IMG/VR virus record: IMGVR_UViG_3300027751_000010
Source: an uncultured virus (IMG/VR IMGVR_UViG_3300027751_000010)
Lineage: Duplodnaviria > Heunggongvirae > Uroviricota > Caudoviricetes
Reading direction: 5' to 3' (one strand)
DNA length: 64,000 bases
Part shown: in pieces, positions 1 to 64,000 of the stretch
Position numbering within the stretch: the stretch's first letter is position 1
Layout of the letters: each line of letters starts with the position of its first letter
The notes under the pieces: generated by a model
Databases searched by the model: none
What the model was told of the DNA's origin: nothing
The model's input: the letters and a program-made list of their open reading frames with translations, nothing else
Made by a program: the position numbers and the translations under genes

Positions 1-45
1 ATTGCCATTTAACTGATCCTTGAGTTAAAAGTAAATGGTTAGGAA

Positions 46-885
46 TTAATAAGGAATATTATTGACGTCTAGTCGTGCAGTAGGACTATCGCCCCAGTTC
101 CATCCAGCGGGCATTGTGGTGCGCAACCTAAGTGTGCTGTCCAACCTATTAGCATCTGCTGTAGCGATATATGCAATTTTTAAATTGTCAGCAACAAGTT
201 TTTCGAGGTCTTGTACGACTGAATGAGGAACAAGTGAAGGCAAGCCCATCTTTTTAGCTTCCTTAATGCCTTCCTGTATCCGCTTAACAATTTCTTTGTG
301 TATAAATATGCAAGGAACAATGTGTTCCCTATATGTGCGCGTGGCGCTAGGGGAATTAATTGCGATAGTAGAATCGTGAGCATCTGCCGCCATCAACGTG
401 CGCGCATAGTCCAGCATATATTGATCGCGTTCTTTAAATGCGACCAAATATCTATTTACAATTTGTGCAGGATCGTACACTCTATCAAACAAAGTCTGCC
501 CCATCACAGGATACAAATGACTCTCATCCTGTACCTGCTCATCAAGCAATAGTTCTTTGAGGGCCGCAACAATGTTGGCTACGTCTGCTTCAGTAGACCA
601 CGAGTAATCAAAATAGATTCTCGATGACTTGAGTGCTCCTGGTAACGATGAAAGGGAATTTACCATTGTCTCGGGAGCTTTTTTATGGTCAAAGAGGATT
701 CGGAAAAATTGTTCGTTGGGGCTAGTTCTCAACTCAAGTGCAGCAATCCTATACGGGTTTGCTGGGAGTCGGAACGCGGTATGATTTTTAGCGGGTATGT
801 CATCTACCTTAGGTTCAGGAAGTAGGTCACCTAGCTGTTGGAAAACGTCATTGAGGATTTGTATTCTACGTTGACTATTGTTCAT
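46..885 (-). CDS. hypothetical protein with C-terminal HNH-like (EHxVP) segment; late promoter upstream
   Basis: ORF track 46..912; start moved to MNNSQ (RBS-like CAGGA); motif TYREHIVPC...MPAGWNWGDSPTARL. Confidence 0.55.
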   Translation of the reverse strand: MNNSQRRIQILNDVFQQLGDLLPEPKVDDIPAKNHTAFRLPANPYRIAALELRTSPNEQFFRILFDHKKAPETMVNSLSSLPGALKSSRIYFDYSWSTEADVANIVAALKELLLDEQVQDESHLYPVMGQTLFDRVYDPAQIVNRYLVAFKERDQYMLDYARTLMAADAHDSTIAINSPSATRTYREHIVPCIFIHKEIVKRIQEGIKEAKKMGLPSLVPHSVVQDLEKLVADNLKIAYIATADANRLDSTLRLRTTMPAGWNWGDSPTARLDVNNIPY

Positions 886-911
886 TGTTAGTTCCTGGTG
901 CGTTATCTGCA

Positions 912-919
912 TATTTATC
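912..919 (-). promoter_or_regulatory. T4-late-like promoter GATAAATA
   Basis: tatttatc on + strand directly upstream of the 46..885 gene. Confidence 0.55.
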
Positions 920-929
920 TTCGCGATAG

Positions 930-961
930 AAAAAGAGCACCTATCTCAGGTGCTCTTTTTT
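930..961. terminator. intrinsic terminator, likely bidirectional
   Basis: aaaaa-gagcacct-atctc-aggtgctc-tttttt perfect stem with A/T tracts on both sides. Confidence 0.85.
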
Positions 962-964
962 GCT

Positions 965-1708
965 CTACACTCTGCTTTGGGCGCCGTCTGTCCTCCACCA
1001 ACCCATAGTAGTATATACTAAACCACGCAACGGATTCTTACTAGGTTCCTTTTTAAGCATAATAGCACGAAGCTCTAATAGTCGCCGGCGGCTTTTCTCC
1101 TTGGTCCCCTCATTCCATTCTAAATCGTCGCCTAATATAATCCTTGTGCGGCTATTTATGGTACCCTTCTCATCTTTTGTGAGGACGCTCCATTCCTTTG
1201 GAAAAAGTCGATTGAGCCACCCCCTACGCATATCTACTTCGGACCCAAACACCTTTACTTCAGACACCGATTGCTTTTTTTCGGTATTGGTATTCTTATT
1301 AGTAACATATTCGTCGTGCATGTCGAAGATTTCAGCAAGTCTCTGTGGTGACACCTTTGATACTACTTTCCGTGAGTGATGTCTCAATAACTTATTGATA
1401 TTCTCCTCACCGTACACCTTCCTACGAGAGGCAATCCTGGCACTTACAGCCTTTTTGCTGTTGTCGTATTCATCACGACACGGCAACCCTAAATCTACAT
1501 TTGCATAATCTACGTCTTCAGAAGCAGCAAACGTAACCCCATCTCTTAACAAAGGAGACAGTTCGGGCAGTTCTTCAAAATTATATTTGAACTCTAATGC
1601 CCTTATCAAGAAAGCTTCTGCCTCATCTCGAGCTTTGCGAGCCTTTATTTCACCTTCGCACCGCATTTGCCAAAATTGGACCATTGCGTCATTAAAATTA
1701 CTCATCAC
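965..1708 (-). CDS. hypothetical protein
   Basis: 247-aa ORF, RBS GGGAG, overlaps upstream gene. Confidence 0.7.
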   Translation of the reverse strand: MMSNFNDAMVQFWQMRCEGEIKARKARDEAEAFLIRALEFKYNFEELPELSPLLRDGVTFAASEDVDYANVDLGLPCRDEYDNSKKAVSARIASRRKVYGEENINKLLRHHSRKVVSKVSPQRLAEIFDMHDEYVTNKNTNTEKKQSVSEVKVFGSEVDMRRGWLNRLFPKEWSVLTKDEKGTINSRTRIILGDDLEWNEGTKEKSRRRLLELRAIMLKKEPSKNPLRGLVYTTMGWWRTDGAQSRV

Positions 1709-1985
1709 ATTCTCCCTTTACTTTACCTTTGCTAAAACCGTTTAGAACCATAGCACCAAGATACGCATCTTTAACACGCTGGGCTTGCCGCTTGTTAAGC
1801 CCGCCAGCGACTACAATAAGTTCTCTTTCAGTATGGTTGTCGGGGTTATAAAACGGATTTTGTGTATTCACCACAGTGTTCCTGGTGACGTCGTGTACAA
1901 AATGTGGATTTCTTGATCTGGAGCGTGCCGTAACACTAACGGCACCACCAAACATACGAACTGCTACAAAATAATCATTCTTCAT
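1698..1985 (-). CDS. hypothetical protein
   Basis: ORF with RBS AGGGAG before MKNDY, downstream of sigma70-like promoter. Confidence 0.65.
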   Translation of the reverse strand: MKNDYFVAVRMFGGAVSVTARSRSRNPHFVHDVTRNTVVNTQNPFYNPDNHTERELIVVAGGLNKRQAQRVKDAYLGAMVLNGFSKGKVKGECDE

Positions 1986-2049
1986 TGTCTTCTCCCTGTT
2001 GGTCATTTAACCATGTGAGGTTGTTAAGTATTTCCTAACTTACAATCTA

Positions 2050-2078
2050 ATTATATAATCATTATGCTCATTTGTCAA
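2050..2078 (-). promoter_or_regulatory. sigma70-like promoter TTGACA-N17-TATAAT
   Basis: perfect consensus on minus strand. Confidence 0.85.
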
Positions 2079-2093
2079 CCGTTTCTTACTTTG

Positions 2094-2144
2094 CAAGTTG
2101 TTGATTTATATAGAGTTTACAAAATAATTGTAAGTCTTTGATTT
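2094..2144. repeat. ~50-bp element with two AAATCAAnnACTT[AG] boxes; inverted copy of 24352..24402
   Basis: aagttgttgatttatatagagtttacaaaataattgtaagtctttgattt matches the reverse complement of 24352..24401 with 3 mismatches. Confidence 0.85.
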
Positions 2145-3094
2145 TACTGGAGAAGTCTTTTCCAACAGTTCTCAGCTTCGTTGAGGTAGTCTAGCACCTT
2201 TGCGTTTGAGTGAGGTTGACCCAACAAACGTTCGATGGTAGGTAGGACTTCATGCTTAGGTACACGCACTGCACCTAAGTCAACAAGGGGTTCTGACCAT
2301 GCAAATTCAGCGGGAACAATAACTGGTTTGGATAACAGCATTTCCATTACAACGTAACCCCACGTCTCACAATGGGATGGATGAATGCCTATAGCCGCAG
2401 ACCGTATAAAATTATACTTCTCATCTTGATGGTCTGCATCGAAGAACTTTGGATTAAATCCTCGGTCTTCAAAGTAATCATTGTGCGCACCTGAGATAAT
2501 CTTTGCCTCATAGTTTCCTGCACGAACATAATCAATAAAGTCAACAGCTCCTTTACGAGCTACGCCCTCTCCAATAAACATTATGCCGCTTTGTTCCTCA
2601 CCCTTTACAGGAAGCAACGGATCATAGTCAAGGGGAAGATGAATAACATGTCCTTCTTTACCTGCTGCATTTCGCAGCATTATTGCATGGGGTCCAGCAA
2701 CCTCGCATCGCGCAATTAGTTCGCGTTCCCTGTCTACATAATCATCCGTTAGACACGTGAGATTCTGACCTATTAGTCCGCCAGTGTGTATGTAATGGAT
2801 AACACGCGCACCATGGGGATTGCGCAGGATACCATTTGTGCTCTGCACATCATTACCTATAATAAGATCGTACCCACCCTTGTAGTTGTTTGCAAACCAA
2901 TCCTCAATGTCTTGGGAGTAGTTTATTACCAACTGCCCGTCACCGTCAAAGACAGCTGGGGGAATAGGGACTGTGTCTACCAATACATCTACTTGGTGAC
3001 CCAGTCTCCATAATATCTTAACTGATTCGTTTATGAATGTGCGAATGCCATTCTGTCTATCAATTGGTCGTGCTAATGTGAATAGTATTTTCAT
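2144..3094 (-). CDS. glycosyltransferase, GT-B/GT4 family
   Basis: N-terminal G-I-x-T...GHQVDV, MFIGEGVARKG, HPSHCETWGYVVMEML (E-x7-E) motifs. Confidence 0.85.
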   Translation of the reverse strand: MKILFTLARPIDRQNGIRTFINESVKILWRLGHQVDVLVDTVPIPPAVFDGDGQLVINYSQDIEDWFANNYKGGYDLIIGNDVQSTNGILRNPHGARVIHYIHTGGLIGQNLTCLTDDYVDRERELIARCEVAGPHAIMLRNAAGKEGHVIHLPLDYDPLLPVKGEEQSGIMFIGEGVARKGAVDFIDYVRAGNYEAKIISGAHNDYFEDRGFNPKFFDADHQDEKYNFIRSAAIGIHPSHCETWGYVVMEMLLSKPVIVPAEFAWSEPLVDLGAVRVPKHEVLPTIERLLGQPHSNAKVLDYLNEAENCWKRLLQ

Positions 3095-3101
3095 AGTTGT
3101 A

Positions 3102-3512
3102 TTATAACACCTTTGTGGGTGTTTTCCTATACCAATCCGGTTTCATTGCAATCTTCTCACGTATCCTTTGACGGATAATATTCTTATCGTCCTCAGATGG
3201 AGTCCAATCAAGATATAAATCATCTGGCCATTGCTCGCGTTTGAACACACGGTCTGGGTCAGGACTCATTCCTCGCCCCTGCATCTCACGTATTAAGGCT
3301 TGATAACGCTTGTGCAAATACTTGCCCTTGTTGTAAAAGAAAGACACATGACCTTTGTTGAGAGTAAAGTTCTTTGGGATTCGATTAACATTCCAGTGTG
3401 GTGACTGCAATGATCTGCGCAGGGAAGACCCTACCATAAACAATTCCCGATACTCTGCAACGAGGTGTTGGTCGTGCAGTTCCGAAGGGTCTACTAAATT
3501 AATTCGTGTCAT
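3102..3512 (-). CDS. denV: pyrimidine dimer DNA glycosylase / endonuclease V (T4 DenV)
   Basis: MTRINL...DQHLVAEYREL...FTLNKGHVSFFYNK...KPDWYR. Confidence 0.95.
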   Translation of the reverse strand: MTRINLVDPSELHDQHLVAEYRELFMVGSSLRRSLQSPHWNVNRIPKNFTLNKGHVSFFYNKGKYLHKRYQALIREMQGRGMSPDPDRVFKREQWPDDLYLDWTPSEDDKNIIRQRIREKIAMKPDWYRKTPTKVL

Positions 3513-3900
3513 TTTCTACATCACTCAATAGGTTTTCTAAAATATCTGCATCAATTGCATTTGCTAGAGCATCAGCTAGTTTTGTCAATAAAGGATTCAT
3601 AAAATCATCATGTTCCTTCTCAATTTGGCTTTGGGTCTTTTCACATGTGTGAAGTGTATCAGCCAATTTGTGTTGAAACATCGCCTTGTCTGCATCCTTA
3701 TATGTTGTAAATATATTGTCATTAACAATAGATATGTCGTGATTTTCTTGCGTGTATCCTGGTTCAGGTTCTATACGCACCATAGTAGCTCTCTTAAATC
3801 CTATGAACCGTTCATAGGGTGTGAGCAGAACCTCACCAGACCTCACGCCATGCACTGTCGCAATATATACTTTGTCACCTACGTTCATTTTCTCACCCAC
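3499..3900 (-). CDS. hypothetical, MNVGDKVY paralog family (1/3)
   Basis: shares MNVGDKVY and IFTTxKDADK with neighbours. Confidence 0.75.
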   Translation of the reverse strand: MGEKMNVGDKVYIATVHGVRSGEVLLTPYERFIGFKRATMVRIEPEPGYTQENHDISIVNDNIFTTYKDADKAMFQHKLADTLHTCEKTQSQIEKEHDDFMNPLLTKLADALANAIDADILENLLSDVENDTN

Positions 3901-4232
3901 ATGCCGTCGCCGGTTATGTCTTCGTATTCACGCTCTAGTAGTTTAATAAACATATGATGTTTTTGATTCACAGTCCATCTTAATTCGTGTATAGTGCCCG
4001 CAAGCTCGCGCAAGAACCATGCCTTGTCAGCATCTTTTTCTGTAGTAAAAATATCACCGGATGGAAATACATCGTAATGTTTGGAGCTCATTGTTTGATC
4101 AGCACGTAAATACGGAATCTGTCTGTCTGCCACATCTAACATTATCTCTTCAGGAAGCACCGGCAATCCAGTTACCTCTGCCTCAAACACACCTAGCGTA
4201 GTTAATACATATACTTTGTCACCAACGTTCAT
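3885..4232 (-). CDS. hypothetical, MNVGDKVY paralog family (2/3)
   Basis: MNVGDKVY...IFTTEKDADKAWFLRELAG. Confidence 0.75.
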   Translation of the reverse strand: MNVGDKVYVLTTLGVFEAEVTGLPVLPEEIMLDVADRQIPYLRADQTMSSKHYDVFPSGDIFTTEKDADKAWFLRELAGTIHELRWTVNQKHHMFIKLLEREYEDITGDGMWVRK

Positions 4233-4492
4233 TGAGTGCCACCTTTTAACTTCAATATAAAACCGATCTTCTCAGCCTCTTTTCTTGTAGCAAAAATATA
4301 TTTGGCTGGTACATAATGCGAGTGAGCAAATGGACCTTGGGGGTTGTCTGGCCGCCGAAGAAGAACACTAATATGTTCAACACCACGATCATCAATATAC
4401 TTACCCTTTTGTATAATACCCTCCCACACGTGGTTACGGGTAATACCGTTAACCAACACATATACCTTATCACTCACGTTCATTGCTATCAC
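4229..4492 (-). CDS. hypothetical, MNVGDKVY paralog family (3/3)
   Basis: MNVSDKVY...IFATRKEAEKIGFILKLKGG. Confidence 0.75.
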   Translation of the reverse strand: MIAMNVSDKVYVLVNGITRNHVWEGIIQKGKYIDDRGVEHISVLLRRPDNPQGPFAHSHYVPAKYIFATRKEAEKIGFILKLKGGTQ

Positions 4493-4712
4493 CTTGTAAA
4501 ATTGCTATGAACATATTCTTCGGATCTAATGTAAGTTGTACGGGTATTAGAACAGAACCAACATGGCGCTTTGCAGAACTTTTTGCGTGGCCAGCTTGAG
4601 GAAATAGGCGAGCCTTCTCAAACTTTTCGGTACGAGAAAATGTTCTAGCTGACCCAGATAAAAACATCCGGTCATCCGGAAAATATAATACGTATGCTGT
4701 TGACTCAATCAA
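4470..4712 (-). CDS. hypothetical protein
   Basis: coupled ORF ending KNMFIAILQG. Confidence 0.65.
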   Translation of the reverse strand: MIESTAYVLYFPDDRMFLSGSARTFSRTEKFEKARLFPQAGHAKSSAKRHVGSVLIPVQLTLDPKNMFIAILQGDSNERE

Positions 4713-5061
4713 GTGTCAACCCCCCAACGTACATGCCATCTTTAATCAAGATGGCCTTGCCATCTTTAAATCTACCATTGTTTCCTCTTTCCCAAATATA
4801 AAGAGCTAGTGGTAACGGTTCTCGCGGAAATAATATAAGTACATAAAATTCATCTAAGCCAACCATTGAATCTAGACGCTTCAAACCAGCTTGCCAGTTT
4901 GGATCCATAGCATTAAACTCTTCCAAAAAGAATGTAACGTCCTGACCTTTTAATTTGCGCAAAAATAATGCACGTTCATCAAATGTATCCCATTCACAAT
5001 AGTCGCGCGGTATACCGAGTGCCGTTTTAAGGTTGTGTGGTAGACATTCCAAACTAGACAT
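4705..5061 (-). CDS. hypothetical protein
   Basis: coupled ORF containing RALFLRKLKG. Confidence 0.65.
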   Translation of the reverse strand: MSSLECLPHNLKTALGIPRDYCEWDTFDERALFLRKLKGQDVTFFLEEFNAMDPNWQAGLKRLDSMVGLDEFYVLILFPREPLPLALYIWERGNNGRFKDGKAILIKDGMYVGGLTLD

Positions 5062-5599
5062 CTTTCACTACTCGTCTAATAATACCAGCCTCATCAAACA
5101 TAAACTTAGGAACAATATCAATATCATAGTGTACGCCCGTGCCCTTGCCAGGAAACAACCTATCTGGCCCAATGACTTCAACAATGCCAGCTTGTATAAT
5201 AGCGCCAGCACAACCTGTACACAATGATGCAGGTGAATAATTGAGGTATAGCTTGCAACCCTTTAATGGGATGCCCACTCTTGCCGCATTGAAAATCGCA
5301 TTAGCTTCCGCATGTACGATCCAGGAATATTTTTCGGGTCTCTCCCAACGACTGTTAAGTGTGCGCTTTAGTTTCCATACAGCGAACGGGTGATCAGGAT
5401 CACCGTCGGGACTTACACAAACGCGCTCCACATCTTCCTCAATCACTCCACGCGGAAACCCATTAAACCCACTGGAGCGCGGCTCGTTGTCTGGTCCTAT
5501 AATTACACAACCAACTTTGGTACTAGGGTCTTTTGATTTGGTTGCTGCGTGTTCCGCAGCTTTAATGTGGTGTAAGTCCCACGACGTTGTTTCACTCAT
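5054..5599 (-). CDS. dCMP deaminase
   Basis: SKDPSTKVGCVI, GFNGFPRG, HAEANAI, CxxC zinc site (LCTGCA). Confidence 0.92.
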   Translation of the reverse strand: MSETTSWDLHHIKAAEHAATKSKDPSTKVGCVIIGPDNEPRSSGFNGFPRGVIEEDVERVCVSPDGDPDHPFAVWKLKRTLNSRWERPEKYSWIVHAEANAIFNAARVGIPLKGCKLYLNYSPASLCTGCAGAIIQAGIVEVIGPDRLFPGKGTGVHYDIDIVPKFMFDEAGIIRRVVKDV

Positions 5600-5884
5600 T
5601 CATTTCTCCCATTCATCAAGTGGTGTAGAAGCTACCCTATCTTCTTCTTCGGTATCAATTATATCTTTTAGCTCGTCTACAGTTATATTATACTTACTAA
5701 AATATGTTTCTTTATAGAGATCAATTATCGAAACATCGAATTCAAAACCCTTACCAAATTTTTCCATGGCTTTTAGAAATTCATCGGAATCGCCCAACTG
5801 TATACTGAACGTCGGAACCATATTTGTAAGTTTACAGTAGAATAAATCCTTGCCAGTAAACGTTTGGTATCTATATACCTTCAT
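5600..5884 (-). CDS. hypothetical, TxKDLF family
   Basis: TFTGKDLFYCKLTN. Confidence 0.7.
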   Translation of the reverse strand: MKVYRYQTFTGKDLFYCKLTNMVPTFSIQLGDSDEFLKAMEKFGKGFEFDVSIIDLYKETYFSKYNITVDELKDIIDTEEEDRVASTPLDEWEK

Positions 5885-6153
5885 CAGGCGAGTTCCATTA
5901 TTATCGTAGTCATTGAGACATATCTAAATTGTGTTGGCGACTTGCGTACCCATGTTTGATAAGCATAGAGTGTACCATCACCACTATACATATATTTTCT
6001 AAAGCCTTTTAAGGCTTGTCTCTTTTCGCAAGCTATTAGAAACTGTCTATGTACTTCTATATCGGTAGTAGGAGCAAACGCAGGAAGCTCATTACGCAAG
6101 TTATACATAAACAACTCTTTGTCTGTAATTGTATCTATTGTATGTAACTTCAT
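5884..6153 (-). CDS. hypothetical, TxKDLF family
   Basis: TITDKELFMYNLRN. Confidence 0.7.
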   Translation of the reverse strand: MKLHTIDTITDKELFMYNLRNELPAFAPTTDIEVHRQFLIACEKRQALKGFRKYMYSGDGTLYAYQTWVRKSPTQFRYVSMTTIIMELA

Positions 6154-6569
6154 GTCCTAATCCTTGTAATGTCTACCATCTTCTCCTGGTCTATGTTTAT
6201 TACATCAATAAACACTCGCCTAGGGTCACCTGCCCATTTATTGGACAGCACGGATGTCCATTGGATGGCTTGTACGTCTTGCAACTGTGTAAGTGTCCAG
6301 CAACGAGACTTATATTCTACTGCTTTTAGCACTGCATCGACGCCAGCGTGTACTCCGCGCTCGTAAATTATTGTTGCAAAATTGAGTTCAGCCAAATACC
6401 ATGTACAAGCAAATTCGTCTATGCCCTTAAACTCATGCATCTTGCGCGCCACTTCCATGCGTTCATCTCTAGCCACATATTCAAAGAATGGAATTGTACC
6501 TTCAAGGTTACACAAGAACAAATCCTTGCTTGTAAATTCGTGAAAGTTATACGGCTTGCTGAGTTTCAT
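6150..6569 (-). CDS. hypothetical, TxKDLF family
   Basis: EFTSKDLFLCNLEG. Confidence 0.7.
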   Translation of the reverse strand: MKLSKPYNFHEFTSKDLFLCNLEGTIPFFEYVARDERMEVARKMHEFKGIDEFACTWYLAELNFATIIYERGVHAGVDAVLKAVEYKSRCWTLTQLQDVQAIQWTSVLSNKWAGDPRRVFIDVINIDQEKMVDITRIRT

Positions 6570-6930
6570 TAGGTACCCGCACCTTCATTAAATGAAATCT
6601 AAATTCTGCTTTACCGTTCATCCTTAGAGCGAGCTGATCCCACGCAACAATATCCATATCATCATAACAGTTGCCGGTCCGTTCATAATATCTGTAATAA
6701 CGAGATTCGTTTTCTTGAGGATAAACTGCAAACCTTGAAAGGTGTTTGAGAATTTCAATCCCTGCTAACGGAGTTTGAAACGCATAAACACGCGGCTTGG
6801 CTCTATATTTTAATGCCTTCCACGGAGAATCCTTAAAGACAATAACAGTCCCCGCAAGGTTATGCGCAAATATATCTTTGCCCGTAAGATCACAGAAATC
6901 TATAGGTTCGTCAGATAGTTGGAATTTCAT
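6547..6930 (-). CDS. hypothetical, TxKDLF family
   Basis: DLTGKDIFAHNLAG; RBS AGGAG. Confidence 0.7.
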   Translation of the reverse strand: MKFQLSDEPIDFCDLTGKDIFAHNLAGTVIVFKDSPWKALKYRAKPRVYAFQTPLAGIEILKHLSRFAVYPQENESRYYRYYERTGNCYDDMDIVAWDQLALRMNGKAEFRFHLMKVRVPNETQQAV

Positions 6931-6950
6931 CTTTGTTCTCCTGTATATAC

Positions 6951-6979
6951 ATTATACACGAAAACAAGACAAAAGTCAA
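6951..6979 (-). promoter_or_regulatory. sigma70-like promoter TTGACT-N17-TATAAT
   Basis: near-consensus; -10 lies inside an inverted repeat 6933..6967. Confidence 0.8.
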
Positions 6980-6986
6980 GATGTTT

Positions 6987-7682
6987 TTAGAGTATTGATT
7001 CGATGTGGTTTAGGGCTGCTGTATACTTAGCGAGGTAGGCTGTGGCTCTTTTACCCTTTTTGAACTTGGTGATACCAACATTATAGGCTTGGACGGCATT
7101 GCTTTTATCTTTTGTACGAGCGTAATATCTTTTGAGGACATTAGCACCTATCTTTATCTGTAGCTCAATGCTGTTCAACATCTCATCATGATCCACACCC
7201 CAAACATTAGGACGGACCTGCATCAAACCAATAGCAGGATCCCTACGTAGTTTGGATCGGGCATTAGGATTGAAGCTACTCTCTGTCCCAATTATAGCAA
7301 GGATATCCTTTGCTTTAGGAAAGATTGGGTCTTCGTACATATATGCAAGCTCAACAATTTCTCTTGCCAAGGGTTTGTCAATTCGATATTTCTTAGCAAT
7401 ACCTGTAGCAAGAGAATCATAAGCCGTGCTATGTTCTGCCCAGTTTTCACCAGTTTTGGGTGCAACACTTACATTATTGTCTGCGGGTGGCAGTTCAAGT
7501 GCAGTGGTTGTAACGTTAGGATTCTTCCACGGCGAAATATCTATGCCTGGCTTTTCAGCATGTGGTAGATTCATCGCGCCAATTAATCCAGCGGTGGCAA
7601 TTGCGCCACGCGCCATTGACTTTATTGGTCCTTCATCCATTCTAGATACCTCTTCTTCGATTATAAGATCTTCTATTCGCAT
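6987..7682 (-). CDS. lytic transglycosylase (SLT domain), probably virion-associated
   Basis: AIIGTESSFNPNA, GLMQV, AVQAYNVG motifs; acidic N-terminal leader MRIEDLIIEEE. Confidence 0.9.
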   Translation of the reverse strand: MRIEDLIIEEEVSRMDEGPIKSMARGAIATAGLIGAMNLPHAEKPGIDISPWKNPNVTTTALELPPADNNVSVAPKTGENWAEHSTAYDSLATGIAKKYRIDKPLAREIVELAYMYEDPIFPKAKDILAIIGTESSFNPNARSKLRRDPAIGLMQVRPNVWGVDHDEMLNSIELQIKIGANVLKRYYARTKDKSNAVQAYNVGITKFKKGKRATAYLAKYTAALNHIESIL

Positions 7683-7722
7683 CGTTTCCTTATAGGGGTA
7701 TGTAAATGTAAATGTTGTGTTA

Positions 7723-7730
7723 TATTTACC
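7723..7730 (-). promoter_or_regulatory. T4-late-like promoter GGTAAATA
   Basis: tatttacc upstream of SLT gene. Confidence 0.5.
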
Positions 7731-7952
7731 TTATTCTGCGAATTTCTCTAGTTGTCGGGAAGCTTCTTCTAGCGTAATAATGGGTTTATTAGCTTCATAC
7801 AATGCTAATAAACGTCTATGAAGGACCTCATCGTCATCTCGGCTAGCTTCACCAAGCTTAACGATTTGTGCTCCAGTGTCAATTAATTTGGATGGAGGAC
7901 ACTCGCGTAAAATTTTAGCAACGAGTATTCTGTTATTTTCTGAGAAGGACAT
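7731..7952 (-). CDS. hypothetical protein
   Basis: 73-aa ORF with RBS. Confidence 0.6.
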   Translation of the reverse strand: MSFSENNRILVAKILRECPPSKLIDTGAQIVKLGEASRDDDEVLHRRLLALYEANKPIITLEEASRQLEKFAE

Positions 7953-8322
7953 GCTTTTTCCTACTGTATGAGATAATGAAAAAGAATGTTAGGCCGAGCA
8001 TTAGCAATGTAAGCGAGCTTGGCTCAGGAACTGTTGTGGTCTGGTGACTGTCCTGCCACTGCTCCTCATGCTGCCCTGACCACTGGTAGCTGTAATCTTT
8101 ATCACCATACTGGTAGTTGTGTCGCATACCATTGTGAGAGAAATCTTCGTACTGCCAACTGTACTGAACCTTCTCATCGCTGTCATGCTGCGTATAGATC
8201 GGCGTAGCGTTGACCGCACACGAAAATGCAAGTAACAGTATCATAACAATAAGTGCGGCTACGCCGTTCCATGTTAAAATCTTGTAAACACGCTTGCCCA
8301 ATTCGTCCTCTAAACCACTCAT
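7933..8322 (-). CDS. PEP-CTERM sorting-domain protein
   Basis: N-terminal hydrophobic signal (..AVNA|TP); C-terminal VPEPSSLTLLMLGL-TM-RKK basic tail. Confidence 0.85.
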   Translation of the reverse strand: MSGLEDELGKRVYKILTWNGVAALIVMILLLAFSCAVNATPIYTQHDSDEKVQYSWQYEDFSHNGMRHNYQYGDKDYSYQWSGQHEEQWQDSHQTTTVPEPSSLTLLMLGLTFFFIISYSRKKHVLLRK

Positions 8323-8341
8323 CTTCTTCTCCAGGTTAACT

Positions 8342-8449
8342 TCATCTCATTATCAGTATCAGGGCACCAATCTGTCCAAGCCCTGGAAAGATAAAACCAA
8401 GTACCATTAGCGCAAGACATGACCAAAATATAATGTTATCAAACTTCAT
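8342..8449 (-). CDS. small membrane protein (35 aa)
   Basis: hand-translated MKFDNIIFWSCLALMVLGFIFPGLGQIGALILIMR, directly after a promoter. Confidence 0.45.
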   Translation of the reverse strand: MKFDNIIFWSCLALMVLGFIFPGLGQIGALILIMR

Positions 8450-8473
8450 CTATTTGCACTATGTACAGTCTAT

Positions 8474-8502
8474 AGTATACTATCAATTAAGATGAAAGTC
8501 AA
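8474..8502 (-). promoter_or_regulatory. sigma70-like promoter TTGACT-N17-TATACT
   Basis: consensus match, intergenic. Confidence 0.75.
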
Positions 8503-8505
8503 GCA

Positions 8506-8781
8506 TTATTTTTCATCTTTCCGCAGTTCACGCAATGCTTCACTTATGTTGTGCCACTCGCTGGATTCTATATAAAATTCCATATTAGTTCCCTGCTCGT
8601 ATGCTGTGCCGCGCTCGTCACCATATTCATCATCTATTTCTTCACACCAGTCTTTATAATATTCGTCGAGTCGTTCACATGCTTCTATTAGTTTAGCTAT
8701 GTGTTCGCGTTCGGGCGTCTGTTCGATCTCAGCTAGGCCCGCATGGGCGAGCCGTTGTATTGCTTCAAGTGTGTCTTTCAT
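8506..8781 (-). CDS. hypothetical protein
   Basis: ORF 8506..8886; likely start MKDTLE. Confidence 0.6.
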   Translation of the reverse strand: MKDTLEAIQRLAHAGLAEIEQTPEREHIAKLIEACERLDEYYKDWCEEIDDEYGDERGTAYEQGTNMEFYIESSEWHNISEALRELRKDEK

Positions 8782-8783
8782 CT

Positions 8784-9113
8784 TTAACGTCCAGCACTTG
8801 GGTCTTTGGTTGTCCAGCCAGTTAGGTCCTTTACTCTTTGCCATAGTGCAGTTTGTTCTTCTGTAGTCAAATGCTCTGTTGACCAAGTACCAGCCATGTA
8901 TAGTGCCCGCAACGCTTCAATTATCTCATTGTCTTGGTAGCTTTGTATACCATAAACCTCACTCCACGTTAGCTCATCAGCAGCCTCAGCGCGGGATTGT
9001 ATCCTCGCAATGGTGTCCCATTCAACTTCTTGCATTTCAGCAACACGATTACTCAACTCACGAACTTCGTCCTCAAGTGCCTGCATCTTCCTATGTAATA
9101 CTACATCCATCAT
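8784..9113 (-). CDS. hypothetical coiled-coil protein
   Basis: start MMDVV with RBS AAGGAG. Confidence 0.65.
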   Translation of the reverse strand: MMDVVLHRKMQALEDEVRELSNRVAEMQEVEWDTIARIQSRAEAADELTWSEVYGIQSYQDNEIIEALRALYMAGTWSTEHLTTEEQTALWQRVKDLTGWTTKDPSAGR

Positions 9114-9120
9114 TTTCTCC

Positions 9121-9804
9121 TTAAACAATAAATTCAAATGATTCTTTAACATTCGCACTACCATCAACCCAGTGTTCTTTTGATTCCTCTGCTTGCCATG
9201 ATGTACTAATATAGCCCAGCTTAACACTAAAGTCTTTGGTACTGGTTGAAGAATGCATGTAATCGTAATCAACTGCTAGTTTTTGCTTGTACCAAATTTG
9301 TTCAATTAGGGTGTGAGAACTTTCAAGTACACCTGGATGTACTTGCTCCTCATCAAAATCTTCACCGTCTGTCTCTACTGTGACAGTGAAGAACAAACCT
9401 TTCTCAGCTTTAAAACATAGCATTGCAGGGACAAAATCACCTTCTTCTGCATCACTCGGAATTTCGTCATACATTGCTCCGCCTTCTCGACAATATACGC
9501 GAGAACCTTCTTCGATGTCTTTTGTCTCGCCTATTTCTTCGCCGTCAGCATCTACTTCAACAACAGATAAGATACAATCTTCTGAAGCACTAGCAAGATG
9601 TTCAAAGTTATCCACATCAAACCATATTTGATTGCCGTTGCTTGTCATAACAGGAGACTCGCCGAGATGTTCCGTAAGCAGTGCTGCTGCTAGTATGTCT
9701 TCGTTGCCCACCCAATGATTAAGGAAATCCTGCGTCACTTGACCGACCACTAATTCACCGCCATCGCCCTCTGCTGTAATTTTAAAAAATCTTTTACCCA
9801 TCAT
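9121..9804 (-). CDS. hypothetical acidic phage protein
   Basis: 227-aa ORF, GDGGELVVG...EKG motifs. Confidence 0.7.
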   Translation of the reverse strand: MMGKRFFKITAEGDGGELVVGQVTQDFLNHWVGNEDILAAALLTEHLGESPVMTSNGNQIWFDVDNFEHLASASEDCILSVVEVDADGEEIGETKDIEEGSRVYCREGGAMYDEIPSDAEEGDFVPAMLCFKAEKGLFFTVTVETDGEDFDEEQVHPGVLESSHTLIEQIWYKQKLAVDYDYMHSSTSTKDFSVKLGYISTSWQAEESKEHWVDGSANVKESFEFIV

Positions 9805-10004
9805 ATTGCTCCATGTACAAATATTTTTAAAAGTCTGTCTCGTTCTTCAATCGCTTGTTCGGCGGTTTCTACTGCCTTACGTAGCATTTCCTTATAATCA
9901 TTAGTCTGTTGCATTGATTCTCTGACCAACCCATACGCCTCATCTAATTGTGATTGAAGATGATTAATGCTTGTAGTTAGTTTGGCTAATGATGCATCAG
10001 ACAT
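9801..10004 (-). CDS. hypothetical coiled-coil protein
   Basis: coupled ORF. Confidence 0.6.
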   Translation of the reverse strand: MSDASLAKLTTSINHLQSQLDEAYGLVRESMQQTNDYKEMLRKAVETAEQAIEERDRLLKIFVHGAI

Positions 10005-10173
10005 CTTTGTCGTCCAACACGTAAAAATTATTGCCGTTTTCGGTTTTAACCAACGTCAGCCTTACTGGTGGTTCCATGTGTATATATTTAAACCAGTCAC
10101 CCACTTCAATATAACAATGGGGATATTCGTTGCCTAAATACATCCAACCCTTTCCTTCCCAATAATCATTCAT
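9997..10173 (-). CDS. hypothetical protein (58 aa)
   Basis: hand-translated [10 protein letters not shown]...; fills the gap with overlaps at both ends. Confidence 0.55.
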   Translation of the reverse strand: MNDYWEGKGWMYLGNEYPHCYIEVGDWFKYIHMEPPVRLTLVKTENGNNFYVLDDKDV

Positions 10174-10538
10174 TTTGTTTGTCCTATAGCATACGCCTTC
10201 AACCAGTCGTCAGCGTCTATAAACATTTTACTTGCCAGCTTGACCTTACTGTTAGGCTTGTCCCTAAATTCATCTACATATACCCTGCACACAACCAAAT
10301 CATCTGCGTTCTTAAACCGCTTCAAATAGTCTATGCACTCTTGCTTGTCAGGCAAAATATGAAACCCTGAGATGAAACCCTTGCCAACAACTTTGCCTGG
10401 ATTCCAAACTCGTTTAATGTCGGCTTCCAACACAACATCCAACGGCAGTGCTCGTGATCCTTGCACACCATGAAATAACGTCTTCGGTCCAGGAGTCCTA
10501 AACAATCTGTATGCTACGTGTGGTGTCTTCTTATTCAT
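10170..10538 (-). CDS. hypothetical protein
   Basis: AYRLFR...LFHG...GFH motif. Confidence 0.65.
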
Positions 10539-11643
10539 TTATATCTCCATTGTAACTGCCAAACACTTGGTTGACTTGGTTGCTAACACGCACAAACGTT
10601 GTACACTTAGACAAGTCTTTGAGCGTCCTAGCGCCTACGTAAGTACACGCCGACCGTAGCCCACCTAGTATATCCTGCGCCGTCAATTTGACTGGCCCTT
10701 TGTAAGGCACAAGCACACGCTTACCTTCACTTGCTCTATATTCTGCAAGTCCATCACCGTGTTTCTCTTGTGCAGTTTTTGAGGACATGCCATAAAATTC
10801 CATTTGTGATGGCACCTGTTCTTCTAGCTGCTTTTTTGGACCTGTAGCACTTTCCTGAACCCATATTGTTCTTGTTTTTGTTACAACCCGACCTTCACAC
10901 TCATCATGCCCAGCTAACATTCCACCAAGCATAACAAAGTCAGCACCAGCTGCAAAGGCTTTTGCAACATCGCCAGGTGTTGTGCATCCACCGTCAGCAA
11001 TAATATGTCCACCCAGACCATGTGCAGCATCAGCGCACTCAATCACAGCCGAAAGCTGAGGATACCCTACACCAGTTTTTATGCGTGTAGTACAGACCGA
11101 GCCTGGACCTATGCCAATCTTTACAATGTCTGCACCAGCAATAATCAATGCTTCAGTCATATCACCAGTGACCACGTTGCCCGCCATAATAACACGATCA
11201 GGATAGCAGTCACGTAATTTTTTAACTGTGTCAACAAACGCTTCCGTATAACCGTTAGCAACATCCAAACAAATATAATCTATGTTGCCATTGCTGCGTA
11301 TCAGTTTATCTAACGCCGCTAAATCATCTGAGGACGACCCAGTTGACACCGCAACATTGCTCCACGGAAACGCTTCGTTGTCTCCCCAAAAATTAGGCTC
11401 AACTGCTTTGTGCAAGCACGTAAACATACCGTAGTCAGCAAGCGCCACAGCCATTTTAGGTGTGCCAATTGTGTCCATGTTAGCTGCCATCACAGGCGTG
11501 CCATTGTATTGGATGCTAGAGTGACGGAAGTTGTATGTACGAATGAGCGTAACATCGTAGCGAGACACTAAGGTACTACGCTTAGGGCGTATAAGAACAT
11601 CACTGTAATCTAACTTTATGTCGTTATCAATTCTCAATTTCAT
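10531..11643 (-). CDS. guaC: GMP reductase
   Basis: [46 protein letters not shown]. Confidence 0.96.
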
Positions 11644-11824
11644 CTCCTAAATAACACAAGCCCGACCTACCTAAAATAATTTCAGAACACGGGTTATTCT
11701 CCATCCGAGGTTCTACACCATACTTTAAGCGATTATAAAATTTGCGCTTGTCTCTTGCTCTTTCGTCCTCAGACTGAGGTACCATTTCATGCCAAACAAC
11801 AACTTCTGTAATTTTAACACTCAT
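11627..11824 (-). CDS. hypothetical protein
   Basis: contains [11 protein letters not shown]. Confidence 0.55.
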
Positions 11825-12405
11825 TCTTCTTCATCATCGTATATGGTATCGCGATTACATGCACGGAGTAACGCTTTGTGGTATGAGCAATGAGTAATAC
11901 TTTTACCTTTCCAATCATCCTCATCGACCTCTACAATTGTACATAAAGGACAGTCAGTTACGTCTAACGTTACGTGACCATTTTCTGCATAATCCAAAAT
12001 CGCATGTAATCTATCTCCACGCAATAGCTTTGCTAGATTCTCGTTAGGCTTGGGCGGAGCATCTAATGCGTCGTGAAATGCTTTTAAATCCTCATCACTA
12101 AGTTCCGGGTGCCGTTTCTTATATTCACCAAAACGATATGCAAGCTCATTAGCGATATGATGTAGCTGATCGCGCGCACGTATCTCGCTAGGGAAATACC
12201 GCTGTGCCGATTGGATTAACTGCTCATCTGTACAATTATCCACCATGGTCTCATCCTCAGTATTTTCATCTACGTAAAACTGCTCAGGCATCTTGTCTTG
12301 ATCCTTCAAAAACGTAAACTCGGCAAACTCCTCAGCCGACATTGAGCCAGCTTTGTACATGCCTAGCGCCGTTTCATACATTTCATCTAATAGTCTGCTC
12401 ATCAT
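11821..12405 (-). CDS. chimeric protein with HigA-like N-terminus and DUF1778 (TacA/AtaR)-like segment
   Basis: MSRLLDEMYETALGMYKAGSMSAEEFAEF and LSDEDLKAFHDALDAPPKPNENLAKLL. Confidence 0.55.
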   Translation of the reverse strand: MMSRLLDEMYETALGMYKAGSMSAEEFAEFTFLKDQDKMPEQFYVDENTEDETMVDNCTDEQLIQSAQRYFPSEIRARDQLHHIANELAYRFGEYKKRHPELSDEDLKAFHDALDAPPKPNENLAKLLRGDRLHAILDYAENGHVTLDVTDCPLCTIVEVDEDDWKGKSITHCSYHKALLRACNRDTIYDDEEE

Positions 12406-12420
12406 ATTTCCTGTGTTAGT

Positions 12421-12609
12421 CTAGTCGTGATCAAAGCCTCTGCGGCCATCTGGCTGTCTTGTCTTTAGCCTTTGCAAAAACAACTCAGCTTCAGTAGGAG
12501 GACCACGCCGTAACCGCTTAATAAATTCTTCTTTATCTTCTACACGTTTCTTCTCAGCAATTCTCTGCTTCCTGTGTATAAGATCAGAAATCATCTTTCG
12601 CAGTTTCAT
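12421..12609 (-). CDS. hypothetical basic protein
   Basis: KEEFIKRLRRG and ELFLQRLKT. Confidence 0.6.
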   Translation of the reverse strand: MKLRKMISDLIHRKQRIAEKKRVEDKEEFIKRLRRGPPTEAELFLQRLKTRQPDGRRGFDHD

Positions 12610-13379
12610 ATTTCTGCGCCGTTCTCCAGTGACCAAAGTGTCATAACATTAGTATGACCCTCGTTCTCTTCTTTGAGGGACTCCCACGTTTCCTTCCAGT
12701 CCTTTACATTATACACTCTATTGTCACCTAATAGCAAGAGTTTCTTTGCCAATGTAAAGTCGTTGCCCATAGGATTGATTTGATCAGCAAAAAAGACAAG
12801 AGGGCAATCTACCATGTCAGCAACCTGGGATTTATCTCTATACTTCTCAGTGATGTCGATACCAATGCCACCGCCAATTTGGGCTATAAACTTTGGCCAT
12901 GTTTTGTTTATGTGGTCGGCTATCAATTCTCTTTCCTTAGAAACAGCATCGAATTTCATATATGCTTCTCGTTGCAAGCTTGATGTACCTCGACCACATA
13001 TTGAAAAGTTAACAAGGCCAGTCCTATAGTCAAGGTGAGGGTAACGCTTGTCTTCAAAGTTAGATGCAGCAATAGCCTCATCAAAATACTCTAGCATCTC
13101 TACTGGTATTGCAATTTCGTGATGCATAACAAGCTTGCCTTGGATGTATGTTGCGTTACCTGCGCAAGCAAATACAGCTTCAGCCCTCTCCAAAATATGC
13201 TTACCCACTTGCATCAATAGCTTGTCGTATGTCCCACATGAGACAATATAAAAAGTGTTAGTCTCTGTCCACTTTGAAAACCAGTGGAAGAAGGCTTTGT
13301 CTAATATACCGCTTACTGGTACAAGAGTGCCATCAACGTCAAATAAATAATTAGGCGTGGTATTGGTTAATTTCGTCAT
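12606..13379 (-). CDS. HAD-IIB phosphomannomutase-like protein
   Basis: FDVDGTL, RTGLVNFSICGR, GGGIGIDI, DKSQ, GNDF. Confidence 0.85.
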   Translation of the reverse strand: MTKLTNTTPNYLFDVDGTLVPVSGILDKAFFHWFSKWTETNTFYIVSCGTYDKLLMQVGKHILERAEAVFACAGNATYIQGKLVMHHEIAIPVEMLEYFDEAIAASNFEDKRYPHLDYRTGLVNFSICGRGTSSLQREAYMKFDAVSKERELIADHINKTWPKFIAQIGGGIGIDITEKYRDKSQVADMVDCPLVFFADQINPMGNDFTLAKKLLLLGDNRVYNVKDWKETWESLKEENEGHTNVMTLWSLENGAEI

Positions 13380-13980
13380 CTAAATACAGATCATTGATTA
13401 AACAATAAATCTGCCTCCATGGTTCAGTATGAGACACTCTAGCATATAGTAACTTGTCGTGATCTACTAGGTGTCGGTTATACGGTTGGTCAACAAGAAT
13501 AGAACGCAACCCAACCGATACTCCATCAATTGCGTTCTTGTAATGGTCTTCAATCCAAAATAGTTTACTGTCTCTCCATCGTTCTAATATATCCCTCTTC
13601 GGAGCACCAGTGTCTAAACATATTAGCTCATCAATAGCATCACCAAAATGCATCTTCAAGTTGTCGCTTCGGTAACCATGTGCTGCATCTGATTTACTGA
13701 GACTTGAAATTGCAATGAACTTGAAACCTTGTTCATGCAAACGTCGAACCCAATATACTGAATCAGCCAATGGATTTAATGAACCAATGAGATTAGTGTT
13801 GTTGAATTCTGATGCCAACTTATACGCCTCTAGTTCGCTAATACCGTGCCGCACCGAAAGCAAATAATTGTCGTCTGTACCTTCAATACGAGGATACCCA
13901 GCAATCGACATAAACATATCGAAACCCGAGTTCCAATTTAGCAACACACCATCGACGTCTGTTAGTATAAGCTTATCCAT
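13351..13980 (-). CDS. HAD hydrolase (T4 30.2-like 5'-nucleotidase)
   Basis: ILTDVDGVLLNW, ISSL, FWIED; start moved to MDKLIL. Confidence 0.8.
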   Translation of the reverse strand: MDKLILTDVDGVLLNWNSGFDMFMSIAGYPRIEGTDDNYLLSVRHGISELEAYKLASEFNNTNLIGSLNPLADSVYWVRRLHEQGFKFIAISSLSKSDAAHGYRSDNLKMHFGDAIDELICLDTGAPKRDILERWRDSKLFWIEDHYKNAIDGVSVGLRSILVDQPYNRHLVDHDKLLYARVSHTEPWRQIYCLINDLYLDDEINQYHA

Positions 13981-14416
13981 TACGAGACCTATAATTATCA
14001 GACTCCTTTGTGCGGCCACAATAAAGACATAGGTCATCATTATCATACAACCGAGAAACGTGGTGCTTAACTGGAGACATATCACATGTAAAGATCGATA
14101 TATGTAAAGCTTCATTGCTAGATACACCTCGATCCGTATGCAAAAAGTTCATCAGTGCTAAATGTAGTTGGTTTCCTTCTTCAGATTTTATATGATATTG
14201 ATTATATAAATCGAGTGGGTCCGTGCCATATTTTAACACATTTACAAAGTGTTCTTTATCAGTGTCGACTTTTAGTTTAGTTTTGTTTTCTGTTTCTATT
14301 TTTTTATCAACATATTTCGCAACCTGACTCGCAACCTGAATAATCAAAACTATACCCGCTATTATTCCAATTAAAAATGATGAGAATGTCCAGGCGACCA
14401 ATACTAAAGGACTCAT
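13973..14416 (-). CDS. hypothetical membrane-anchored protein
   Basis: N-terminal TM helix, C-terminal CxxC. Confidence 0.65.
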   Translation of the reverse strand: MSPLVLVAWTFSSFLIGIIAGIVLIIQVASQVAKYVDKKIETENKTKLKVDTDKEHFVNVLKYGTDPLDLYNQYHIKSEEGNQLHLALMNFLHTDRGVSSNEALHISIFTCDMSPVKHHVSRLYDNDDLCLYCGRTKESDNYRSRNG

Positions 14417-14419
14417 TGT

Positions 14420-14758
14420 TTATTCCTCAGTCGGAACCACTGTGTCGTCAGTCACTTCCACTTCCTGCAATTCTACGGGCAACTCTGCACCGACCGCAGT
14501 TAAAAACTGCTTGTACTTATCCTTGTAGCCGCGTATAATGTGCGCCTCCAAGTCTTCGTATGTTGCCCCAGCCGACCTCGCCCGATTCTTTATAAATTTG
14601 CGATTCATCACATCCATAATTACTGTTGCGTAATTTGTGTGTTTCGGCCGTATCACATCGAGGAATTCACATTCTTCGTGTACTTGCGTTTTACCGCGAT
14701 TTTCACCTTCGGCGATTGGCATATAAATATGCTTTAAAACTACGTATGCACCTTTCAT
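14420..14758 (-). CDS. hypothetical protein
   Basis: 112-aa ORF, RBS GGGAG, own promoter. Confidence 0.7.
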   Translation of the reverse strand: MKGAYVVLKHIYMPIAEGENRGKTQVHEECEFLDVIRPKHTNYATVIMDVMNRKFIKNRARSAGATYEDLEAHIIRGYKDKYKQFLTAVGAELPVELQEVEVTDDTVVPTEE

Positions 14759-14792
14759 CTTTTACTCCCATAGAGTTCAGTATCCTTGTGTT

Positions 14793-14821
14793 ATTGTAAC
14801 ACAGAATAAGATGAAAGTCAA
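14793..14821 (-). promoter_or_regulatory. sigma70-like promoter TTGACT-N17-TACAAT
   Basis: consensus match. Confidence 0.75.
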
Positions 14822-15171
14822 GAGAATTTGTACAAATCTATCTTTGTGTGATCCACTACTTCACATTCTTCAATGAGGAGACCACCGCGTAGTTTGGATA
14901 CGAATAGGTTTTTAGGTGTAGTAGATACAAGTTGGTACATCCATGGATATTCTTTGAGGGTAGAGAGACGAAAATCGTTGTACCTAATTATATCATCTAT
15001 ACCTGGATTCTCTATTATCAGGGCATTTTGACTAGGACTGTTGTGTTTTGTTAAGAACCGGCCATACACTATCTTTGGTCCAGCAATCCAATTACCCCAA
15101 ATTTTTGGATCAAGCCACACCAAATAAACCACAGAGGCATCTATTTCTCTAGTTCCCTTTGGGTGAGTCAT
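14818..15171 (-). CDS. hypothetical protein
   Basis: contains KNLFVSKLRGG. Confidence 0.65.
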   Translation of the reverse strand: MTHPKGTREIDASVVYLVWLDPKIWGNWIAGPKIVYGRFLTKHNSPSQNALIIENPGIDDIIRYNDFRLSTLKEYPWMYQLVSTTPKNLFVSKLRGGLLIEECEVVDHTKIDLYKFS

Positions 15172-15976
15172 AATACTCTAGCCGCTCAATGTCGTCTTCG
15201 CTAGTCTCAGAACCAAACTGTATCTCAATAATGTGAACAGGATTAGTAGTATTGTTGTAAATTTGGTGCCACTCTTTTGCTTTGACTGTAAATACATCAT
15301 TAGGAACTAAGGAATGAGTCAGATAATATCCAGCATCAAATGTGGCATGTTTTACCGTGGGATAACCTTGACTGACACACCAAACCTCATTGCGATGTAG
15401 ATGCCGCTGATAGCTTATGCCGCAACCAGGATCAATAACAAGCTCCTTGACCTTCACACTATGGGTGAATTTACCATGTGTTCCGTTGTCTTCGTGTAGT
15501 ACACGGAACGACCCCCACCTTCTATATTCTATAATACCCTTACTCCACTTGTCCAGCAGGTCACTACTAGAATTAGCTTTGATTGAATCACCGACGGACC
15601 AAGCATAATTTAAATGCGTGTGCAGATCATATTCAGCCTGTGGAATATTTGCGTGACCTCGGTCACCACCATTACAGAACCAAAGGTCGGTTTCAGGATA
15701 CCATGCTATGATCTTTTTTAAACCTTCAGCACAACTGCCATCTGAATCGTCAAAATCAATAACTGCTTCAACGTTAGTCATAGCCATAAGCACAGCCTTG
15801 CGTTCTTCGAAGGACATAAATGCACGACCTTTTTTATTCATTAACCACTTGTCACTATTTAACAAAACAAGTACAGGTCCTCCACAAACATCAGCAGCAC
15901 CATTTATTAATTTTATGTGTCCACTGTGTATAGGATCGAACCCGCCGCTAACAATTGCTCTTTTTTGCTTTTTCAT
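15149..15976 (-). CDS. cytidylyltransferase-like (HxGH) domain fused to mannose-6-phosphate-isomerase-type cupin
   Basis: SGGFDPIHSGH, NSDKWL..KKG, NGGDR, NSSS; RRWG...VKEL...SYQRH..RNEVW...EIQFG...EDDIER. Confidence 0.88.
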   Translation of the reverse strand: MKKQKRAIVSGGFDPIHSGHIKLINGAADVCGGPVLVLLNSDKWLMNKKGRAFMSFEERKAVLMAMTNVEAVIDFDDSDGSCAEGLKKIIAWYPETDLWFCNGGDRGHANIPQAEYDLHTHLNYAWSVGDSIKANSSSDLLDKWSKGIIEYRRWGSFRVLHEDNGTHGKFTHSVKVKELVIDPGCGISYQRHLHRNEVWCVSQGYPTVKHATFDAGYYLTHSLVPNDVFTVKAKEWHQIYNNTTNPVHIIEIQFGSETSEDDIERLEYYDSPKGN

Positions 15977-15986
15977 TCGCCCCCCT

Positions 15987-16223
15987 TTAAATTCCAAACA
16001 GATCAATACCGACTGTATCCTCAGCCCACCCTACCATTTTTGGCTTCGACAACACATCACCAAACGCAGGATCACCATCCAGCTGATCTGCATGTGCTTG
16101 TGCAAGCTCTTTATTATCTGCAAAGAATCTAAAATAAAGCAATCCGTTCTCTGGATCCAGTTTAGCTTCTTTATCAAATGCCCAGTTAGCCCCAACTTCA
16201 ACTTCAAATACTCTCTGTTTCAT
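15987..16223 (-). CDS. hypothetical protein
   Basis: coupled ORF. Confidence 0.6.
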   Translation of the reverse strand: MKQRVFEVEVGANWAFDKEAKLDPENGLLYFRFFADNKELAQAHADQLDGDPAFGDVLSKPKMVGWAEDTVGIDLFGI

Positions 16224-16450
16224 GTTGGTCTATCCATTACGTCTAATATTAGTTTTTGTAAGTTTCTAACTACAACTTCCGTTGTAGTATTGCCCTTGCC
16301 TTGAAGTGCTAATCCAAGGTGTATATAATACACCATTGCATCTTCTCCACGTATAAAAATACCTGGCCAATCATCTTCAAATTGCACAGCACCAGTTTCT
16401 ACTCTGCCATCTTCAACAGCCCTAACTTGTCGCGCATCATTCTTCATCAA
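16220..16450 (-). CDS. hypothetical protein
   Basis: RVETGAVQFEDDWPGIFIRG. Confidence 0.65.
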   Translation of the reverse strand: MMKNDARQVRAVEDGRVETGAVQFEDDWPGIFIRGEDAMVYYIHLGLALQGKGNTTTEVVVRNLQKLILDVMDRPT

Positions 16451-17381
16451 TCATCTCCAGCTCAATCAAACAAGCAGACAAATTGATCTCAGGATCAGCA
16501 ATAGCAACATGGTTCACAAGTGCATTGCGGATAATAAGAATCGCTTTCATCTGCGCGCCTTCGGTTGCTCCCCAGTAATCAAGGTTCTGGTAGAGGTGCC
16601 TGTAAATATCCTCATAGTCCTCTGCCGCCGCGTTCTCGCAAATAACCTTACGTGCTTCCTTGATCTTATTTTGACGGAACAATGCAATCATCTGTAACTT
16701 ATAATCCGAGACACCCATCTCCTCAGTGTGCGGGGCGTTCAGCTTTCCACCGTCAGTGTTTTGTTGACATAGGTTGATACATTTCCGCATGTCTGGATAC
16801 GTTGCTTCAACATACAGGTCAAGGATATCGAGGATGTCTTCATCATCACCTGATTCAAGTACACCTTCTGTTGCTAGGATGGTTACCATCCTTGCTAAGA
16901 ATGATTCTCGATCAAGCTTTTCAATATGGAACCCTTGACACCTACTGTGTAGTGCAGGAATAATTTTATGCGGATAGTTACACGTAAGAATGAAACGACA
17001 AATATTGCTATAGCGTTCCATTACACCGCGCAACGCCGCCTGTGCATTAGCAGTAAGGTAGTCAGCCTCATCCAATATGATGTATTTGAATTCACCAAAT
17101 GGCATGGTGGACGCGAAGTTTGTAATTATGTCGCGTATGTAGTCCACACCATTATCTGTAGAACCGTTAATAAAAAGCACATCACCCCAGTCCACATCAA
17201 GTTCAAACAACAACACCTTAGCAAGTGTAGTCTTACCTGTGCCAGGTCCACCACTAAACAACAAGTGCGGGATTGTTTCGCTCTTTAGCCACGTTTCGAC
17301 TTGCTTCTTTTGTGAACCATCACGGAACACATAGTCGTTTAGCTTTTGTGGTCTATACTTTTCTGCCCATAATTGTTTCAT
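16437..17381 (-). CDS. sliding clamp loader AAA+ subunit (RFC small / gp44-like)
   Basis: WAEKYRP, GPGTGKTT, LDEAD, SRC motif. Confidence 0.95.
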   Translation of the reverse strand: MKQLWAEKYRPQKLNDYVFRDGSQKKQVETWLKSETIPHLLFSGGPGTGKTTLAKVLLFELDVDWGDVLFINGSTDNGVDYIRDIITNFASTMPFGEFKYIILDEADYLTANAQAALRGVMERYSNICRFILTCNYPHKIIPALHSRCQGFHIEKLDRESFLARMVTILATEGVLESGDDEDILDILDLYVEATYPDMRKCINLCQQNTDGGKLNAPHTEEMGVSDYKLQMIALFRQNKIKEARKVICENAAAEDYEDIYRHLYQNLDYWGATEGAQMKAILIIRNALVNHVAIADPEINLSACLIELEMIDEE

Positions 17382-17617
17382 TGGCTAGACTCCACAAGCT
17401 CACGTAGATTGCGCGCTATTAATATTAACATAGCAGTTTTTTCATCCTCTGTTGCTGTACCAATTCCCGATTCAATTTCGTTGCTCAAACCTATGAGTGC
17501 ATCCTGTAACTGCGTGAGAATAGTCTGCGAACCTTTAAGCATTTCCACTTGTGCTTTGAGGCTACGTATCTCAGATTTGAGCATATATGCGTGTTTGTTT
17601 GATGTGTCTAAAACCAT
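17378..17617 (-). CDS. hypothetical protein
   Basis: coupled ORF. Confidence 0.6.
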   Translation of the reverse strand: MVLDTSNKHAYMLKSEIRSLKAQVEMLKGSQTILTQLQDALIGLSNEIESGIGTATEDEKTAMLILIARNLRELVESSQ

Positions 17618-17626
17618 TTGTTAGTC

Positions 17627-17974
17627 CTATATGTAAAGTCGCTGTGGTTTTTCATCTTGATAATTTTTATCCTTAATGCAGTTTGTGAGACAGGTAGCTT
17701 GTCCTTCATCCCAAGAAATTGTTATTTCATCTGCTCGCCAACCTAGTTCAAGCTTTCTATAAGATAGCGTACCGTCGTCATCATATTCTGAAACCATCAA
17801 GTCAACTTGGTAAACTGCTTTTACACCTTTTAGATAATCTTTTTGATCTTGGCTGGATAAAGACAGATTCACCGCGAACGCTAACTGATCCAATGCTTTT
17901 TTAACATTAACATCAGAGCTATCCGCAGCGAGTCTGAGAAGTTTTGCTAGTGACATTAGATTCTTTTCTGTCAT
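17627..17974 (-). CDS. hypothetical; N-terminus paralogous to 20747..21196
   Basis: LAKLLRLAADSSDVNVKKALDQLAFAVNL vs LIELLDTALTSKDPAIREALKKLLFIVTL. Confidence 0.65.
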   Translation of the reverse strand: MTEKNLMSLAKLLRLAADSSDVNVKKALDQLAFAVNLSLSSQDQKDYLKGVKAVYQVDLMVSEYDDDGTLSYRKLELGWRADEITISWDEGQATCLTNCIKDKNYQDEKPQRLYI

Positions 17975-17980
17975 AAGCAC

Positions 17981-18009
17981 AGTATAACAGGAAATGAGAT
18001 GAATGTCAA
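17981..18009 (-). promoter_or_regulatory. sigma70-like promoter TTGACA-N17-TATACT
   Basis: consensus; ATG 6 nt downstream of -10. Confidence 0.75.
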
Positions 18010-18012
18010 GTG

Positions 18013-18345
18013 TTAGAAGCGGTGTGCAAATTCCACAGGCTGTTCATCTGAAACACACAGGACGGCGTCAGGCCAATCAATACCCCAAAGAGTAAAGCGT
18101 TCGCCATCATCGTCTACAAGGTCTAAGCCGCGTGTCCAACGACCATGCTCGACCAATACCCACTTGCCAGGTTCTAGGTCTGGGTCATTGATACCTGGAC
18201 CAACGGAATGTATCTTTGCCCAACGTGGACGTATGCCTTCGGACTTACCGTTATCATCGCGCAAGATGATTCCACCCTGTGTGCGGCGTTCACCTTTCTC
18301 TAGGCGCTCAACTAATATCTTTTTATACATTGCTTTAATCTTCAT
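18013..18345 (-). CDS. groES: co-chaperonin GroES-like
   Basis: KILVER..ERRTQGGIIL..D, VGPG, GKWVL. Confidence 0.85.
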   Translation of the reverse strand: MKIKAMYKKILVERLEKGERRTQGGIILRDDNGKSEGIRPRWAKIHSVGPGINDPDLEPGKWVLVEHGRWTRGLDLVDDDGERFTLWGIDWPDAVLCVSDEQPVEFAHRF

Positions 18346-18599
18346 CTAATTACTCTCCCGTGATATTTGTATGTCTTGTGTGGTGTAAGTGCTCGTGTCT
18401 CTATTAATGCTTGGCTTGCTGATTTATCGTATTTAAAACCTGGAAGCAAAGTTTGTATTTTTGTAATAGGTGATGTATAAATGTGTGTAGTTGTTGTGAC
18501 TGTGGTGGAAGGACTGGACAAGGGAAGCCGTCTTACAAGACTTCCCTTGGCTATCGGCAGAACACCGCGCTTCCAACCACAAGCCCGTCTGGTTGTCAT
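18342..18599 (-). CDS. hypothetical protein
   Basis: starts right after upstream TAA; ATGA overlap with groES. Confidence 0.5.
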   Translation of the reverse strand: MTTRRACGWKRGVLPIAKGSLVRRLPLSSPSTTVTTTTHIYTSPITKIQTLLPGFKYDKSASQALIETRALTPHKTYKYHGRVIR

Positions 18600-19040
18600 T
18601 TATATTGAACCTTTCTTTTGTTTGGATTTGGTTTTGGTTTTCTTCTTTGGTGCTGGAGCAACCTCCTCAGTTACAATAGACCCATCATCATACATGATCT
18701 CATTATACTGTGAACCATCCGCGCGTGTCTTTAGCGTGACCGTAGGTTCAAGCTCTTCCAACACTTCCTCAAGCGGCTCTTCCATCACTTCTTCTGTGGT
18801 CTTTACAACGTCAGCTTTATTGATGCTAGGCTTGAGACTGGTCTTAGCAACCTCACGTCTTGCGGTGTGACTAGGAGCAATCCGCTCTTTTGCTGTCTTT
18901 ATAATCTCGCCGCCTTTACCAAGCATATCACCCTTAGCGTTGACCTTCATGTTACCAAGCGCCACAGCGTGTTCGTTAGCGTGTCGTAACGCCTCCATGT
19001 CTATTGGTGTTCCTCTTGATGTCTTATATATTCTTGCCAT
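18600..19040 (-). CDS. hypothetical phage protein
   Basis: YKTSRG..IDM..L...NE..VALGNMKVNAKGD.LG.GG.II. Confidence 0.75.
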   Translation of the reverse strand: MARIYKTSRGTPIDMEALRHANEHAVALGNMKVNAKGDMLGKGGEIIKTAKERIAPSHTARREVAKTSLKPSINKADVVKTTEEVMEEPLEEVLEELEPTVTLKTRADGSQYNEIMYDDGSIVTEEVAPAPKKKTKTKSKQKKGSI

Positions 19041-19120
19041 AATGTTTTCCCTGATTATCCGCGATAATCGTTTCCTGTCCCGTTTTACCGGGCTTCAAAG
19101 TTTTTAACTCCGTTACCCTT

Positions 19121-19297
19121 TTAGTGGTCTTGTAGTTCTTTTTCCAATAGTGCGATCTTCTCTTTTAGAATCAATCGCTGCACCTTTTTATTTCTAATTA
19201 TAGCGTCCGAGATATAGTGTTCCCATTCGTCTCTAATCTCTTCGTCTAATAATCTGTGTTGCTCTTTTAGGTCATCTAATTGGTCAATAATATTCAT
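19121..19297 (-). CDS. DUF465/YdcH-like small coiled-coil protein
   Basis: hand-translated MNIIDQLDDLKEQHRLLDEEI...KKVQRLILKEKIALLE; RBS AGGAGG. Confidence 0.7.
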   Translation of the reverse strand: MNIIDQLDDLKEQHRLLDEEIRDEWEHYISDAIIRNKKVQRLILKEKIALLEKELQDH

Positions 19298-19321
19298 ACT
19301 ACCAGTATCCTCCTAATTGTG

Positions 19322-19855
19322 TTACTTCAAAAATTCATTAATTGGTAGATCATATTTCAAACTATCTACCTTGTGTATTCCAATCAAGTATAAGCAATAA
19401 GATGCTACACTTGATCCACGACCTACGCCCCACACTAACTTATTCTCGCGCATATAGTCTACTATATAAACAAGAAACTGTAGTAGTGGGATAAGGTCAC
19501 GTTCTTCAAACATTTTGTATTCAGTGTTAACACGCTCAAGCTCGGCGTCACTTTTACACTTATTTAGCAAAAATGTTTTTACGTCTAAATCTTTATAATG
19601 TTGCGGAATGCGCCAGTCATGTGATCTAATGTTGTGGTATGTCTCAGGATCAACTACGTCATCAACAGGCGCATTGATCGTAATTACACGGTCAAGCATC
19701 TGTTCAGCATACTTGTTGAAGCGAGTAATCTCGTCAGGCTCATCGACCATAACATCATCAATGTCATTGCCATATAGCAACGCAGTCCTAACCTCCTCAA
19801 CGGAGAGTATAGGATTACTGTAACGATCTGTATTTATTCGTCTGTTTTTTTCCAC
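19322..19855 (-). CDS. stand-alone DNA polymerase III alpha (DnaE)-like fragment
   Basis: ERVNTEY...VWGVGRGSSVASYCLYLIGIHKVD..KYDL...FL. Confidence 0.85.
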   Translation of the reverse strand: MEKNRRINTDRYSNPILSVEEVRTALLYGNDIDDVMVDEPDEITRFNKYAEQMLDRVITINAPVDDVVDPETYHNIRSHDWRIPQHYKDLDVKTFLLNKCKSDAELERVNTEYKMFEERDLIPLLQFLVYIVDYMRENKLVWGVGRGSSVASYCLYLIGIHKVDSLKYDLPINEFLK

Positions 19856-20472
19856 TTATCAATCACTATAATTTGCGCTTCTTCTTCAATCTTTTGCTGC
19901 CCAACATACTGCAACGGATCATGCTCTTTTACATATTCTACGTATGCTGGATCATCTGTTGCATAATCTGAAATTTCAATTGTGGGACGCATCCACCACG
20001 GGTTTTCATTTAGTGTCTCTTCGCCAATATATTCAATGCCAGGTAATACTGTGTAGTTGCCTGACTCACAACGGAAATGTCTATCAGCATAATCGTTGTC
20101 GCTACTAGATAATATTAAACAGTCAACAATCAATCCGTCACCAGCAATAGCTGTAAGCTTTGCGTGGAGCAGAGATGCAAGCACCAAATCATCTGGTTGC
20201 CCTGGCACATACATAATATTATTGTCTGTGTCAATCTCTAGTCCAGGCAGTAAATCGCTGTTATAATCAATCATTATAACACCATGTGTACAACTGTCAA
20301 GAAATATTCGCATTTTCTCCCACGCTATTCCCGCTTCGTCTTGCGATATAGTTGACGACACAGATACTTTCAAATTGAACACTGCAGGCTGGAGCCGATT
20401 GTCCAGTACTCTTATTCCAAAAAAGTCATGTTTCATTACTACAAATGAGTCAAAGCCCTCAGGGTATTCCAT
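19834..20472 (-). CDS. hypothetical protein
   Basis: 212-aa ORF in operon. Confidence 0.7.
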   Translation of the reverse strand: MEYPEGFDSFVVMKHDFFGIRVLDNRLQPAVFNLKVSVSSTISQDEAGIAWEKMRIFLDSCTHGVIMIDYNSDLLPGLEIDTDNNIMYVPGQPDDLVLASLLHAKLTAIAGDGLIVDCLILSSSDNDYADRHFRCESGNYTVLPGIEYIGEETLNENPWWMRPTIEISDYATDDPAYVEYVKEHDPLQYVGQQKIEEEAQIIVIDKWKKTDE

Positions 20473-20747
20473 TATTCATCTCCAGTTGGTTTGAGGTTCG
20501 ATATATCTTCAATGGTACCGATCTCGATTGTACCGTTTGGATTCTTCTCTAAATCTTCTGCGTTGCGCTTTAGTGCCATTCTGTTGTCCCACTCCATTTG
20601 ATATGACTCCAGCATCATCCTTGCGCTGTCCATCATGCTTTGGTGTCCCATACCCATCTCAGCGTACAGTATTTGTTGACATTTTGACATGCGTGATATT
20701 AGTTCGTCGTCAGTTAGTTTGCTAACGTCAATAAACGGATGCAACAC
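20472..20747 (-). CDS. hypothetical protein
   Basis: MLHPF.D.S.LTDDEL. Confidence 0.7.
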   Translation of the reverse strand: MLHPFIDVSKLTDDELISRMSKCQQILYAEMGMGHQSMMDSARMMLESYQMEWDNRMALKRNAEDLEKNPNGTIEIGTIEDISNLKPTGDE

Positions 20748-21196
20748 TAGATCGTGTCCTTAGAAGATTTAGAGACTTCTTGTGCGTTTGCTGTAGCAGC
20801 CTTTATCATACCAGTATAATAATCATTCCAGTCTGCTGTGCAAGTTATGTTGTTGCTATACGGTGGATTGCTTGTCAATGTTGGCCGAGTTGTACTATAA
20901 TAGCTACCGGCCGTATTAGGACCAACAGTACAAGTCCCATCACCTGTCCAAGTTCTGTAAATGGTATCGGTGGTCCATGGATTTTGGTTATAATGATTTT
21001 GACGTTGCCCCCGTTCAAGTGCATCCATACGTCTGAAAATCTCCGCTAATGGTCCTTCTACCTTATCTTCCGCATCATTTGCAATTGTAAGTGTAACGAT
21101 GAATAGTAATTTCTTTAGTGCTTCACGGATCGCAGGATCTTTGCTGGTCAATGCCGTGTCTAATAATTCGATTAGTTGTTGTAGTGTATCGTTCAT
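20747..21196 (-). CDS. hypothetical protein
   Basis: RBS GGAG; late promoter upstream. Confidence 0.7.
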   Translation of the reverse strand: MNDTLQQLIELLDTALTSKDPAIREALKKLLFIVTLTIANDAEDKVEGPLAEIFRRMDALERGQRQNHYNQNPWTTDTIYRTWTGDGTCTVGPNTAGSYYSTTRPTLTSNPPYSNNITCTADWNDYYTGMIKAATANAQEVSKSSKDTI

Positions 21197-21224
21197 AATG
21201 TCTCCGTTGTGTTGCGCTTATACT

Positions 21225-21232
21225 TATTTATC
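21225..21232 (-). promoter_or_regulatory. T4-late-like promoter GATAAATA
   Basis: tatttatc at the gene boundary. Confidence 0.6.
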
Positions 21233-21893
21233 CGCTTTTGCACAGCATGCCGTTAGTAACGGCATGCTGTAGCACAGCATCGAAGTAAAAAAGTGCGATA
21301 GATTCTTCCCAAAATAAGTTAACCATAAATCCAGGGTCAGGGAGAGGTGGGAAGTGCATAGAAGATAATGGATAACCGCCACCATCCTCATCTATATTGT
21401 CTGCATCATACAACCAAATAGCATCATTGCCGCCAACTTCAGAATTTAAAACTTCTTGAGGACTTGTAACTAATTTTGTATCCTTCAATCCATACCTTGA
21501 ATATGGATATGGTGTTGGATATGATCCTACATCTAATAGAATAGGTGAGGTAATTCGCTCAACTCGATTTAAAGTTGTTAACCATAATGGTTTTCCAAAG
21601 AAGGCGAGGATTTGCTCTGGATATTTTATACGGCATGGCCACGGTTCTGTTCTATACTTAGATACGGTTATCTTCTCTAAGAGTTCACTGCAAACACTTT
21701 CTTCTACATTATGTTTTGTTGGAGGAAGGTCGCCGACCAAATAGGTCATATCTTTTTCGGGTCGAACTGTGGCAATCTGTTCTTCGTACAAATCGTAAAA
21801 TTTTTGATTCTTTTCAGGAACAGTTAATCGTCTAAGAAACAAGTGTTTGTCAGAAAACGTTTCGTGATTATATGGAAACCTATTCAAGTTCAT
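21228..21893 (-). CDS. hypothetical protein
   Basis: TFSDKHLFLRRL near N-terminus. Confidence 0.65.
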   Translation of the reverse strand: MNLNRFPYNHETFSDKHLFLRRLTVPEKNQKFYDLYEEQIATVRPEKDMTYLVGDLPPTKHNVEESVCSELLEKITVSKYRTEPWPCRIKYPEQILAFFGKPLWLTTLNRVERITSPILLDVGSYPTPYPYSRYGLKDTKLVTSPQEVLNSEVGGNDAIWLYDADNIDEDGGGYPLSSMHFPPLPDPGFMVNLFWEESIALFYFDAVLQHAVTNGMLCKSG

Positions 21894-22122
21894 CCGCGTA
21901 GTCTTCTTCCTCTTCTTGCGTATTATCTATGCCATACTTCTCACAAATCGCAGCAACCCGTTTTGCTAATGCAACGTCACCTTTATAAGTGAGTGTCAGA
22001 TAAAACATAGGACTCAATCCATCTTCTACTTCTTCGGGTTTCTTCGCTGGCACGAAAGATAAGAGAAACCTAATGTCCTCTTGTATCTCTTCGGGTATTG
22101 TCTTACTCATAGTATATTCCAT
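21880..22122 (-). CDS. hypothetical protein
   Basis: ORF behind promoter. Confidence 0.65.
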   Translation of the reverse strand: MEYTMSKTIPEEIQEDIRFLLSFVPAKKPEEVEDGLSPMFYLTLTYKGDVALAKRVAAICEKYGIDNTQEEEEDYADELE

Positions 22123-22139
22123 TAATGGGCTATACGCAC

Positions 22140-22168
22140 ATTATAATACATTTTGAGCCGTTTGTCAA
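22140..22168 (-). promoter_or_regulatory. sigma70-like promoter TTGACA-N17-TATAAT
   Basis: perfect consensus. Confidence 0.85.
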
Positions 22169-22509
22169 ACTAAATCTATGGTTTGGTCCCAAAAACATCT
22201 AAAGACTAATTTGTCAGGGAGTTGGTCTGCTGATTTGATTATGATTAGGTGCTCACCTTTTCCTAATGCTATAGGGATTTTGGTAGAGCTGAGGATATTT
22301 ACACTGTAATAGCAAATTTCTAAAATTAAAAGACTATCTTTTTCTACCCACGTGCGCTCGAATGTGCGTACTAGGTTGGTTTGGGAGAAGGTGTATATGT
22401 TTTGTTTTGTGAGGGGTATAGGATTACCTAACCGAATAAAAAATTCAAGTTTTTGTATGGCATGTTCGTCGCGCGCCGCTATGCTTGTTTCGCGCTCGTT
22501 TCCAGCCAC
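22165..22509 (-). CDS. hypothetical; paralog of 22479..22805
   Basis: QKLEFFIRLGNPIPL vs KELEFLIRIHTPVTL. Confidence 0.6.
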   Translation of the reverse strand: MAGNERETSIAARDEHAIQKLEFFIRLGNPIPLTKQNIYTFSQTNLVRTFERTWVEKDSLLILEICYYSVNILSSTKIPIALGKGEHLIIIKSADQLPDKLVFRCFWDQTIDLV

Positions 22510-22805
22510 GCTTCAAAGTCTCTTCTACCGCTTGTAGTCAATGCCAGTTTTACAATTTCACCTGACCGCAAATTCCTAATCTCGTCTACAATGTGTACGG
22601 AGAAATCGAAGGTCGGTCTAAGATAAAAATATTGGTGACTGTGGCCTATGTAATCTAAAAACCCTTGCTGTACCAATTCACTTAACGAATAAAAATCATC
22701 GTATACGGCATTGACATAATCGGCGTGGTTCCTTGACTCCACAAGCGTTACTGGTGTGTGTATGCGGATCAAAAATTCTAATTCTTTTTTTCGTGCTTGT
22801 TCCAC
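22479..22805 (-). CDS. hypothetical protein
   Basis: see paralog 22165..22509. Confidence 0.6.
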   Translation of the reverse strand: MEQARKKELEFLIRIHTPVTLVESRNHADYVNAVYDDFYSLSELVQQGFLDYIGHSHQYFYLRPTFDFSVHIVDEIRNLRSGEIVKLALTTSGRRDFEAWLETSAKQA

Positions 22806-22879
22806 TATTGTTCCTAATCGAGTGTTCTTACATATATTTAGCCTTTTTCCTTAAAGGCATTAACATATAAGATACTAAA

Positions 22880-23146
22880 TTAGGGACGGAATAGGTCGGC
22901 TACTGCTTCTTTTAGGGAGCGTTGTGCGTCACCGTAGACCAGTCGGCCTTCACGGTTCACGCTATCTTTGAGGTAGGATTCAGGGTCGGGGACAACGGAA
23001 ACAGTGCCGCCAAACACTGCTGCGGCGGCAACGGTTCCAATTGCGGTGGGGATAGTGTTTGCAACATCGCGTGTATCATCTCCTACACGTTGGGTCGATG
23101 CGCATCCACTAAGGGTAAGGGTCAATGCGATGAGAAGTAATCTCAC
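22880..23146 (-). CDS. putative lipoprotein
   Basis: signal peptide with lipobox LSGC. Confidence 0.7.
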   Translation of the reverse strand: MRLLLIALTLTLSGCASTQRVGDDTRDVANTIPTAIGTVAAAAVFGGTVSVVPDPESYLKDSVNREGRLVYGDAQRSLKEAVADLFRP

Positions 23147-23319
23147 TTAAAGAGGCTCCACTTCTTGTTTGGATCATAGCGCAAACCTAGCGCCAGTCCG
23201 CCGAGTCCAGCTGCCGCTATAATGCCTGCACCCTTCGCCGCTCGCTTACCGAACCCGTCCTTCTTCTGTTCCATTCTGCGTATCTTTTCTTCCAGTTCTC
23301 TTTCATAACGTGTTGCCAT
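23143..23319 (-). CDS. small membrane-associated protein (58 aa)
   Basis: hand-translated MATRYERELEEK...GAGIIAAAGLGGLALG; RBS AAGGAG. Confidence 0.6.
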   Translation of the reverse strand: MATRYERELEEKIRRMEQKKDGFGKRAAKGAGIIAAAGLGGLALGLRYDPNKKWSLFK

Positions 23320-23344
23320 TGTCTTTACTCCTTAAGTAAATCAG

Positions 23345-23500
23345 TTACACCAAACCTAATGTCAGTACATGAATCCAATATCTTGCAATCTCTGACCCTT
23401 GGACGTGGGCGCGATGAAGAAGAGATATTATCAGCATCGCTATCCCAAAATTAAGGGCACAGTAACCAATGAGGTTAAAGGCTTTGAAGACTTTATTCAT
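23345..23500 (-). CDS. small membrane protein (51 aa)
   Basis: hand-translated MNKVFKAFNLIGYCALNFGIAML... Confidence 0.5.
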   Translation of the reverse strand: MNKVFKAFNLIGYCALNFGIAMLIISLLHRAHVQGSEIARYWIHVLTLGLV

Positions 23501-23717
23501 CGCTATCAACCGGGAACATGTCCTCGGGGCTCGGGTCTACGTCGAGAGCGTGAACCTCGTACTCAGATTCACCGTCTTCGTCCTCGACGGGGTAGTGTTC
23601 TTCCAGGTAGGCGACAAATGCATCTGCTTTGTCCGAATCAGTAAATACGGCAAGCGGATTTTGCAAACCATCAAAAATCTCACCTGTCACCAAATACATA
23701 GTCTTTTTCATAATCAT
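23493..23717 (-). CDS. hypothetical acidic protein
   Basis: YLVTGE...LAVFTDSDKA. Confidence 0.65.
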   Translation of the reverse strand: MIMKKTMYLVTGEIFDGLQNPLAVFTDSDKADAFVAYLEEHYPVEDEDGESEYEVHALDVDPSPEDMFPVDSDE

Positions 23718-23734
23718 ATTTCCTGTGTTAAAAA

Positions 23735-24067
23735 TTAATCGTAGTAACCGTCATTACGTTCCAAGTCGCGCTCTTCTTGGCGCCACCGCTGTTCTTCACC
23801 GCTGCGGCAATAGTATTCCGAACCATAGCGAGCGGGGAACGAATCCCAATACTTGGGACTAAGAGGAATATCATCAGACCATGCAACAATAATCTTCTCG
23901 CAAAGTGCTTGTGCGGCAGTTGCTTCATCAAAGGTTTTGAAATGGCGCAGACGCTTACCGTCTTCGCGCTCATATACCACGTTGTAGACTGATTTCTCAC
24001 GCGGCCCACCGTCTTCTGTGTGACCATCGCGCACCAATTCTTCATTAACGTAAAATGCAAAGTTCAT
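23735..24067 (-). CDS. hypothetical protein
   Basis: W...PARYGSEYY motif. Confidence 0.65.
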   Translation of the reverse strand: MNFAFYVNEELVRDGHTEDGGPREKSVYNVVYEREDGKRLRHFKTFDEATAAQALCEKIIVAWSDDIPLSPKYWDSFPARYGSEYYCRSGEEQRWRQEERDLERNDGYYD

Positions 24068-24276
24068 TAGTTTTTCCAGTTATCCAGTTGACGGTGAGCT
24101 TGGTAAGGAGTACCATCTTTCCTGCGCCGCGAGCTTTTATTAAACTCTGCTTGGCGTCTTTTGGTTTGCGCATTGTCGATTTCCTGCGCATGCCGTATGT
24201 CATTCATGTCAGAGATGCTCAGGAAATGACCTGAACCATCCCCACCCTGTTTTCTTGCTGCGGTCATCTTGCTCAT
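24067..24276 (-). CDS. hypothetical basic protein
   Basis: first gene after a strong promoter. Confidence 0.6.
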   Translation of the reverse strand: MSKMTAARKQGGDGSGHFLSISDMNDIRHAQEIDNAQTKRRQAEFNKSSRRRKDGTPYQAHRQLDNWKN

Positions 24277-24293
24277 GTTCGTTACATCTCTTG

Positions 24294-24335
24294 TCTCAGT
24301 ATCTATATTATACTAAAAGATGAAGGAAAAGTCAA
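24294..24335 (-). promoter_or_regulatory. sigma70-like promoter, repeated cassette copy 1 (TTGACT-N17-TATAAT)
   Basis: tctcagtatctatattatactaaaagat... shared with 28052 and 58645. Confidence 0.85.
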
Positions 24336-24351
24336 ATCTAAATCTTCAACG

Positions 24352-24402
24352 AAATCAACGACTTACAATTATTTTGGAAACTCTATATAAATCAATAACT
24401 TA
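24352..24402. repeat. two AAATCAAnnACTTA boxes upstream of the -35
   Basis: aaatcaacgactta 24352-24365; aaatcaataactta 24389-24402. Confidence 0.85.
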
Positions 24403-24494
24403 GTGTTTCCTGTTGTTTACTGCGTGAATAACTAAAACTGCGGCTGCAACTGCCATACCAATCATAACTACGCTACCTAAAAAATGTTCTAACA

Positions 24495-25244
24495 TTATTC
24501 CCCTCCTGGAATTACAAAATGATAATCTGAAAATAGCGCCATGTTTGGGTGCGCCTCTGCCATTGCCCTTACCTTGTCCTGAGATATCCAAATTGAGTCT
24601 CGAGCTGTGTTTATGTAAGCATCAATCTCCATGGTAGGAAGGTCTTTGTAAAGATGTGCTGCATCGTTTTTGCAAACAAACAATTTATTGCCGCCCATTG
24701 CTATGGGTGTGTAAGGATAATCTTTCAAGAAGTCCATTGATGCAGCATTAACTTCGTCCCAACCGCCATGTTGGAAATCATCAATAATAATAACACCGTT
24801 GTCTGTTAACACAGAGTCAGCAATAATCAAATCGTTCAATGCTTCATGGTAACTGTGTCCACCATCAATTGAGAATAGGCGAACGCCCATGCCATTGGTT
24901 GTAAAAATGTTTGCCTTTGGGTCAAGCCGTAATGAATTCTCTTTGAGGATACACACAGTTGCATCTGGCAATATGCTTGCCATGTTATCAGCAAAAATAG
25001 GAAGACTTCCGTTACCAGACTTACTTACGTTTTCATCCTGCCTTTCAAATACATCTACTGCAAATGCCCATTCGTTTTCACGTTGACAAGACGCTAACAC
25101 AAGGAAAAACTTTCCGTGGTGTACGCCAATCTCAACAATATGACCGGGTGAACCTTCTTGAATTTCATTGACCTCTTCTAACATAGGAATTACCTGGGGT
25201 TCTATCCAACCACTTAGGCATGATATGTCGTAATATGTAAGCAT
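24495..25244 (-). CDS. class I SAM-dependent methyltransferase (Methyltransf_24-like)
   Basis: VEIGVHHGK, AVDVF, FSIDGGHSY, GVIIIDD. Confidence 0.88.
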   Translation of the reverse strand: MLTYYDISCLSGWIEPQVIPMLEEVNEIQEGSPGHIVEIGVHHGKFFLVLASCQRENEWAFAVDVFERQDENVSKSGNGSLPIFADNMASILPDATVCILKENSLRLDPKANIFTTNGMGVRLFSIDGGHSYHEALNDLIIADSVLTDNGVIIIDDFQHGGWDEVNAASMDFLKDYPYTPIAMGGNKLFVCKNDAAHLYKDLPTMEIDAYINTARDSIWISQDKVRAMAEAHPNMALFSDYHFVIPGGE

Positions 25245-25265
25245 TATTTCTTCTCGTTAATTTTC

Positions 25266-25490
25266 TTAGCCATTTCGTACTGGACCTTTGTTGGTCAATT
25301 CGTAACCTGGCACACTTAGTGTGATGTGGTCCCACATTATATAGTTATCATGTTTGAAATTGTAAAGCTTCTTATATTCAACCTTACAATATAAGTCAGT
25401 GTATTCTACCTTCTTAAACGCAAGCCTCGACGGCATCTCCGTCGCAACCAACGTGTAATCTCTTTCGTCTTCTAATTCCATTCTAGCCAT
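25266..25490 (-). CDS. hypothetical protein
   Basis: ORF in operon. Confidence 0.55.
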   Translation of the reverse strand: MARMELEDERDYTLVATEMPSRLAFKKVEYTDLYCKVEYKKLYNFKHDNYIMWDHITLSVPGYELTNKGPVRNG

Positions 25491-25828
25491 CCATTAGACC
25501 TTGACCCTTCTTTCGGACCTGTTGTTGCAAGTGCCTCGCTGACCTTTCCATATTTTAGCGCGAGACTAAATAATTCTTTGTCTGTAAAATATGTAGTGAG
25601 TATATATTTCCACGTTAGCAAATTAGGTATCAGACCACTCTCCTGCAAATTCTTTAATTTATACTCTATAACTACCTTACGATTCTCCATCGTGTCTTCA
25701 AGTTCCCGCATTTGTAAACTGCCCACTATGGCCCGTTCTGCAGTTTCCAGGCAGACCTCCATGGCTCTGGTTGTTCCCGAGAGTACACCGTAACCATAGA
25801 ATGCTGTACAGCCTTTTGAAATACTCAC
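25472..25828 (-). CDS. hypothetical, FTxKELF family
   Basis: YFTDKELFSLALKYG. Confidence 0.65.
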   Translation of the reverse strand: MSISKGCTAFYGYGVLSGTTRAMEVCLETAERAIVGSLQMRELEDTMENRKVVIEYKLKNLQESGLIPNLLTWKYILTTYFTDKELFSLALKYGKVSEALATTGPKEGSRSNGWLEWN

Positions 25829-26094
25829 AATGTAACATCCTTTGGTGTGCGGGCTAATAGCTCACCAACAACCGAATACTGTAATGACAATTCAAATAAC
25901 TCTTTCTCAGTAAACAACTGGCGTAACCACACACCTATTTGGGGTATGTCTGTGCCTTCGACGGTTACCCAACCGAGGCTTCGATATATGCTTGCGTTTG
26001 CAGATTTTATTGCCATCTTAATTCTCTCGCGCTTCTCATCATCACCATGTATGTGACTGATTGGTATGTCCAGCGGTGGGCCAAACGGTTTCAC
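25825..26094 (-). CDS. hypothetical, FTxKELF family
   Basis: LRQLFTEKELFELSLQY. Confidence 0.65.
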   Translation of the reverse strand: MKPFGPPLDIPISHIHGDDEKRERIKMAIKSANASIYRSLGWVTVEGTDIPQIGVWLRQLFTEKELFELSLQYSVVGELLARTPKDVTL

Positions 26095-26510
26095 TTTGGC
26101 TCCTTCGCTCTATATTTCCTACGCGCAGGATTATGGATCTGACAGAACACCGTATCTACATCATCAAAGTATTTTCCGTACGTTGGGCTATCGTCAAACA
26201 AAACGTCAATACCCATCTCTGCACAATAATCGGCCTTCGCTCTGTTCCAAGCAAGCGGGTCAGCCCATGGCATACCCTCGTCGTCCCACCAGACCTCAAC
26301 GTCGGGCCGCCCTACTAAATAATCAGTAATGGAGAAGTGCTTGACTTTTGACAGGTCTACCAAGTGACCGATCTGTTCCTCAAACTGCGAATAAGGTAAT
26401 CCACTCATAACGTGTACCTCAACGTCTGAGTGATCCAATAGCTTTTCAATAAGCTTTGGGAACACGTCAAACGTATCAATTACACCATGGATGTCAAACC
26501 CTAATTTCAT
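26091..26510 (-). CDS. HAD-superfamily hydrolase
   Basis: GFDIHGVI, VMSG, KA..C, LFDDSP. Confidence 0.75.
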   Translation of the reverse strand: MKLGFDIHGVIDTFDVFPKLIEKLLDHSDVEVHVMSGLPYSQFEEQIGHLVDLSKVKHFSITDYLVGRPDVEVWWDDEGMPWADPLAWNRAKADYCAEMGIDVLFDDSPTYGKYFDDVDTVFCQIHNPARRKYRAKEPK

Positions 26511-26971
26511 TTATTCATCTCCTTGTGTACATGCGGAAATTCTAAACTCAACTTAAATAATTCTTTCTCAGTAAACAGTTGCTTTAATATTCCCTTATCG
26601 GGCGAGCCGCGGTGCCTGACCAAATTATCTACGGTTTGTTCCCGATAAATGTTTTTGAGGTAGGCTGGAATAACAGTAGTGGTGCCACGAGTTTTACTTT
26701 TCTTTGACGTTGACGGCTGAGGCATCTGCACTAATTTAAGCTCACACCCCACAACCTGACACGACGTACCAATATCTCCAAGTTTTTCAATTTGCAATTG
26801 TGCGCGCTGTGCCGTCGAGAATTGATGTCCTTTTTCAAGGTACGGTCCTACGAAATCTTCCATGCTCCACTGTAAACTCTTGGAGGAAGACCGTTTGTAA
26901 AATCCAAATTTGCTATGTTGAATTAAATAGAGCATTTTATTTACACACCAATTGATCTTGTTCACCGTCAT
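26507..26971 (-). CDS. hypothetical, FTxKELF family
   Basis: LKQLFTEKELFKLSLEF; true start may be MLYLIQ. Confidence 0.65.
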   Translation of the reverse strand: MTVNKINWCVNKMLYLIQHSKFGFYKRSSSKSLQWSMEDFVGPYLEKGHQFSTAQRAQLQIEKLGDIGTSCQVVGCELKLVQMPQPSTSKKSKTRGTTTVIPAYLKNIYREQTVDNLVRHRGSPDKGILKQLFTEKELFKLSLEFPHVHKEMNK

Positions 26972-27368
26972 CGTATGCCAGCGTGAGTAACCACATATCA
27001 GCTACGCTTTCCATTTTGACAAGTGCAGTAAACACATGCGATTGAATATAAGATTGTATAATTCCTTGATTGTTCTTACGGAAAAGACCATTACCAATAA
27101 ATGCGCCATGCACATTAAACATCATATACCCATCGTTGTTCGGGTTGTAGACAATGTATATACTATCCAGTTGGTCGATACCCAAACACGTATACAGTTC
27201 GGGATTCACGAGTGATGCACGATTTGGCGCCACAGTTGTTGCCTCAGCGCAAGTGCCGTTGGTGACGCCCTCACAAGGCATTCGGTCGCTAACGGTGCCC
27301 GGCCCCAAACCAGCAAAACTATTGCAAGATAACAAACCTAAACCAACAAGTAACCCAATGCGTATCAT
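26937..27368 (-). CDS. secreted protein or lipoprotein, Cys-containing
   Basis: signal peptide MIRIGLLVGLGLLSCNSFA. Confidence 0.65.
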   Translation of the reverse strand: MIRIGLLVGLGLLSCNSFAGLGPGTVSDRMPCEGVTNGTCAEATTVAPNRASLVNPELYTCLGIDQLDSIYIVYNPNNDGYMMFNVHGAFIGNGLFRKNNQGIIQSYIQSHVFTALVKMESVADMWLLTLAYDDGEQDQLVCK

Positions 27369-27757
27369 CTATCAAAACTCCAATGTCCGTTCTGTACAAA
27401 AGAATAAGTGTCGCCGCTGCGAGGAACGATCAAATGATCGCGAACCTTCACCGCGTGACTCTCACGTAAAATCTCGTCCAATTTCTGCGTAGCAACAAAA
27501 TCCAATTCGCTAGGATGACAATGGTCACTGTTAGGATGACCATGCACCAGCGTCAGCATTGCTGCGCCAAAATATTCAATCGCTGCCTTCACCTTGTTGA
27601 CCGAAATGTTGACCCGATCCTGACAGCCTGATCCAGCCTCAACCATTACGTAGCCCATGTTACGACCATGCGCATCCTGCAGGATCACACCAACACGCTC
27701 GTAGCGGGTATTGCGGAACCCCTGCAAAAACTGACGATAGCTAAAAATGTCTTTCAT
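27365..27757 (-). CDS. RadC-like JAB domain protein
   Basis: E...LVHGHPNS...PSELD...DHLIV...YSF. Confidence 0.85.
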   Translation of the reverse strand: MKDIFSYRQFLQGFRNTRYERVGVILQDAHGRNMGYVMVEAGSGCQDRVNISVNKVKAAIEYFGAAMLTLVHGHPNSDHCHPSELDFVATQKLDEILRESHAVKVRDHLIVPRSGDTYSFVQNGHWSFDR

Positions 27758-28038
27758 TCTGAAACCACCTTGTCAATGTGATGCACAATCTTGCTAAAAT
27801 TTTCAGCTGCCGCTAGCAGCATCTCATCAAGCACTTCTTCATTCGCTTCAGTTTCAGTAAGCTCTTTCTCTTTGAGATACTGACCGTATTCGATACCTAT
27901 CTGCATTGAGTATTCTGCGACCTTTGAACACTTGCTAATGAGATTCTGTTTAGTCTGCCCATACCGTACGCCACGCTTATAGCTAAAAAAAGCACAAACC
28001 GTGACCAGCCCAAGCATTATCATTTCGTAGTCGTTCAT
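27754..28038 (-). CDS. hypothetical membrane-anchored protein
   Basis: N-terminal TM helix; RBS GAGG. Confidence 0.65.
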   Translation of the reverse strand: MNDYEMIMLGLVTVCAFFSYKRGVRYGQTKQNLISKCSKVAEYSMQIGIEYGQYLKEKELTETEANEEVLDEMLLAAAENFSKIVHHIDKVVSE

Positions 28039-28051
28039 TCGCCTTCCTCTA

Positions 28052-28093
28052 TCTCAGTATCTATATTATACTAAAAGATAAGCCAAAAGTCAA
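28052..28093 (-). promoter_or_regulatory. sigma70-like promoter, repeated cassette copy 2
   Basis: near-identical to 24294..24335. Confidence 0.85.
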
Positions 28094-28109
28094 ATCTAAA
28101 TGTTCAAGG

Positions 28110-28154
28110 AAATCAAGAGGTTATAAAATAATAGGAAACGTAAGTCTTTGATTT
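28110..28154. repeat. inverted pair of AAATCAA boxes
   Basis: aaatcaagaggtta 28110-28123; taagtctttgattt 28141-28154. Confidence 0.75.
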
Positions 28155-28620
28155 ATAAGAGCCACAGCGTTGCACTGATATTAGACCCACCAAAAACGTC
28201 CTCAAAGATGCATAACAGCCTATTTTCATCGCCGCCGCCAAGGCCAGCGCCAATAAAGGGGAAGTGTACGTCGGTGGATAAGGATGGTTCAGATTGGACA
28301 GCAGCCTCAACATAATCTTCCACAGCCAACAACGCAGCTCTCACCGCCTCATAATCAACATACACCTTATCACTTCCAAACTTGTCTTGGGTGATAGCAT
28401 TGTGGATAATAAGGTTCGGGGCAACGCAAACTGGGATAACCTGACCGAGTCTTGCATAACCATCCGCACAATGTCTGTGATATACTTCGTATGCTTTTGG
28501 ATACATATCGCGTACAATTTTAGCAACACCACCACCCATTACACCCTGCGCATTACAACCATGGACAATGTGTCCTTCAGTGTTTGCAAACAAGTCGCCA
28601 CGTTTTATTTCAAAGCTCAT
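28153..28620 (-). CDS. macro domain (ADP-ribose binding/hydrolase) protein
   Basis: GDLF, IVHGCNAQGVMGGGVA, FPFIGAGLGGG. Confidence 0.92.
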   Translation of the reverse strand: MSFEIKRGDLFANTEGHIVHGCNAQGVMGGGVAKIVRDMYPKAYEVYHRHCADGYARLGQVIPVCVAPNLIIHNAITQDKFGSDKVYVDYEAVRAALLAVEDYVEAAVQSEPSLSTDVHFPFIGAGLGGGDENRLLCIFEDVFGGSNISATLWLL

Positions 28621-28801
28621 CCATATTCTCCGAGTCTTGTTGTCTCTGCTCCATCGCTTCCTGTTCCATACGCTCTAAGTATTCAGTGTAGTAACCATCT
28701 GATCCGTGTTCAGGATCACCATAGCACATAGAACAAGAAGAACCTTGGTCGTCAGGAATATATGACCCACAGCCTGTACAATTAGCCATTACTTTCTCCA
28801 T
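28610..28801 (-). CDS. small zinc-ribbon protein
   Basis: CTGCG...CSMCYGD. Confidence 0.6.
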   Translation of the reverse strand: MEKVMANCTGCGSYIPDDQGSSCSMCYGDPEHGSDGYYTEYLERMEQEAMEQRQQDSENMDEL

Positions 28802-28813
28802 TTGAGAATATAT

Positions 28814-28842
28814 ATGATAACATCTTTCTTAGTGATTGTCAA
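28814..28842 (-). promoter_or_regulatory. sigma70-like promoter TTGACA-N17-TATCAT
   Basis: near consensus. Confidence 0.65.
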
Positions 28843-28857
28843 GAATAATTTGACATA

Positions 28858-29310
28858 TTATAGCAAACCGTGGGGGTCTTCTGCTTGTCGCTTGCGTAGA
28901 TCTCGTCTTTGCGGTACAAAATCATGATCTTTAGCAATGCGCATAAAAAATTTCGTTTGGGTGTCCCACACTGTTAGTAGTGAAATTTCAAAACCAAATG
29001 CTAATCGTAAAGAAAACAAATCTCTTTCATTGTGTATAGCAATAATAAGTGAGTAGTCGCCACCAAAATTATAATCATATTTTTTAGCCAACCCATAACT
29101 ACTTGTAAATGTTTTATCGAGGTATGACCTCAATGCATAATGCACGGTATCAGTCGCAATGTATCCAGTTTTTATAAGTCCGCTTTCTTCCATTTGTCTC
29201 AGGAAATCTGCCCCAGGTATCACAACTGTAAATAATGTAAAATCATCAGTGCCACGTATTGCAACATCCTCGTAGGTACAACCCCAACGCTGGAAGTATA
29301 TTGGTCTCAC
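28858..29310 (-). CDS. hypothetical protein
   Basis: contains NERDLFSLRLAFG. Confidence 0.65.
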   Translation of the reverse strand: MRPIYFQRWGCTYEDVAIRGTDDFTLFTVVIPGADFLRQMEESGLIKTGYIATDTVHYALRSYLDKTFTSSYGLAKKYDYNFGGDYSLIIAIHNERDLFSLRLAFGFEISLLTVWDTQTKFFMRIAKDHDFVPQRRDLRKRQAEDPHGLL

Positions 29311-29975
29311 GTTTTGGATCCTTTTAACGCAACCACGAACAACAGCTTTTCGAGATCAACGTCGTCCCTATCCGTCATTATCAAAACCTCTGGAATGGGG
29401 AGGTTAGAGTCTGGAAACCACGTCAAATTCTTGATTCTTACATTATCTTTGGTAGCTTCATAATAATTAATGCGCTTGCGTATTCCTTTAGCATTGTACA
29501 ATCTCCACCTACCCACACCACAGTGCTTATCTAACATCGAACAAATGGAGTTAAACTCTTTAAGTGTGCGCACTACCACAGCCCGTTCTTGCACAGGAAA
29601 AAACTTCTGTGGACTAGGAGCCACGTGCTTGATTGGTGTGCAGTTATATTGTGCAAATAAAGGAATAATAACAGGTAATAGTGCATCCTTCTCTTTTGTA
29701 GAATTAAAGGTGAGAGTTATTATCCATTCTCGAGCTGGAAAACAGTGACACACTGGAAGAGCACCGATAGCAATACAAACTTCGGTATGTAATTTATAGT
29801 GTTTGCGATTGCAATTCCTGTTCGCCGCCTCTATAATATCTTCAAGGTCAGCAACAACACTACGAGTGCGTCCAGGCGCCAGATTTACCGCGTTCTTCAT
29901 CTTCTTTGTCTTCAAAGTCCTGGGCTTGCTTTTTCTTTCCAGCCCAGGAACTATAAATTTTACCCTAGTTGTCAT
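29307..29975 (-). CDS. hypothetical protein
   Basis: ends EKLLFVVALKGS. Confidence 0.65.
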   Translation of the reverse strand: MTTRVKFIVPGLERKSKPRTLKTKKMKNAVNLAPGRTRSVVADLEDIIEAANRNCNRKHYKLHTEVCIAIGALPVCHCFPAREWIITLTFNSTKEKDALLPVIIPLFAQYNCTPIKHVAPSPQKFFPVQERAVVVRTLKEFNSICSMLDKHCGVGRWRLYNAKGIRKRINYYEATKDNVRIKNLTWFPDSNLPIPEVLIMTDRDDVDLEKLLFVVALKGSKT

Positions 29976-30406
29976 TTCTTTCTACCGAGGTCAGTCACAA
30001 TGTCAATAGCATCACCGACGTACTGGTACGCACCTTTGGAATAATGAGGAGCAATGTTTGTGCTCTTGCGTATAATCTCAGCCTTAGTCTCATCACTCTC
30101 ATCTTTGCTGTGCACCACATCCATGATCGACTTCTTAGCCGTAGCATCAGCCCCACCAACGGACGTGCTGGACGGAATACTGCGGGTGTTGTCTCCGCGC
30201 CGCCAACTATAATCATACGTAGGTAATTTGTGTACTGGTACGACTGTAGACATATCAAGCTTAGGGAAAGCAAGAGATGTAACTGGTTTCATTCCTTGTG
30301 TCTTTCTTTGCTTATTGTACTTGATAAGTTCCAGCCACTCATTTTTAGTCATACGCTTCTTCTTCTTTCGCAAAGAAGGTGTATTCTTTGTATAGATAAC
30401 GGGCAT
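29972..30406 (-). CDS. hypothetical phage protein
   Basis: IAPHYSKGAYQY motif of the kind seen in T4-like phage hypotheticals. Confidence 0.75.
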   Translation of the reverse strand: MPVIYTKNTPSLRKKKKRMTKNEWLELIKYNKQRKTQGMKPVTSLAFPKLDMSTVVPVHKLPTYDYSWRRGDNTRSIPSSTSVGGADATAKKSIMDVVHSKDESDETKAEIIRKSTNIAPHYSKGAYQYVGDAIDIVTDLGRKK

Positions 30407-30453
30407 ACAATCTCCAACACAATAGTCTAACTATGATACAACGTAATAAACTA

Positions 30454-30482
30454 ATTATAACACAGAATAAGATGAATGTCAA
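30454..30482 (-). promoter_or_regulatory. sigma70-like promoter TTGACA-N17-TATAAT
   Basis: perfect consensus; spacer similar to 14793 promoter. Confidence 0.85.
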
Positions 30483-30534
30483 ACTCTCTTCCTAATAGTC
30501 TGATCTGTTTGGATCATTATATAATTCTCCGACA

Positions 30535-31005
30535 TTAATCCTCACAATAATTTTCTATTAGAGCACTGAACATAAGCCCTTGTTGTATATACCATTGAGG
30601 AATAAACTTTCCTTCCTTCCTCAACTCTTCTCGAATCCACTCATCAATTACATTTGTAATTTCTAATACTATTGCCTTAGACTCTGCCTTAGGACGGTCA
30701 TTTAGATTATGTGTCAAAACTAGGGTTCCTACAATACGCCACGGAATATTATAAACACCCATCTCATATAAGAGTCGGCATGTAAGGTTCCGCCAGTCCA
30801 CATCAGTCTCAGTGTAGAGATATTTTCTGTTCGCTATCAGCGGCTCTAATTTCGCATTACTAACATCACGCGCATTGAACCACGCATCCTCAACAAATCT
30901 TTCAGTAATGTCGTTGAAAATATCGGGCCAACTTACATACAGTCCATTGAGCCGTTTGATAAAATCATCTTTATTAAGGTATTTGGGAGCTGCCATATAT
31001 TCCAT
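30535..31005 (-). CDS. hypothetical protein
   Basis: N-terminal KDDFIKRLNG. Confidence 0.65.
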   Translation of the reverse strand: MEYMAAPKYLNKDDFIKRLNGLYVSWPDIFNDITERFVEDAWFNARDVSNAKLEPLIANRKYLYTETDVDWRNLTCRLLYEMGVYNIPWRIVGTLVLTHNLNDRPKAESKAIVLEITNVIDEWIREELRKEGKFIPQWYIQQGLMFSALIENYCED

Positions 31006-31022
31006 CCATTGCTACATTCTGT

Positions 31023-31051
31023 ATTATACTACAGATAAAGATAAAAGTCAA
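31023..31051 (-). promoter_or_regulatory. sigma70-like promoter TTGACT-N17-TATAAT
   Basis: consensus. Confidence 0.8.
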
Positions 31052-31057
31052 GAAGAA

Positions 31058-32533
31058 TTATACGGTTTTTGTAGGATATCCAGCGTGTTCTAGATAAGGT
31101 TGGACATATTTATTGAATAGACTAATAGGGATATGGATGTAGCCTTCTTTAGCCGAGATCATAATCTCATTTTTACTGAGTGCGGCCTGGGATAAACCTT
31201 CATCGGCCTTCATGTTGTCACTAACCTTATCGAACTGTTTGATCTTGCTAACAGCATCTATATTAATGTCATTAATTGTTAACTCTTTTAACCAAAAATG
31301 TCTAAAACTCATTAAAAGCTGATTAGCTGTAGGATCACCTTCTTCTCGATACTTACCTAAGATACTTATAGACTTAGAAAGATCATTGGTTAGCTTGTTT
31401 GTAATTTGTTTGACAGGTTCTGGGTTTGCAACAAAGTATATCGAATCAATTACTTTTTCTAAAGCTTTGTTATACGGAATATTTAGTTTAGCCCAACCAG
31501 AGGGTAGTACCACGCTAGGTTGTTTAATAACGAATTCAGAAAAGGAGTTGTTTGTTGTAAACCAATCCCGCATTGCAGTGTTGTACGTGTAATGGAACTC
31601 TCCTCGAGGAAATATTACATATTCATAACCATACCCAGTGGCTGTGTTGCGATCTCCTGTAGTAAAAATTGCGTTACTTCTATTTGCAATACCACCATTC
31701 TTTTCTATAATGCGATTGAATATTCCTTGTAGCATACTAGAAGAGTCTACTGGATTACGATTTTTTCTATATGGAGTAATAAACGGATCTCTGTGTGTTT
31801 TTCCTTTGGTTGGTTCTTGTCTACCTCTATACAACGGGACTAATGGTGATCCCATTTCCTTTAGGAATGGTTGGCATTCTTTGATAATCTTTTGCGTCCA
31901 CTCTTTGTATAAATCAGCTTCTGCTTGGTCATCTACGTCCTCAGTCACTCTTGCTGGCGCGTTAATGAATCCATCAACTTTTTTCTGATAGTATCCAAGA
32001 TCCTGGTTCTTGGTGGTGTTATCAATGACGAGCAAATTATTATTAAAAATGCGTTGTAGCTCACCCATCTTCATCCTAAGCTCATCATGAACCTTACGCA
32101 ACCATTGGGGATTGACCTTCCGTCTACGTTCATCGTTACGATCCAGCGCCGTTAGCACATCCGTATTCACAAACACAGCCATTACATCGTAACCAATCTC
32201 TTCTAGTTCATTTTTCGTTTGCTGCAACCGATCTACATGCCGCCCAGTGCCATCAATGACCATGCCTAGCCCACCAGCTACATAATTATTCATGCGCCGT
32301 TGCGTTACGTTGCCGCTGTATTTGTACAGCTCGTCGTCAAAACCAGCACCTTGTATGCCAGTTTTGTTGCGTAAAAACTCATAAACGTCATCAACGTTCA
32401 CCATCTTCAGACCAGTGCCACCCACAAGCTTTCTAGCAACGTGCGTCTTGCCGCTACCAGGTCCACCTAACATAAATATCACCTTATGCTGGTGCGGATC
32501 GTGTATACCTTCTAGTAGCTGCGTAATCTTCAT
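31058..32533 (-). CDS. P-loop kinase (zeta-toxin/AAA_33-like) fused to putative ADP-ribosyltransferase-like domain; likely virion protein
   Basis: GGPGSGKT, VIDGTG, ALDRNDERRR; PLYRG...RSNAIFTT...NEIMI; leader MKITQLLEG. Confidence 0.7.
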   Translation of the reverse strand: MKITQLLEGIHDPHQHKVIFMLGGPGSGKTHVARKLVGGTGLKMVNVDDVYEFLRNKTGIQGAGFDDELYKYSGNVTQRRMNNYVAGGLGMVIDGTGRHVDRLQQTKNELEEIGYDVMAVFVNTDVLTALDRNDERRRKVNPQWLRKVHDELRMKMGELQRIFNNNLLVIDNTTKNQDLGYYQKKVDGFINAPARVTEDVDDQAEADLYKEWTQKIIKECQPFLKEMGSPLVPLYRGRQEPTKGKTHRDPFITPYRKNRNPVDSSSMLQGIFNRIIEKNGGIANRSNAIFTTGDRNTATGYGYEYVIFPRGEFHYTYNTAMRDWFTTNNSFSEFVIKQPSVVLPSGWAKLNIPYNKALEKVIDSIYFVANPEPVKQITNKLTNDLSKSISILGKYREEGDPTANQLLMSFRHFWLKELTINDINIDAVSKIKQFDKVSDNMKADEGLSQAALSKNEIMISAKEGYIHIPISLFNKYVQPYLEHAGYPTKTV

Positions 32534-33567
32534 GCTTCCCCTCGTAGTGCGTCTTTAACCCATCCATCATAAAACGTTGACCGTATATGCAAAACAGAAC
32601 CAGCTCGAACCATTAGTTCGTGTTCCAATTCAGCACATAAGGACAGTCCATTATCAACCATAATATCTTCTTTTACTTTAGCAACTGCGCGTTTCATAAT
32701 AGGGTGGTTAATTGGTATGTCATCGTGGTATACGCTACTGCCTAATTTCATAGCTTCTTTGTGCTCGTTGTCAATAGCTTCTAATTCTTGTTGTGCATTT
32801 ATAATATCGTATCGTATGCTTTTTTCTTCATAACGTAATTCTTGTAATATATCTTCTAATTTTTCGAGGCTTGTGTCATCTTCTTCATCATACATTGATA
32901 AATTTAATTCAACTTCGTTGATTTTCCCCATTAGATCACGCATTGCTGCTTCTGCTTCACTTAGGTCTTGGCCTGGTTCTAGGTACAATTCTTTTAGTTT
33001 ATTTGCTTCATCTACCAACCAACTAGTTTGACACTTCTCAATAAGATCTGAATACGTTTGTGTCCAATCCTCTGCATTTTTATTCCATGTGTAATTAAAA
33101 TCATACAGCGGGATCACAACCCACACTATTGGATCGAAGCCGCTGCTATCCTCTATACCATATGAACCTGCAGACTGTTCGTTAGGCAAACAAAATAATG
33201 AATTTTCTCTCGTAGCTACTGCCCCTGACTCGCGCAAGGCCTGTTGGAATATCTTGTGCAATGCATTACCGGTGTCCCGCGGTCTTCGGTCTTCTCGTGG
33301 CGAACGCACAAAGGCTGCAACATCATCTATGTGCATGTCATAATCTAATGTACCACGATAAAAAACATCCTCAGGGTGTTTTGCCTCAGCAAACCATTTC
33401 TTACAACGTGTTTTTATATATTCAGCAACCTTTTTCGCAGCTTCTTTATTAACGCTTGAAGAATATGTTGATGTTATGCCTGCGGATTGCTGATAGGATG
33501 AGGAATCCCATGTAGCAACAACTACCTTCTCAGTTGGTTCCTCAAATAATAGTTCTGCTGCTCTCAT
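32530..33567 (-). CDS. putative ART-like domain protein with coiled-coil insert; paralog of the C-terminal half of 31058..32533
   Basis: FYRG...RRPRDT...RENSLFC...YG...VIP..FNYTW...EHELMV; leader MRAAELLFEE. Confidence 0.6.
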   Translation of the reverse strand: MRAAELLFEEPTEKVVVATWDSSSYQQSAGITSTYSSSVNKEAAKKVAEYIKTRCKKWFAEAKHPEDVFYRGTLDYDMHIDDVAAFVRSPREDRRPRDTGNALHKIFQQALRESGAVATRENSLFCLPNEQSAGSYGIEDSSGFDPIVWVVIPLYDFNYTWNKNAEDWTQTYSDLIEKCQTSWLVDEANKLKELYLEPGQDLSEAEAAMRDLMGKINEVELNLSMYDEEDDTSLEKLEDILQELRYEEKSIRYDIINAQQELEAIDNEHKEAMKLGSSVYHDDIPINHPIMKRAVAKVKEDIMVDNGLSLCAELEHELMVRAGSVLHIRSTFYDGWVKDALRGEA

Positions 33568-33600
33568 TAAAAATCCAAATAAACCTTTATGTGTTTCGTT

Positions 33601-33608
33601 TATTTATC
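33601..33608 (-). promoter_or_regulatory. T4-late-like promoter GATAAATA
   Basis: intergenic tatttatc. Confidence 0.65.
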
Positions 33609-33634
33609 TGGATCAGCGCAATGTCTCGCGTATA

Positions 33635-34228
33635 CTATCTAGCCAGCGGACACCTGTTCATCAGTTCCATCAGCGCAACCTGCCAGTCGGTGAACTCTAA
33701 CGGCTGTAATTCTTCACCAGCTGGAATCTTAGGCCAATGGTAGGTAAACTGGTGTAGGCATGCTACTGGATCATAATTATATTGGTGGGTACTCCACGGC
33801 TTACGGATGGTCAAGTCAGGGTTTGCTCTGATCCATGACGCAGTCTCGTAAAATTCCTGCGGCAAGATGATTGCGACAGAGGTTGTGAGACTGGCAAGGA
33901 AGTCCATTGACTCAGTGAAAGGTGCCCACGGATATGGATTCTCATCCTCACACAATAGCGCAATGATCTTACGTAGTCCCATTACGTCTCCACCATTGAG
34001 ACACACCATGGTCTTGTGATCCTTGGACCAATCATAAAGCATCTTACCTGCATTAGCTTGCGCAGCAACATGTGGTGGAGGGTTATCACCAGTAGCTCTA
34101 GCCCAATCAACTAAATCAATTTTTTCATACTTGTTAAACAATTCGACAGCCGCATGACCAGCTTGAATACCTTGCTGGATCGAACTAAGCGGGAAAATCG
34201 TAAACGTATAGCATCTTAAATCAGTCAT
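33635..34228 (-). CDS. peptidyl-tRNA hydrolase Pth2-like protein
   Basis: GIQAGHAAVEL...W...KTMVCL...FTE...TTSVAI. Confidence 0.6.
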   Translation of the reverse strand: MTDLRCYTFTIFPLSSIQQGIQAGHAAVELFNKYEKIDLVDWARATGDNPPPHVAAQANAGKMLYDWSKDHKTMVCLNGGDVMGLRKIIALLCEDENPYPWAPFTESMDFLASLTTSVAIILPQEFYETASWIRANPDLTIRKPWSTHQYNYDPVACLHQFTYHWPKIPAGEELQPLEFTDWQVALMELMNRCPLAR

Positions 34229-34394
34229 TTCTTTTTTCCTTTTTTACCCAAATGTCGCCGCCCAATTTATTAACCAGTACCTCAACTCGCCCACAACACG
34301 CGCACCTTCGGATTGGTGTTGCACCCATTCCCTGCTGGACGCCGTGCCACTCGTGCATTTCGAGGAAGCATCTAATACGATCAGGTAATGTCAT
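34221..34394 (-). CDS. small Cys/His protein
   Basis: C....HEW...RRCACCG. Confidence 0.55.
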   Translation of the reverse strand: MTLPDRIRCFLEMHEWHGVQQGMGATPIRRCACCGRVEVLVNKLGGDIWVKKEKRND

Positions 34395-34591
34395 TTTTGG
34401 TATTTCCTCACGTATAGCTCTGTGGCTGCTGCCACAGAAAATAAAGAAATAATAACGTGCATCCACGCAAACCAACCAAAGCCTTCCCGCTGTACAGCTA
34501 AGTCTAACAAAGAGAGATTCGTGGCTGCGATGATTACCCAAAACAACCACGAATGGAAAAGCTTGTTCAGTTGTTTGTCGAGAAACTTCAC
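34391..34591 (-). CDS. small membrane protein
   Basis: two hydrophobic segments. Confidence 0.55.
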   Translation of the reverse strand: MKFLDKQLNKLFHSWLFWVIIAATNLSLLDLAVQREGFGWFAWMHVIISLFSVAAATELYVRKYQK

Positions 34592-34600
34592 TTGCCGCCT

Positions 34601-34780
34601 CTACCGCCGCCAAAAAAGCGCCAGGTACAAACCGAGCACCGAAAGGTACGTCCACACATTGTGGGGAATATACAATACCTGTCCCGCTTGTTCTGACAGC
34701 GTATTAATTGACCATAACACAATTGATGGAGCCACAAACAAGGCAATAACAACAACCATAAATACAAGTATAAATTTCAT
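34601..34780 (-). CDS. small membrane protein (59 aa)
   Basis: hand-translated MKFILVFMVVVIALFVAPSIVLWSINTL... Confidence 0.6.
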   Translation of the reverse strand: MKFILVFMVVVIALFVAPSIVLWSINTLSEQAGQVLYIPHNVWTYLSVLGLYLALFWRR

Positions 34781-34876
34781 TTCAGACTGCTCCCAGTTCT
34801 TTTACTTCGCGATTAAGTTCAAACAAACTAACAGGGCCGCCACCAATACCGTGCAAGTCCTTTTCTACCTTGCGGA

Positions 34877-35098
34877 TCAACCCATGCCATTTGCTGCTTT
34901 GCCCATGACTGCGCTCTCATCGCCAAACGGAATGCCGTTGATGATTCGAATCTGTGTCAGCCATTCGGCTAAACCGCGCCCTATTCCAGTAGGATAACCA
35001 TCATACTGTTGATACACACAGACCAATGGACTTACTGGCTTATCAGTGCGGCTCTTGTCGTTAGTAGGGAAAACATAAGTTAGTGAACGAGTACCCAT
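34877..35098 (-). pseudogene. apparently truncated member of the MGTRS...YxxxDGYP phage family
   Basis: ends at ANGMG-TGA; downstream DNA carries an unrelated startless C-terminal fragment. Confidence 0.55.
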
Positions 35099-35109
35099 AA
35101 TATTATTCC

Positions 35110-35298
35110 TTATTCAAATATAAAGATGAAGAATCGAAATGAGTCATTGACAGACATCAACACCCAACAAACGAAGACCATCATAAAAAATCCAGCTTTG
35201 ATTAGAATATTCAACCAATTCAACGGTGGCACTTGGATGAACCATATCAAATTCCAGACCATTGAGACTAGTAAGAACCAATGAATAGCAGTAGTCAT
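35110..35298 (-). CDS. small membrane protein
   Basis: two TM helices. Confidence 0.6.
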   Translation of the reverse strand: MTTAIHWFLLVSMVWNLIWFIQVPPLNWLNILIKAGFFMMVFVCWVLMSVNDSFRFFIFIFE

Positions 35299-35452
35299 TA
35301 CATATCCCTCTTATCACGGAATCCTATAAAAACCGGGAACCTTGGTTTGTCTTTCGAACCCGTGGCAAAGAATTTGTACTTCACAATCTTGCCTTCCAGA
35401 TTCGCCCTATCATCCCAAAGTTGCTGTCTCGTTGCAGCATCAAATCCTGTGC
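35298..35452 (-). pseudogene. C-terminal remnant of ATP-dependent DNA ligase (OB fold)
   Basis: hand-translated TGFDAATRQQLWDDRANLEGKIVKYKFFATGSKDKPRFPVFIGFRDKRDM*; ligase motif VI-like; no in-frame start. Confidence 0.85.
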
Positions 35453-35554
35453 TTCTGTAATACCGTACACATCTAGGTTATAAGAATCATTCGCAGTAAT
35501 CCAATCGCGCTTGGCGCGGTGGTATCCAGCAAATTGCTTTTTAGTAAATTTCAT
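35381..35554 (-). CDS. 57-aa ORF whose tail reads out of frame through the ligase remnant
   Basis: hand-translated MKFTKKQFAGYHRAKRDW... Confidence 0.45.
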   Translation of the reverse strand: MKFTKKQFAGYHRAKRDWITANDSYNLDVYGITEAQDLMLQRDSNFGMIGRIWKARL

Positions 35555-35803
35555 CTAAAAATCCTCGTCTTCGTTGATCCAACCAGTCCACTCATCTTCT
35601 GATGGGACAGGTGCGTTGCTGTATCCGGCACGTTGCGCATAGCCAACCGCCCACCACCCATCTTCACCGTCTGGACCAATGTCAGGATCGACCATGTTAC
35701 CACATGCGTGTTCAAAACCATCCCTGTATGCGTTTGCTGCCTCCACACAAAGTGTCTCAACCAGCGCCGTAAGTTTCCGAATCTTTAAATCTTTGTCATC
35801 CAT
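35555..35803 (-). CDS. hypothetical protein
   Basis: start MDDKDL with RBS GAGG. Confidence 0.6.
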   Translation of the reverse strand: MDDKDLKIRKLTALVETLCVEAANAYRDGFEHACGNMVDPDIGPDGEDGWWAVGYAQRAGYSNAPVPSEDEWTGWINEDEDF

Positions 35804-35895
35804 TCTTACATCCTCAACATGATTGATCGCAACCAAAACCAAGCTGGCAGTCTAACGAACAATAGCCCGTTGAATCTTCCATTGTAATCTCGTTC

Positions 35896-36033
35896 TTATT
35901 CACTCAATCCGCCAATTAAAAATATCCAAATACCTGTGAAAGCGAGCGGAACATACAACAAACTACCGCTAATGGCTGTGTTGATACCTGCGATAACAAG
36001 TATAATTAATCCTGCTTTCTTAACAATATTCAT
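35896..36033 (-). CDS. small membrane protein (45 aa)
   Basis: hand-translated MNIVKKAGLIILVIAG...; ATGA overlap. Confidence 0.55.
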   Translation of the reverse strand: MNIVKKAGLIILVIAGINTAISGSLLYVPLAFTGIWIFLIGGLSE

Positions 36034-36275
36034 TCTGTTGGATTCCATATCCAGAGCTTGCGCTTCTTGCTCGCCTTGAATTCAGTTAAGCCCGTTGGGA
36101 TAGGCCCTTCGCGCCCTGCTCTACGTGCGGCGCTAGAAGAAGGAAAGATTCCCAACTCCCGCATCAACGCACTCAGTTCCGTAGACTCGGCAAACGTAAC
36201 TTCCTCGTCACCAAACAAGAGGGTCAGGTCATCCTCGACCCACGCGGAACTCTTTATGACTATGTTCTCGACCAT
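36030..36275 (-). CDS. stand-alone S4-like domain resembling the TyrRS C-terminus
   Basis: LSALMRELGIFPSSSAARR...G...KKR. Confidence 0.55.
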   Translation of the reverse strand: MVENIVIKSSAWVEDDLTLLFGDEEVTFAESTELSALMRELGIFPSSSAARRAGREGPIPTGLTEFKASKKRKLWIWNPTE

Positions 36276-36535
36276 TACGCCAACTTGCGGAGCTGTTCTG
36301 TGAGCCAGTCTCCAATCTCCAGTTTAGCATCGTTAACCGACTCGCCCCATTCAGGACGGGAAGCAATGTCAAGCTCTGCTAGCCTGCGCATCTGTTCAGA
36401 GAGCATCCCATCTTTGCCGAGGAGTTTAGCTCGCAGATCACTCAACACTTCTAGGTCGTCTGTGTTGCCTATATCTTCGCGGGCATTGTTTACAAGCATA
36501 TCAAGGTTTTTCAAGGCATCATTTACGTTAATCAT
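36275..36535 (-). CDS. stand-alone PheRS alpha N-terminal coiled-coil domain
   Basis: LSDLRAKLLGKDGMLSEQMRRLAEL....RPEWGESVNDAK matches the PheS N-terminal LGKKG...RP..G..N.AK pattern. Confidence 0.85.
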   Translation of the reverse strand: MINVNDALKNLDMLVNNAREDIGNTDDLEVLSDLRAKLLGKDGMLSEQMRRLAELDIASRPEWGESVNDAKLEIGDWLTEQLRKLA

Positions 36536-36573
36536 GTGTGTTTCCTTTATGTAATTCCCTACTTCTTACTCAT

Positions 36574-36632
36574 ATTATAACTGAAAAAGGGGAAAAAGTC
36601 AACATCTATCTTTACCGTAAATCAATGACTTA
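36574..36632 (-). promoter_or_regulatory. sigma70-like promoter TTGACT-N17-TATAAT with upstream AAATCAATGACTTA box
   Basis: -10 36574-79, -35 36597-602, box 36619-32. Confidence 0.8.
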
Positions 36633-36828
36633 CAGATGATTGAGAATTATTTTTGAGGAGGGTGCGTGTATTTTCCGCTCATATCTGCGGTTATCCCAGT
36701 ACGGCGCCACCAGATAGCGTACCTACACCACGAAGGGTGCCTAGCACAACTCCATTCTTTTCATGGACATCAACAACTGACCTTCAAGCATTTCCTTGTA
36801 CAGTACGCCGAGACTCCAAAATTCTTTA

Positions 36829-37059
36829 TTAGCTGCTACTCTTTTCCTCTAGTTTATAATATGTTTCTGCGCCGTTTTCCTTACTAGCAAACCACCACAA
36901 CCCCGCATTAAAGCTAATCACTAAAATTGCAATTGTCAACAGAACTTCCCAACGACGATAAATCAAATTATGACTATAGAAAAGAGCGAGCACTTCTGTC
37001 GTAGTTAGTGTTACGAAAACACAACCACCTATTGCTCTACATTTCTTTATCATGTTCAT
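36829..37059 (-). CDS. small membrane protein
   Basis: two hydrophobic segments. Confidence 0.55.
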   Translation of the reverse strand: MNMIKKCRAIGGCVFVTLTTTEVLALFYSHNLIYRRWEVLLTIAILVISFNAGLWWFASKENGAETYYKLEEKSSS

Positions 37060-37063
37060 AATG

Positions 37064-37522
37064 TCACCCTTTGAGATTCTCCTTTAAAACTTCTTTAAAA
37101 ACTCTTAATTCTCTTCCTCGAGTATCTAATAACTTCTCTACTTTCTTTAAAAATCTGCTAACTTGTCGTCCTTTTATAACTGAATAGACACCTTCAGCCG
37201 TAAGGTTACGATTGATTAAAAAATTCTTACCAACCTCAACTAAAACTTTGTCACAATCTCTATTGTAGTTGACACAAATATGTTTACGATCATTATACAA
37301 CGAGTTCAAAAACTCAGTCGATGTACTCATATCTACAGTTATCCAATCATCTATATTAGCTCGTATATCTTCTTCTAAATCGTGCAGTAATTCTTTTTCT
37401 TCTTTACTTCCGAACCAATGGTGGAAAAAACAATTAAACATCAGCCGATCCATAAAAATAGCAAAAGCCCCAAAAAATATGGCAACACATATAATCATCA
37501 TTGCCAATGGTATACCAGTCAT
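37064..37522 (-). CDS. membrane-anchored hypothetical protein
   Basis: N-terminal TM helix. Confidence 0.65.
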   Translation of the reverse strand: MTGIPLAMMIICVAIFFGAFAIFMDRLMFNCFFHHWFGSKEEKELLHDLEEDIRANIDDWITVDMSTSTEFLNSLYNDRKHICVNYNRDCDKVLVEVGKNFLINRNLTAEGVYSVIKGRQVSRFLKKVEKLLDTRGRELRVFKEVLKENLKG

Positions 37523-37920
37523 TCACTTAGCTCCATTGTGTAGTCCCCTATGTCAGTGCACCAAGTGCCAGTTTCTATAACCGTGCCGAATCCTACAGAC
37601 ATCTCACCAATTAATTTAGCATCACCGCATATTATTGCACTACCAGGAACGTTAATATCTCCGTTAAGCTCCGCAAACCCGCAAACAATGCCGTACTCAT
37701 CAATGTGTACATTTCCGCGAACCTGCGCATAGTTAAACACTTCCGCTTCGTAATCTACCCAACAAGTACCTTCTACTATGCAACCCTCACCGACCATACC
37801 ACCAACCGACCCGTCAGGATTTATATGCCTCGCCCCATATTCCAAGCTACCATCCGCAAATTTATACGGAGGAGCTTGCAACCTGTTTATAAATTTTTCT
37901 TTACCTTCAATTGTAGTCAT
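37519..37920 (-). CDS. left-handed beta-helix (hexapeptide-repeat) protein
   Basis: RHINPDGSVGGMV then AEVFNY/AQVRGN/IVCGFA/IICGDA repeats. Confidence 0.75.
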   Translation of the reverse strand: MTTIEGKEKFINRLQAPPYKFADGSLEYGARHINPDGSVGGMVGEGCIVEGTCWVDYEAEVFNYAQVRGNVHIDEYGIVCGFAELNGDINVPGSAIICGDAKLIGEMSVGFGTVIETGTWCTDIGDYTMELSE

Positions 37921-38221
37921 CGAAATCTAAATCTATATAAAGTTTAAACGCACACGCATCCTTAGGAACATTAAATTCTATAGCGTAGCAGTAAATGTGT
38001 CTCAAATCCGAATACATTAAATTATATTTGGGAATGTTGCTAATCTTAGGTGCCCATTCTCTTTCTACTGTACCCTCACGTATATATCCGTCTACTTCGT
38101 ACCCTCGCCACTTCCCTGTGACATGTTTCCTGCACTGTTCTCTCACCTTCAACGTCCGCATAAATAATATTCGCGGAGGTTCCGAAAGACGTCCCAACGG
38201 AATTATGACCGTTTCCGACAT
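37907..38221 (-). CDS. hypothetical protein
   Basis: ends FNVPKDACAFKLY. Confidence 0.6.
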   Translation of the reverse strand: MSETVIIPLGRLSEPPRILFMRTLKVREQCRKHVTGKWRGYEVDGYIREGTVEREWAPKISNIPKYNLMYSDLRHIYCYAIEFNVPKDACAFKLYIDLDFDDYN

Positions 38222-38826
38222 TAGCTAAAATCGCTTCTACTTGCTAACACCTTGTCAGCAAAACCATACTTGACTGTTTCTTCCGCAGACAAGAATGTAT
38301 CTCTATCTAACATATGGATGAGTTTTTCTCTTGTCAGACCTGCTGAATTGTGCTTTAGATATAAGTCCGTCATTATATCTTTAGTACGCAGGAACTCATT
38401 CATATGCCTTTCCATATCTGATACCTTACCTTCTGTACCAGCGGATGGCTGATGAACCATTGTACGCGCTTGGGATAATACATATCGAGAGCCCGCAGCT
38501 CCAGCCTGGGCGATAAACGACCCCATGGAGCACGCCTGTCCCATAACTATTGTGGTGACAGGGCAACGAATAAATTGCATCGTATCGTAGACGGCCATAC
38601 CTGCTGTAACTGACCCGCCCGGACTATGTATATACATATTTATCGGTTTGTCAGGATTTTCTGCTTCTAGAAACAGCATCTGACCAACAATAATGTCGGC
38701 CATATCTTCGCTTACAGGTCCACGGAAAAACACAATGCGCTCCTTAAGCAACCTACTAAACAAGTCATACGACCGTTCACCATTTGCACTTTTCTCTATA
38801 ACCATTGGTACTAAGTAATTGTTCAT
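38221..38826 (-). CDS. clpP: ATP-dependent Clp protease proteolytic subunit
   Basis: GERSYDLFSRLLKERIVF, IHSPGG, ACSMG (Ser), MVHQP (His), RDTFL (Asp). Confidence 0.97.
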   Translation of the reverse strand: MNNYLVPMVIEKSANGERSYDLFSRLLKERIVFFRGPVSEDMADIIVGQMLFLEAENPDKPINMYIHSPGGSVTAGMAVYDTMQFIRCPVTTIVMGQACSMGSFIAQAGAAGSRYVLSQARTMVHQPSAGTEGKVSDMERHMNEFLRTKDIMTDLYLKHNSAGLTREKLIHMLDRDTFLSAEETVKYGFADKVLASRSDFS

Positions 38827-38842
38827 TTATTGTGTCCTTTAT

Positions 38843-38850
38843 GATAAATA
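38843..38850 (+). promoter_or_regulatory. T4-late-like promoter GATAAATA (plus strand)
   Basis: GATAAATA-CTATT-ATG. Confidence 0.7.
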
Positions 38851-38855
38851 CTATT

Positions 38856-39161
38856 ATGAAAATTCAAGAAATAATTAACGAAGATGTTGATATGAGCTTC
38901 TGGCGGGAGAAGGATGCCTTATACAACAGTGATGCTTTGCAGCATATTGAAAAACAAGAAAAGCGCCAAGCACTCATTCGTAAATTAGCTGGAGAAGGAA
39001 CTGCTGTGTTCCACAAACCAGCTCGCAAGTCAAAAGGCAAGTTCAACAACAAGCCACAGAAGAATGGACTAAAGAGTGCGGGCTGGCGTGGCAACGTCAT
39101 TGCGCGTACACACGCAGACATCCTTGATCCTAAAACTAGTGACAAGCTTCTAAACACTTAA
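38856..39161 (+). CDS. late, probably virion-associated small protein; only clear plus-strand gene
   Basis: MKIQEIINED leader, basic C-terminus, own late promoter. Confidence 0.75.
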   Translation: MKIQEIINEDVDMSFWREKDALYNSDALQHIEKQEKRQALIRKLAGEGTAVFHKPARKSKGKFNNKPQKNGLKSAGWRGNVIARTHADILDPKTSDKLLNT

Positions 39162-39943
39162 CCCTTCTCAAAAATTTGTTCAACTGCTAATGCCACAGAC
39201 GCTGCAAAGTCAGCATCGTAATACTGTGTACCTTCAGTTAGTGAATCCATATTCTCGATTGCCCACTGCCAATAACTGAGGGGCACATCAACCATCTTTT
39301 TATCTTTGTGCTTACCGAACGGCATAATTGTCGTTACAATAGGTTCATCAAGCCACGCAATTAGTTCCGCACCTACGTTACCTTCGCCACTAATAAAACC
39401 CTTCGTAATAGCTTCCTGTAACAGATGCAGGAATAATGCAGTGGTGACAATAACGTCATCTGCTGCACGGTGAGCAATAATTTCATCTGGGATTGGGAGG
39501 TCGAGCCTGTAACGCAAATAAGACAGCGTGTGCTTCTTTACAGTGTCATCGTCAGCAAACAACTTGCGCGCCATACGCAATGTGCAAATGACCTCAGGGT
39601 ATGTTACACCTTGTGCTTTGAGTACGTTGTAATCGTAAAACGCATTATGCGCAACAAGATATTTATATTCACTAAGTGATGCAGAAACCTCATCTATTTT
39701 TTCATCAAAATAATCGCAGTCAGCGACCATTCGATTCGTAATGCCATTGACCGCAGAGACTTCTGGTTCAATGGGTGTGCGTGGTTTGTAAAGTGTACCA
39801 GCACAAGGTCTAATACCCATCTCTAATGCCTCTACTACAGCATCTGCAGGCATTGCGGAAAGCTCAAGAACCTCGCAGGTAGCGAAGTCTAATCCAGTTG
39901 TTTCTAAATCAAGAACAACAGCGGTCTTTAAAAAATCTTCCAT
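39158..39943 (-). CDS. DEDDh 3'-5' exonuclease (exonuclease X-like)
   Basis: LDLETTG, VAHNAFYD, AHRAADD, MPFGKHK. Confidence 0.92.
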   Translation of the reverse strand: MEDFLKTAVVLDLETTGLDFATCEVLELSAMPADAVVEALEMGIRPCAGTLYKPRTPIEPEVSAVNGITNRMVADCDYFDEKIDEVSASLSEYKYLVAHNAFYDYNVLKAQGVTYPEVICTLRMARKLFADDDTVKKHTLSYLRYRLDLPIPDEIIAHRAADDVIVTTALFLHLLQEAITKGFISGEGNVGAELIAWLDEPIVTTIMPFGKHKDKKMVDVPLSYWQWAIENMDSLTEGTQYYDADFAASVALAVEQIFEKG

Positions 39944-39965
39944 ACATACTCCTTATAGTAATACT

Positions 39966-39994
39966 ATTGTACAGTATTATTAAGGAAATGTCAA
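39966..39994 (-). promoter_or_regulatory. sigma70-like promoter TTGACA-N17-TACAAT
   Basis: consensus; inside an inverted repeat. Confidence 0.75.
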
Positions 39995-40002
39995 GTGTAA
40001 GA

Positions 40003-40185
40003 CTAATAAGCTCCGCTGTTTTTAAACCACTTCTCACCTTTAAGAACAAAATTACCTTGCGTAATAATCTTCTTTAAAGCTTCTGTTTGACAAGCTGGAC
40101 AAAATTTCAGAGGATCATCTATAATTTTCTGGAACATTTCAAACTCGTGCATACATGTGGTGCAACGATATTGGTACGTTGGCAT
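40003..40185 (-). CDS. FmdB-family zinc-ribbon protein
   Basis: MPTYQYRC..C.HEFE..Q....PL..CP.C...L.K.I....F.LKG..W. Confidence 0.9.
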   Translation of the reverse strand: MPTYQYRCTTCMHEFEMFQKIIDDPLKFCPACQTEALKKIITQGNFVLKGEKWFKNSGAY

Positions 40186-40197
40186 TGTTATCTCCCG

Positions 40198-41658
40198 TTA
40201 TTTCTTCATCTTAAACGTCATTCTACCCTTTGGAGGCTGCGTACTAAAGAAGTTTGACTCTGCATCAAACAGAATCTCACCTGAGAACGTAGCGGGATAA
40301 ACAACGTTGAAGTCGATAAAAGATAAGGCATCGCCTCTCTTTTGTGTCTTTGCATACACCTGTATAACAGGACTCTTAGCAAGAACCTCAGAGAATACTC
40401 TTGTTGGATTCTGACTATTGAGTTTTGTAGCAACTTTCCTAGCTAGTGCAGCTAGTAATCTATAACCTAAATTGTAGTTTGGATGCATTATTGTCCTCTC
40501 TACGTTTTCTGGATTTGGATAAGTTCTAACAAGCTTTTTTAGGTTGGTTGTTAGGAGGGTTTCATCTTTGTTAAACGTCTTACCAAAGTGTTCAATGATC
40601 TTTATATCTTTGTCGCTCACAAACCCAAACAACTTGCCTAGCTTGTATACACCTTCCTTGGCTGAATTCTCAGCAAGGATTTTGATACCTGTAATTACTT
40701 CTTCATTCTTCTTTATAAATGCAGGCTTGAACTGCGCCGTGTCAAGAATCTTTGCAACCGAAAGCAAGCTTGCCGCAGCTCCACCACCACCACCACCAGT
40801 CTTAGAGCTAATAGCTACTCTAGCAGTTTGGTCGTCATCTAGCACGTAAGAGTCAACAAGTGCCTCTGTAGTGGACGTTGGAAACTGTGCAAGATCCATG
40901 TCAGACCACACCAATCCTTTAGGTGTTAGCAATTTCTCCTCAGCATCCCTATATGCACCGCTTGTAAAATTGCCTGTCAATATAGCAATAGCCGCCGCAT
41001 ACTCACCAACATACTTCTCAATCACTGCACGATGTTCAGCAGCGCCTGGGATAAACGTTTGCTCACCATTAGCAACTGCCATTAGCAATGCTGGAACAAT
41101 CTTCTTTAGCTCCTCAGGCACATCCGCTGGCATGTCTTGAACCTTCTCGATCAATTCTTCAATGGTCATTGGCTCGGAAGTAAATAGGTCGGATGGTTTG
41201 AGTGAGATTTTTTCAGACTTGGTGCTAACATCGTCTGAGGCATATCCTGTCTCACGCTGGAACTGAGAGTTAGTCCAGTTGATTCCTAATGCTCCCGGCT
41301 TAACGTTGGTTGTGTAACGCCCAAAAGCTACGTGCTTACCATCGTCTCGCTTCCATATTGTAATAGCAGCCGCTTTACTAGGTGCGTTGACCATTTTGAA
41401 ATCATTTGCGTCAATTAGGTGGGATTGCGAGAACCAATCTACAATAGCTTCTTGCGTTTTGTCTCGACCCTTTACAGGATCTTCTACTGAGCCTTTAGCG
41501 TCATCTTCATAACGTCCACCCTCTGGCGGAAAGTAAATGATATCTTGCAGCTCAATCTTCTCGCCGCGATCATTAACAAACACAGCGCCGTGTCCACCAT
41601 CAACGGCTTTCTCTCGCGCTGCGATACCACGCCCTTCTAATAGCTCTATAAATTTCAT
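40198..41658 (-). CDS. late/virion hypothetical protein, possible PD-(D/E)xK-like nuclease fold
   Basis: leader MKFIELLEG; FP....ALVDSYV...AISSK. Confidence 0.65.
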   Translation of the reverse strand: MKFIELLEGRGIAAREKAVDGGHGAVFVNDRGEKIELQDIIYFPPEGGRYEDDAKGSVEDPVKGRDKTQEAIVDWFSQSHLIDANDFKMVNAPSKAAAITIWKRDDGKHVAFGRYTTNVKPGALGINWTNSQFQRETGYASDDVSTKSEKISLKPSDLFTSEPMTIEELIEKVQDMPADVPEELKKIVPALLMAVANGEQTFIPGAAEHRAVIEKYVGEYAAAIAILTGNFTSGAYRDAEEKLLTPKGLVWSDMDLAQFPTSTTEALVDSYVLDDDQTARVAISSKTGGGGGGAAASLLSVAKILDTAQFKPAFIKKNEEVITGIKILAENSAKEGVYKLGKLFGFVSDKDIKIIEHFGKTFNKDETLLTTNLKKLVRTYPNPENVERTIMHPNYNLGYRLLAALARKVATKLNSQNPTRVFSEVLAKSPVIQVYAKTQKRGDALSFIDFNVVYPATFSGEILFDAESNFFSTQPPKGRMTFKMKK

Positions 41659-43224
41659 TTAGTCGAACCTAAATCCAAGATCGTCATCGTTATAATCTTC
41701 AAAGTCTATGCCAAGGTCGCTTAGGTCTTCATCCGGAGCACCGTAGCCATATTCTAAATCATCGTCGTCACCTAGGTCAACCATTGCGTCTGGGTCGTCA
41801 TCCTTGTTCTTTGGTATACGTGCCTCAGTTACTTCTATGCGATCATTTAGCTGGGAAATAATATCTTCTTCATCATAGTAAATGCCTTGCGCCATCAAAT
41901 CGTTTTGATCTGGCCAATCAATATCATCTACTTTATTATCAAAGACATGGAACTCAATTTCAAATTCTCTTGAACCGCCGTCTTGATCTGTACCAAACAC
42001 CGTAGCAGTTTCCCAAAAGCCGCGTCCATGGTCATTGCTTTCGTAGAAATCATAATCATCGCTCATTGGTGCAGTGTCAGACATGTCTCGGTCAAACGCT
42101 TGGAGATTGATTTCGTCATAGTCCTCAGCATAGTCCTCAGCATCCCACGCATCCTCAGGACATTCGCAAGGATCACAATCACAGTCAGCGCAATGTACTT
42201 CTTCCATACATTCAGTTACACCAAACTCGATACCATACTCATCTAAATAATCAGCTATTATATCATATTCTTCCCACTCATCTTTCGCAATATCGGCGTT
42301 GATCTTATTAACCATTTCTTGCGGAAGTTCCGAAGGAACAAATGGTTGCGGATGAGGAGTGTAACCACTAGCCCCATCAGCTTGAGAATTTAACCAATCA
42401 GCAAGTGATCTACGTGTGAATTTTATAGGGCCGTAATCTTCCGACAAAATAGACTCTGCAAGCTTGTCTAACTTAATGTCCTTCCATGCTACACCTTCAA
42501 AAACTGCGTCTTCATCGCGCAATGTCATTGCAGGCTTTGTGCCGCGTATGCGTATGCTTGCACTGTTACCGTATGCCATCCTGTATTCTCTTGCCAAATA
42601 TTCTGCTTCTTCTAAATCATCGGCTTCGTCAACAACCTCAAGCTCAGGATCACCTTGCCATTTTGCAACAATTTCATATGTTGGAAGTTCGTCGTCTCGC
42701 CAGTCACTGGCATCGTCTCTCATATCATTTATGCCACGCTCTTCTTCAATTTCGCTTGCATCACCGCCCACCTTAATTGGGTTTTCCCATGAGTCTGGCG
42801 GCGGGTACTCTGCCGAAAGTTGGTCAACAACCCTATTCCAGTTTCTGGCAAACGCCTCTTCATTAGTAGGTGGGATTTCGTGTTGTAGCCAATAAATATG
42901 AGACATTAATACCTGTGGATCATTTTCCCACCATATACGCTTTGGTTTGATGGAACTCATCATACTGTCGGTTTCTGTTGCTTCTCTTACTTTCGATGGG
43001 TTTGGTCCACCGAAGATATCACCAACTTCGCCGCCTGGAGTATTGCCCACAAAATATTTTTCAGGTTCTGCCTTGCGTAATTTTCGCATAGCACCTGCAC
43101 TACCTTTCTTGACAATCTTGTTATCTGATTTTTGCACAAGTGCGTACATTGTGCTCTTTGGAATGGATTCATCCATCACACTAAGGAATTTCTTCATCTC
43201 ATCTAATCTTTTACGGCTGTCCAT
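41659..43224 (-). CDS. very acidic late protein, probable internal head polyprotein
   Basis: D/E-rich; repeated hydrophobic-x-E sites; late promoter. Confidence 0.65.
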   Translation of the reverse strand: MDSRKRLDEMKKFLSVMDESIPKSTMYALVQKSDNKIVKKGSAGAMRKLRKAEPEKYFVGNTPGGEVGDIFGGPNPSKVREATETDSMMSSIKPKRIWWENDPQVLMSHIYWLQHEIPPTNEEAFARNWNRVVDQLSAEYPPPDSWENPIKVGGDASEIEEERGINDMRDDASDWRDDELPTYEIVAKWQGDPELEVVDEADDLEEAEYLAREYRMAYGNSASIRIRGTKPAMTLRDEDAVFEGVAWKDIKLDKLAESILSEDYGPIKFTRRSLADWLNSQADGASGYTPHPQPFVPSELPQEMVNKINADIAKDEWEEYDIIADYLDEYGIEFGVTECMEEVHCADCDCDPCECPEDAWDAEDYAEDYDEINLQAFDRDMSDTAPMSDDYDFYESNDHGRGFWETATVFGTDQDGGSREFEIEFHVFDNKVDDIDWPDQNDLMAQGIYYDEEDIISQLNDRIEVTEARIPKNKDDDPDAMVDLGDDDDLEYGYGAPDEDLSDLGIDFEDYNDDDLGFRFD

Positions 43225-43254
43225 GGACTTCTCCTAACATACGGGCTTTGTATG

Positions 43255-43262
43255 TATTTATC
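43255..43262 (-). promoter_or_regulatory. T4-late-like promoter GATAAATA
   Basis: intergenic tatttatc. Confidence 0.7.
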
Positions 43263-43280
43263 AATTACCTCTAAATTATG

Positions 43281-43595
43281 CTAGTGAAGATATCTAGGAA
43301 TATAGTAGAGAATATCTAGATCAGTTAAGTCATGTGGAGAGGAAGATGTTAACCGTTGAATTAGCTCATCTAGTTGTGTGCGAAGCCGATCTGGTTCTAT
43401 CTCTTCAGATAGTTTAGGGTCAATTGCTATCAGCAAATTGGCCTTCACACCCTCATCACGGAAGTAGTCCAATAGTTCATACTTTGCAAACGATTCGCCT
43501 GAATCAGCTACCAATAAACCAGCAAATTCAGCATCTACATACGCTACTATGACTGACTGATTTCTAAAATAATACTCATTTGGGATCAGTGACAA
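43281..43595 (-). CDS. hypothetical protein
   Basis: ORF downstream of ftsH. Confidence 0.55.
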   Translation of the reverse strand: MSLIPNEYYFRNQSVIVAYVDAEFAGLLVADSGESFAKYELLDYFRDEGVKANLLIAIDPKLSEEIEPDRLRTQLDELIQRLTSSSPHDLTDLDILYYIPRYLH

Positions 43596-45372
43596 TTTGC
43601 GTAAACTCCTCAGCGTTAATGGTTTCTTTTTCTATTAACAATTCGGCTACGGCATCTAGTGTTGCACGATGCTCCTTCAAGATATTTATCGCTTTTGTGT
43701 ATGCTTCGTTCACTAGGCGGGATATTTCAGCATCCACCCGCATTTTACTCGTCTCAGACAACACAAACGACTCTTCCATATTGCTCTGTTTGAAATTCAT
43801 CAACCCTGCTTTACTAAATCCCCACTTCGTTACCATATTCCTTGCTATCTCAGTAGCACGTTCCAAGTCATTACTAGCACCTGTTGTAATGTGCTTCTTA
43901 CCAAACACAAGTTGTTCTGCTGCTCTACCACCCATCAAACTAACCATCTTACATTCCAGGTAAGTGTGGCTGTGGCTGTACCTATCCTTTTCAGGCAAAT
44001 ACATCGTCATACCTAACGCACGACCACGCGGCACAATTGACACCTTGTAAATAGGATCGTGCTCTGGCATATGGAACCCAACAATAGCGTGGCCTGCTTC
44101 GTGGTATGCTGTCGTTCTAATTTCCTTTTTGTCCATTTTGAGAGACTTTTCTTTGCCCATCAAAATACGATCTCGCGCCTTTTCCATATCAGCCATTGTT
44201 ATGGTGTTTCGATCATCCTTCGCAACAATCATTGCAGCCTCGTTAATGAGATTTTTAATTTCAGCACCACTGTAACCAGGCGTACCTTGTGCAATGGCGT
44301 GCGTATCAACATCGTCGGCTGCTTTTTTTGCTGCTAGGTGTACTTTGAGGATTTGCTCTCGAGCATCAATGTCTGGTAGACCAATTGGAATCATTCTGTC
44401 AAAACGACCTGGACGTAGCAACGCACTATCTAACGTGTCCGGTCTGTTTGTTGCAGCAATAACAATGATACCTAAGTTTTGATCGAAGCCGTCAAGCTCC
44501 ACCAATAATTGATTCAGCGTCTGATCTGCTTCTCTATTGCCACCAGCAAACCCTGTGCCACGTTTGCCACCCACAGCATCAATTTCATCCAAAAACAATA
44601 ACGCAGGTGCCGCTGCACGTAATTGCACAAACATACTTCGCATACGTTTTGCACCAACACCCACAAACATTTCTACAAACTCTGACCCACTGATCGTAAA
44701 GAAAGGAACGCCAGCCTCACCTGCAATAGCGCGGGCTATCAGCGTCTTGCCTACACCCGGCGGACCATACATCAAAATGCCTCGAGGAATCTCAGCGCCA
44801 GCCTTCCAGTATTTTTGCGGGCTTTGTAGGAAGTCAATGATCTCACGCACCTCCTCAAAGTCACCTGGGTTACCTGCCACATCCTTTAGCGTGACCTTAT
44901 TAGCCGCAGGGTCAATAAGCTTCGCGGGGCTATCACCAAACGTAAGTATACCCCCATCACCCTTGCCTTTGTTTCTGTAGACCATAAACCACAATAGCAG
45001 TACAAACAAAACAATCGGACCAAACACCAAGAACAGTGTTCCCCATATAGAAGATTCCTTCGGCTTCTCAACTGAGACAGCTACTTCAATATCTTGCGCT
45101 GCCCGTTCTGCAATAGAGCCTAACAATCCTGAAGGAACTACAGTCTGGTGTATTTGGTGGGTAGGATCATCACGTAGCATATACATGATTGTTTTTTCGT
45201 CATTGAGGATATATAACGTGCTTAGGTTGTCTTGGTTTAAAACATAAAACCCGTAAGACTTTACGCTTTCTTTTACATCAACCTTTGTATATATATGGTA
45301 TGCAACACTAAGACTTGCTATAGCTACCAGTATGCAAGCAGCCATAAATATATTACCATTGCGCCTCTTCAC
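43576..45372 (-). CDS. ftsH: ATP-dependent zinc metalloprotease FtsH
   Basis: two TM helices, [32 protein letters not shown]. Confidence 0.97.
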
Positions 45373-45566
45373 TGTGCTAACTTGTCTTTCTTATATTGTG
45401 CATGAGACCTGTAAGCAAGCTTGTGACAATCATCACAATAAGGTCTACCTGGTGCTACGGGCTTTCCGCAATCATAGCGTTCGGGCGTGTCAATGTTAAA
45501 AATCCATTCGCAGGTTCTTGCGCGCCACGCACCAATGGTTGCATCCCAATCAGTCATTTCTCTCAC
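45369..45566 (-). CDS. GcrA C-terminal-like zinc domain protein
   Basis: TCEWI...CG.P...G.PYC..CH..AY. Confidence 0.7.
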   Translation of the reverse strand: MREMTDWDATIGAWRARTCEWIFNIDTPERYDCGKPVAPGRPYCDDCHKLAYRSHAQYKKDKLAQ

Positions 45567-45605
45567 AGTATTCTCCCGTGTGTTTGTGTTGGACAGTTGT
45601 GTAGT

Positions 45606-45950
45606 TTAACGCATTTGAATGTGTTTGTCAATGTCTTCAGTAGGAAGAACCTCAACAACCACAATCGAATTTCCCTCTCGTCTCGCTTGTATAATAGCGT
45701 GTGAGAGTTCGAAGGCATCTTTTGGAACGCAGTACCAGGTAATTGCATACGGGCTGTTCGCAAAGCCTTTAAAATTCTTCAATACTTCTTTCATGTGTGA
45801 ACCCAGGCTCTTGTAGCTATCGTTTACGAATTCGCCGACCACCAGCTTTAATTCGGCATAGTCAATAACTCTAACCTGGCACGTCTCTTCTGTATCCTTA
45901 TCAAGGACTGTGTAAATAATGCCAATATCTTTCAAATCAAATTTTTCCAT
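45606..45950 (-). CDS. hypothetical protein
   Basis: likely start MEKFDL. Confidence 0.6.
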   Translation of the reverse strand: MEKFDLKDIGIIYTVLDKDTEETCQVRVIDYAELKLVVGEFVNDSYKSLGSHMKEVLKNFKGFANSPYAITWYCVPKDAFELSHAIIQARREGNSIVVVEVLPTEDIDKHIQMR

Positions 45951-45960
45951 TAGTAGTCTC

Positions 45961-46251
45961 TTAGGTGGAATAAAAGGACAGCGTGTGTCCATCGTTTGCT
46001 TGATAGTGTACACCCGAACCAGACCCAAAGTCAATGTCTAACGCCCAATCAACAGGGCCGTCTTTCCATATAACCTGTGCGTCAGCTTTACCTAGTCCTT
46101 GTTTGATAATCTCTTCTTTGGTTCGGACTCTAATTGTTTTCTTATTTAATCCTGTCTTAATAGCTAACTCCTCTAAGGTTAGTGCTAGTTGTTTGGCCAT
46201 CTGAAAGGCTTGAGAGTTGTTGCATAAATCCCATTGTTCTCGAGTACACAT
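45961..46251 (-). CDS. hypothetical protein
   Basis: RBS AAGGAG; W..GP.DWA motif. Confidence 0.65.
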   Translation of the reverse strand: MCTREQWDLCNNSQAFQMAKQLALTLEELAIKTGLNKKTIRVRTKEEIIKQGLGKADAQVIWKDGPVDWALDIDFGSGSGVHYQANDGHTLSFYST

Positions 46252-46305
46252 TGTGACACTCCTTCTTAAAAGAAAACATATTCATATTTTGATCACGCAC
46301 ATAGA

Positions 46306-46313
46306 TATTTATC
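46306..46313 (-). promoter_or_regulatory. T4-late-like promoter GATAAATA
   Basis: intergenic tatttatc. Confidence 0.6.
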
Positions 46314-46335
46314 GTTTTAATAAATTAGCTTCTGT

Positions 46336-46686
46336 TTAAGTATCTTCTTCTATGGTAACAACAAGTGGGAAACCTTCTGCCTTAGCAGTGCGTAAACAAA
46401 CCGCACACTTTTCTTCTGCTATCTCAAAAGGATAAACGCCAACAGTAGCGGCGCCTTTGTTATGGACGGTAAGCATAATTTCCGCAGCTTCGTCCAAAGT
46501 TTTGTGGAATACGTTGACAAGTAAAAACACAACAAACTGCATTGTTGTCTTATCGTCATTGTGGAATATAACTCGCCAAAGCTTTGGTTCAGTTACTTCA
46601 AGCTCAACCTCAACATCAAATTCTATGTCAGGATTAGCCATCACCTCTTCCCAAGTCTCTTCCCAAGTCCAGATATCGTCGCCCAT
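46336..46686 (-). CDS. clpS: N-end-rule adaptor ClpS
   Basis: P.LWRVIFHNDDKTTMQFV..LL..VF...A..IMLTVH..G.A.VGVY..EIAE.K...FPL. Confidence 0.95.
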   Translation of the reverse strand: MGDDIWTWEETWEEVMANPDIEFDVEVELEVTEPKLWRVIFHNDDKTTMQFVVFLLVNVFHKTLDEAAEIMLTVHNKGAATVGVYPFEIAEEKCAVCLRTAKAEGFPLVVTIEEDT

Positions 46687-46715
46687 AAAATTGCCCCTTA
46701 GAGTGCTACATCCAT

Positions 46716-46744
46716 ATTATAACACAACTAAGGGGCAATGTCAA
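46716..46744 (-). promoter_or_regulatory. sigma70-like promoter TTGACA-N17-TATAAT
   Basis: perfect consensus; spanned by a 12-bp inverted repeat. Confidence 0.85.
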
Positions 46745-46747
46745 GAC

Positions 46748-47179
46748 TTATATCTTTTTAATTTCTATCTTTTTAGGGATTTGCTCGACGGGAATCTCTC
46801 GTTCAAATGAGATGATTAACAACCCATTGTCGAATTTTGCATCTTGTATCTTCCATCCCCCAACGATCTCAAATGTCCGACGGAAACTGCGAGCAGAGAT
46901 TCCTCTGTACACGTAGTTTTTATCTTCCACACCCTCTGTCTTTTCTTTCGTACCAGAGATTGATAAGATGTTATCTGACATTGTGATTTCGATTTCCTCG
47001 GGTGAGAAACCAGCAACCGCAAGCTCAATGTCTTGGTTGTTATCACCATGCTTCACAATATTGTGAGGAGGATAGGTTTCGGTTGGAAAGGATTTGAACT
47101 TGTCAAATAGACTGTCAAAGCCGAGGAGGTTTTTTTCAAAGTCTGCCCAAGTGGCAGGTAGGTTGGATATTCTAGTCAT
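46748..47179 (-). CDS. small heat shock protein (Hsp20/IbpA-like)
   Basis: GFD.LF, YPPHNI, IELAVAGF, YRGISARSF.RTF, NGLL.I; start MTRISN with AAGGAG. Confidence 0.95.
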   Translation of the reverse strand: MTRISNLPATWADFEKNLLGFDSLFDKFKSFPTETYPPHNIVKHGDNNQDIELAVAGFSPEEIEITMSDNILSISGTKEKTEGVEDKNYVYRGISARSFRRTFEIVGGWKIQDAKFDNGLLIISFEREIPVEQIPKKIEIKKI

Positions 47180-47259
47180 TGTCTTACTCCTTATTAGCAA
47201 GTAAAGTTTTGGGCACCATGCCCTAAAGTGTAAAGCCCGCTATCGGCACCTTACAAACT
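47180..47259 (-). promoter_or_regulatory. ROSE-like RNA thermometer in the hsp20 5' UTR
   Basis: three hairpins; the last is CUUUACUUGCU-AAUA-AGGAGUAAG with UUGCU opposite the SD. Confidence 0.7.
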
Positions 47260-47267
47260 TATTTATC
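47260..47267 (-). promoter_or_regulatory. T4-late-like promoter GATAAATA
   Basis: directly precedes the structured leader. Confidence 0.65.
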
Positions 47268-47421
47268 AAAATTCTACGTTATCATATGTTCAATGGTAAA
47301 ACCAATAAACAGTAGTCCACCAATTATTATAATTTCGCCCAACCAGAAACACATATACCGTTTCAGTTTGGTATTGAGAAGTTTATCTTTCAAGTTCATG
47401 AGCTAACCTACTTTCTGTGTT

Positions 47422-47451
47422 AAAAAATGTGAGGGGTTTTATCCCCTCACA
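47422..47451 (-). terminator. intrinsic terminator
   Basis: tgtgagggg-tttta-t-cccctcaca stem with U tract on minus strand. Confidence 0.85.
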
Positions 47452-47457
47452 TAAAAA

Positions 47458-48213
47458 CTACCTATAGCCGAAAATCCTACGACCGTAGTAGTATCCATTT
47501 CCAAACACTCCATGTCCATAGGAGCTCTCACAAAGGACAGTATTATTAGAAGTGAGTCGGTGGAAAATTTGCGGATTGCGATCCACTAACTGCAATTCTT
47601 CTTGTTGAACTTCCTTGTCTGCAACGCGCATGATAGTGATTTCCACTCGACGGTTTCTCTGCCGTCCTTCTGGATCATCTCTACCATCGGGCCATTCGTT
47701 TTGTGCAATGGGGTAGTCTTCGCCACCTGTTCCCGTTACAATATCCTCACTTGGGAATCCAAGATAAGACAAAACGTTTGCTACTGCTGATGCCCTGCGT
47801 AGACCTAAAGCATAGTTATATTCTTCTGTGCCCTTAGCGTCTGTGTGTCCAATAACCTCAATTTCAGTTACACCAAACTCCATCAACTTTGCGTACACAG
47901 TCTCAGCCAAAAGGGACTCGCCCTCAGGCAGAACTACATCTTTATCAAAGTCAAACAAGATAGTGGCTGGAATTTCAATTACGTCACCTGGGACTAGCAT
48001 AGTAATAGTCGTTAGTGCTAATCCCCTAGTCATTGAGACAGGATTGATAACACAGTCATTACCTGGAAGTCCCATCGGTACACCATAGTGCGCTCCTGCA
48101 CCTTGTGCACCGTAACCTGGTTTCATTTCCACGGGCTGGTCGGGGAACAAAGCCCCCGCCATACCGATCGAAGGGAGAACCAACACCAATAGTGCTATTA
48201 GTATTGTTTTCAT
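47458..48213 (-). CDS. OmpA-family peptidoglycan-binding protein
   Basis: signal peptide; ILFDFDK, GHTDAKG...YN..LG.RRA..V, NRRVEI. Confidence 0.92.
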   Translation of the reverse strand: MKTILIALLVLVLPSIGMAGALFPDQPVEMKPGYGAQGAGAHYGVPMGLPGNDCVINPVSMTRGLALTTITMLVPGDVIEIPATILFDFDKDVVLPEGESLLAETVYAKLMEFGVTEIEVIGHTDAKGTEEYNYALGLRRASAVANVLSYLGFPSEDIVTGTGGEDYPIAQNEWPDGRDDPEGRQRNRRVEITIMRVADKEVQQEELQLVDRNPQIFHRLTSNNTVLCESSYGHGVFGNGYYYGRRIFGYR

Positions 48214-48223
48214 ATCGTCCCCC

Positions 48224-49423
48224 TTATAGTGCGCCAAGTGTAATTATGTGCCTAACGTAACCCATGCCACCTTTCCACTTTGCGTGGCGTGCAGCCGCTT
48301 CAACCCACTTTTCAGCCTCTTCCATTTTGCCCATTGCCATATAAGCATCAGCCATCATGAGAGCCTGGCAAACATCGTTTGTAACAGACACGGACAGACC
48401 GAAGTCACGTCCCTGACCTGCTGCACCACTATTGCAAAGTCCAGAGAAGGACGGTGCAACACCATTAACGGGCATTTCAGTAGCTTCGTTAATAGTACGT
48501 GCGTCAACGTTAATGTCAGTGGTATCACCTTCAACGACCTGAGAAGAACCTTCAACGACCTGTGAAGTGCCACCAGTTGTTCCTTCAGGGAAATTGTTGT
48601 TGACCACTACACTGTTATTCAACTCATTGTTAGCAGAGCTATCACCTGAGGTTGCAGTTGCATCAGCGTTTGAGTTCAACGTTCCAGATCCACCCTCGCA
48701 TCCACCCTCTGAACACTCGCCCTGATAACCACCACCAATGACAAGCGTGTTGCCTGCATTGTAGGAGTTGTCAGTGTTGTCTACTGTAGTAGTCTGGTCA
48801 CCGTTTGTGGCGGTTACGTCACCAACGTTAGATGAAAGGATACCAGAACCGCCTTCGCTGCCCTGACCTTCGCTATAACCAGTACCAATGTTGATGGAGG
48901 CATTACCGCCTGCTCCACCCTCAGAGAATGACGAAGATGTGTTTGTGTTGCTTGTGTCACCAACGGTTGCTGTCGGGGAGAAAGAGTTTATATCACCTCC
49001 AGGTGCACTTTCGCCTTCACCATAGCCACTTGTGTTGATTCCACCAACGCTCACATTTACGTCACCTACGCTACCACCAGTAGCAGTATTAGTATTATCT
49101 GAATTACCAGACCCAAACACACCAGCACCAGATACCGACGTTGCATCGCCACCTGTTGCTACCTGACCCTGAATCTGGCCCTGTAACTGACCTTGTGCTT
49201 GGCCTTGTTCCTGGCCTTGCTGGTTAGTGTTGGTATTACTATTGTTGTTGGTATTAGTATACGATCCGCCAGTTGAATCGCCACCGCCGCCATTATCATC
49301 ATCACCTGGGTGACAACCTTGTGCTGGAGGATCTTCTGCCCCATTCCCACCACCACAATCTGCCAGAGCAGGCATCGAAAATGCAAGCATCATGCTTACA
49401 AAAATTGCCATTACATATTTCAC
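48224..49423 (-). CDS. secreted Gly/Ser/Asn/Thr-rich repeat protein
   Basis: signal peptide (..PALA|D), low-complexity beta-repeat body, Cys-containing C-domain; GTG start with AAGGAG. Confidence 0.75.
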   Translation of the reverse strand: MKYVMAIFVSMMLAFSMPALADCGGGNGAEDPPAQGCHPGDDDNGGGGDSTGGSYTNTNNNSNTNTNQQGQEQGQAQGQLQGQIQGQVATGGDATSVSGAGVFGSGNSDNTNTATGGSVGDVNVSVGGINTSGYGEGESAPGGDINSFSPTATVGDTSNTNTSSSFSEGGAGGNASINIGTGYSEGQGSEGGSGILSSNVGDVTATNGDQTTTVDNTDNSYNAGNTLVIGGGYQGECSEGGCEGGSGTLNSNADATATSGDSSANNELNNSVVVNNNFPEGTTGGTSQVVEGSSQVVEGDTTDINVDARTINEATEMPVNGVAPSFSGLCNSGAAGQGRDFGLSVSVTNDVCQALMMADAYMAMGKMEEAEKWVEAAARHAKWKGGMGYVRHIITLGAL

Positions 49424-49534
49424 TATTATCTCCTTAAAATAAAAACGCACAAGATTACCTAACCTTGCACCGGACGACCGAGTTCAGAATCTTATCTTAA
49501 AGATTACTGCCGATTACCTAAAGATGTTTTGCAT

Positions 49535-49567
49535 AAAAAATGCATAATACCTTTCGATATTATGCAT
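49535..49567 (-). terminator. intrinsic terminator overlapping the next promoter
   Basis: tgcataata-cctttcga-tattatgca with U tract on minus strand. Confidence 0.6.
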
Positions 49568-49594
49568 TGTAGCACAAGCTTGTTAGGTTGTCAA
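49566..49594 (-). promoter_or_regulatory. sigma70-like promoter TTGACA-N17-TACAAT
   Basis: consensus. Confidence 0.7.
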
Positions 49595-49602
49595 GTCAAA
49601 GA

Positions 49603-49878
49603 TTAATATAATCTCTTTCCAAACACCTTAGCATTTGATTCTTCTAGCTGTTTCCTTGCTCTCTTCTTAGCAATTGCTTTTGTGCGCTTACGTACCATAG
49701 ATGGTTTCTCGTAAAATTCTCTATCTTTCAGCTCACGTAGTAGTCCAGAGTCTTGTACTTTCTTATTAAAAATACGCAACGCCTTGTCAAACTTTCCGTC
49801 TTCTACCATTACTCTTAGCCCTTCAAGTTTCGGTGTTTCGATTCTCTTTGGAGCAAATCTTGTCTTTTTATTAATCAT
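49603..49878 (-). CDS. rpsU: ribosomal protein bS21
   Basis: FDKALRIFNKKV...G.LREL..REFYEKPS..RKR. Confidence 0.92.
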   Translation of the reverse strand: MINKKTRFAPKRIETPKLEGLRVMVEDGKFDKALRIFNKKVQDSGLLRELKDREFYEKPSMVRKRTKAIAKKRARKQLEESNAKVFGKRLY

Positions 49879-51071
49879 TCGTCATTCACCTTTCGTTTAA
49901 CGTAGTGTAGTGTTGGTATCCCCGCCTCATTCATTATAACTTTGGTCACGCCTTTCTTATATAATGAAGGAAGTTGAAATTGTGTTTTAGATAACGCTTT
50001 CTCTAATACTCCTTGTAGTCCCCTTGCGCCTGTCTTTTCTTTCATTGCCTTTGTTGCAACTGACCGCAAGTAAATAGGACTAAATTCTAATTCAATGTTA
50101 TCTAATTGAAATAAACTCTTATACTGATCTGCAATACAATCCTGCGGTTCAACTAGAATTCTCGTCAACATATTTTCATCTAATTCGTGTAACGCAATAA
50201 TAACTGGGAAGCGTCCTACGAATTCAGGAATCATTCCAAACTTAATTAAATCTTCTGATCCTGTATCTAATAATAGCATATCTGTATGTGGTTTGTCAAC
50301 TGTTGCGTTAAATCCGATTGTAGAATACTCTCTTCTGTGCTCTTTAATAATATCTTCTAGACCAACAAATGCACCAGCTGCAATAAACAAAACGTTTGTC
50401 GTGTCAAAACTTCCACCGTGTTTTGGTAGGTCAATGGTCGTGCCTTCAATCAGTTTCAACAAAGCCTGCTGTACGCCCTCACCTGACACATCTCTTGACA
50501 CTGTGCTGCCTTCAGTTTTGCGGCTCTTCTTATCTATTTCATCAAGATAAATTATGCCGTTTTGCGCTGCCTCAATGTCACCGTTTGCTTTGCTTATCAA
50601 ACGTTCAATCAAGTGCTCTACATCTTCGCCAACGTATCCCGCTTCCGTCAAAGATGTTGCGTCAGCATGTACAAACGGAATGTCAAGCAAGCTCGCAACT
50701 GTGCTAACAAGAAGAGTCTTGCCCGTTCCGCTGGGCCCAATCAATAAAGCGTTTGATTTCTTTAGTGTCGTGGTACCCACAGTAGGGTGTTTGATACGCT
50801 TAAAATGGTTGTATATGGTCACAGACAGTGCTTCTTTGGCTGTATGCTGTTCAACAATATACTTGTCGAGGTGAGCTTTAATCTCTTCTGGCGAAGGATT
50901 CTTTAGCGGCTTGAGTTCGGCTTTAGTCTTATGTATAGCGTTGTATCCTACTTCTATACATTCATCACAAATATAAGATGTCTCTTTATCTAATAATTCG
51001 GGACCGGAAACAATCTTCTTTACTTCGTGGATCGTCTTTGTGCAGAAACTACAGGCTATCTTGTCTTTCAT
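49875..51071 (-). CDS. clpX: ATP-dependent Clp protease ATPase ClpX
   Basis: CSFC...C.EC zinc finger, GPSGTGKT, LTEAGYVGEDV, RDVSGEGVQQ, IGF loop, TGARGL. Confidence 0.97.
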   Translation of the reverse strand: MKDKIACSFCTKTIHEVKKIVSGPELLDKETSYICDECIEVGYNAIHKTKAELKPLKNPSPEEIKAHLDKYIVEQHTAKEALSVTIYNHFKRIKHPTVGTTTLKKSNALLIGPSGTGKTLLVSTVASLLDIPFVHADATSLTEAGYVGEDVEHLIERLISKANGDIEAAQNGIIYLDEIDKKSRKTEGSTVSRDVSGEGVQQALLKLIEGTTIDLPKHGGSFDTTNVLFIAAGAFVGLEDIIKEHRREYSTIGFNATVDKPHTDMLLLDTGSEDLIKFGMIPEFVGRFPVIIALHELDENMLTRILVEPQDCIADQYKSLFQLDNIELEFSPIYLRSVATKAMKEKTGARGLQGVLEKALSKTQFQLPSLYKKGVTKVIMNEAGIPTLHYVKRKVNDE

Positions 51072-52069
51072 CTACGACCCTCTTTTTTTAATAGGTGATT
51101 ATAAATGCCGTGATTGGCAACTGGCTTCGGTTTCTCAGGTTGTTCAACAACAGGCTCTTCTACCTTTTCACTTACAGGCTCAGGGGGTGTTGCCTTCTTA
51201 GGTTCCTCGGGCTTCGCTGCCACAAACGTAGATGTAGCATTTGGTTTTAGTTTTTTAGGTTGGGGCTTTGGTTCGGGTTTGGGATCAGGATCATCTGGAT
51301 CGTCATCTTCCCGTATAGCATGTTTAGGATCGTATACCATTAGCGTGTGGTTAGCTGCCATGAGCAATAAAATAGCCATAGGATCAAACACAAAGACAAA
51401 CGCAATAATTACCCAGCGAACTGCCTTCTCCATGTTGCTTTGTGGATCATCATAAACCAACGCAGCAAGGTATTTTACGGGGCCAACCTCAACTTCCAAG
51501 TTACGCAGTTCCGTGCCAAGAACCATCTTCTCATCTTCATACTCACTGATCTTATCCTGCGCTTCGTTTATTGTCCGTGCCAACATATCGCGTTGCTCTT
51601 GTTGACCATCGCGTACCGCCCTAGCTCCATCTGGACCGCTGACCTTATCGTATTCAAGCAACGTCTTGACCGTAGTATCTAGCTGTTCGGTGACCGTTTC
51701 CGAATCTGTGATGCGCGCCTGCTCTCTTGCAATGCGCTGATCCAGTCGTTCTATCTTTGCCGTGTTGTTGCCCACGGGCGCCGCCTGCTCCACATGCGCT
51801 TTTGAGAGCAGCCCAAAGATACCCATGCTTGTTAGCAGCATGGCAACGATGACCACTGGGAGCAGCATATATTTTATCTTTGTTTTGTGATGCCAGTTTC
51901 TGTACAACCAGCTTACACCCACGACCTTGCTTGCCTCCACCACTACGCCCATTGCTAAGGCGTACATTGGGAGTCCAGCAAAAATCGACATGATTCCGAC
52001 AATCGCGAACCAGGCGGCAGCGGTGGCATTTGCCAAGGCTGTAAGTAGAACTAAGTATCCGAAGAACAT
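51068..52069 (-). CDS. membrane protein with coiled coil and Pro/Lys/Glu-rich tail
   Basis: TSMGIFGLLSKAH, EVEVGPVKY, FVFDP.A motifs. Confidence 0.8.
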   Translation of the reverse strand: MFFGYLVLLTALANATAAAWFAIVGIMSIFAGLPMYALAMGVVVEASKVVGVSWLYRNWHHKTKIKYMLLPVVIVAMLLTSMGIFGLLSKAHVEQAAPVGNNTAKIERLDQRIAREQARITDSETVTEQLDTTVKTLLEYDKVSGPDGARAVRDGQQEQRDMLARTINEAQDKISEYEDEKMVLGTELRNLEVEVGPVKYLAALVYDDPQSNMEKAVRWVIIAFVFVFDPMAILLLMAANHTLMVYDPKHAIREDDDPDDPDPKPEPKPQPKKLKPNATSTFVAAKPEEPKKATPPEPVSEKVEEPVVEQPEKPKPVANHGIYNHLLKKEGRR

Positions 52070-52074
52070 ATAAA

Positions 52075-52302
52075 CTATTTATCTTCTTCTGGAGGATTAA
52101 ACGTCCCTGCGAGTGTCTCGGCAAACTGTTGTTTTGGGTCAACAAAGGTGAATTTTAGCTCTTGTACGCCTGCAAGCACCTTTACTTCTGGTAGGAAATC
52201 CTGAATAATGTCTTGGATCTGTTGCAATGATTCCATACAATATTTGGAAGGAAGTGTGCCTGAGTCAGCCCACTGTACATACAAAAGTGGTCTCTTATCC
52301 AT
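52075..52302 (-). CDS. hypothetical protein
   Basis: coupled ORF. Confidence 0.6.
   Translation of the reverse strand: MDKRPLLYVQWADSGTLPSKYCMESLQQIQDIIQDFLPEVKVLAGVQELKFTFVDPKQQFAETLAGTFNPPEEDK
52076..52083 (-). promoter_or_regulatory. T4-late-like promoter GATAAATA
   Basis: GATAAATA-GTTTAT-ATG. Confidence 0.65.
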
Positions 52303-52580
52303 TATCTGGCTCCGCTGTGCTTGGTGCGTTCTCGTAAGGCTTCAAGCATATCGTGCATGGGTTGGTCACTTTTACTTGCATGTCTCGGTGTAACACCTTG
52401 TACGGACACCGGTTGTTCCGGCTGGCGCTGTGGTTCATAAAATTGCAAATCAGCGCCAGCCGGAAGCTCGACTACCAAATAACCATCCTTAGCTAATGCC
52501 TTGTTGGCTTTTTCCATGGCTGTCTTTTCCTCGAAGTTGAGAGTAGACGGGAATGTTAGGATGGCAATGGGTTTAGGCAT
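52302..52580 (-). CDS. hypothetical; paralog of 52573..52734
   Basis: KPIAILTFP...A.K.L...GY.VV. Confidence 0.6.
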   Translation of the reverse strand: MPKPIAILTFPSTLNFEEKTAMEKANKALAKDGYLVVELPAGADLQFYEPQRQPEQPVSVQGVTPRHASKSDQPMHDMLEALRERTKHSGAR

Positions 52581-52734
52581 AGCTAGGTAACACCTCAATA
52601 TACATTTCATCATAAATTATGACTACTGCATATCCATTCTCTTCAAGAATCTTTTTTGCATCCTCAATAATAGTCTTATCAGATGACTTTGGTGTCCGTA
52701 GTATTGCTACTGGTTTATTCTGACTCATTTTCAT
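52573..52734 (-). CDS. hypothetical (53 aa)
   Basis: hand-translated MKMSQNKPVAILRTP...AKKILEENGYAVVI; RBS AAGGAG. Confidence 0.6.
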   Translation of the reverse strand: MKMSQNKPVAILRTPKSSDKTIIEDAKKILEENGYAVVIIYDEMYIEVLPSYA

Positions 52735-53116
52735 TTTCTCCTTGGTTGGTTTTGTTAATTATTTGCTTGACGTTTTCATCGAGCTGTTTTAGATAGGTAT
52801 CCATAGCTTCTGTGGTATAGAAATTTACACCCCAAGAATGACCGCCTATTAATGTGATTGCTAATTTTCCAATAGCATGAGTATCTCTCCAACTTTCGCT
52901 ACTCTCTTTATCTTCATTAAATACCGGTTCAGTTGTTGGCTGACTATCTTTTTTCTTGAACCAACGCCTTGTGGTAACAATTGGAATTTTCGTGGTGTGT
53001 TTGTTTTCCCAGGCATCTTGCTTGGCTTTTATTTGTTCGTCAGTATAGATGGTGAGATGGATAGCTTCTATACGATCTGTGTTAAGATAAAAATCATGAT
53101 TGAATTTAATAAGCAT
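52715..53116 (-). CDS. hypothetical protein
   Basis: MLIKF...YLN.D.I.AI. Confidence 0.65.
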   Translation of the reverse strand: MLIKFNHDFYLNTDRIEAIHLTIYTDEQIKAKQDAWENKHTTKIPIVTTRRWFKKKDSQPTTEPVFNEDKESSESWRDTHAIGKLAITLIGGHSWGVNFYTTEAMDTYLKQLDENVKQIINKTNQGENENESE

Positions 53117-53131
53117 TTTTATTCACCTTTG

Positions 53132-53698
53132 TTATCCACTATACCTACTGCACGATTTGGGTGTTTCCCACCACTCGACTTCTGCAACTTTAACACCAAG
53201 CTTTGCCATCTTTGGCGTAGCTAGGTCATATACCCATTTCGACAAACTTTCGGAAGTTGGAATGAAGTCTACGATAAAGAAGCTTTCGAGGTATTCCCAG
53301 TCTGGACTATTGGGATCCATGTGCGGACCCGAGTCAATAACATATCCTGCCACATAGTCTGTGCCTGGAACTTCTACGGGAACTAAACGTAGCCCGCTAT
53401 GTGAACGCACATTCTCTTCAACTAGTTTACGATATAGCGGATCGTTCTTGTCAATAATAAACTTGTGATCCACAGTCTCATCAAAGAACTTCTTTAACCA
53501 GCTAAGGTGTAGAAAGTCTGTAACCATACCCTGTGCATCTAGTTCATCACCTTCAAGATGCACATGCACCTCCGCTTCATGTCCGTGCAAGTGCCTACAA
53601 ACACACTTACGATCAAGTGCAAATTCCTTTTCGAGTTTCTGCACCCAAACTCTATGTCCATAAGCGAAGTTAAACTGTTTGCTAATCTTCCACGACAT
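53132..53698 (-). CDS. queD: 6-carboxytetrahydropterin synthase (QueD/PTPS)
   Basis: F.YGHR, CRHLHGH, GMVTDF, DHKF, PTSE, ETP.S. Confidence 0.92.
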   Translation of the reverse strand: MSWKISKQFNFAYGHRVWVQKLEKEFALDRKCVCRHLHGHEAEVHVHLEGDELDAQGMVTDFLHLSWLKKFFDETVDHKFIIDKNDPLYRKLVEENVRSHSGLRLVPVEVPGTDYVAGYVIDSGPHMDPNSPDWEYLESFFIVDFIPTSESLSKWVYDLATPKMAKLGVKVAEVEWWETPKSCSRYSG

Positions 53699-53700
53699 TC

Positions 53701-53886
53701 CTAATCTCCTTTTTTACTATCTAAATATTGTGTTAAATCTTCCCAGTCGATTTCCTCGACCTTTTTAGATTCGATTGCGCGAATCTCTGCCTCAATTCTT
53801 CGTTCGTCCGCTCGACACACGGGACAACCCTGCGCACAAAAACCCGTGTCAGTAACCCAGTGTCCTAAGTATTCGGCCGTAACCAT
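53701..53886 (-). CDS. hypothetical protein
   Basis: H...C...CPVC. Confidence 0.55.
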   Translation of the reverse strand: MVTAEYLGHWVTDTGFCAQGCPVCRADERRIEAEIRAIESKKVEEIDWEDLTQYLDSKKGD

Positions 53887-54185
53887 TATTTTGCCTTATC
53901 ACCTGCTGTGTACTGTGTGCTACCTGTGCCCCACGTCCTTGGCCTATTAACTTCTGGACCGTGTGTGCCAGTGTGCCAAACATCCTCAGGAATTACTTCT
54001 TTGCTAAAGTCTATATGACCTGCGGCAATTTCTCTCAACGCAATCACTGTGGATTTGTCATCGTTGACCGGTACTTTCGGTTCTGCACCCTTCTCTAATT
54101 GGTACGCCCGTTTTGCTGCGATACGAATTAACTCGTATACATTATCGCATTGTGCAAGTGAATCTTCGATTGTTACTCTAGCCAT
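53886..54185 (-). CDS. rpoZ: RNA polymerase omega subunit
   Basis: MARVTIED...N.YEL..IAAKRA.QL..GAEP.V...DK.TVIALREIAAG. Confidence 0.93.
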   Translation of the reverse strand: MARVTIEDSLAQCDNVYELIRIAAKRAYQLEKGAEPKVPVNDDKSTVIALREIAAGHIDFSKEVIPEDVWHTGTHGPEVNRPRTWGTGSTQYTAGDKAK

Positions 54186-54868
54186 TATGCTTTCCTCGCA
54201 AGTGCTAGGAACTCTGTCCTAGTCGCTACATCATTTTTAAACGCACCACCCATCTTACTTGTAACAGTGCTTGAACCTGTGTCTTCGATTCCTCTACTCT
54301 TTACGCAATAATGATCTGCATCAATGACCACTGCCACATCCTCAGTCTCTAAAATGTGGGACAACGCATGATAAATCTGTGCAGTTAGTCTTTCTTGTAC
54401 TTGAGGTCTACGTGAGAAATAATCCACTACACGATTCAGCTTGGATAGACCGATCACCTTTTCACCTGGGATATAGCCTACAGTTGCTTTGCCTACAATG
54501 CCTACAAAATGATGTTCGCAACACGACATGACATTAATGTTCTTCTCAACTAACATCTCATCGTATTGGAACTTGTTGTCCACTACCGTGATCTTAGGAA
54601 AATTTGCGGGATTCAATCCGTAAAATGTTTCCTGCATATACATTTTTGCTACGCGCCCTGGTGTGTCATGTAAACTGTCGTCACTTAAATCGAGATTTAA
54701 GACATTCATAATCTCACGGAAGTTTATTGCGATTCTCTCAATCTTCTCGTTCTGCTCTAAACTATCATATGCTGATTGTTCTGAGGGAGTTGATACGCCT
54801 GCGCGTTTTAATACTTCCTCTATCTCTGCGCCTAGCACAGGATCAGTTTTACTCTTTGTATACGCCAT
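54185..54868 (-). CDS. folE: GTP cyclohydrolase I
   Basis: DDSL.DTP.RVAKMY, SCCEHH, GLSKLNR, RRPQVQERL, H.CV.SRG. Confidence 0.97.
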   Translation of the reverse strand: MAYTKSKTDPVLGAEIEEVLKRAGVSTPSEQSAYDSLEQNEKIERIAINFREIMNVLNLDLSDDSLHDTPGRVAKMYMQETFYGLNPANFPKITVVDNKFQYDEMLVEKNINVMSCCEHHFVGIVGKATVGYIPGEKVIGLSKLNRVVDYFSRRPQVQERLTAQIYHALSHILETEDVAVVIDADHYCVKSRGIEDTGSSTVTSKMGGAFKNDVATRTEFLALARKA

Positions 54869-55176
54869 TATTCCTTTTCTCCATCTTGTAATTCTTTTAT
54901 TGCCTCACGCATCTCACGCATTGCTGTAAATAGTTTTGTCTGTTCCTGCTCTATCTTTGCAGTCTTTTCAATCAACTGCCTAATAGGCCCAGGTGTTTCT
55001 AAATGACCTTTTAAGCTACGCAAAAACCTATGTTTTGCAAAAAGCTTTTTCAAATCTTCATCTTGATCTATATTCAAGATCAAATTATCTAACACATCAA
55101 TAATGTCGTCATCTAAGTCATACCCAACTTGGTAAGGACGCATAAGATTAATTTTCATTTCGTTTATATCAGCCAT
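54868..55176 (-). CDS. hypothetical; paralog of 55176..55529
   Basis: KHRFLRSLKG....PGPI plus coiled coil. Confidence 0.65.
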   Translation of the reverse strand: MADINEMKINLMRPYQVGYDLDDDIIDVLDNLILNIDQDEDLKKLFAKHRFLRSLKGHLETPGPIRQLIEKTAKIEQEQTKLFTAMREMREAIKELQDGEKE

Positions 55177-55529
55177 TATATTGATAATCCATATTTAGAC
55201 GCCGTAGGGCGCATTGTGTCTATAGCAGAAGTAATATTGCTATTATATGTTTGCTCTTGTATAGCCTTCAACAGATGAACCAAAGCTATTTCTGTTTCTT
55301 TTAACTGGTATAGCAACATATTATTTTCGTTACGTACAGCCATTATTTCTCGAGATAGTGTCTTTATGTCCATATGCATAACAGTAATAACTCCTGGCAT
55401 ATGATTATCACCTTCCAAGCGATCAAGGAACTTCTTCTTATCTATTAAGTTATCCAACAAACCTTCATCTAACATCTCACATAAGATGTCTAGTTTGTGT
55501 AACCTATCAAGTGGGTTTTCCGAGGTCAT
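55176..55529 (-). CDS. hypothetical protein
   Basis: KKKFLDRLEG....PGVI plus coiled coil. Confidence 0.65.
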   Translation of the reverse strand: MTSENPLDRLHKLDILCEMLDEGLLDNLIDKKKFLDRLEGDNHMPGVITVMHMDIKTLSREIMAVRNENNMLLYQLKETEIALVHLLKAIQEQTYNSNITSAIDTMRPTASKYGLSI

Positions 55530-55551
55530 ATATGTTTCTCCTGTGTCACAC

Positions 55552-55580
55552 AGTATAGCATATTTTTAACGGGGAGTCAA
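55552..55580 (-). promoter_or_regulatory. sigma70-like promoter TTGACT-N17-TATACT
   Basis: consensus. Confidence 0.75.
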
Positions 55581-55583
55581 GTA

Positions 55584-56474
55584 TTAAACAGCCATTTTAG
55601 GCTTGTCTTTTATATCCGGGTCAGCCACATAGTCAAGCAACTCTACATCTGTGTATTCTAACTTTAAAAGATCATCAAGTGTATTTAGGCTTTTGTGGAT
55701 TTTTAGGGTGGGTAATTGGTGTGGAATTCGTTGTAATTGTTCTTTGACCATGTCAACTTGGTTGAGATAAATGTGTACGTCGTTGCCAAAGTAAACAAGC
55801 TCGCCAGGTTCATAACTTAACAATTTACTAAGAGCAATGTTGAGGAACGCATAGCCCATTATGTTATAAGGTAGGCCAAAAGGAATGTCGTTACTACGCA
55901 TGAGGAACGACGAGTTTAGTTTTCCGTTTGGTGTAACTTGGTATTGGTGTAAGATGTGACATGGTGGTAAAGGTGTTTGGTGAACTTGCGCAGGATTCCA
56001 TGCTGTAACGATATGTCGTCTGTCAAAGGGATTCTTCTTTATACCCTCAACAAGATTACGAATTTGGTCTACACCTTTTTCTGCAGGCATTAGCGTTATC
56101 CCATCTTTATAATCAAACACCATGTCTTCACCGCCGAAGTTTCTCCATTGGTGACTATACCCATATCCCATATCACCTTCGGGGAGATGCTGCAATCCTT
56201 TAGCATCTAAAAATGCGCGGCTTGTGTTGCCTTTCCAGATGCCAATTTTCTTATCTTCTAGTTTCTTAGTATCGCGCTCACCGCGCAAGAAGAACATAGT
56301 CTCCTCAAACGCAATGCGGAAGGCAACCTTTCTTGTTGTTATAATGGGGAAACCGTCAGCGAGGTTCCAGCGCAATGATCGACCAAACACAGAGATACTG
56401 CCTATGCCTGTCCGATCTTCTTTTGTGAATCCGTTATCTAATACATCCTGGAGCAAGTCGAGATAATTTTGCAC
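55584..56474 (-). CDS. thyA: thymidylate synthase
   Basis: DRTG.G, YSHQWR, AWNP, LPPCH, RSND...GLPYN, DVHIY. Confidence 0.96.
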   Translation of the reverse strand: MQNYLDLLQDVLDNGFTKEDRTGIGSISVFGRSLRWNLADGFPIITTRKVAFRIAFEETMFFLRGERDTKKLEDKKIGIWKGNTSRAFLDAKGLQHLPEGDMGYGYSHQWRNFGGEDMVFDYKDGITLMPAEKGVDQIRNLVEGIKKNPFDRRHIVTAWNPAQVHQTPLPPCHILHQYQVTPNGKLNSSFLMRSNDIPFGLPYNIMGYAFLNIALSKLLSYEPGELVYFGNDVHIYLNQVDMVKEQLQRIPHQLPTLKIHKSLNTLDDLLKLEYTDVELLDYVADPDIKDKPKMAV

Positions 56475-56502
56475 GTAAGTCCTTAGTGTAGTTGTGTCGT
56501 AT

Positions 56503-56531
56503 ATAGTACGCTAAAACGCACTAAATGTCAA
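56503..56531 (-). promoter_or_regulatory. sigma70-like promoter TTGACA-N17-TACTAT
   Basis: near consensus. Confidence 0.65.
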
Positions 56532-56965
56532 GAGCGATATCTAATATATGGTACGTATGGAATACCAAAACGGGAATAAATTTCTGATTCTATTTGTTCA
56601 ACAGTATAATAGTCTTTCAAGTTTTTTGTATCCCAAATATACCTCGCAAGATCTAGTGTGAGGTCTGGGATTTTACGAACAGTATATATGGATAGGTACT
56701 CAGCAAAGACATTTACTTCAAAGAATAATCTCCACTGCGGAGAAAGTTTTGAGAGAATCCAGCGGGCGCCTAGTGTGCGGTAGAATTGCCGCACGTAGCA
56801 CATGCCTATGGACTTCTTTGAACCACAGTGGCTATCTTTTAATGTGAATAAAACTGGACCAACTGGAATACAGCACCTATGTTCTTGTCCTTTTGGTAGC
56901 TTGTTCAATTCAAAATGAAAGCACGGTAGCCAACCTAATGCTTTCTTTACACCCACAAACTTCAT
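56528..56965 (-). CDS. hypothetical protein
   Basis: likely start MKFVGV overlapping upstream stop. Confidence 0.55.
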   Translation of the reverse strand: MKFVGVKKALGWLPCFHFELNKLPKGQEHRCCIPVGPVLFTLKDSHCGSKKSIGMCYVRQFYRTLGARWILSKLSPQWRLFFEVNVFAEYLSIYTVRKIPDLTLDLARYIWDTKNLKDYYTVEQIESEIYSRFGIPYVPYIRYRS

Positions 56966-57465
56966 AAACCTAATTCCTTTAATGCAGCAATCGTGCTTGC
57001 TGCGTCTGTATGTAAAATGCCGATGCCGCCAGCGCGGCGCCATGTACCAATGTTGAGATCTCTGTCATCTATCAAAATATGATTGTCAGCCGCCCACTGC
57101 TTTTTATCAGTGCCCCTAACTGTTGTATAAATATTGTCAAAGCCATGCAAGTTATCGTGTACCCAGCGTATCTTCTCAGCCTTTGCAGGAACTGCTGGCT
57201 CACCTGTTGCAGTTAGTATGCTAGGTGAATATTTCACCACGTAGTTCCAAAGCTGGTCAGCATCTGGCATCTTATCTAGGTCATCAAAAATAGACCTGCC
57301 CCCAGCGCGCTCACGCTCTACAAACTTACTAAAACCTATACCCATCGCCCGCAGTTCAGCAAACGTTCTGCCAGTGCGTCCTTGAACCATTTTGTCCAAG
57401 TCAGCAACAACGCCGTCCAAATCTACAAAAATCTTATACCGCTTATCTAACTCAAACAACTTCAT
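56962..57465 (-). CDS. HAD 5'(3')-deoxyribonucleotidase-like protein
   Basis: FVDLDGVVAD, ILTA, K..W, ILIDD...N...W..AGG.GI.H. Confidence 0.88.
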   Translation of the reverse strand: MKLFELDKRYKIFVDLDGVVADLDKMVQGRTGRTFAELRAMGIGFSKFVERERAGGRSIFDDLDKMPDADQLWNYVVKYSPSILTATGEPAVPAKAEKIRWVHDNLHGFDNIYTTVRGTDKKQWAADNHILIDDRDLNIGTWRRAGGIGILHTDAASTIAALKELGL

Positions 57466-57494
57466 TACGTAACCGTCCTCTGTGGGCTTTTACG

Positions 57495-57502
57495 TATTTA
57501 TC
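57495..57502 (-). promoter_or_regulatory. T4-late-like promoter GATAAATA
   Basis: tatttatc at the gene boundary. Confidence 0.65.
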
Positions 57503-57842
57503 AACTCATTAAAATTATATAGAGAGTATGAAATCCAAGAAGTACAATAGCAGCATATATACTATTCATCAGCCACAATGTCGTTGGTAATGTCTTGTAC
57601 ATTGCTGTGTTAGTATCTAATTTATCTATAAGATACGCGAATAATAATAATATAGCACCTTTTAATAAAAACATAGATGCTATGCCGTATTCGTCTATCA
57701 AAAACTTCATCGCGGGATTCACTTCAATCATTGTAGACCCAGATGCAAAAATGCACAACGAAGTCAAACAAGCATCCCATAAATTCAAAATGACTAAAAC
57801 AACAAAAGGAAGATTGATCTTAGAGTTCAAAGACAAACCCAT
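57501..57842 (-). CDS. DUF5658-like membrane protein
   Basis: LN.WDA.LT...E.NP.M...K pattern, three TM helices. Confidence 0.75.
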   Translation of the reverse strand: MGLSLNSKINLPFVVLVILNLWDACLTSLCIFASGSTMIEVNPAMKFLIDEYGIASMFLLKGAILLLFAYLIDKLDTNTAMYKTLPTTLWLMNSIYAAIVLLGFHTLYIILMS

Positions 57843-58629
57843 TTATAAACCCTTCATTAAGTTTGTTAGGGTAGTATCCCCGAGGATTGCAAAGTATCCT
57901 CGTCCCGTGTATTTCAAAGTCTACGTTGTCGTGCGTATGACCATGACACCAAACCGCAATGTCGTGCTCTGCAATAAACTCATCCAGGTTTGTTACGTAT
58001 GCAGGGTTGAGTGGGTGTCTCCTAAAATGTTCAGGAACACAAAGAGGGTGTGGCAAGTGGTGTGTTACAACCACGGTAGGACCGTCCCATGGTTTAGCAA
58101 GCTGAATACGCATAAACTCCCGCGTGTCAATGTGTGCCACCACAGTATCGTTAGGATGGAACTTGCGGTTCATTCCATGGTATTTGGGGTTGTAATCAAT
58201 TTTGCGTATAACGTCAAAATCATTCATACCATCCTTTGCCTTCTGCTTCGCAAACCAATCATCATTATCAAAATCAGTCCACAGCGTTCCGCCCATGATC
58301 CGCACGTGGTCGATATATGCTACATCATCATCAAGCAAGATGAAATTATCTGGCGTAACAAAATCGCGCCACTCTTGTCTCACCTCATCGTAAATATGAT
58401 TGTAAAATTCGTGGTTGCCAAGCACGTAAGCCACGTAGCGGAACTGCTCGCAGCATTGCAAAATAAAATCAATTGCGTCCCCACCGAGGTCAACGTCACC
58501 AGCAAGGATCAGCACAGTTTCCTTGTCATCGGCCTGCGGCTCGATAAGGAAATTTGTATAGCCAGGTTTGGGGTTATCCGCTTGCGGATTAAACTCTAGG
58601 TGTAAATCGCTTAGTAATTTAAACTTCAT
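57820..58629 (-). CDS. calcineurin-like metallophosphoesterase
   Basis: SDLHLE, LAGD, GNHEFY, VTHH.P, HGHTH, NPRGY. Confidence 0.93.
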   Translation of the reverse strand: MKFKLLSDLHLEFNPQADNPKPGYTNFLIEPQADDKETVLILAGDVDLGGDAIDFILQCCEQFRYVAYVLGNHEFYNHIYDEVRQEWRDFVTPDNFILLDDDVAYIDHVRIMGGTLWTDFDNDDWFAKQKAKDGMNDFDVIRKIDYNPKYHGMNRKFHPNDTVVAHIDTREFMRIQLAKPWDGPTVVVTHHLPHPLCVPEHFRRHPLNPAYVTNLDEFIAEHDIAVWCHGHTHDNVDFEIHGTRILCNPRGYYPNKLNEGFINGFVFEL

Positions 58630-58644
58630 GTGTTTACCTTTAAC

Positions 58645-58686
58645 TCTCAGTATCTATATTATACTAAAAGATGAGCCAAATGTCAA
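58645..58686 (-). promoter_or_regulatory. sigma70-like promoter, repeated cassette copy 3 (TTGACA-N17-TATAAT)
   Basis: tctcagtatctatattatactaaaagatgagccaaa shared with 28052 and 24294. Confidence 0.85.
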
Positions 58687-58698
58687 GAGAAATCAGGG

Positions 58699-59265
58699 CT
58701 AAGTCCATAAAGATTGGCGAATTTCCATCAATTTTTGGAGCATTTCTTGGGTTTTTGCGTTATGTTGGGCTTCCAATTCGTTGGTTTTGTCGCACCAATC
58801 ACGCCATGCAGCATATTCTTCCACATGTGTTTTCCTCCAGCTCTCTTCGAAAACCTCCAAGCCAACTGCCGAAATATCTGGAGAAGATTCACACTCTAGG
58901 TCTTCGTAGGTTGGGTATTCATCTTTCCACCAAAGATAAAGCTCCTTGGTTATCTTTGCAGCGTTCACCTGACTTTCATTCATCCTGTCCCATTCGGGTG
59001 CATCTGCTTCTATGTTATTGTTGTAATTTATAGCCCAGTCAAGATGTTGCAGACCAGCTTCGCGAGGAGAGAGATTTTTGTCGCTGCTCATAGATGGTAG
59101 TTCAGTCTCTACATATTCAACGAGAAGGGAAAAACAAGCGTGGAGCATACGTGTGTCAATATCATAATAGTTGGGTTTTAGACCTGTATTTACGATATGA
59201 TAACGATAGCTAGGGTGAAGTCGGTGCCGGAACCAGCGTTTTACATCTTTTAATTTTCTGAACAT
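58699..59265 (-). CDS. hypothetical phage protein
   Basis: YYDID.RML.A.F.LLV.YVE.E...LY.WW...IR..LWT. Confidence 0.75.
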   Translation of the reverse strand: MFRKLKDVKRWFRHRLHPSYRYHIVNTGLKPNYYDIDTRMLHACFSLLVEYVETELPSMSSDKNLSPREAGLQHLDWAINYNNNIEADAPEWDRMNESQVNAAKITKELYLWWKDEYPTYEDLECESSPDISAVGLEVFEESWRKTHVEEYAAWRDWCDKTNELEAQHNAKTQEMLQKLMEIRQSLWT

Positions 59266-59270
59266 GCCGT

Positions 59271-59299
59271 ATTATAACACGTTTATATTCGGTTGTCAA
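59271..59299 (-). promoter_or_regulatory. sigma70-like promoter TTGACA-N17-TATAAT
   Basis: perfect consensus; ATG 5 nt downstream of -10. Confidence 0.85.
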
Positions 59300-59301
59300 G
59301 T

Positions 59302-59326
59302 AAAATGGGACATCCTGTCCCATTTA
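59302..59326 (-). terminator. intrinsic terminator
   Basis: aaatgggaca-tcc-tgtcccattt stem. Confidence 0.7.
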
Positions 59327-59335
59327 TCTTTTTAA

Positions 59336-59554
59336 TTAACGAAATGAACTTCGTTCTTTCCCTGGTGTAGAGACAAAGTCGTTTAACTTCTCTGCCTCCT
59401 TGACCACTTCTTCGGTCGTAGGTGAAGTTGTAGCATGACCGTTGTCATCGAGGTTTACAGAATGCTGATTCTGTAAAATCCTAAACGATAGATCAAGCAG
59501 GTCTGCTCTGATCTCATACGGGGACTTCCCCTGAGAACTTTTCATCTGTGCCAT
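59336..59554 (-). CDS. hypothetical phage protein
   Basis: KSPYEIR.DLL...PT.EEV..EA..LN.FVS. Confidence 0.75.
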   Translation of the reverse strand: MAQMKSSQGKSPYEIRADLLDLSFRILQNQHSVNLDDNGHATTSPTTEEVVKEAEKLNDFVSTPGKERSSFR

Positions 59555-59617
59555 TTTAGTCTAATCTCCTGTAGCTCTGTTTGTTATATGTGTGAATTGT
59601 GTAACATATGTTTTTTA

Positions 59618-59625
59618 TATTTATC
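59618..59625 (-). promoter_or_regulatory. T4-late-like promoter GATAAATA
   Basis: intergenic tatttatc. Confidence 0.6.
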
Positions 59626-59628
59626 TTA

Positions 59629-59961
59629 TCATCGACCATTTGGTACAAGTATACCTGGCTTATGTGGTACTTTAATTTCCGAAGAGTAATCTTCGTATAC
59701 CTGCGCTGCTTCCTTGTTGATCTTAGTTGGGTAGCCTATAATAGCTGACCGCTGGTAAACTATATCTTCCTTTTGGTCACCCAAAAACGTTGCAGGCATA
59801 AGCCCCACACCGTTAGGCCCCATTGACGCTAAACATGGCATATGGATTGTGACTTCCTTAGCTGTAATGTCCACGACCTTACCAATGATTTCTTCACCAG
59901 TAGTGAGCCGTAGCACCACCACCTTATTCAATTCTAATACCTGTGTGTTCTGTTGTAACAT
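59629..59961 (-). CDS. Sm-like fold phage protein
   Basis: VV.RL.TGEEIIG.V. Confidence 0.65.
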   Translation of the reverse strand: MLQQNTQVLELNKVVVLRLTTGEEIIGKVVDITAKEVTIHMPCLASMGPNGVGLMPATFLGDQKEDIVYQRSAIIGYPTKINKEAAQVYEDYSSEIKVPHKPGILVPNGR

Positions 59962-59962
59962 T

Positions 59963-61975
59963 CTAATCCTCCGTTAAGTCTACTATGTCGCAACCGCCTG
60001 CCGCACTGCAAGCGAGTGTCTGTGATCCTGATGTGTTGTCACCTTCCTCATATTGATTCAGCGTCAACCAATCAACTTTGTGTGGCATCTTGCCAAGCTG
60101 TTTGTCGTATTCCTCTTTTTTGATTTCCTGATACGGTGCTTGCCTATACGAATGGTTTGTGTGTGGCAGGAAAGCTACGCCACTCATATAATCAAAATAC
60201 TTGTACACCCATGCACCAACCTCTAACCATTCGTGATCCTTTACATATACTGTAATAGACGGCTTATGTTCACACCAATGTTCAGCATAAACTTTCCATA
60301 GTTCTAGCTGTTCAATAGCACCCATCGCATCACGCATAACACTTCCGCGTGGTGACTTCATTGGGAAGCCAAAGACGTAGTTATGTTCGGGTTTTGTAAC
60401 GTCGTCCTCAACTGGGAAGCCTGCATCAGCCATAAACTGTGCAAGCGGATCCTTTTTGTCAGCGCGGACAGTACGAATGTAGTAGTCAGCGTAACGAGGA
60501 TGAATGCCGCTAGCCGAATCAACTAACTGAGACACTGTGCCTGAAGGCTTGACGCATGTGATTGCTGTGGACTGATTGGTTCCTAAATTACCTGACCACG
60601 TTTTATTCTCGTCAATAGCAACGTCACGTAGGTTCCGCAGGAATTCAGGCAGCGTAATATCGCGCTTGCCCTTCTTACCACTCAAAAACTCGTTGTCCAT
60701 AATGCCCGTCAAGCTTACACCAAGCAATGCTTCTTCTTCTGTGTTCCTACGCCAATCGCGGGACAGGTAGCGGAAGTTTACTAGTGATGCTTGCAATGTG
60801 CCTAAAATAGTTGCGAGGCGAACCTTGCGTGCCAACGATTCAAAATCGTCATTGGGGCGGACAACAACCTCAGACAAATTACAAAACTGTTTGCTACGAA
60901 GCAAAATTTCGGAGCAGGGGTTTGTGCCGCGTACTTGCGAGCCATCACGCCTACCATTTTTGCTTGCGTGTCGTTGTGCTGCTTCAACATTGAAAATTCC
61001 ACGCTCGCCAGCTTTTGATTCTACGAGGGATATCCACTCCTTCATAAAAATTTCCATGTCGGGCTTCTCGGTGTACGCTACGCTATTATTTGCTAATGCG
61101 CGTTGACCATTCTGTTCCCACCACTTACCACTCTTAGCCAGCCTCATGCGATCATCTGACAGATTGGATAGGGATATTAGCGCGGAGCGGCGTACGCCAC
61201 CCACGACAACAACATCACCTACCTTACACATAAGATCGTGACACTCAATGGAGGTGAGCTTGCGGCCTGCTGCGTTGACAAACGTCTCAACCGTAAAACG
61301 GAAAAGCTGGTCTAATGGCTCTGGTCCAGAACTGCGACCACCAAATGTTTTTAGGCGCGCGCCAGCGGGGCGGAGCCTGCTCAAATCCCATTTTGGAATA
61401 CGACCAGTGTACAGCATTGCAATTAGTTCGCGGAAGCTTGTTGCCCAACCTAGCTTAGAATCTGGGACAACCAATACGCTGTCGCTAGGATGAAAATCTT
61501 CAGCCACAACAGGCATCTTGACCACTTCCTGTCGCTCCACTGAGAAACCAACACCAGTGCCACACATGAGGATGTACATCGTCTCATCAAATGCACGTGG
61601 AGAATCCACTGCAAGGAAGCTACAATTATATCCTGCTACTGTGTCACGCTCAAGTGCCTTACCTGCTGTCATCAAACAACGCATGGAAGGCATAACCTCA
61701 AGCTGTAATACTGCGGTCTCTAGCTCCGGCCTTATTTCTTTATACTTTTTGAGTCCGCTTGGATAGTTTTCAAGAATGTGCTTCTCGAAAAAATTAAAAT
61801 ACCTTGCGACTGTCTCGCCCCAAGTCTCTCTACGACCCACCTCCTCATTGTAACGCGCATACCTACTAAGATGAATAAATCTTTGGTACTCCGTTGGTAG
61901 GGCAATGCCTATTTCTGTTGTTGCTGTTGGGGGTAGTTCGCTGCTGATGGCCGCAGCAAGGTTTTCTTCTTGCAT
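59963..61975 (-). CDS. nrdJ: ribonucleotide reductase class II (B12-dependent, monomeric type)
   Basis: SRYAR, YNCS, GTGVGFS, GGVRRSA, TNPCSEI, CNLSE, KPSGT, C-terminal C....C; start MQEE with AGGAG. Confidence 0.92.
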   Translation of the reverse strand: MQEENLAAAISSELPPTATTEIGIALPTEYQRFIHLSRYARYNEEVGRRETWGETVARYFNFFEKHILENYPSGLKKYKEIRPELETAVLQLEVMPSMRCLMTAGKALERDTVAGYNCSFLAVDSPRAFDETMYILMCGTGVGFSVERQEVVKMPVVAEDFHPSDSVLVVPDSKLGWATSFRELIAMLYTGRIPKWDLSRLRPAGARLKTFGGRSSGPEPLDQLFRFTVETFVNAAGRKLTSIECHDLMCKVGDVVVVGGVRRSALISLSNLSDDRMRLAKSGKWWEQNGQRALANNSVAYTEKPDMEIFMKEWISLVESKAGERGIFNVEAAQRHASKNGRRDGSQVRGTNPCSEILLRSKQFCNLSEVVVRPNDDFESLARKVRLATILGTLQASLVNFRYLSRDWRRNTEEEALLGVSLTGIMDNEFLSGKKGKRDITLPEFLRNLRDVAIDENKTWSGNLGTNQSTAITCVKPSGTVSQLVDSASGIHPRYADYYIRTVRADKKDPLAQFMADAGFPVEDDVTKPEHNYVFGFPMKSPRGSVMRDAMGAIEQLELWKVYAEHWCEHKPSITVYVKDHEWLEVGAWVYKYFDYMSGVAFLPHTNHSYRQAPYQEIKKEEYDKQLGKMPHKVDWLTLNQYEEGDNTSGSQTLACSAAGGCDIVDLTED

Positions 61976-62000
61976 GATCTCTCCTTTGTGTTTGTTGTTA

Positions 62001-62441
62001 TTAGAAAACGTTGTGTACGATTTGGTCTTCAAAATCGTCTACGATAATAATTTCCTTATAATCGTGTATGTTACTTATCACACCTAAGACGTAGTTAAAA
62101 ATGTACTTATCTTCCAGTGTTGGTACTAAAAATCTATTCCGTGTATCATCTATCAAAATTATCTTTAAATCTGCAGGATCTTCAAGAAGGATATGAAGTG
62201 TGTGATATATTAGCAAGCTCACCGTGTTTTGACAGTAGAGCTTGTGATATAAAATTTCCCAAGGAGTAGGCCAGGTATCTGGATCATAAAAATCCAAAGC
62301 CCTAGCCCCCGTAGGCATATCCGCGAAGAACTCTGCAACGTTATTTATAAGTTTTTGTCTTGGTAGACCCTTATTTTCGTCGCGAAAGTCTTTCCATTTC
62401 TTTATTCTTTCTTCCGGAGAAGAACAATTCCAGTTAGACAT
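62001..62441 (-). CDS. hypothetical phage protein
   Basis: R...W..FR...D.Y.P..WPTPWEIL. Confidence 0.75.
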   Translation of the reverse strand: MSNWNCSSPEERIKKWKDFRDENKGLPRQKLINNVAEFFADMPTGARALDFYDPDTWPTPWEILYHKLYCQNTVSLLIYHTLHILLEDPADLKIILIDDTRNRFLVPTLEDKYIFNYVLGVISNIHDYKEIIIVDDFEDQIVHNVF

Positions 62442-62448
62442 TTACGTT

Positions 62449-62477
62449 AGTATACGCTAAAACCATAAGGAAGTCAA
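62449..62477 (-). promoter_or_regulatory. sigma70-like promoter TTGACT-N17-TATACT
   Basis: consensus; ATG 7 nt downstream of -10. Confidence 0.75.
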
Positions 62478-62481
62478 GAGC

Positions 62482-64000
62482 TTATACTAGATTAATGCGT
62501 TTTATGTATCTCCACGAACAGGTAACCGCTTTGCCAGCATCAGCAGCATTGAACCACAATGTACCTGAATAAGGAAGAACAGTGACCTCGCCAGCAGCTG
62601 GTGCAGTATAGCCGTCTTTGTTAATAGTTGCTGGTGTTCCTGCAATAGTAATGGCCCAGTCTGTATCCATGGTCTCCCAAGCAACTGCATGAAAGTTTGG
62701 ATCCCAAGAGCCAGTAGTAGTGCCGTTACCAATTTTCATAACATATCTAGCATTTGTGTATGTAAGATCCATATCAAAATAAGTTCCACCAAGACCAGAT
62801 ATAACAATTGCTAAGTCTTGGGTGATACCGCCACCTGATGTATAGAATGGGGTAGAATTACGTTCGAGTGTAATGACCCCAGACACTCGTCTTATCGTAA
62901 ATATGTCATCTGCTGAACCGCCAGTAATAGAATCAGTTGTGTTAACACCTGTATCAGAAAAACTAGAAAACGTCATTAGGTCATAGTTTATGGTTCCTGT
63001 AACATTATCATTAATTCCTGTATATCTGTATCTCATAATAGACGCAGAGGTAGCTGTTGTTGTTGCAGGGCCAGCAGGATACACATTCGCCCAATCTATC
63101 AATCCTATTCCTGGATAATAATATGTAATGCCACCGGTCCGCTCGTCACAGTTCATCTTAAAATTAAATACAAAGTCACCTACCAACTGGTGTTCCAATA
63201 CTGCCATACCTCTGCCAGACTCTGTAGTCCAGTTACCTTCTTCAGTGCTAACTATTTCTGTTGGAGAATGGGTGTAATATCTCGTCATATATGGCGTTGA
63301 GGTTGTATATCTAGAAAGATCTAAGTTAGTAGATGAGGAGCCTGCACCAAGCATATATGCAGGTCCTGCCACCACAGCGCCTTCTACAGCGGCAGGAATA
63401 GTACCAGATGGGAGATCGGTTCCTGTTTCTGTTGGCAACATATATATTGTTGTCTTTTGAGAAAACGATGTTGCATCATCTTTCAATATGCCATCACCTA
63501 CAAAACAATCATAGTATTCATTTACTACAAAAGGATCTACTCCAGCGTTATCATCGAAAGTTATGGACAAACCTTCTCCTGCTAGTAATGGGCCCGCGCT
63601 TGTAGCTGTTGCTGTGGTATCTGCTGCGTTTGTTGCTAACAGTGGGCGATCGGCTGTAACCGTCAATGTGGTTCCAACTAGTGTCTCAATAATATATACG
63701 CCATCATTCTCGCCGCCATTTTCAGATCCTGAGATAGTAATATAATCACCTACGCTAAATCCATCGCCGGCCCAATCTGTACCAGTAAATGTTCCAATAA
63801 TTGTGCCACCGCTTCCACCAGCAGTATTAAATGCAAGATTTGATCCTACAAATGCTCCTGGGGCATGTGTTGTCTTAGAATTCGCATTTCCTAATTCCCA
63901 TGCTGTACCATTCCAACCATATTCGTCCCAATATAACACTGTATCATCATCGGCCAATATGCCGGAGCCGTTCCAAGCCCAACAGAAACACCCCTGGTTG
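62482..64000 (-). CDS. virion structural protein (tail/fibre-like), 5'-partial
   Basis: G/T-rich beta protein; frame open to the window edge. Confidence 0.7.
   Translation of the reverse strand, partial: NQGCFCWAWNGSGILADDDTVLYWDEYGWNGTAWELGNANSKTTHAPGAFVGSNLAFNTAGGSGGTIIGTFTGTDWAGDGFSVGDYITISGSENGGENDGVYIIETLVGTTLTVTADRPLLATNAADTTATATSAGPLLAGEGLSITFDDNAGVDPFVVNEYYDCFVGDGILKDDATSFSQKTTIYMLPTETGTDLPSGTIPAAVEGAVVAGPAYMLGAGSSSTNLDLSRYTTSTPYMTRYYTHSPTEIVSTEEGNWTTESGRGMAVLEHQLVGDFVFNFKMNCDERTGGITYYYPGIGLIDWANVYPAGPATTTATSASIMRYRYTGINDNVTGTINYDLMTFSSFSDTGVNTTDSITGGSADDIFTIRRVSGVITLERNSTPFYTSGGGITQDLAIVISGLGGTYFDMDLTYTNARYVMKIGNGTTTGSWDPNFHAVAWETMDTDWAITIAGTPATINKDGYTAPAAGEVTVLPYSGTLWFNAADAGKAVTCSWRYIKRINLV

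Follow-up and report, generated by a model that had tools for sequence, protein, structure and literature searches.

A recurrent short helix on unrelated small proteins of a jumbo phage clade, probably a docking label for one shared partner

ClpX adaptors such as SspB in E. coli and PDIP38 in mitochondria combine a variable cargo body with a short tethering dock; the ClpX zinc-binding domain is a known dock for adaptors, is proposed to co-evolve with them, and serves one or few adaptors per cell (PMC7647994). In Legionella, an FxxxLxxxK helix on unrelated Dot/Icm effectors, with Phe and Leu four residues apart, fits one groove of the adaptor LvgA (PMC7251119), and phage T4 places a portable short tag, the N-terminal capsid targeting sequence, on diverse proteins for loading into the prohead (PMC3012670). 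Small phage proteins also act singly on AAA+ proteases, as do the FtsH inhibitor CIII of lambda (PMC1838920) and the ClpC adaptor-like Gp53 of SPO1 (PMC6873191), neither being a proteome-wide tag. These comparisons refer to the passages covered of each source.

The window analysed here, a 64,000-nt stretch of an uncultured virus (IMGVR_UViG_3300027751_000010), is by RFC (57.6% to PA5oct/Paride) and gene order a member of the group 2.2 jumbo phages. Its small proteins repeatedly carry a short helix which, like the ClpX tethers, would pair variable bodies with a short dock, but which is found on about 29% of small proteins; the phage itself encodes ClpX, ClpP and ClpS, ClpX binding being a candidate only. 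The helix shares the Phe/Leu spacing of the LvgA motif, but is capped by Gly at +9 and belongs to a lytic phage rather than to secretion; since no more than 12 of 123 sites have the Lys at F+8, membership of that class was rejected. It is portable like the T4 tag, yet position-free and on early-type genes. CIII shares Glu+1, Lys+6 and Leu+7 in register but has Leu at 0 and Ile at +3; at 6.1 bits, and with no carrier matching the CIII Pfam model at E 0.1, it was likewise rejected as a member. The passages covered on group 2.2 jumbo phages (PA5oct/Paride, XacN1, Atu_ph07; PMC7824862) mention no such motif, and we found no literature description of it.

The consensus is ten residues long, a Thr/Ser/Asp cap followed by K0-E-x-F3-x-x-K/R6-L7-x-G9. 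A sequence-only reading of the window had noticed it in about 25 small proteins and predicted a frequency above composition-matched shuffles. For the bare pattern [KR]xxFxxxL this holds: 29 of the 127 ORFs contain 30 sites between them, where 1000 shuffles gave 7.9 +/- 2.7 (maximum 18). Every site lies in a protein of at most 230 aa: the 103 small ORFs hold 30 against 5.0 expected, the 24 large ones 0 against 2.9. Gly or Asn at +9 is present at 15 of the 30 (0.8 expected), and is thus kept at half of the sites only. As a correction for post hoc pattern choice we ranked about 309,000 gapped three-residue patterns without bias; in the window K..F...L took the top place, with 24 of 96 non-redundant small proteins versus 4.2 (log10 p -10.7, the runner-up reaching -6.1). 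A bit-score profile built from clade sequences, those of the window among them, gives at least 12 bits to 19 of 102 small window proteins and to none of the 23 large ones, against 0.3 after shuffling. Among the small early proteins of this phage and its close relatives, the share carrying the motif is between about a fifth and a quarter. In 100 kb of E. coli, used in place of a host proteome, 6 sites were observed and 10.9 expected. The enrichment is real and not due to chance.

The sequence-only reading numbered each minus-strand ORF by its stop end, the lower coordinate. A [KR]xxFxxxL site is held by 24 of its 25 named ORFs. The N-terminal site cited in 22479-22805 departs from the pattern, having Glu at 0 and Ile at +7; the match in that ORF is a separate C-terminal site of 1.4 bits. 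The 19 strong carriers are 18 of the named ORFs plus 13973-14416; six others (20747, 22165, 25825, 26507, 28858 and 54868) have weak sites of 7-12 bits, and three further pattern matches, in 58699, in 62001 and a second one in 6547, are no better than chance. The carriers are:

3499..5061, minus strand: five tandem carriers, 3499-3900, 3885-4232, 4229-4483, 4470-4667 and 4705-5061; 15.6-22.2 bits
3664-3687, 4002-4025, 4247-4270, 4497-4520 and 4951-4974, minus strand: motif positions 0 to +7 in these five
5600..6930, minus strand: four tandem carriers with N-terminal motif, sites 5828-5851, 6097-6120, 6504-6527 and 6856-6879; 16.5-19.6 bits
11627..11824, minus strand: 65-aa carrier with little beyond the motif, site 11726-11749; 22.7 bits
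12421..12594, minus strand: 57-aa two-copy peptide, sites 12511-12534 (20.6 bits) and 12466-12489 (17.5 bits)
13973..14416, minus strand: carrier missed by the sequence-only reading, site 14234-14257; 21.3 bits
14818..15171, minus strand: carrier with internal site 14890-14913; 22.9 bits
20747..21196, minus strand: helical-hairpin family A, weak site 21089-21112; 7.4 bits
21228-21893, minus strand: carrier, site 21825-21848; 15.5 bits
22165-22509, minus strand: weak carrier, site 22429-22452; 10.3 bits
25472..26863, minus strand: three related carriers, sites 25556-25579, 25882-25905 and 26543-26566; 22.5, 8.0 and 9.1 bits
28858-29310, minus strand: carrier, site 29002-29025; 11.9 bits
29307-29975, minus strand: carrier, site 29325-29348; 14.8 bits
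30535-31005, minus strand: carrier, site 30949-30972; 15.7 bits
37519..37920, minus strand: N-terminal motif ahead of a beta-repeat body, site 37879-37902; 16.5 bits
52075..52302, minus strand: weak carrier, likewise missed, site 52111-52134; 7.7 bits
54868..55529, minus strand: hairpin and coiled-coil carrier pair between the thymidylate synthase and GTP cyclohydrolase genes, sites 55012-55035 (7.2 bits) and 55416-55439 (20.8 bits)

With the motif masked, 198 carriers fall into 115 body clusters (BLAST E 0.01), a count in which remote homology may merge some clusters, and the 19 window carriers into 18. One expanded paralogous domain is ruled out by the latter figure and by the contrast of barrel, beta-repeat and membrane-tail bodies. 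An SH3-like barrel is seen in 3499-3900, 3885-4232 and 4229-4483, with weak PWWP/Tudor/chromo matches (best E 0.015); the model of 4229-4483 (pLDDT 79.9) has four strands and then helix 67-79, which contains the motif, and 4229-4492 has a single, near-identical database match. For 37519-37920 the single-sequence model is poor (pLDDT 46.5), and PHROG 7964/5070 covers residues 49-110 only. Pfam matched 0 of 31 small proteins at cut-off, and PHROGs gave body-only matches for 3 of the 31 and none for 13 related proteins. The two-copy peptide, whose second copy has Ala at 0 and yet scores 17.5 bits, returned no usable ESM Atlas match.

Such diversity bears on the reading of the motif as a relic of structure: a conserved helix from a handful of small folds that expanded, dispersed by shuffling and retained purely for folding. 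Related helices do end widespread folds (family B, with 790 representatives, the FKLxW family and the SH3-like barrel), and tandem paralogues are present in the window. The sequence-only reading had itself allowed for the buried helix of one domain: this holds in so far as some carriers have a conserved small fold whose second or last helix is the motif, and fails in that no single domain lies behind all of them. Folding alone would not lead one to expect 115 body clusters, body-free peptides and post-membrane tails, nor the same change at F3 and K0 in separate families, on a face opposite their own cores; we regard the relic as a rather improbable account.

The motif is terminal, internal or post-membrane. 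In five of six carriers with a predicted membrane segment it lies 5-27 residues past the last segment, mostly after basic residues; in 13973-14416 a hydropathy scan places it 27 residues after an N-terminal one. Membrane proteins are rarer among carriers (6/93) than overall (57/376). The SspB tether differs from the motif in being an extended C-terminal peptide. The motif sites show a C-terminal bias (36 of 87 sites versus 16.6 expected), which would suit a capsid-loading signal or a DNA-level element such as a repeat or ribosome-binding site. That reading is largely refuted, and we leave it scarcely any chance. Enrichment persists without the last 30 residues (37 versus 9.1). The six motif codon positions show background usage, so the signal acts at the protein level and is not a DNA repeat or ribosome-binding site. 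The window has 22 sigma70-like promoter sites (2078..62477), all on the minus strand and none on the plus strand, against 0.25 in shuffles. Each of the 19 strong carriers has one of this type as its closest promoter upstream, and the site at 6979 lies directly upstream of the 5600..6930 group. Carriers stand behind early-type sites in 104 cases and late-type sites in 7; genes with a separate N-terminal M-K/R-x-x-E-L/I tag stand behind late-type sites in 20 cases versus 3. This tag looks like the loading signal of this phage, and presumably resembles that of T4. Because the carriers follow early-type promoters and late genes have their own tag, the suggestion that the motif sorts proteins into the virion is unlikely, and a T4-type capsid targeting sequence is ruled out by the same promoters and by the absence of N-terminal excess (27 of 87 sites versus 27.7).

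On a helical wheel, positions 0, 3 and 7 fall at 0, 300 and 340 degrees, and positions -2, 1 and 5 at 160, 100 and 140 degrees; on the second of these faces the hairpin families retain hydrophobic residues of their own. The sites are basic, at a mean net charge of +1.8, and lack hydrophobic character (mean -0.22). A membrane-targeting helix of the weak amphipathic kind is conceivable, since the E. coli MinD tail fits the bare pattern at 6.9 bits, but we consider it highly improbable: MinD is hydrophobic at both +4 and +8, a feature shared by just 1 of 142 sites, and the motif also occurs on proteins already anchored in the membrane. MinD-type targeting as such was rejected, the continuous hydrophobic face (+3, +4, +7, +8) being found at that one site.

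The motif exceeds expectation across the whole of one RFC clade (support 100/99), whose contigs are all fragments, 12-44% complete; the observed and expected counts are 14/2.2, 29/5.3, 37/6.3 and 13/2.9 in G001-G004. It is at background level in G005, Paride, XacN1, Atu_ph07 (400 of 490 kb), Vibrio 2.275.O and RsoM2USA, and thus above background in none of the five cultured relatives. Two further contigs, L120 and L129, were rejected as a second lineage: they are pattern-rich (4/0.9 and 6/1.9), but no protein exceeds 11 bits.

Conservation is strict in the 55176 family, which keeps F+3 and L+7 in 75 of 75 homologues at 41% mean identity, and F3, L7, G9, K6 and K0 are 5 of its 15 most conserved among 140 columns. 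The 21228 family keeps both residues at 26%, and the pattern of 52075-52302 is kept in 6/6 clade family members shown. In several conserved families, K at 0 together with F at +3 is confined to the clade. Same-register versions outside it have Leu, Met or Ile at +3: family A (Glu at 0 and Ile at +3 in sister orthologues; its second window member, 17627-17974, has Gln at 0), family B (L 48, M 33, F 9 and I 7 per cent in the best 150 of 790 representatives) and Paride_0049, a homologue of 55176 (E 2.8e-6) with Ile. An altered version, favouring an acidic residue at 0 and a small one at +3, seems to be in use in the nearest sister phage. In sister phages [KR]L[KRHAQ]G occurs at 10 sites versus 1.9 expected; 7 of these have Glu/Asp at 0 and all 10 a small residue at +3. 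Among 17 such sites of the clade, 10 have Lys/Arg at 0 and 13 have Phe at +3. The same-place genes of 52075-52302 in two sister phages, homologous by gene order only, have Glu at 0 and Ala/Leu at +3. This sister version was defined after looking and rests mainly on one contig; the 30 new small proteins of G007 added only one site, and the unbiased search did not recover it.

The earlier idea of a portable protein-level tag on unrelated bodies is supported by the codons, clusters and positions described above, by strict conservation in the 75-member family and by the concerted shift at 0 and +3 that several families show from one sister clade to the other. A shared helix on unrelated proteins, together with the altered sister version, makes it probably a docking label for one partner. 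We therefore favour, as the probable reading, a portable docking helix on unrelated early proteins that co-evolves with one shared cytoplasmic partner.

Two other readings start from the same data. If the helix bound itself, as a homo- or hetero-oligomerisation element co-assembling the small proteins with no separate reader, mutual pairing would also yield coordinated change across families; families A, B and 55176 run on into coiled-coil-like segments, and one peptide (12421-12594) has two copies. Basic, non-hydrophobic sites with only two fixed hydrophobic residues disfavour like-with-like packing, and we think this unlikely. An endopeptidase or modifying enzyme recognising the site, such as one that acylates the lysine at 0 or +6, would account for two preferred lysines in a fixed F/L frame, and acetyltransferases and ADP-ribosyltransferases are described as common in jumbo phages in the passages covered of PMC7824862; with no such enzyme seen among clade-confined families and an acidic residue at 0 in the sister version, it is quite improbable.

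As a docking helix, the ten-residue, self-contained unit would bring unrelated early proteins to their common partner, K0, F3 and L7 on one face plugging into a groove, and the variable body (barrel, beta-repeat, coiled coil, membrane anchor or none) would set the partner's target or place. Its probable origin is an exposed helix face in a small number of conserved families of group 2.2; it may have changed jointly with the partner in this lineage, and was perhaps later recruited widely. Our leading guess is an adaptor tether or timed degron for an accessory domain of the phage Clp kit. In a more speculative and unlikely form, about 100 fast-evolving early proteins would be an F-box-like adaptor library passing host targets or membrane sites to phage ClpXP, dock and tag switching between clades as a private degradation code. 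Most small jumbo phage genes have no assigned function; a shared dock would link about a quarter of the clade's small genes to a single pathway, with the clade and sister versions as a built-in specificity control, and, were the phage protease the reader, a bacterial virus would have a modular system for targeted degradation.

The candidate readers in the window are:

49875..51071, minus strand: phage ClpX, with zf-C4_ClpX (E 2.4e-10) and AAA_2
about 50910-51062, minus strand: intact zf-C4_ClpX, the ClpX zinc-binding domain, candidate reader
53886..54185, minus strand: RNA polymerase omega subunit (RNA_pol_Rpb6, E 3.9e-18), alternative candidate

That the partner is some AAA+ protease, with the phage's own Clp kit favoured, is possible; the ClpX zinc-binding domain in particular is the leading candidate and still doubtful, and omega/RNA polymerase, an Sm-like protein (its ESM Atlas matches are unnamed viral clusters) or a host protein share the rest. 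All five clade copies of ClpX have a Cys-to-Gly change, at a position that is Cys in 37 of 37 other phage ClpX, and an acidic loop insertion opening with Asp/Glu; both sister copies have an aromatic residue beside the Cys-to-Gly site and Val in the loop. The insertion also occurs in motif-poor Paride, and G010 has Ser-Tyr at the site, yet no motif. A complex prediction of two zinc-bound copies of the domain with the motif segment of 14818-15171 scored 0.02 against a mark of 0.32, a value that speaks neither for binding nor against it. Clade-fixed changes are common across core proteins (10 of 155 conserved columns in ClpX, 5 of 156 in RFC, 2 of 25 in ClpS, 3 of 23 in S21). As the motif arose once, every clade-specific trait correlates with it and no partner tracks it uniquely. 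The single-hub proposal is supported in part, for its portable tag, and its hub stays hypothetical; ClpX, ClpP, ClpS, FtsH and Hsp20 are present in motif-negative Paride and G005 as well. FtsH as sole reader was rejected, since it is missing from the ClpP-ClpS interval of motif-positive G001 (contig 14% complete). Phage omega was not found in Paride, G005 or five other cultured genomes, and is confined to the motif clade, where it occurs in the window, G001, G002, L117 and L118.

The [KR]xxFxxxL motif, with positions numbered from the Lys/Arg as 0, is a genuine helix of early accessory proteins: it occurs throughout the clade, is under selection and is portable. The sequence-only reading had noted its recurrence, and shuffles show that this goes beyond chance: of the 127 minus-strand ORFs in the window, 29 hold a total of 30 sites, compared with 7.9 in 1000 shuffles, and all 30 are confined to the 103 proteins of at most 230 aa. 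Twenty-four of the 25 ORFs named in that reading hold a site, but the one it cited in ORF 22479 does not fit the pattern. Because the pattern had been picked by eye, we also searched without bias every three-residue gapped pattern (45 spacings, 19 letters, approximately 309,000 patterns) in the non-redundant small proteins. No pattern ranks above that of the motif in the window (log10 p -10.7) or in the related contig G003 (-17.5). It comes second in G002, where only its sub-pattern F..KL does better, and third in two short contigs, G001 and G004; a cruder gene caller gives a similar ranking. An EM profile assigns sites to 113 of the 387 non-redundant small proteins of the clade; its consensus has Thr/Ser/Asp at -2, Asp/Lys/Glu at -1, Lys at 0, Glu at +1, Phe at +3, Lys/Arg at +6, Leu at +7, Lys at +8 and Gly at +9. 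We infer a short capped helix, and one predicted structure model has the motif as a helix. A lone 106-aa plus-strand ORF within the minus-strand block (38841-39161) has a motif-like site with Leu at +3 (10.5 bits).

The motif is a protein signal, not a DNA signal. Codons for K0, E1, F3, K6, L7 and G9 are used at background frequencies (87 clusters). Overlap with the ribosome-binding site of a downstream gene does not explain the pattern, since cutting the last 30 residues from each protein still leaves 37 sites compared with 9.1, and Gly+9 is about equally frequent far from a downstream start (42/106) and near one (18/33). Among 75 homologues of the protein at 55176-55529, at a mean identity of 41%, F3 and L7 are kept in all 75, G9 in 74, K6 in 73 and K0 in 69. 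Its G002 homologue, P0158, is labelled by one source as part of a Thorarchaeota metagenome bin, which is probably a mis-binned phage contig.

The proposal that unrelated bodies share the tag also holds: with the motif masked, the 198 proteins with strong profile sites (carriers) fall into 115 clusters; those of the window, 19 in number, fall into 18. The bodies include an SH3-like barrel, a beta-repeat, a hairpin with a coiled coil, and membrane anchors, and some carriers are peptides, 48 to 65 residues long, that consist of hardly more than the motif. Its position varies, as had been claimed, with a C-terminal excess (36 of 87 sites, 16.6 expected), N-terminal sites as expected and 25 internal.

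Sigma70-like sites precede all 19 strong window carriers. Clade-wide, the upstream site is sigma70-like for 104 carriers and of the late ATAAATA type for 7, with 26 unassigned, same-operon genes not being independent; the other clade genes divide 324 to 117. The labels early (sigma70-like) and late (ATAAATA) are given by consensus class. Genes with another tag, an N-terminal M-K/R-x-x-E-L/I, show 3 behind sigma70-like and 20 behind ATAAATA sites. According to PMC7318152, the phage PA5oct uses the host polymerase, with promoters TTGAC/TATAATA. The window ORFs with this N-terminal tag are:

6987-7682, a lytic transglycosylase
31058-32533, with an AAA_33/zeta-like kinase domain
32530-33567
40198-41658
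56962-57465

The N-terminal tag occurs, mostly behind ATAAATA late-type sites, in every group 2.2 genome checked, and is probably a capsid-loading signal.

Nearly all window genes lie on the minus strand, and they include ClpX, ClpP, ClpS, FtsH, S21 and RNA polymerase omega. The nearest relatives of the clamp-loader subunit (RFC) are in Pseudomonas phages PA5oct and Paride (57.6%), followed by Atu_ph07, Vibrio 2.275.O, RsoM2USA, SCTP-2 and XacN1, and the gene order matches Paride. On these similarities we take the phage and its relatives to be group 2.2 jumbo phages in the sense of PMC7824862. The majority of the best 80 omega relatives in bacterial genomes are gammaproteobacterial, which hints weakly at such a host. 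The window also encodes an OmpA-domain protein (47458-48237). A plus-strand ORF at 3102-3512 resembles, by eye, T4 endonuclease V.

Mapping the motif in related phages, a check put forward in the sequence-only reading, gave 80 viral loci found with RFC, of which only the five closest are enriched. Among 80 metagenome loci, the motif is present in those of at least 65% identity wherever small genes are present; among 80 ClpX and two omega loci, L117, L118 and L121 are enriched and the G001-type L125 and L126 more weakly. Of 102 RFC rows, 41 went into a tree: all 7 that are motif-rich, the nearest and cultured relatives and 25 random others. The carriers fall into a single clade of 8 rows (support 100/99), with L007 and L008 as sister; L201, the eighth of these rows, shows 3 pattern sites compared with 0.5. 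Five cultured genomes yield 0 to 3 matches at 12 bits per 301 to 530 small proteins (shuffled 0.3 to 1.7).

Of 200 clade proteins with the pattern, BLAST gives a homologue for only 16 in a set of 7,125 outgroup proteins, and the informative homologues keep Leu+7 and differ at 0 and +3. The helical hairpins of family A have Glu at 0 and Ile at +3 in L007 and L008. Family B is a helix module at the C-terminus, and clustering at 50% leaves 790 representatives of it. Its best 150 have His/Asn/Gln/Lys at 0 and, in 81%, Leu/Met at +3, and its clade members have Phe or retain Met at +3. This unannotated module (P0002-P0151; window 54868-55176) stands behind long low-complexity N-termini; six of its proteins had no PHROG match. 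Position +3 is Ile in Paride_0049 and Val in the gene at the equivalent place in the outside relative G007. A small-domain family ending in FKLxW has K6-L7 in common with the motif and acquired Phe+3 in the clade; it is in tandem expansion at L120:767-5671 and L129:58-629, in two phages of 480-520 kb. In a helical-wheel projection, positions 0, +3 and +7 share one face opposite -2, +1 and +5, where the hairpin families retain their own hydrophobic residues. The most plausible reason for several families of one lineage to differ at the same two positions is that they share a binding surface. The sister phages probably have a version of their own, acidic at 0 and with a small residue at +3 (10 sites compared with 1.9, defined post hoc and mostly from G005).

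It is somewhat more likely than not that the motif docks on one partner, and about half as likely that this is an AAA+ protease domain. Because motif-negative relatives also encode Clp proteins, FtsH, Hsp20 and S21, and a ClpA-like gene occurs widely across the group, gene presence cannot single out the partner; a universal partner with an altered pocket would fit the dialects. Clade ClpX has Gly in place of a Cys conserved in 37/37 others and a zinc-domain loop insertion beginning with Asp or Glu, and both sister ClpX proteins have an aromatic residue adjoining the Cys/Gly site, which would complement the small +3 of the sister motif. However, comparable fixed changes are ordinary in core proteins, the loop insertion also occurs in motif-negative Paride, and G010 has Ser-Tyr at the site yet lacks the motif. 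Two other genes come into consideration:

53886-54185, an omega subunit of RNA polymerase, encoded by the phage and retained in five contigs of the clade
59629-59961, a conserved Sm-like protein (phrog_527), for which the closest Atlas clusters with a name are Sm_like and DUF6561

Omega is restricted to the clade, but so are many other genes; 50,697 phage records gave 9 omega matches, bacterial-DNA-like, and no genuine jumbo-phage copy. The Sm-like protein, whose gene adjoins ribonucleotide reductase, is a further candidate.

By analogy, the motif may work like an adaptor tether or LvgA-binding helix. The defining features tested for the LvgA motif, T4 capsid targeting, the MinD membrane tail and CIII are absent from it. 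The literature searched, covering few subscription journals and including text from a 2026 jumbo-phage review (PMC13282480), does not describe the motif. The cultured phage Atu_ph07 has a portable motif of its own, D-[IL]-P-[FV], enriched there and in L383-L402 (D.IP 34 compared with 9.3; four-residue form 11 compared with 2.5). It resembles the bacterial SSB tail.

Follow-up and report, generated by a model that had tools for sequence, protein, structure and literature searches.

A phage protein that joins segments of two unrelated antitoxin families without their DNA-binding domains: a candidate decoy of host toxins

Phage T4 encodes an antitoxin mimic, Dmd. Other toxin-less phage genes that, like the one for Dmd, are proposed to neutralize a host toxin–antitoxin (TA) toxin include those for the DarG-like orphan antitoxin of T-even phages (PMC11825919), Gp145 of ICP1 (bioRxiv 2023.12.14.571748), and TifA of T4 (reviewed in PMC13728456). 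Free-standing antitoxins were also reported in moraphages (PMC12619734) and cyanophage S-CREM1 (PMC9964418), which are large aquatic phages, and a counter-TA role was speculated; these are described as CcdA/HicB-like proteins, with no mention of peptide grafts in the passages covered and none of TacA or DUF1778 in PMC12619734. The toxin-binding parts of two bacterial antitoxin families are relevant here. An N-terminal peptide of V. cholerae HigA2 (residues 3–22) is reported to suffice alone against HigB2 (PMC5416850). In the TacA/AtaR/KacA family (PF08681, DUF1778), the C-terminal tail of KacA is formed by a strand (residues 52–56), a helix (57–70), a PPAP motif, and a second helix (75–86), and it wraps KacT; KacA also touches the toxin via its RHH helix and a second protomer, and neutralization was lost when R77 was changed to Ala (PMC6698736). 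AtaR is reported to neutralize via the equivalent, disordered C-terminal region (PMC7758455), and PDB fragments of 36 and 46 residues (7ak9, 6gtq) span the same piece of the TacA tail.

The window analyzed here comprises the opening 64,000 nucleotides of a linear virus record (74,386 bp) that occurs in marine metagenomes and is estimated to be 28% complete. The long ORFs of the record are nearly all on the minus strand, and its clamp loader is nearest to those of Pseudomonas jumbo phages of the PA5oct/Paride group (57.6%). The record also encodes an RNA-polymerase omega homologue (53886–54185, minus strand) and a small phage protein with a PEP-CTERM sorting motif (7933–8322, minus strand; Pfam E 1.9e-5), which adjoins an SLT transglycosylase; together, these two genes suggest a proteobacterial host. 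Like omega, further genes are host-like: homologues of ribosomal protein S21, ClpP, ClpS, and ClpX, recognized by eye only, are found at 49603–49878, 38221–38826, 46336–46686, and 49875–51071, respectively (all minus strand), and Clp components encoded by the phage could have a part in antitoxin turnover. The gene under study, P0001, sits in a run of small genes bounded by a phosphomannomutase-like HAD gene and a GMP-reductase-like gene, and has the following features:

11821..12405, minus strand: whole gene P0001, 193–194 aa, an orphan found only in near-identical phage strains
12409..12412, minus strand: likely ribosome-binding site AGGA, part of a 17-nt upstream element
12307..12402, minus strand: residues 2–33, HigA2-type N-terminal segment (partner of HigB2/RelE, PF06296) without HTH, from an HMM and a plasmid match
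12247..12306, minus strand: residues 34–53, acidic linker, predicted to be disordered from its sequence and a pLDDT <50 over residues 39–58
12115..12246, minus strand: residues 54–97, helical carrier region, from low-confidence AF2 helices at 60–70 and 74–98
12019..12114, minus strand: residues 98–129, C-terminal strand-helix-PPxP-helix tail of the TacA/AtaR/KacA (DUF1778) type without RHH, from PF08681
11824..12018, minus strand: residues 130–194, C-terminal region with CxxC and CxxH pairs and an acidic end, from its sequence

The second ATG of P0001 (12402) is a likelier start than the first, because AGGA (12412–12409) sits 6 nt before it and a database member, P0002, begins there. The ribosome-binding site and start belong to a 17-nt element (12400–12417) that recurs at 23712–23729 (minus strand) in front of an ORF for a 74-aa acidic protein, with 0.11 matches expected by chance at three or fewer mismatches; it possibly reflects shared regulation or a cassette junction. 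The codon score of P0001 was 0.18 in frame, compared to −0.26 to −1.23 in the other five frames and 0.19–0.31 in neighboring genes, and codon use was phage-like in all four segments (0.15–0.21 in frame). An assembly chimera was rejected, as the stretch is present in one contig in each of three runs, free of differences or joints; these runs may be the source of the record. None of the data sets listed as containing the stretch is RNA. Full-length relatives were limited to three near-identical copies. In a database of 5.8 billion proteins, a search at similar and shorter lengths returned P0001 itself alone, 1.84 billion representative proteins gave one spurious repeat protein, and cultured phages, the PDB, and viral contigs gave nothing meaningful for the whole protein. 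The ESM Atlas gave no usable feature match, and its top structural match, an HTH_3 cluster aligned to residues 2–42, carries little meaning because only 39 residues were covered. Syntenic relatives reached through a neighboring gene were 35–41% identical, and neither antitoxin motif was present in the three records searched. The AF2 single-sequence model (pLDDT 44.7) was too poor for a fold search. At the level of the gene, the observation is real, and it is broader than was seen in an earlier note made from the DNA alone.

That note had described a HigA-like N terminus, quoting a peptide that corresponds to residues 2–30, and two lines of evidence bear it out. The sole plasmid match, over residues 2–42 with 16 of 31 positions identical, is the N terminus of an HTH antitoxin encoded behind a PF06296 RelE/ParE toxin. 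An HMM of 59 distinct bacterial N-segments gave P0001 33.6 bits, compared to 4.4 for the next of 1,247 six-frame phage ORFs and 6.0 for the best of 2,000 shuffles, ruling out chance resemblance; the HMM support is partly circular because the patterns for the training loci included the query, a circularity from which the plasmid match is free. The nearest solved relatives of the plasmid pair are V. cholerae HigA2, via its HTH only, and HigB2. V. cholerae HigA2 matched the bacterial family only via the HTH, so toxin binding by the N-segment of this subfamily is a prediction. In a scan of bacterial genomes for HigA2-type loci, 64 of the 70 found had an HTH and 64 had a toxin upstream. P0001 has no HTH match, and no HigB2/RelE toxin gene lies directly upstream. 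Its ~32-residue segment is 52–55% identical to the closest bacterial members, and low-confidence AF2 helices (residues 4–18 and 24–35) correspond to a predicted toxin-binding helix pair. The first helix is well preserved and the second is more acidic than in any of 38 bacterial rows. Three near-invariant positions deviate, with Tyr for His (38/38 rows), Thr for Asp/Glu (38/38), and Lys for Cys (34/38).

Residues 98–129 resemble solely the C-terminal tail of TacA/DUF1778. PF08681 matched residues 101–129 at model positions 48–76 of 80 (E 5.5e-6; 26.7 bits, cut-off 21), and a tail HMM built from phage sequences without P0001 gave it 34.6 bits versus 3.3; these values rule out chance resemblance. 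The DUF1778-like peptide identified earlier (12102..12022; residues 102–128) was correctly recognized but was misplaced as the tail of the protein, since it lies mid-protein and 65 residues follow. Searches with the isolated segment gave seven plasmid matches, each weak singly (E 0.3–8), of which six were annotated as DUF1778; the three matches whose surroundings were examined all precede an adjoining GNAT gene. The region before the P0001 tail scored −1.6 bits for RHH, compared to 19.7–64 in 25 bacterial TacAs, and a GNAT toxin gene is absent directly downstream. The absence of HTH and RHH domains and of an adjacent toxin, both recorded at the outset, therefore holds, the latter extending to the whole 74-kb contig (28% complete), which lacks any toxin of the PF06296 or TacT-like kind. 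The hydrophobic and Pro positions of the KacA tail map to F110, A113, L114, P117–P120, N121, and L124 of P0001. The P0001 tail has Pro where the toxin-pairing strand would be and Asn at the position of KacA R77, which is also variable among true TacAs.

No third antitoxin piece was found in residues 34–100 or 130–194, which gave no significant match of any kind in Pfam, NCBIfam, PHROGs, PADLOC, phages, or plasmids. The idea that antitoxin segments are concatenated thus stands for two segments, and the "several" toxins once envisaged reduce to two toxin families at most. The CxxC/CxxH pairs of the C-terminal region possibly form a metal site. A GAGGA lies 7 nt before Met54 (12244–12258, minus strand), where a shorter product with only the TacA tail could start; alternatively, the site could mark an old gene-fusion point.

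Many phages carry orphan TacA tails, whereas none turned up among the sampled bacteria. A degenerate DNA pattern for the tail (per-site chance ~1e-11 under uniform bases) retrieved 15 viral loci: 10 grafts in seven unrelated carrier families, three true TacA-GNAT operons, and two chance matches with a stop codon within the motif (L120, L121). Matches in Cellulophaga phages were also discarded as chance. The grafts (L119, L122–L130) lack RHH and GNAT and reside in membrane/coiled-coil, DUF3310-containing, zinc-ribbon-like, and other carriers, in records that include 238- and 476-kb ones. All 10 match the C-terminal part of PF08681 alone (model 35–79), six of them above the cut-off, and at residues outside the search pattern the helix N-cap is kept in nine and Asp in eight. 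The motif was conserved above its flanks clearly in one of three carrier pairs (17/23 identical versus 8/30 and 6/30) and less so in the other two (19/23 versus 12/30 and 20/30 in one, and versus 16/30 and 5/30 in the other). Gp199 of the cultured phage BcepSaruman (YP_009904132.1; NC_049850.1 114584–114730; L132:1480–1626), annotated as hypothetical, is a stand-alone TacA tail of 48 aa, and its orthologue in BcepSauron, likewise cultured, is 85% identical. With one query, no TacT-like gene was found in 11 tail-carrying virus records, five of which are at least 90% complete; the BcepSaruman genome is complete. In the bacterial control, 25 matches were obtained in 22 of 201 genomes of one class, and all 25 had RHH before and GNAT after the tail (24/24 without one unpublished genome); the contrast between viruses and bacteria is indicative and gives no rate, because viral and bacterial matches were collected in different ways and the bacteria represent one class. 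Whole TacA-GNAT operons occur in some phages (L117, L118, L131, and Dolichospermum phage Dfl-JY45), and these phage-borne operons retain RHH. The complete operon of Dfl-JY45 (PP438435.1 96563–97343, L133) is annotated as "ICP1 protein" and "NAT-SF domain." The comparative data favor selection on orphan antitoxin pieces in phages, as judged from their sequences.

The HigA2-type piece has a sparser record. Among seven viral loci matching it, five were ordinary operons and two were stand-alone ORFs without HTH:

L025, 1495–1644: HTH-less HigA2 ORF of 49 aa, with no PF06296 toxin in its partial record
L028, 1492–1626: HTH-less HigA2 ORF of 44 aa, with no PF06296 toxin in its partial record

A small HTH-less family (P0007, P0015, P0016) comprises proteins of 44–51 aa that are 65–85% alike and have the motif ETALGMYK in common with P0001. 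The neighbors of P0007 are small phage genes, and its record contains no PF06296 toxin; L025 groups with P0015 and P0016, being similar in end length and sharing the same motif with P0001. These stand-alone HigA2-type mini-proteins are in, or likely from, viral contigs. Twelve of 16 short database matches, and likewise four of the 70 bacterial loci, look like truncated chromosomal antitoxins, so HTH-less HigA2 debris does exist. Nine further loci (L030, L031, L034, L035, L040–L044) matched the pattern only and were set aside as chance. Scanning metagenomes yielded nothing beyond a near-identical strain and one ordinary antitoxin, and the two pieces were found together in none of 16 other records searched. 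In a prophage-like contig (L038, oriented 1189–1380), a second, HTH-less copy of a HigA2 N terminus sits directly behind an intact higBA2-type operon; such second copies are a possible source of HTH-less HigA2 peptides.

The two segments of P0001 are homologous to the antitoxin parts described above, and both HTH and RHH are missing. Its likeness to HigA2-type antitoxins is confined to the ~32-residue N-segment, which in V. cholerae HigA2 is reported to neutralize alone (PMC5416850); unlike them, it has no HTH, no upstream toxin, and three changed conserved residues. Similarly, it shares with TacA/AtaR/KacA the strand-helix-PPxP-helix tail, but here the tail has no RHH or GNAT neighbor and is embedded mid-protein. 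P0001 thus departs from both families in DNA binding and operon structure, which places it outside them. It resembles the DarG-like antitoxin, Gp145, TifA, and Dmd as a phage gene with a proposed action on host TA toxins and, as far as the 74-kb contig (28% complete) shows, no cognate toxin; no sequence relation to any of the four was seen. Those are whole enzymes or unrelated folds, whereas the unit in P0001 is a host-derived peptide of ~30 residues on arbitrary carriers, and two such peptides from unrelated TA families occur in one chain. Gp199 is also comparable: its TacA tail likewise lacks RHH, and no TacT-like gene was found in its phage, a lytic jumbo phage, but it stands alone at 48 aa and has no HigA piece. 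RHH-less TacA tails and HTH-less HigA2 peptides in phages were undescribed in the literature searched, which was mainly open-access and included a jumbo-phage survey (PMC7824862) and the moraphage paper (PMC12619734).

The best explanation, to which we give a probability of about 0.5, is that P0001 is a two-peptide decoy that would target two host enzymes, an mRNase of the HigB2 type and a tRNA acetyltransferase of the TacT type, with binding predicted from homology. Infection would halt the supply of antitoxin, and the freed toxins would block translation. P0001, made during infection, would present a HigA2-type N-segment that binds the HigB2/RelE-type ribosome-dependent mRNase and a TacA-type tail that binds the TacT/AtaT-type tRNA acetyltransferase; as the peptides fold onto their toxins, ribosomes and charged tRNAs would stay usable. 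The remainder of the protein would serve as a carrier, and because the DNA-binding domains are absent, P0001 would not work as an operator repressor. The boundaries of both pieces appear to coincide with those of functional toxin-binding pieces, known or inferred. The decoy is further favored by the recurrence of the tail and its conservation within carriers, by the lack of TacT-like genes in the tail-carrying viruses, and by the separate HTH-less family with ETALGMYK. Several observations count against the decoy: the three altered positions of the HigA piece, the Pro and Asn substitutions in the tail, the existence of HTH-less HigA2 debris, and the occurrence of the two-piece form as a singleton. 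The main obstacle is cognate specificity, along with the additional RHH-helix contacts of KacA. GNAT-RHH pairs are reported to be cognate-specific for the most part, since four Klebsiella pairs showed a single cross-reaction and three Salmonella pairs showed none (PMC9431474), and a lone tail would lack the RHH-helix and second-protomer contacts. A HigBA system with a chaperone, possibly of another subfamily, was reported to be anti-phage (bioRxiv 2024.02.24.581848), and no report of TacAT acting against phage was found in the literature searched.

The weakness of the HigA piece invites a reading in which only the TacA tail is functional, against a GNAT toxin, and the N terminus is a captured gene start that is decaying or repurposed. 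The tail graft is widespread and conserved, the HigA piece is off at three near-invariant residues, and HTH-less HigA2 stubs are common debris. This reading is nevertheless unlikely, given that the first helix, the counterpart of the minimal V. cholerae HigB2 inhibitor, is well kept, that ETALGMYK also occurs in a separate HTH-less family, and that codon use in the HigA segment is phage-like. If neither piece had an anti-toxin role, P0001 would be a neutral mosaic of host fragments fused by illegitimate recombination, as might be suspected from its singleton architecture, the lack of a confident fold (pLDDT 44.7), and its place in a variable small-gene region with almost no strain variation for a selection test. 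Two independent captures would then both have to cut at a toxin-binding boundary, and the tail is kept in seven other carrier families and a stand-alone gene; with phage-like codon use in all four segments as well, a neutral origin is quite improbable.

Other uses of toxin binding were also considered: titration of toxin from repressor complexes to alter TA expression, action as a protease decoy, or inhibition of a housekeeping GNAT. In KacAT and AtaRT the toxin:antitoxin ratio governs repression, the phages with orphan tails (GC 0.29–0.69) evidently infect different hosts, which may mean a common target, and TacAT has no anti-phage role in the literature found. Inhibition is, however, the simplest effect of a toxin-binding peptide, and two different antitoxin pieces in one chain point to toxins as the common theme, leaving such uses very doubtful. 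Least credible is that P0001 guards against toxins encoded elsewhere in its own phage genome. The contig is just 28% complete and some phages do carry whole TacA-GNAT operons (L117, L118, L131, Dfl-JY45), but those true operons keep RHH, and no toxin was found across the 74 kb, in the five near-complete tail-carrying records, or in BcepSaruman.

If the decoy reading of P0001 is correct, it likely acts as a putative counterpart of the known phage antitoxin mimics, with grafted peptides as a form of anti-TA counter-defense that is new here. A broader proposal, held at somewhat less than even odds, is that portable ~30-residue peptides, excised from type II antitoxins of the host at the border of the toxin-binding part, are mobile phage counter-defense tags, appended to other proteins or alone, that P0001 stacks two of them, and that TacAT would be an unrecognized anti-phage defense. 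Standard annotation overlooks such grafts because less than half of a Pfam model is covered or no model exists. The idea is directly testable, since the peptides are short and gp199, from a cultured phage, is an example of only 48 aa. Opinions differ on what most type II TA systems do; if phages have repeatedly taken up exactly the toxin-binding peptide, the toxins that endanger them can be read from their genomes, and searching for such grafts would show which TA families fight phage. The captured tails would point to GNAT tRNA-acetylating TacAT systems as a threat to phages, and short toxin-binding antitoxin pieces in phages are likely, as predicted from these comparisons, to represent an undescribed way to disarm host TA systems.

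Follow-up and report, generated by a model that had tools for sequence, protein, structure and literature searches.

Two adjacent genes on the minus strand of a 64-kb stretch of DNA (64,000 nucleotides, referred to as the window) encode small proteins that resemble the tRNA-contacting parts of two aminoacyl-tRNA synthetases. Gene A consists of the N-terminal helical domain of the PheRS α-subunit, and gene B is a shortened relative of the C-terminal S4-like domain of TyrRS. The two are real, apparently undescribed variants of known RNA-binding domains. Since gene B is a member of a phage family that is both old and widespread, and since the PheS N-terminal domain was captured separately at least twice, both proteins probably hold tRNA during infection, as judged from sequence comparisons. 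The reading we favour, with a little less than even confidence, is that both are non-catalytic mini-proteins which bind tRNA, were acquired independently of each other and are made early from a host-polymerase promoter. The locus comprises the following features.

36574-36602, minus strand: sigma70-type promoter-like site, 11/12 consensus matches, 17-nt spacer, ~40 nt before gene A; putative function
36540-36550, minus strand: purine-rich, ribosome-binding-site-like stretch before gene A, read from the sequence
36275-36535, minus strand: gene A, 86 aa, intact ORF, stand-alone PheRS α-subunit N-terminal (α1) helical domain
36030-36275, minus strand: gene B, 81 aa, intact ORF, phrog_11006 / KVP40.0283 family, related to the TyrRS C-terminal S4-like domain but shorter
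35896-36033, minus strand: small hydrophobic ORF coupled to the gene B stop, 45 aa from the coupled start
33635-34228, minus strand: Pth2-like gene, 197 aa, weak Pth2 likeness, 1.8 kb downstream

Both ORFs are intact, as stated in a preliminary description of this DNA, and the coupling reported there was confirmed, the stop codon of gene A overlapping the start codon of gene B by one base. Gene B is also coupled to the small hydrophobic ORF behind it (a 50-aa frame without Pfam or PHROG match), so that coupling alone does not mark genes A and B as a unit. The strong promoter noted before gene A also held up as a promoter-like site. Sites with 11 or 12 of the 12 consensus positions occur 18 times on the minus strand of the window, compared with 0–2 times in 10 block shuffles, and strong promoter-like sites are thus more frequent than expected by chance; a local scan for loose sites yielded 17, with 17.6 expected. 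A site with at least 10 matches lies within 400 nt at 26 of 67 gene B homologue loci, which were not merged for kinship, versus 110 of 621 background windows. Genes A and B would be expressed early by the host polymerase. Their GC3 values (0.52 and 0.60, respectively) exceed that of most of 26 other genes (about 0.4), and the codon fit of gene B is the lowest of all. It is therefore possible that both genes arrived jointly in this lineage.

Gene A and the capture of PheS α1 domains

Gene A had been described as the PheS N-terminal domain only, and profile and fold comparisons agree. The protein matches PF02912 (Phe_tRNA-synt_N) with 49.1 bits (cut-off 22.3, E 5.6e-13) and, in a PDB search, residues 2-73 of Pseudomonas aeruginosa PheS (E 1.3e-8). 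Its predicted model consists of four helices (pLDDT 93.8) arranged in the all-helical α1 fold, and ranks 1–9 of the fold comparison are all PheS chains. The ORF ends with a stop codon after residue 86, and in the window a full PheS query matches residues 1-71 only. No PheS or TyrRS catalytic part was found in the 64-kb window. The claim that both genes are stand-alone, synthetase-derived and devoid of a catalytic domain is supported. Gene A shares with the α1 domain of PheRS (PF02912; P. aeruginosa 4p71, E. coli 3pco, M. tuberculosis 7k98) the motif, the length, the helical fold and the Arg and Asn of the tRNA-elbow contact. It differs in being free-standing, phage-encoded, without catalytic domain, more acidic, and altered from Lys to Asp in a conserved turn.

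Compared with 22 bacterial domains, gene A is unaltered in all 11 invariant PheS-N columns and retains 18 of the 25 conserved ones, with 20% matches elsewhere, a result favoured by the choice of the reference rows, which are the best matches of gene A. According to the accessible text of PMC8136816, the M. tuberculosis α1 domain binds G19/U20 and C56/G57 through Asp37, Arg45, Arg56, Ala57 and Asn64. Arg60 and Asn68 of gene A correspond to Arg56 and Asn64 in this list (register offset of 4, taken from the aligned ranges). The Lys42 column, 95% conserved in the most conserved turn of PheS-N, is occupied by Asp in gene A, and the net charge is −6, versus a mean of +0.5 (sd 1.6) for the bacterial domains. 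This acidic shift calls for caution about tRNA binding.

PheS-N matches were found in 333 of 400 sampled genomes, which belong to one class reached from an Ectothiorhodospiraceae bin; this tally and the top match include genomes flagged as unpublished (G319, G152, G050 and G307), which were used for no other result. Among the matches listed, no published genome exceeds 43% identity to gene A, and each of the 150 listed matches lies in an open frame of >320 aa. No close relative of gene A was found.

When viral contigs were scanned with a PheS-N alignment, four loci were recovered: three full-length pheS genes and a 93-aa stand-alone PheS-N gene (L247, 2492-2773, equivalent to L250, 2501-2782) located between YopX-like and other small phage genes. 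The L247 contig (152,753 bp, 91% complete) contains no PheS catalytic domain, gene B homologue or tRNA gene. Its product shares 81 of 85 positions with a full-length PheS from its own cluster but only 22 of 79 with gene A, which makes it a separate capture. By these alignments, the PheS α1 domain has been captured at least twice by unrelated phages, once long ago and once recently. Both captures end near residue 80-85, the border of α1. The 90% cluster of L247 includes, besides full-length PheS, forms of 83, 93 and 101 aa. One of these forms lies on a contig of 308,986 bp, and those of 83 aa may be host genes frameshifted in assembly.

These observations bear on an alternative in which gene B is functional and gene A is what is left of a captured pheS, neutral or in decay, a 5' fragment that persists because it retains a start codon and folds into a harmless domain. 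Syntenic relatives lack gene A, which is a singleton, is acidic and carries the Lys-to-Asp change in the most conserved turn. The L247 copy hardly differs from host PheS, as expected of any recent fragment, and the variable lengths in its cluster fit the same account. However, gene A has kept all 11 invariant columns at an identity to PheS of at most 43% (published genomes of the 400, among the matches listed), and its frame, promoter and start site are intact. In addition, two unrelated phages cut pheS at the same domain border, and no remaining pheS lies beside either copy. A relic of this kind is considered unlikely, although it is the strongest of the competing accounts.

Gene B and its phage family

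Gene B had been likened to the TyrRS S4-like domain. It is a full-length member of phrog_11006 (residues 4-81 aligned to positions 2-80 of the 80-residue profile, E 1.9e-26), a family of hypothetical proteins without functional annotation that includes KVP40.0283 of Vibrio phage KVP40; the link to TyrRS is made here. No Pfam family was matched by gene B itself, the cut-off of PF22421 (SYY_C-terminal) not being reached. Among 150 relatives, 19 match PF22421 below its cut-off (best 22 bits versus 27) and two match S4 Pfam, likewise below cut-off. Alignment of the gene B family to the TyrRS C-domain with hhalign gave a probability of 94% (pairwise E 1.5e-7) and a score of 39.6 over 56 columns, compared with at most 17.1 in 30 column shuffles. 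The match covers the helical hairpin motif, the preceding strand and the terminal basic strand. Twenty template residues, from the second helix to the terminal strand (the L-loop region of the αL motif), have no counterpart in gene B. On the profile evidence, the likeness to the TyrRS C-domain is real but remote: the earlier assignment stands as a distant relationship, the L-loop region and a Pfam match of its own being absent.

The domain shared with TyrRS (PF22421; E. coli 6hb5, 1jh3) comprises the Ser-x3-Ala-Arg helical hairpin and the two strands mentioned above. In contrast to it, gene B stands alone, has ~20 fewer L-loop residues, stays below the Pfam cut-off and carries an extra C-terminal motif with near-invariant Trp, Asn and Pro, which TyrRS does not have. 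Basic residues 51, 52, 70 and 71 of gene B, which align with TyrRS motifs, are kept in 65–87% of 109 distant rows.

The family comprises 330 clusters at 50% identity, and 147 of its best 150 members are 43–176 aa long. Homologues are present in 73 of 50,697 phage records. Conservation as a stand-alone gene, which had been proposed as a check, was found: the median dN/dS is 0.148 over 143 pairs, a value that indicates purifying selection on gene B. Such an old phage family with a dN/dS of ~0.15 is no deletion relic, and this origin was excluded for gene B. Full-length synthetases in related phages, named in the preliminary description as counter-evidence, were not found either. The TyrRS catalytic domain is absent from five out of five gene B-carrying records, and the PheS catalytic domain from three fragmentary syntenic relatives as well as from the L247 phage.

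Several members of the family have particular contexts. The homologue of Vibrio phage 2.275.O (L012, 4001-4246; MG592671.1, 27129-27374) is unannotated, an overlapping ORF in another frame having been called instead. In Vibrio phage Gary a putative RNA ligase gene directly follows the homologue (L014, 3998-5178), and in KVP40 a QueE-like radical SAM gene does (L015, 4004-5136); the neighbours differ in other phages. In a 302-aa protein (P0128, from a cluster of six sequences) the gene B domain is fused to an FkbM-type methyltransferase. A structural match to an 87-aa protein of Bacillus phage Shbh1 (BFVD A0A142F196; TM 0.66, E 3e-3, 16% identity) hints that the family, as modelled, reaches phages of Gram-positive hosts.

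Gene A was found in none of 74 gene B loci and in none of 10 gene B-carrying records, four of which are small fragments. The syntenic relatives have ClpP, an exonuclease and the Pth2-like gene in common, and their interval between promoter and gene B holds an unrelated ~70-aa gene or nothing. The notion of a two-gene module was thus not supported, and with a co-occurrence of 0/74 the A–B pair is not conserved. In the related phages L002 (4787-4999), L024 (2784-2990), L038 (996-1205) and L003 (4046-4258), the first gene after the strong promoter encodes a conserved ~70-aa protein unrelated to gene A.

Other small proteins without a catalytic part, which gene B may resemble in an S4-like fold, are Hsp15, RqcP, YbcJ and YlmH. 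These keep the full αL motif and bind the ribosome. In the fold comparison of gene B, TyrRS-C and stand-alone S4 proteins tie within 1 Z. Gene B might therefore act on the ribosome like Hsp15, RqcP and YlmH, recycling stalled peptidyl-tRNA together with the product of the downstream Pth2-like gene. The profile nevertheless prefers TyrRS-C, with its terminal basic strand included in the 56 columns, over the other S4 domains tested, of which the best scored 29.1 over 26 columns; the relatives with weak SYY_C-terminal matches also outnumber those with S4 matches. Moreover, the Pth2-like gene is present in 10 of 74 gene B loci, all in one syntenic phage group. It scored 13.4 bits with PF01981 (PTH2), whose cut-off is 23 (E 0.089), which leaves the Pth2 label unconfirmed. 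It matches phrog_3668 'hydrolase' with an E of 3.4e-22, and no Pth2 chain appeared among its solved-structure matches at E up to 10. Of the earlier statement, the presence of a gene 1.8 kb downstream was retained; a special link to genes A and B is weak and was not supported. A ribosomal role for gene B is accordingly judged improbable, more so than decay of gene A.

tRNA genes and possible roles of the two proteins

tRNA genes occur in 16 of 59 metagenomic gene B loci. By cluster, 13 of 37 bear tRNA genes; the expectation is 2.9 when derived from seven carrier genomes and 6.3 when the worst of these is taken (P 0.006). A control gene, drawn from a collection other than that of the gene B loci, had tRNA in one of 48 loci; after merging near-identical loci the comparison was 1/13 versus 13/41 for gene B (p 0.15). 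Each of the seven near-complete gene B carriers tested has 15–31 tRNA matches, the family being distributed among unrelated phages rich in tRNA genes, and in five cultured carriers gene B is at least 11 kb away from the tRNA arrays. In L032 (3259-3433) the stop of the gene B homologue is followed after 10 nt by two tRNA-Tyr genes, and a tRNA-Cys gene follows gene B just as closely in L061 and L062. With Tyr accounting for four of 60 tRNAs near gene B loci, a special link to tRNA-Tyr genes was not upheld. The distribution is suggestive of a link between gene B and tRNA regions without Tyr specificity.

In the accessible text of PMC4275181, TyrRS C-domains bind the variable arm and the anticodon arm and, when isolated, bind RNA non-specifically, which fits a general role. 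In the favoured reading of two tRNA-binding mini-proteins, gene B would grip the tRNA body on the side where the variable arm and the anticodon stem lie, through the conserved basic helical hairpin and the terminal basic strand, presumably with little amino-acid specificity. Gene A would touch the elbow (D and T loops) with the retained Arg60/Asn68 face. Together they may coat, fold or stabilize host and phage tRNAs and keep translation going while host RNA is degraded. Their adjacency would not reflect a complex: the first gene after the promoter varies, and gene A may have been inserted at this position.

Alternatively, the two proteins could modify host PheRS and TyrRS or compete with them as dominant negatives, shifting charging to phage tRNAs in the manner of T4 Vs. 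Both domains copy synthetase surfaces that contact tRNA, and both genes lie behind an early-type promoter. The vs gene of T4 encodes a ValRS modifier that matters in minimal medium, according to the available part of PMC13716836. Against this, both domains lack the dimer or catalytic core without which they could not become part of the enzyme (PMC3275996 and PMC4275181, in their accessible text), a lytic phage needs Phe and Tyr charging, and the neighbouring tRNA genes have no Tyr/Phe bias. Modulation of the synthetases is thus quite improbable. An equally poor chance is given to a repurposing of both proteins as protein-binding modules that have lost RNA binding, for example as mimics or decoys for defence proteins recognizing synthetases or tRNA complexes. 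The acidity of gene A would suit such a function, as would the missing L-loop region of gene B and its Trp/Asn/Pro motif foreign to TyrRS, but the best-kept residues in both proteins are the RNA contacts of the parent enzymes.

A bolder proposal, rather unlikely, though slightly less so than a ribosomal role for gene B, is that phages reduce synthetases to their tRNA-gripping domains and use these as armour, a novel type of anti-defence protein with which the substrate is protected rather than the nuclease inhibited. The gene B family would cover the long variable arm of tRNA-Tyr, the site cut by Septu and retron-Eco7 PtuAB, and the repeatedly captured PheS α1 would cap the elbow. Septu and retron-Eco7 were both described as cutting tRNA-Tyr in the variable loop (available text of PMC13096335 and PMC11555353), and this is the region contacted by the TyrRS S4-like motif. 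T4 Vs and the phage tRNA-Tyr that counters retron-Eco7 and Septu are likewise phage means of acting on tRNA charging or survival (PMC13716836, PMC11555353 and PMC13096335, in the parts available). Unlike genes A and B, Vs is not described as a synthetase-derived domain in the accessible part of PMC13716836. The escapes from Septu and retrons given in the available text of PMC11555353 and PMC13096335 are an extra tRNA, Rad or a protein in which no domain is known, with no tRNA-binding synthetase domain among them. A literature search, short on subscription journals and without supplements, returned no report of phage genes for a stand-alone PheS-N or TyrRS-C.

Large phages carry tRNA-related genes for reasons that are not settled, tRNA-cutting defences being now known as a main one. 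The escapes in the literature available consist of extra or altered tRNAs, or of proteins aimed at the defence system. If the armour proposal is true, a conserved phage family whose parent TyrRS domain binds the very arm that Septu cuts would offer a directly testable third route of escape, with KVP40.0283 as a cultured model. The TyrRS likeness is also a first functional lead for phrog_11006, and the repeated capture of PheS α1 is caught in one old and one very recent state.

Surroundings of the locus in the window

The window reads as part of a large marine phage. Nearly all its genes are on the minus strand, its DNA is contained in marine metagenome runs, and the proteins of genes A and B are both found on contigs of up to 149,249 bp. 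The 64 kb contain neither a tRNA gene nor an Rfam match. In one run (X1), a contig joins across a 561-nt deletion (window 34885-35447) that removes several small ORFs downstream of gene B; the depth is 4.9 versus 10.4, and the short side of the join measures 30 letters only, which makes the deletion uncertain.

Host-like genes of the window encode GroES, ClpP, ClpX, ClpS, FtsH, Hsp20, ribosomal protein S21, RNA polymerase omega, FolE, QueD, ThyA and ribonucleotide reductase. Those for proteostasis, translation and transcription (GroES, ClpP, FtsH, ClpS, Hsp20, S21, ClpX and RNA polymerase omega) form a dense set at 18013-18345, 38221-38826, 43576-45372, 46336-47200, 49603-51071 and 53886-54185. 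A 177-aa ORF at 19322-19855 matches PF07733 (DNA polymerase III alpha NTPase domain) over positions 19-94 of 260 only; it is either a split gene or a further case of a short domain of host type. This phage also encodes a protein with a PEP-CTERM sorting motif, a match to a TacA-like antitoxin and a protein with an OmpA domain (7933-8322, 11821-12405 and 47458-48237).
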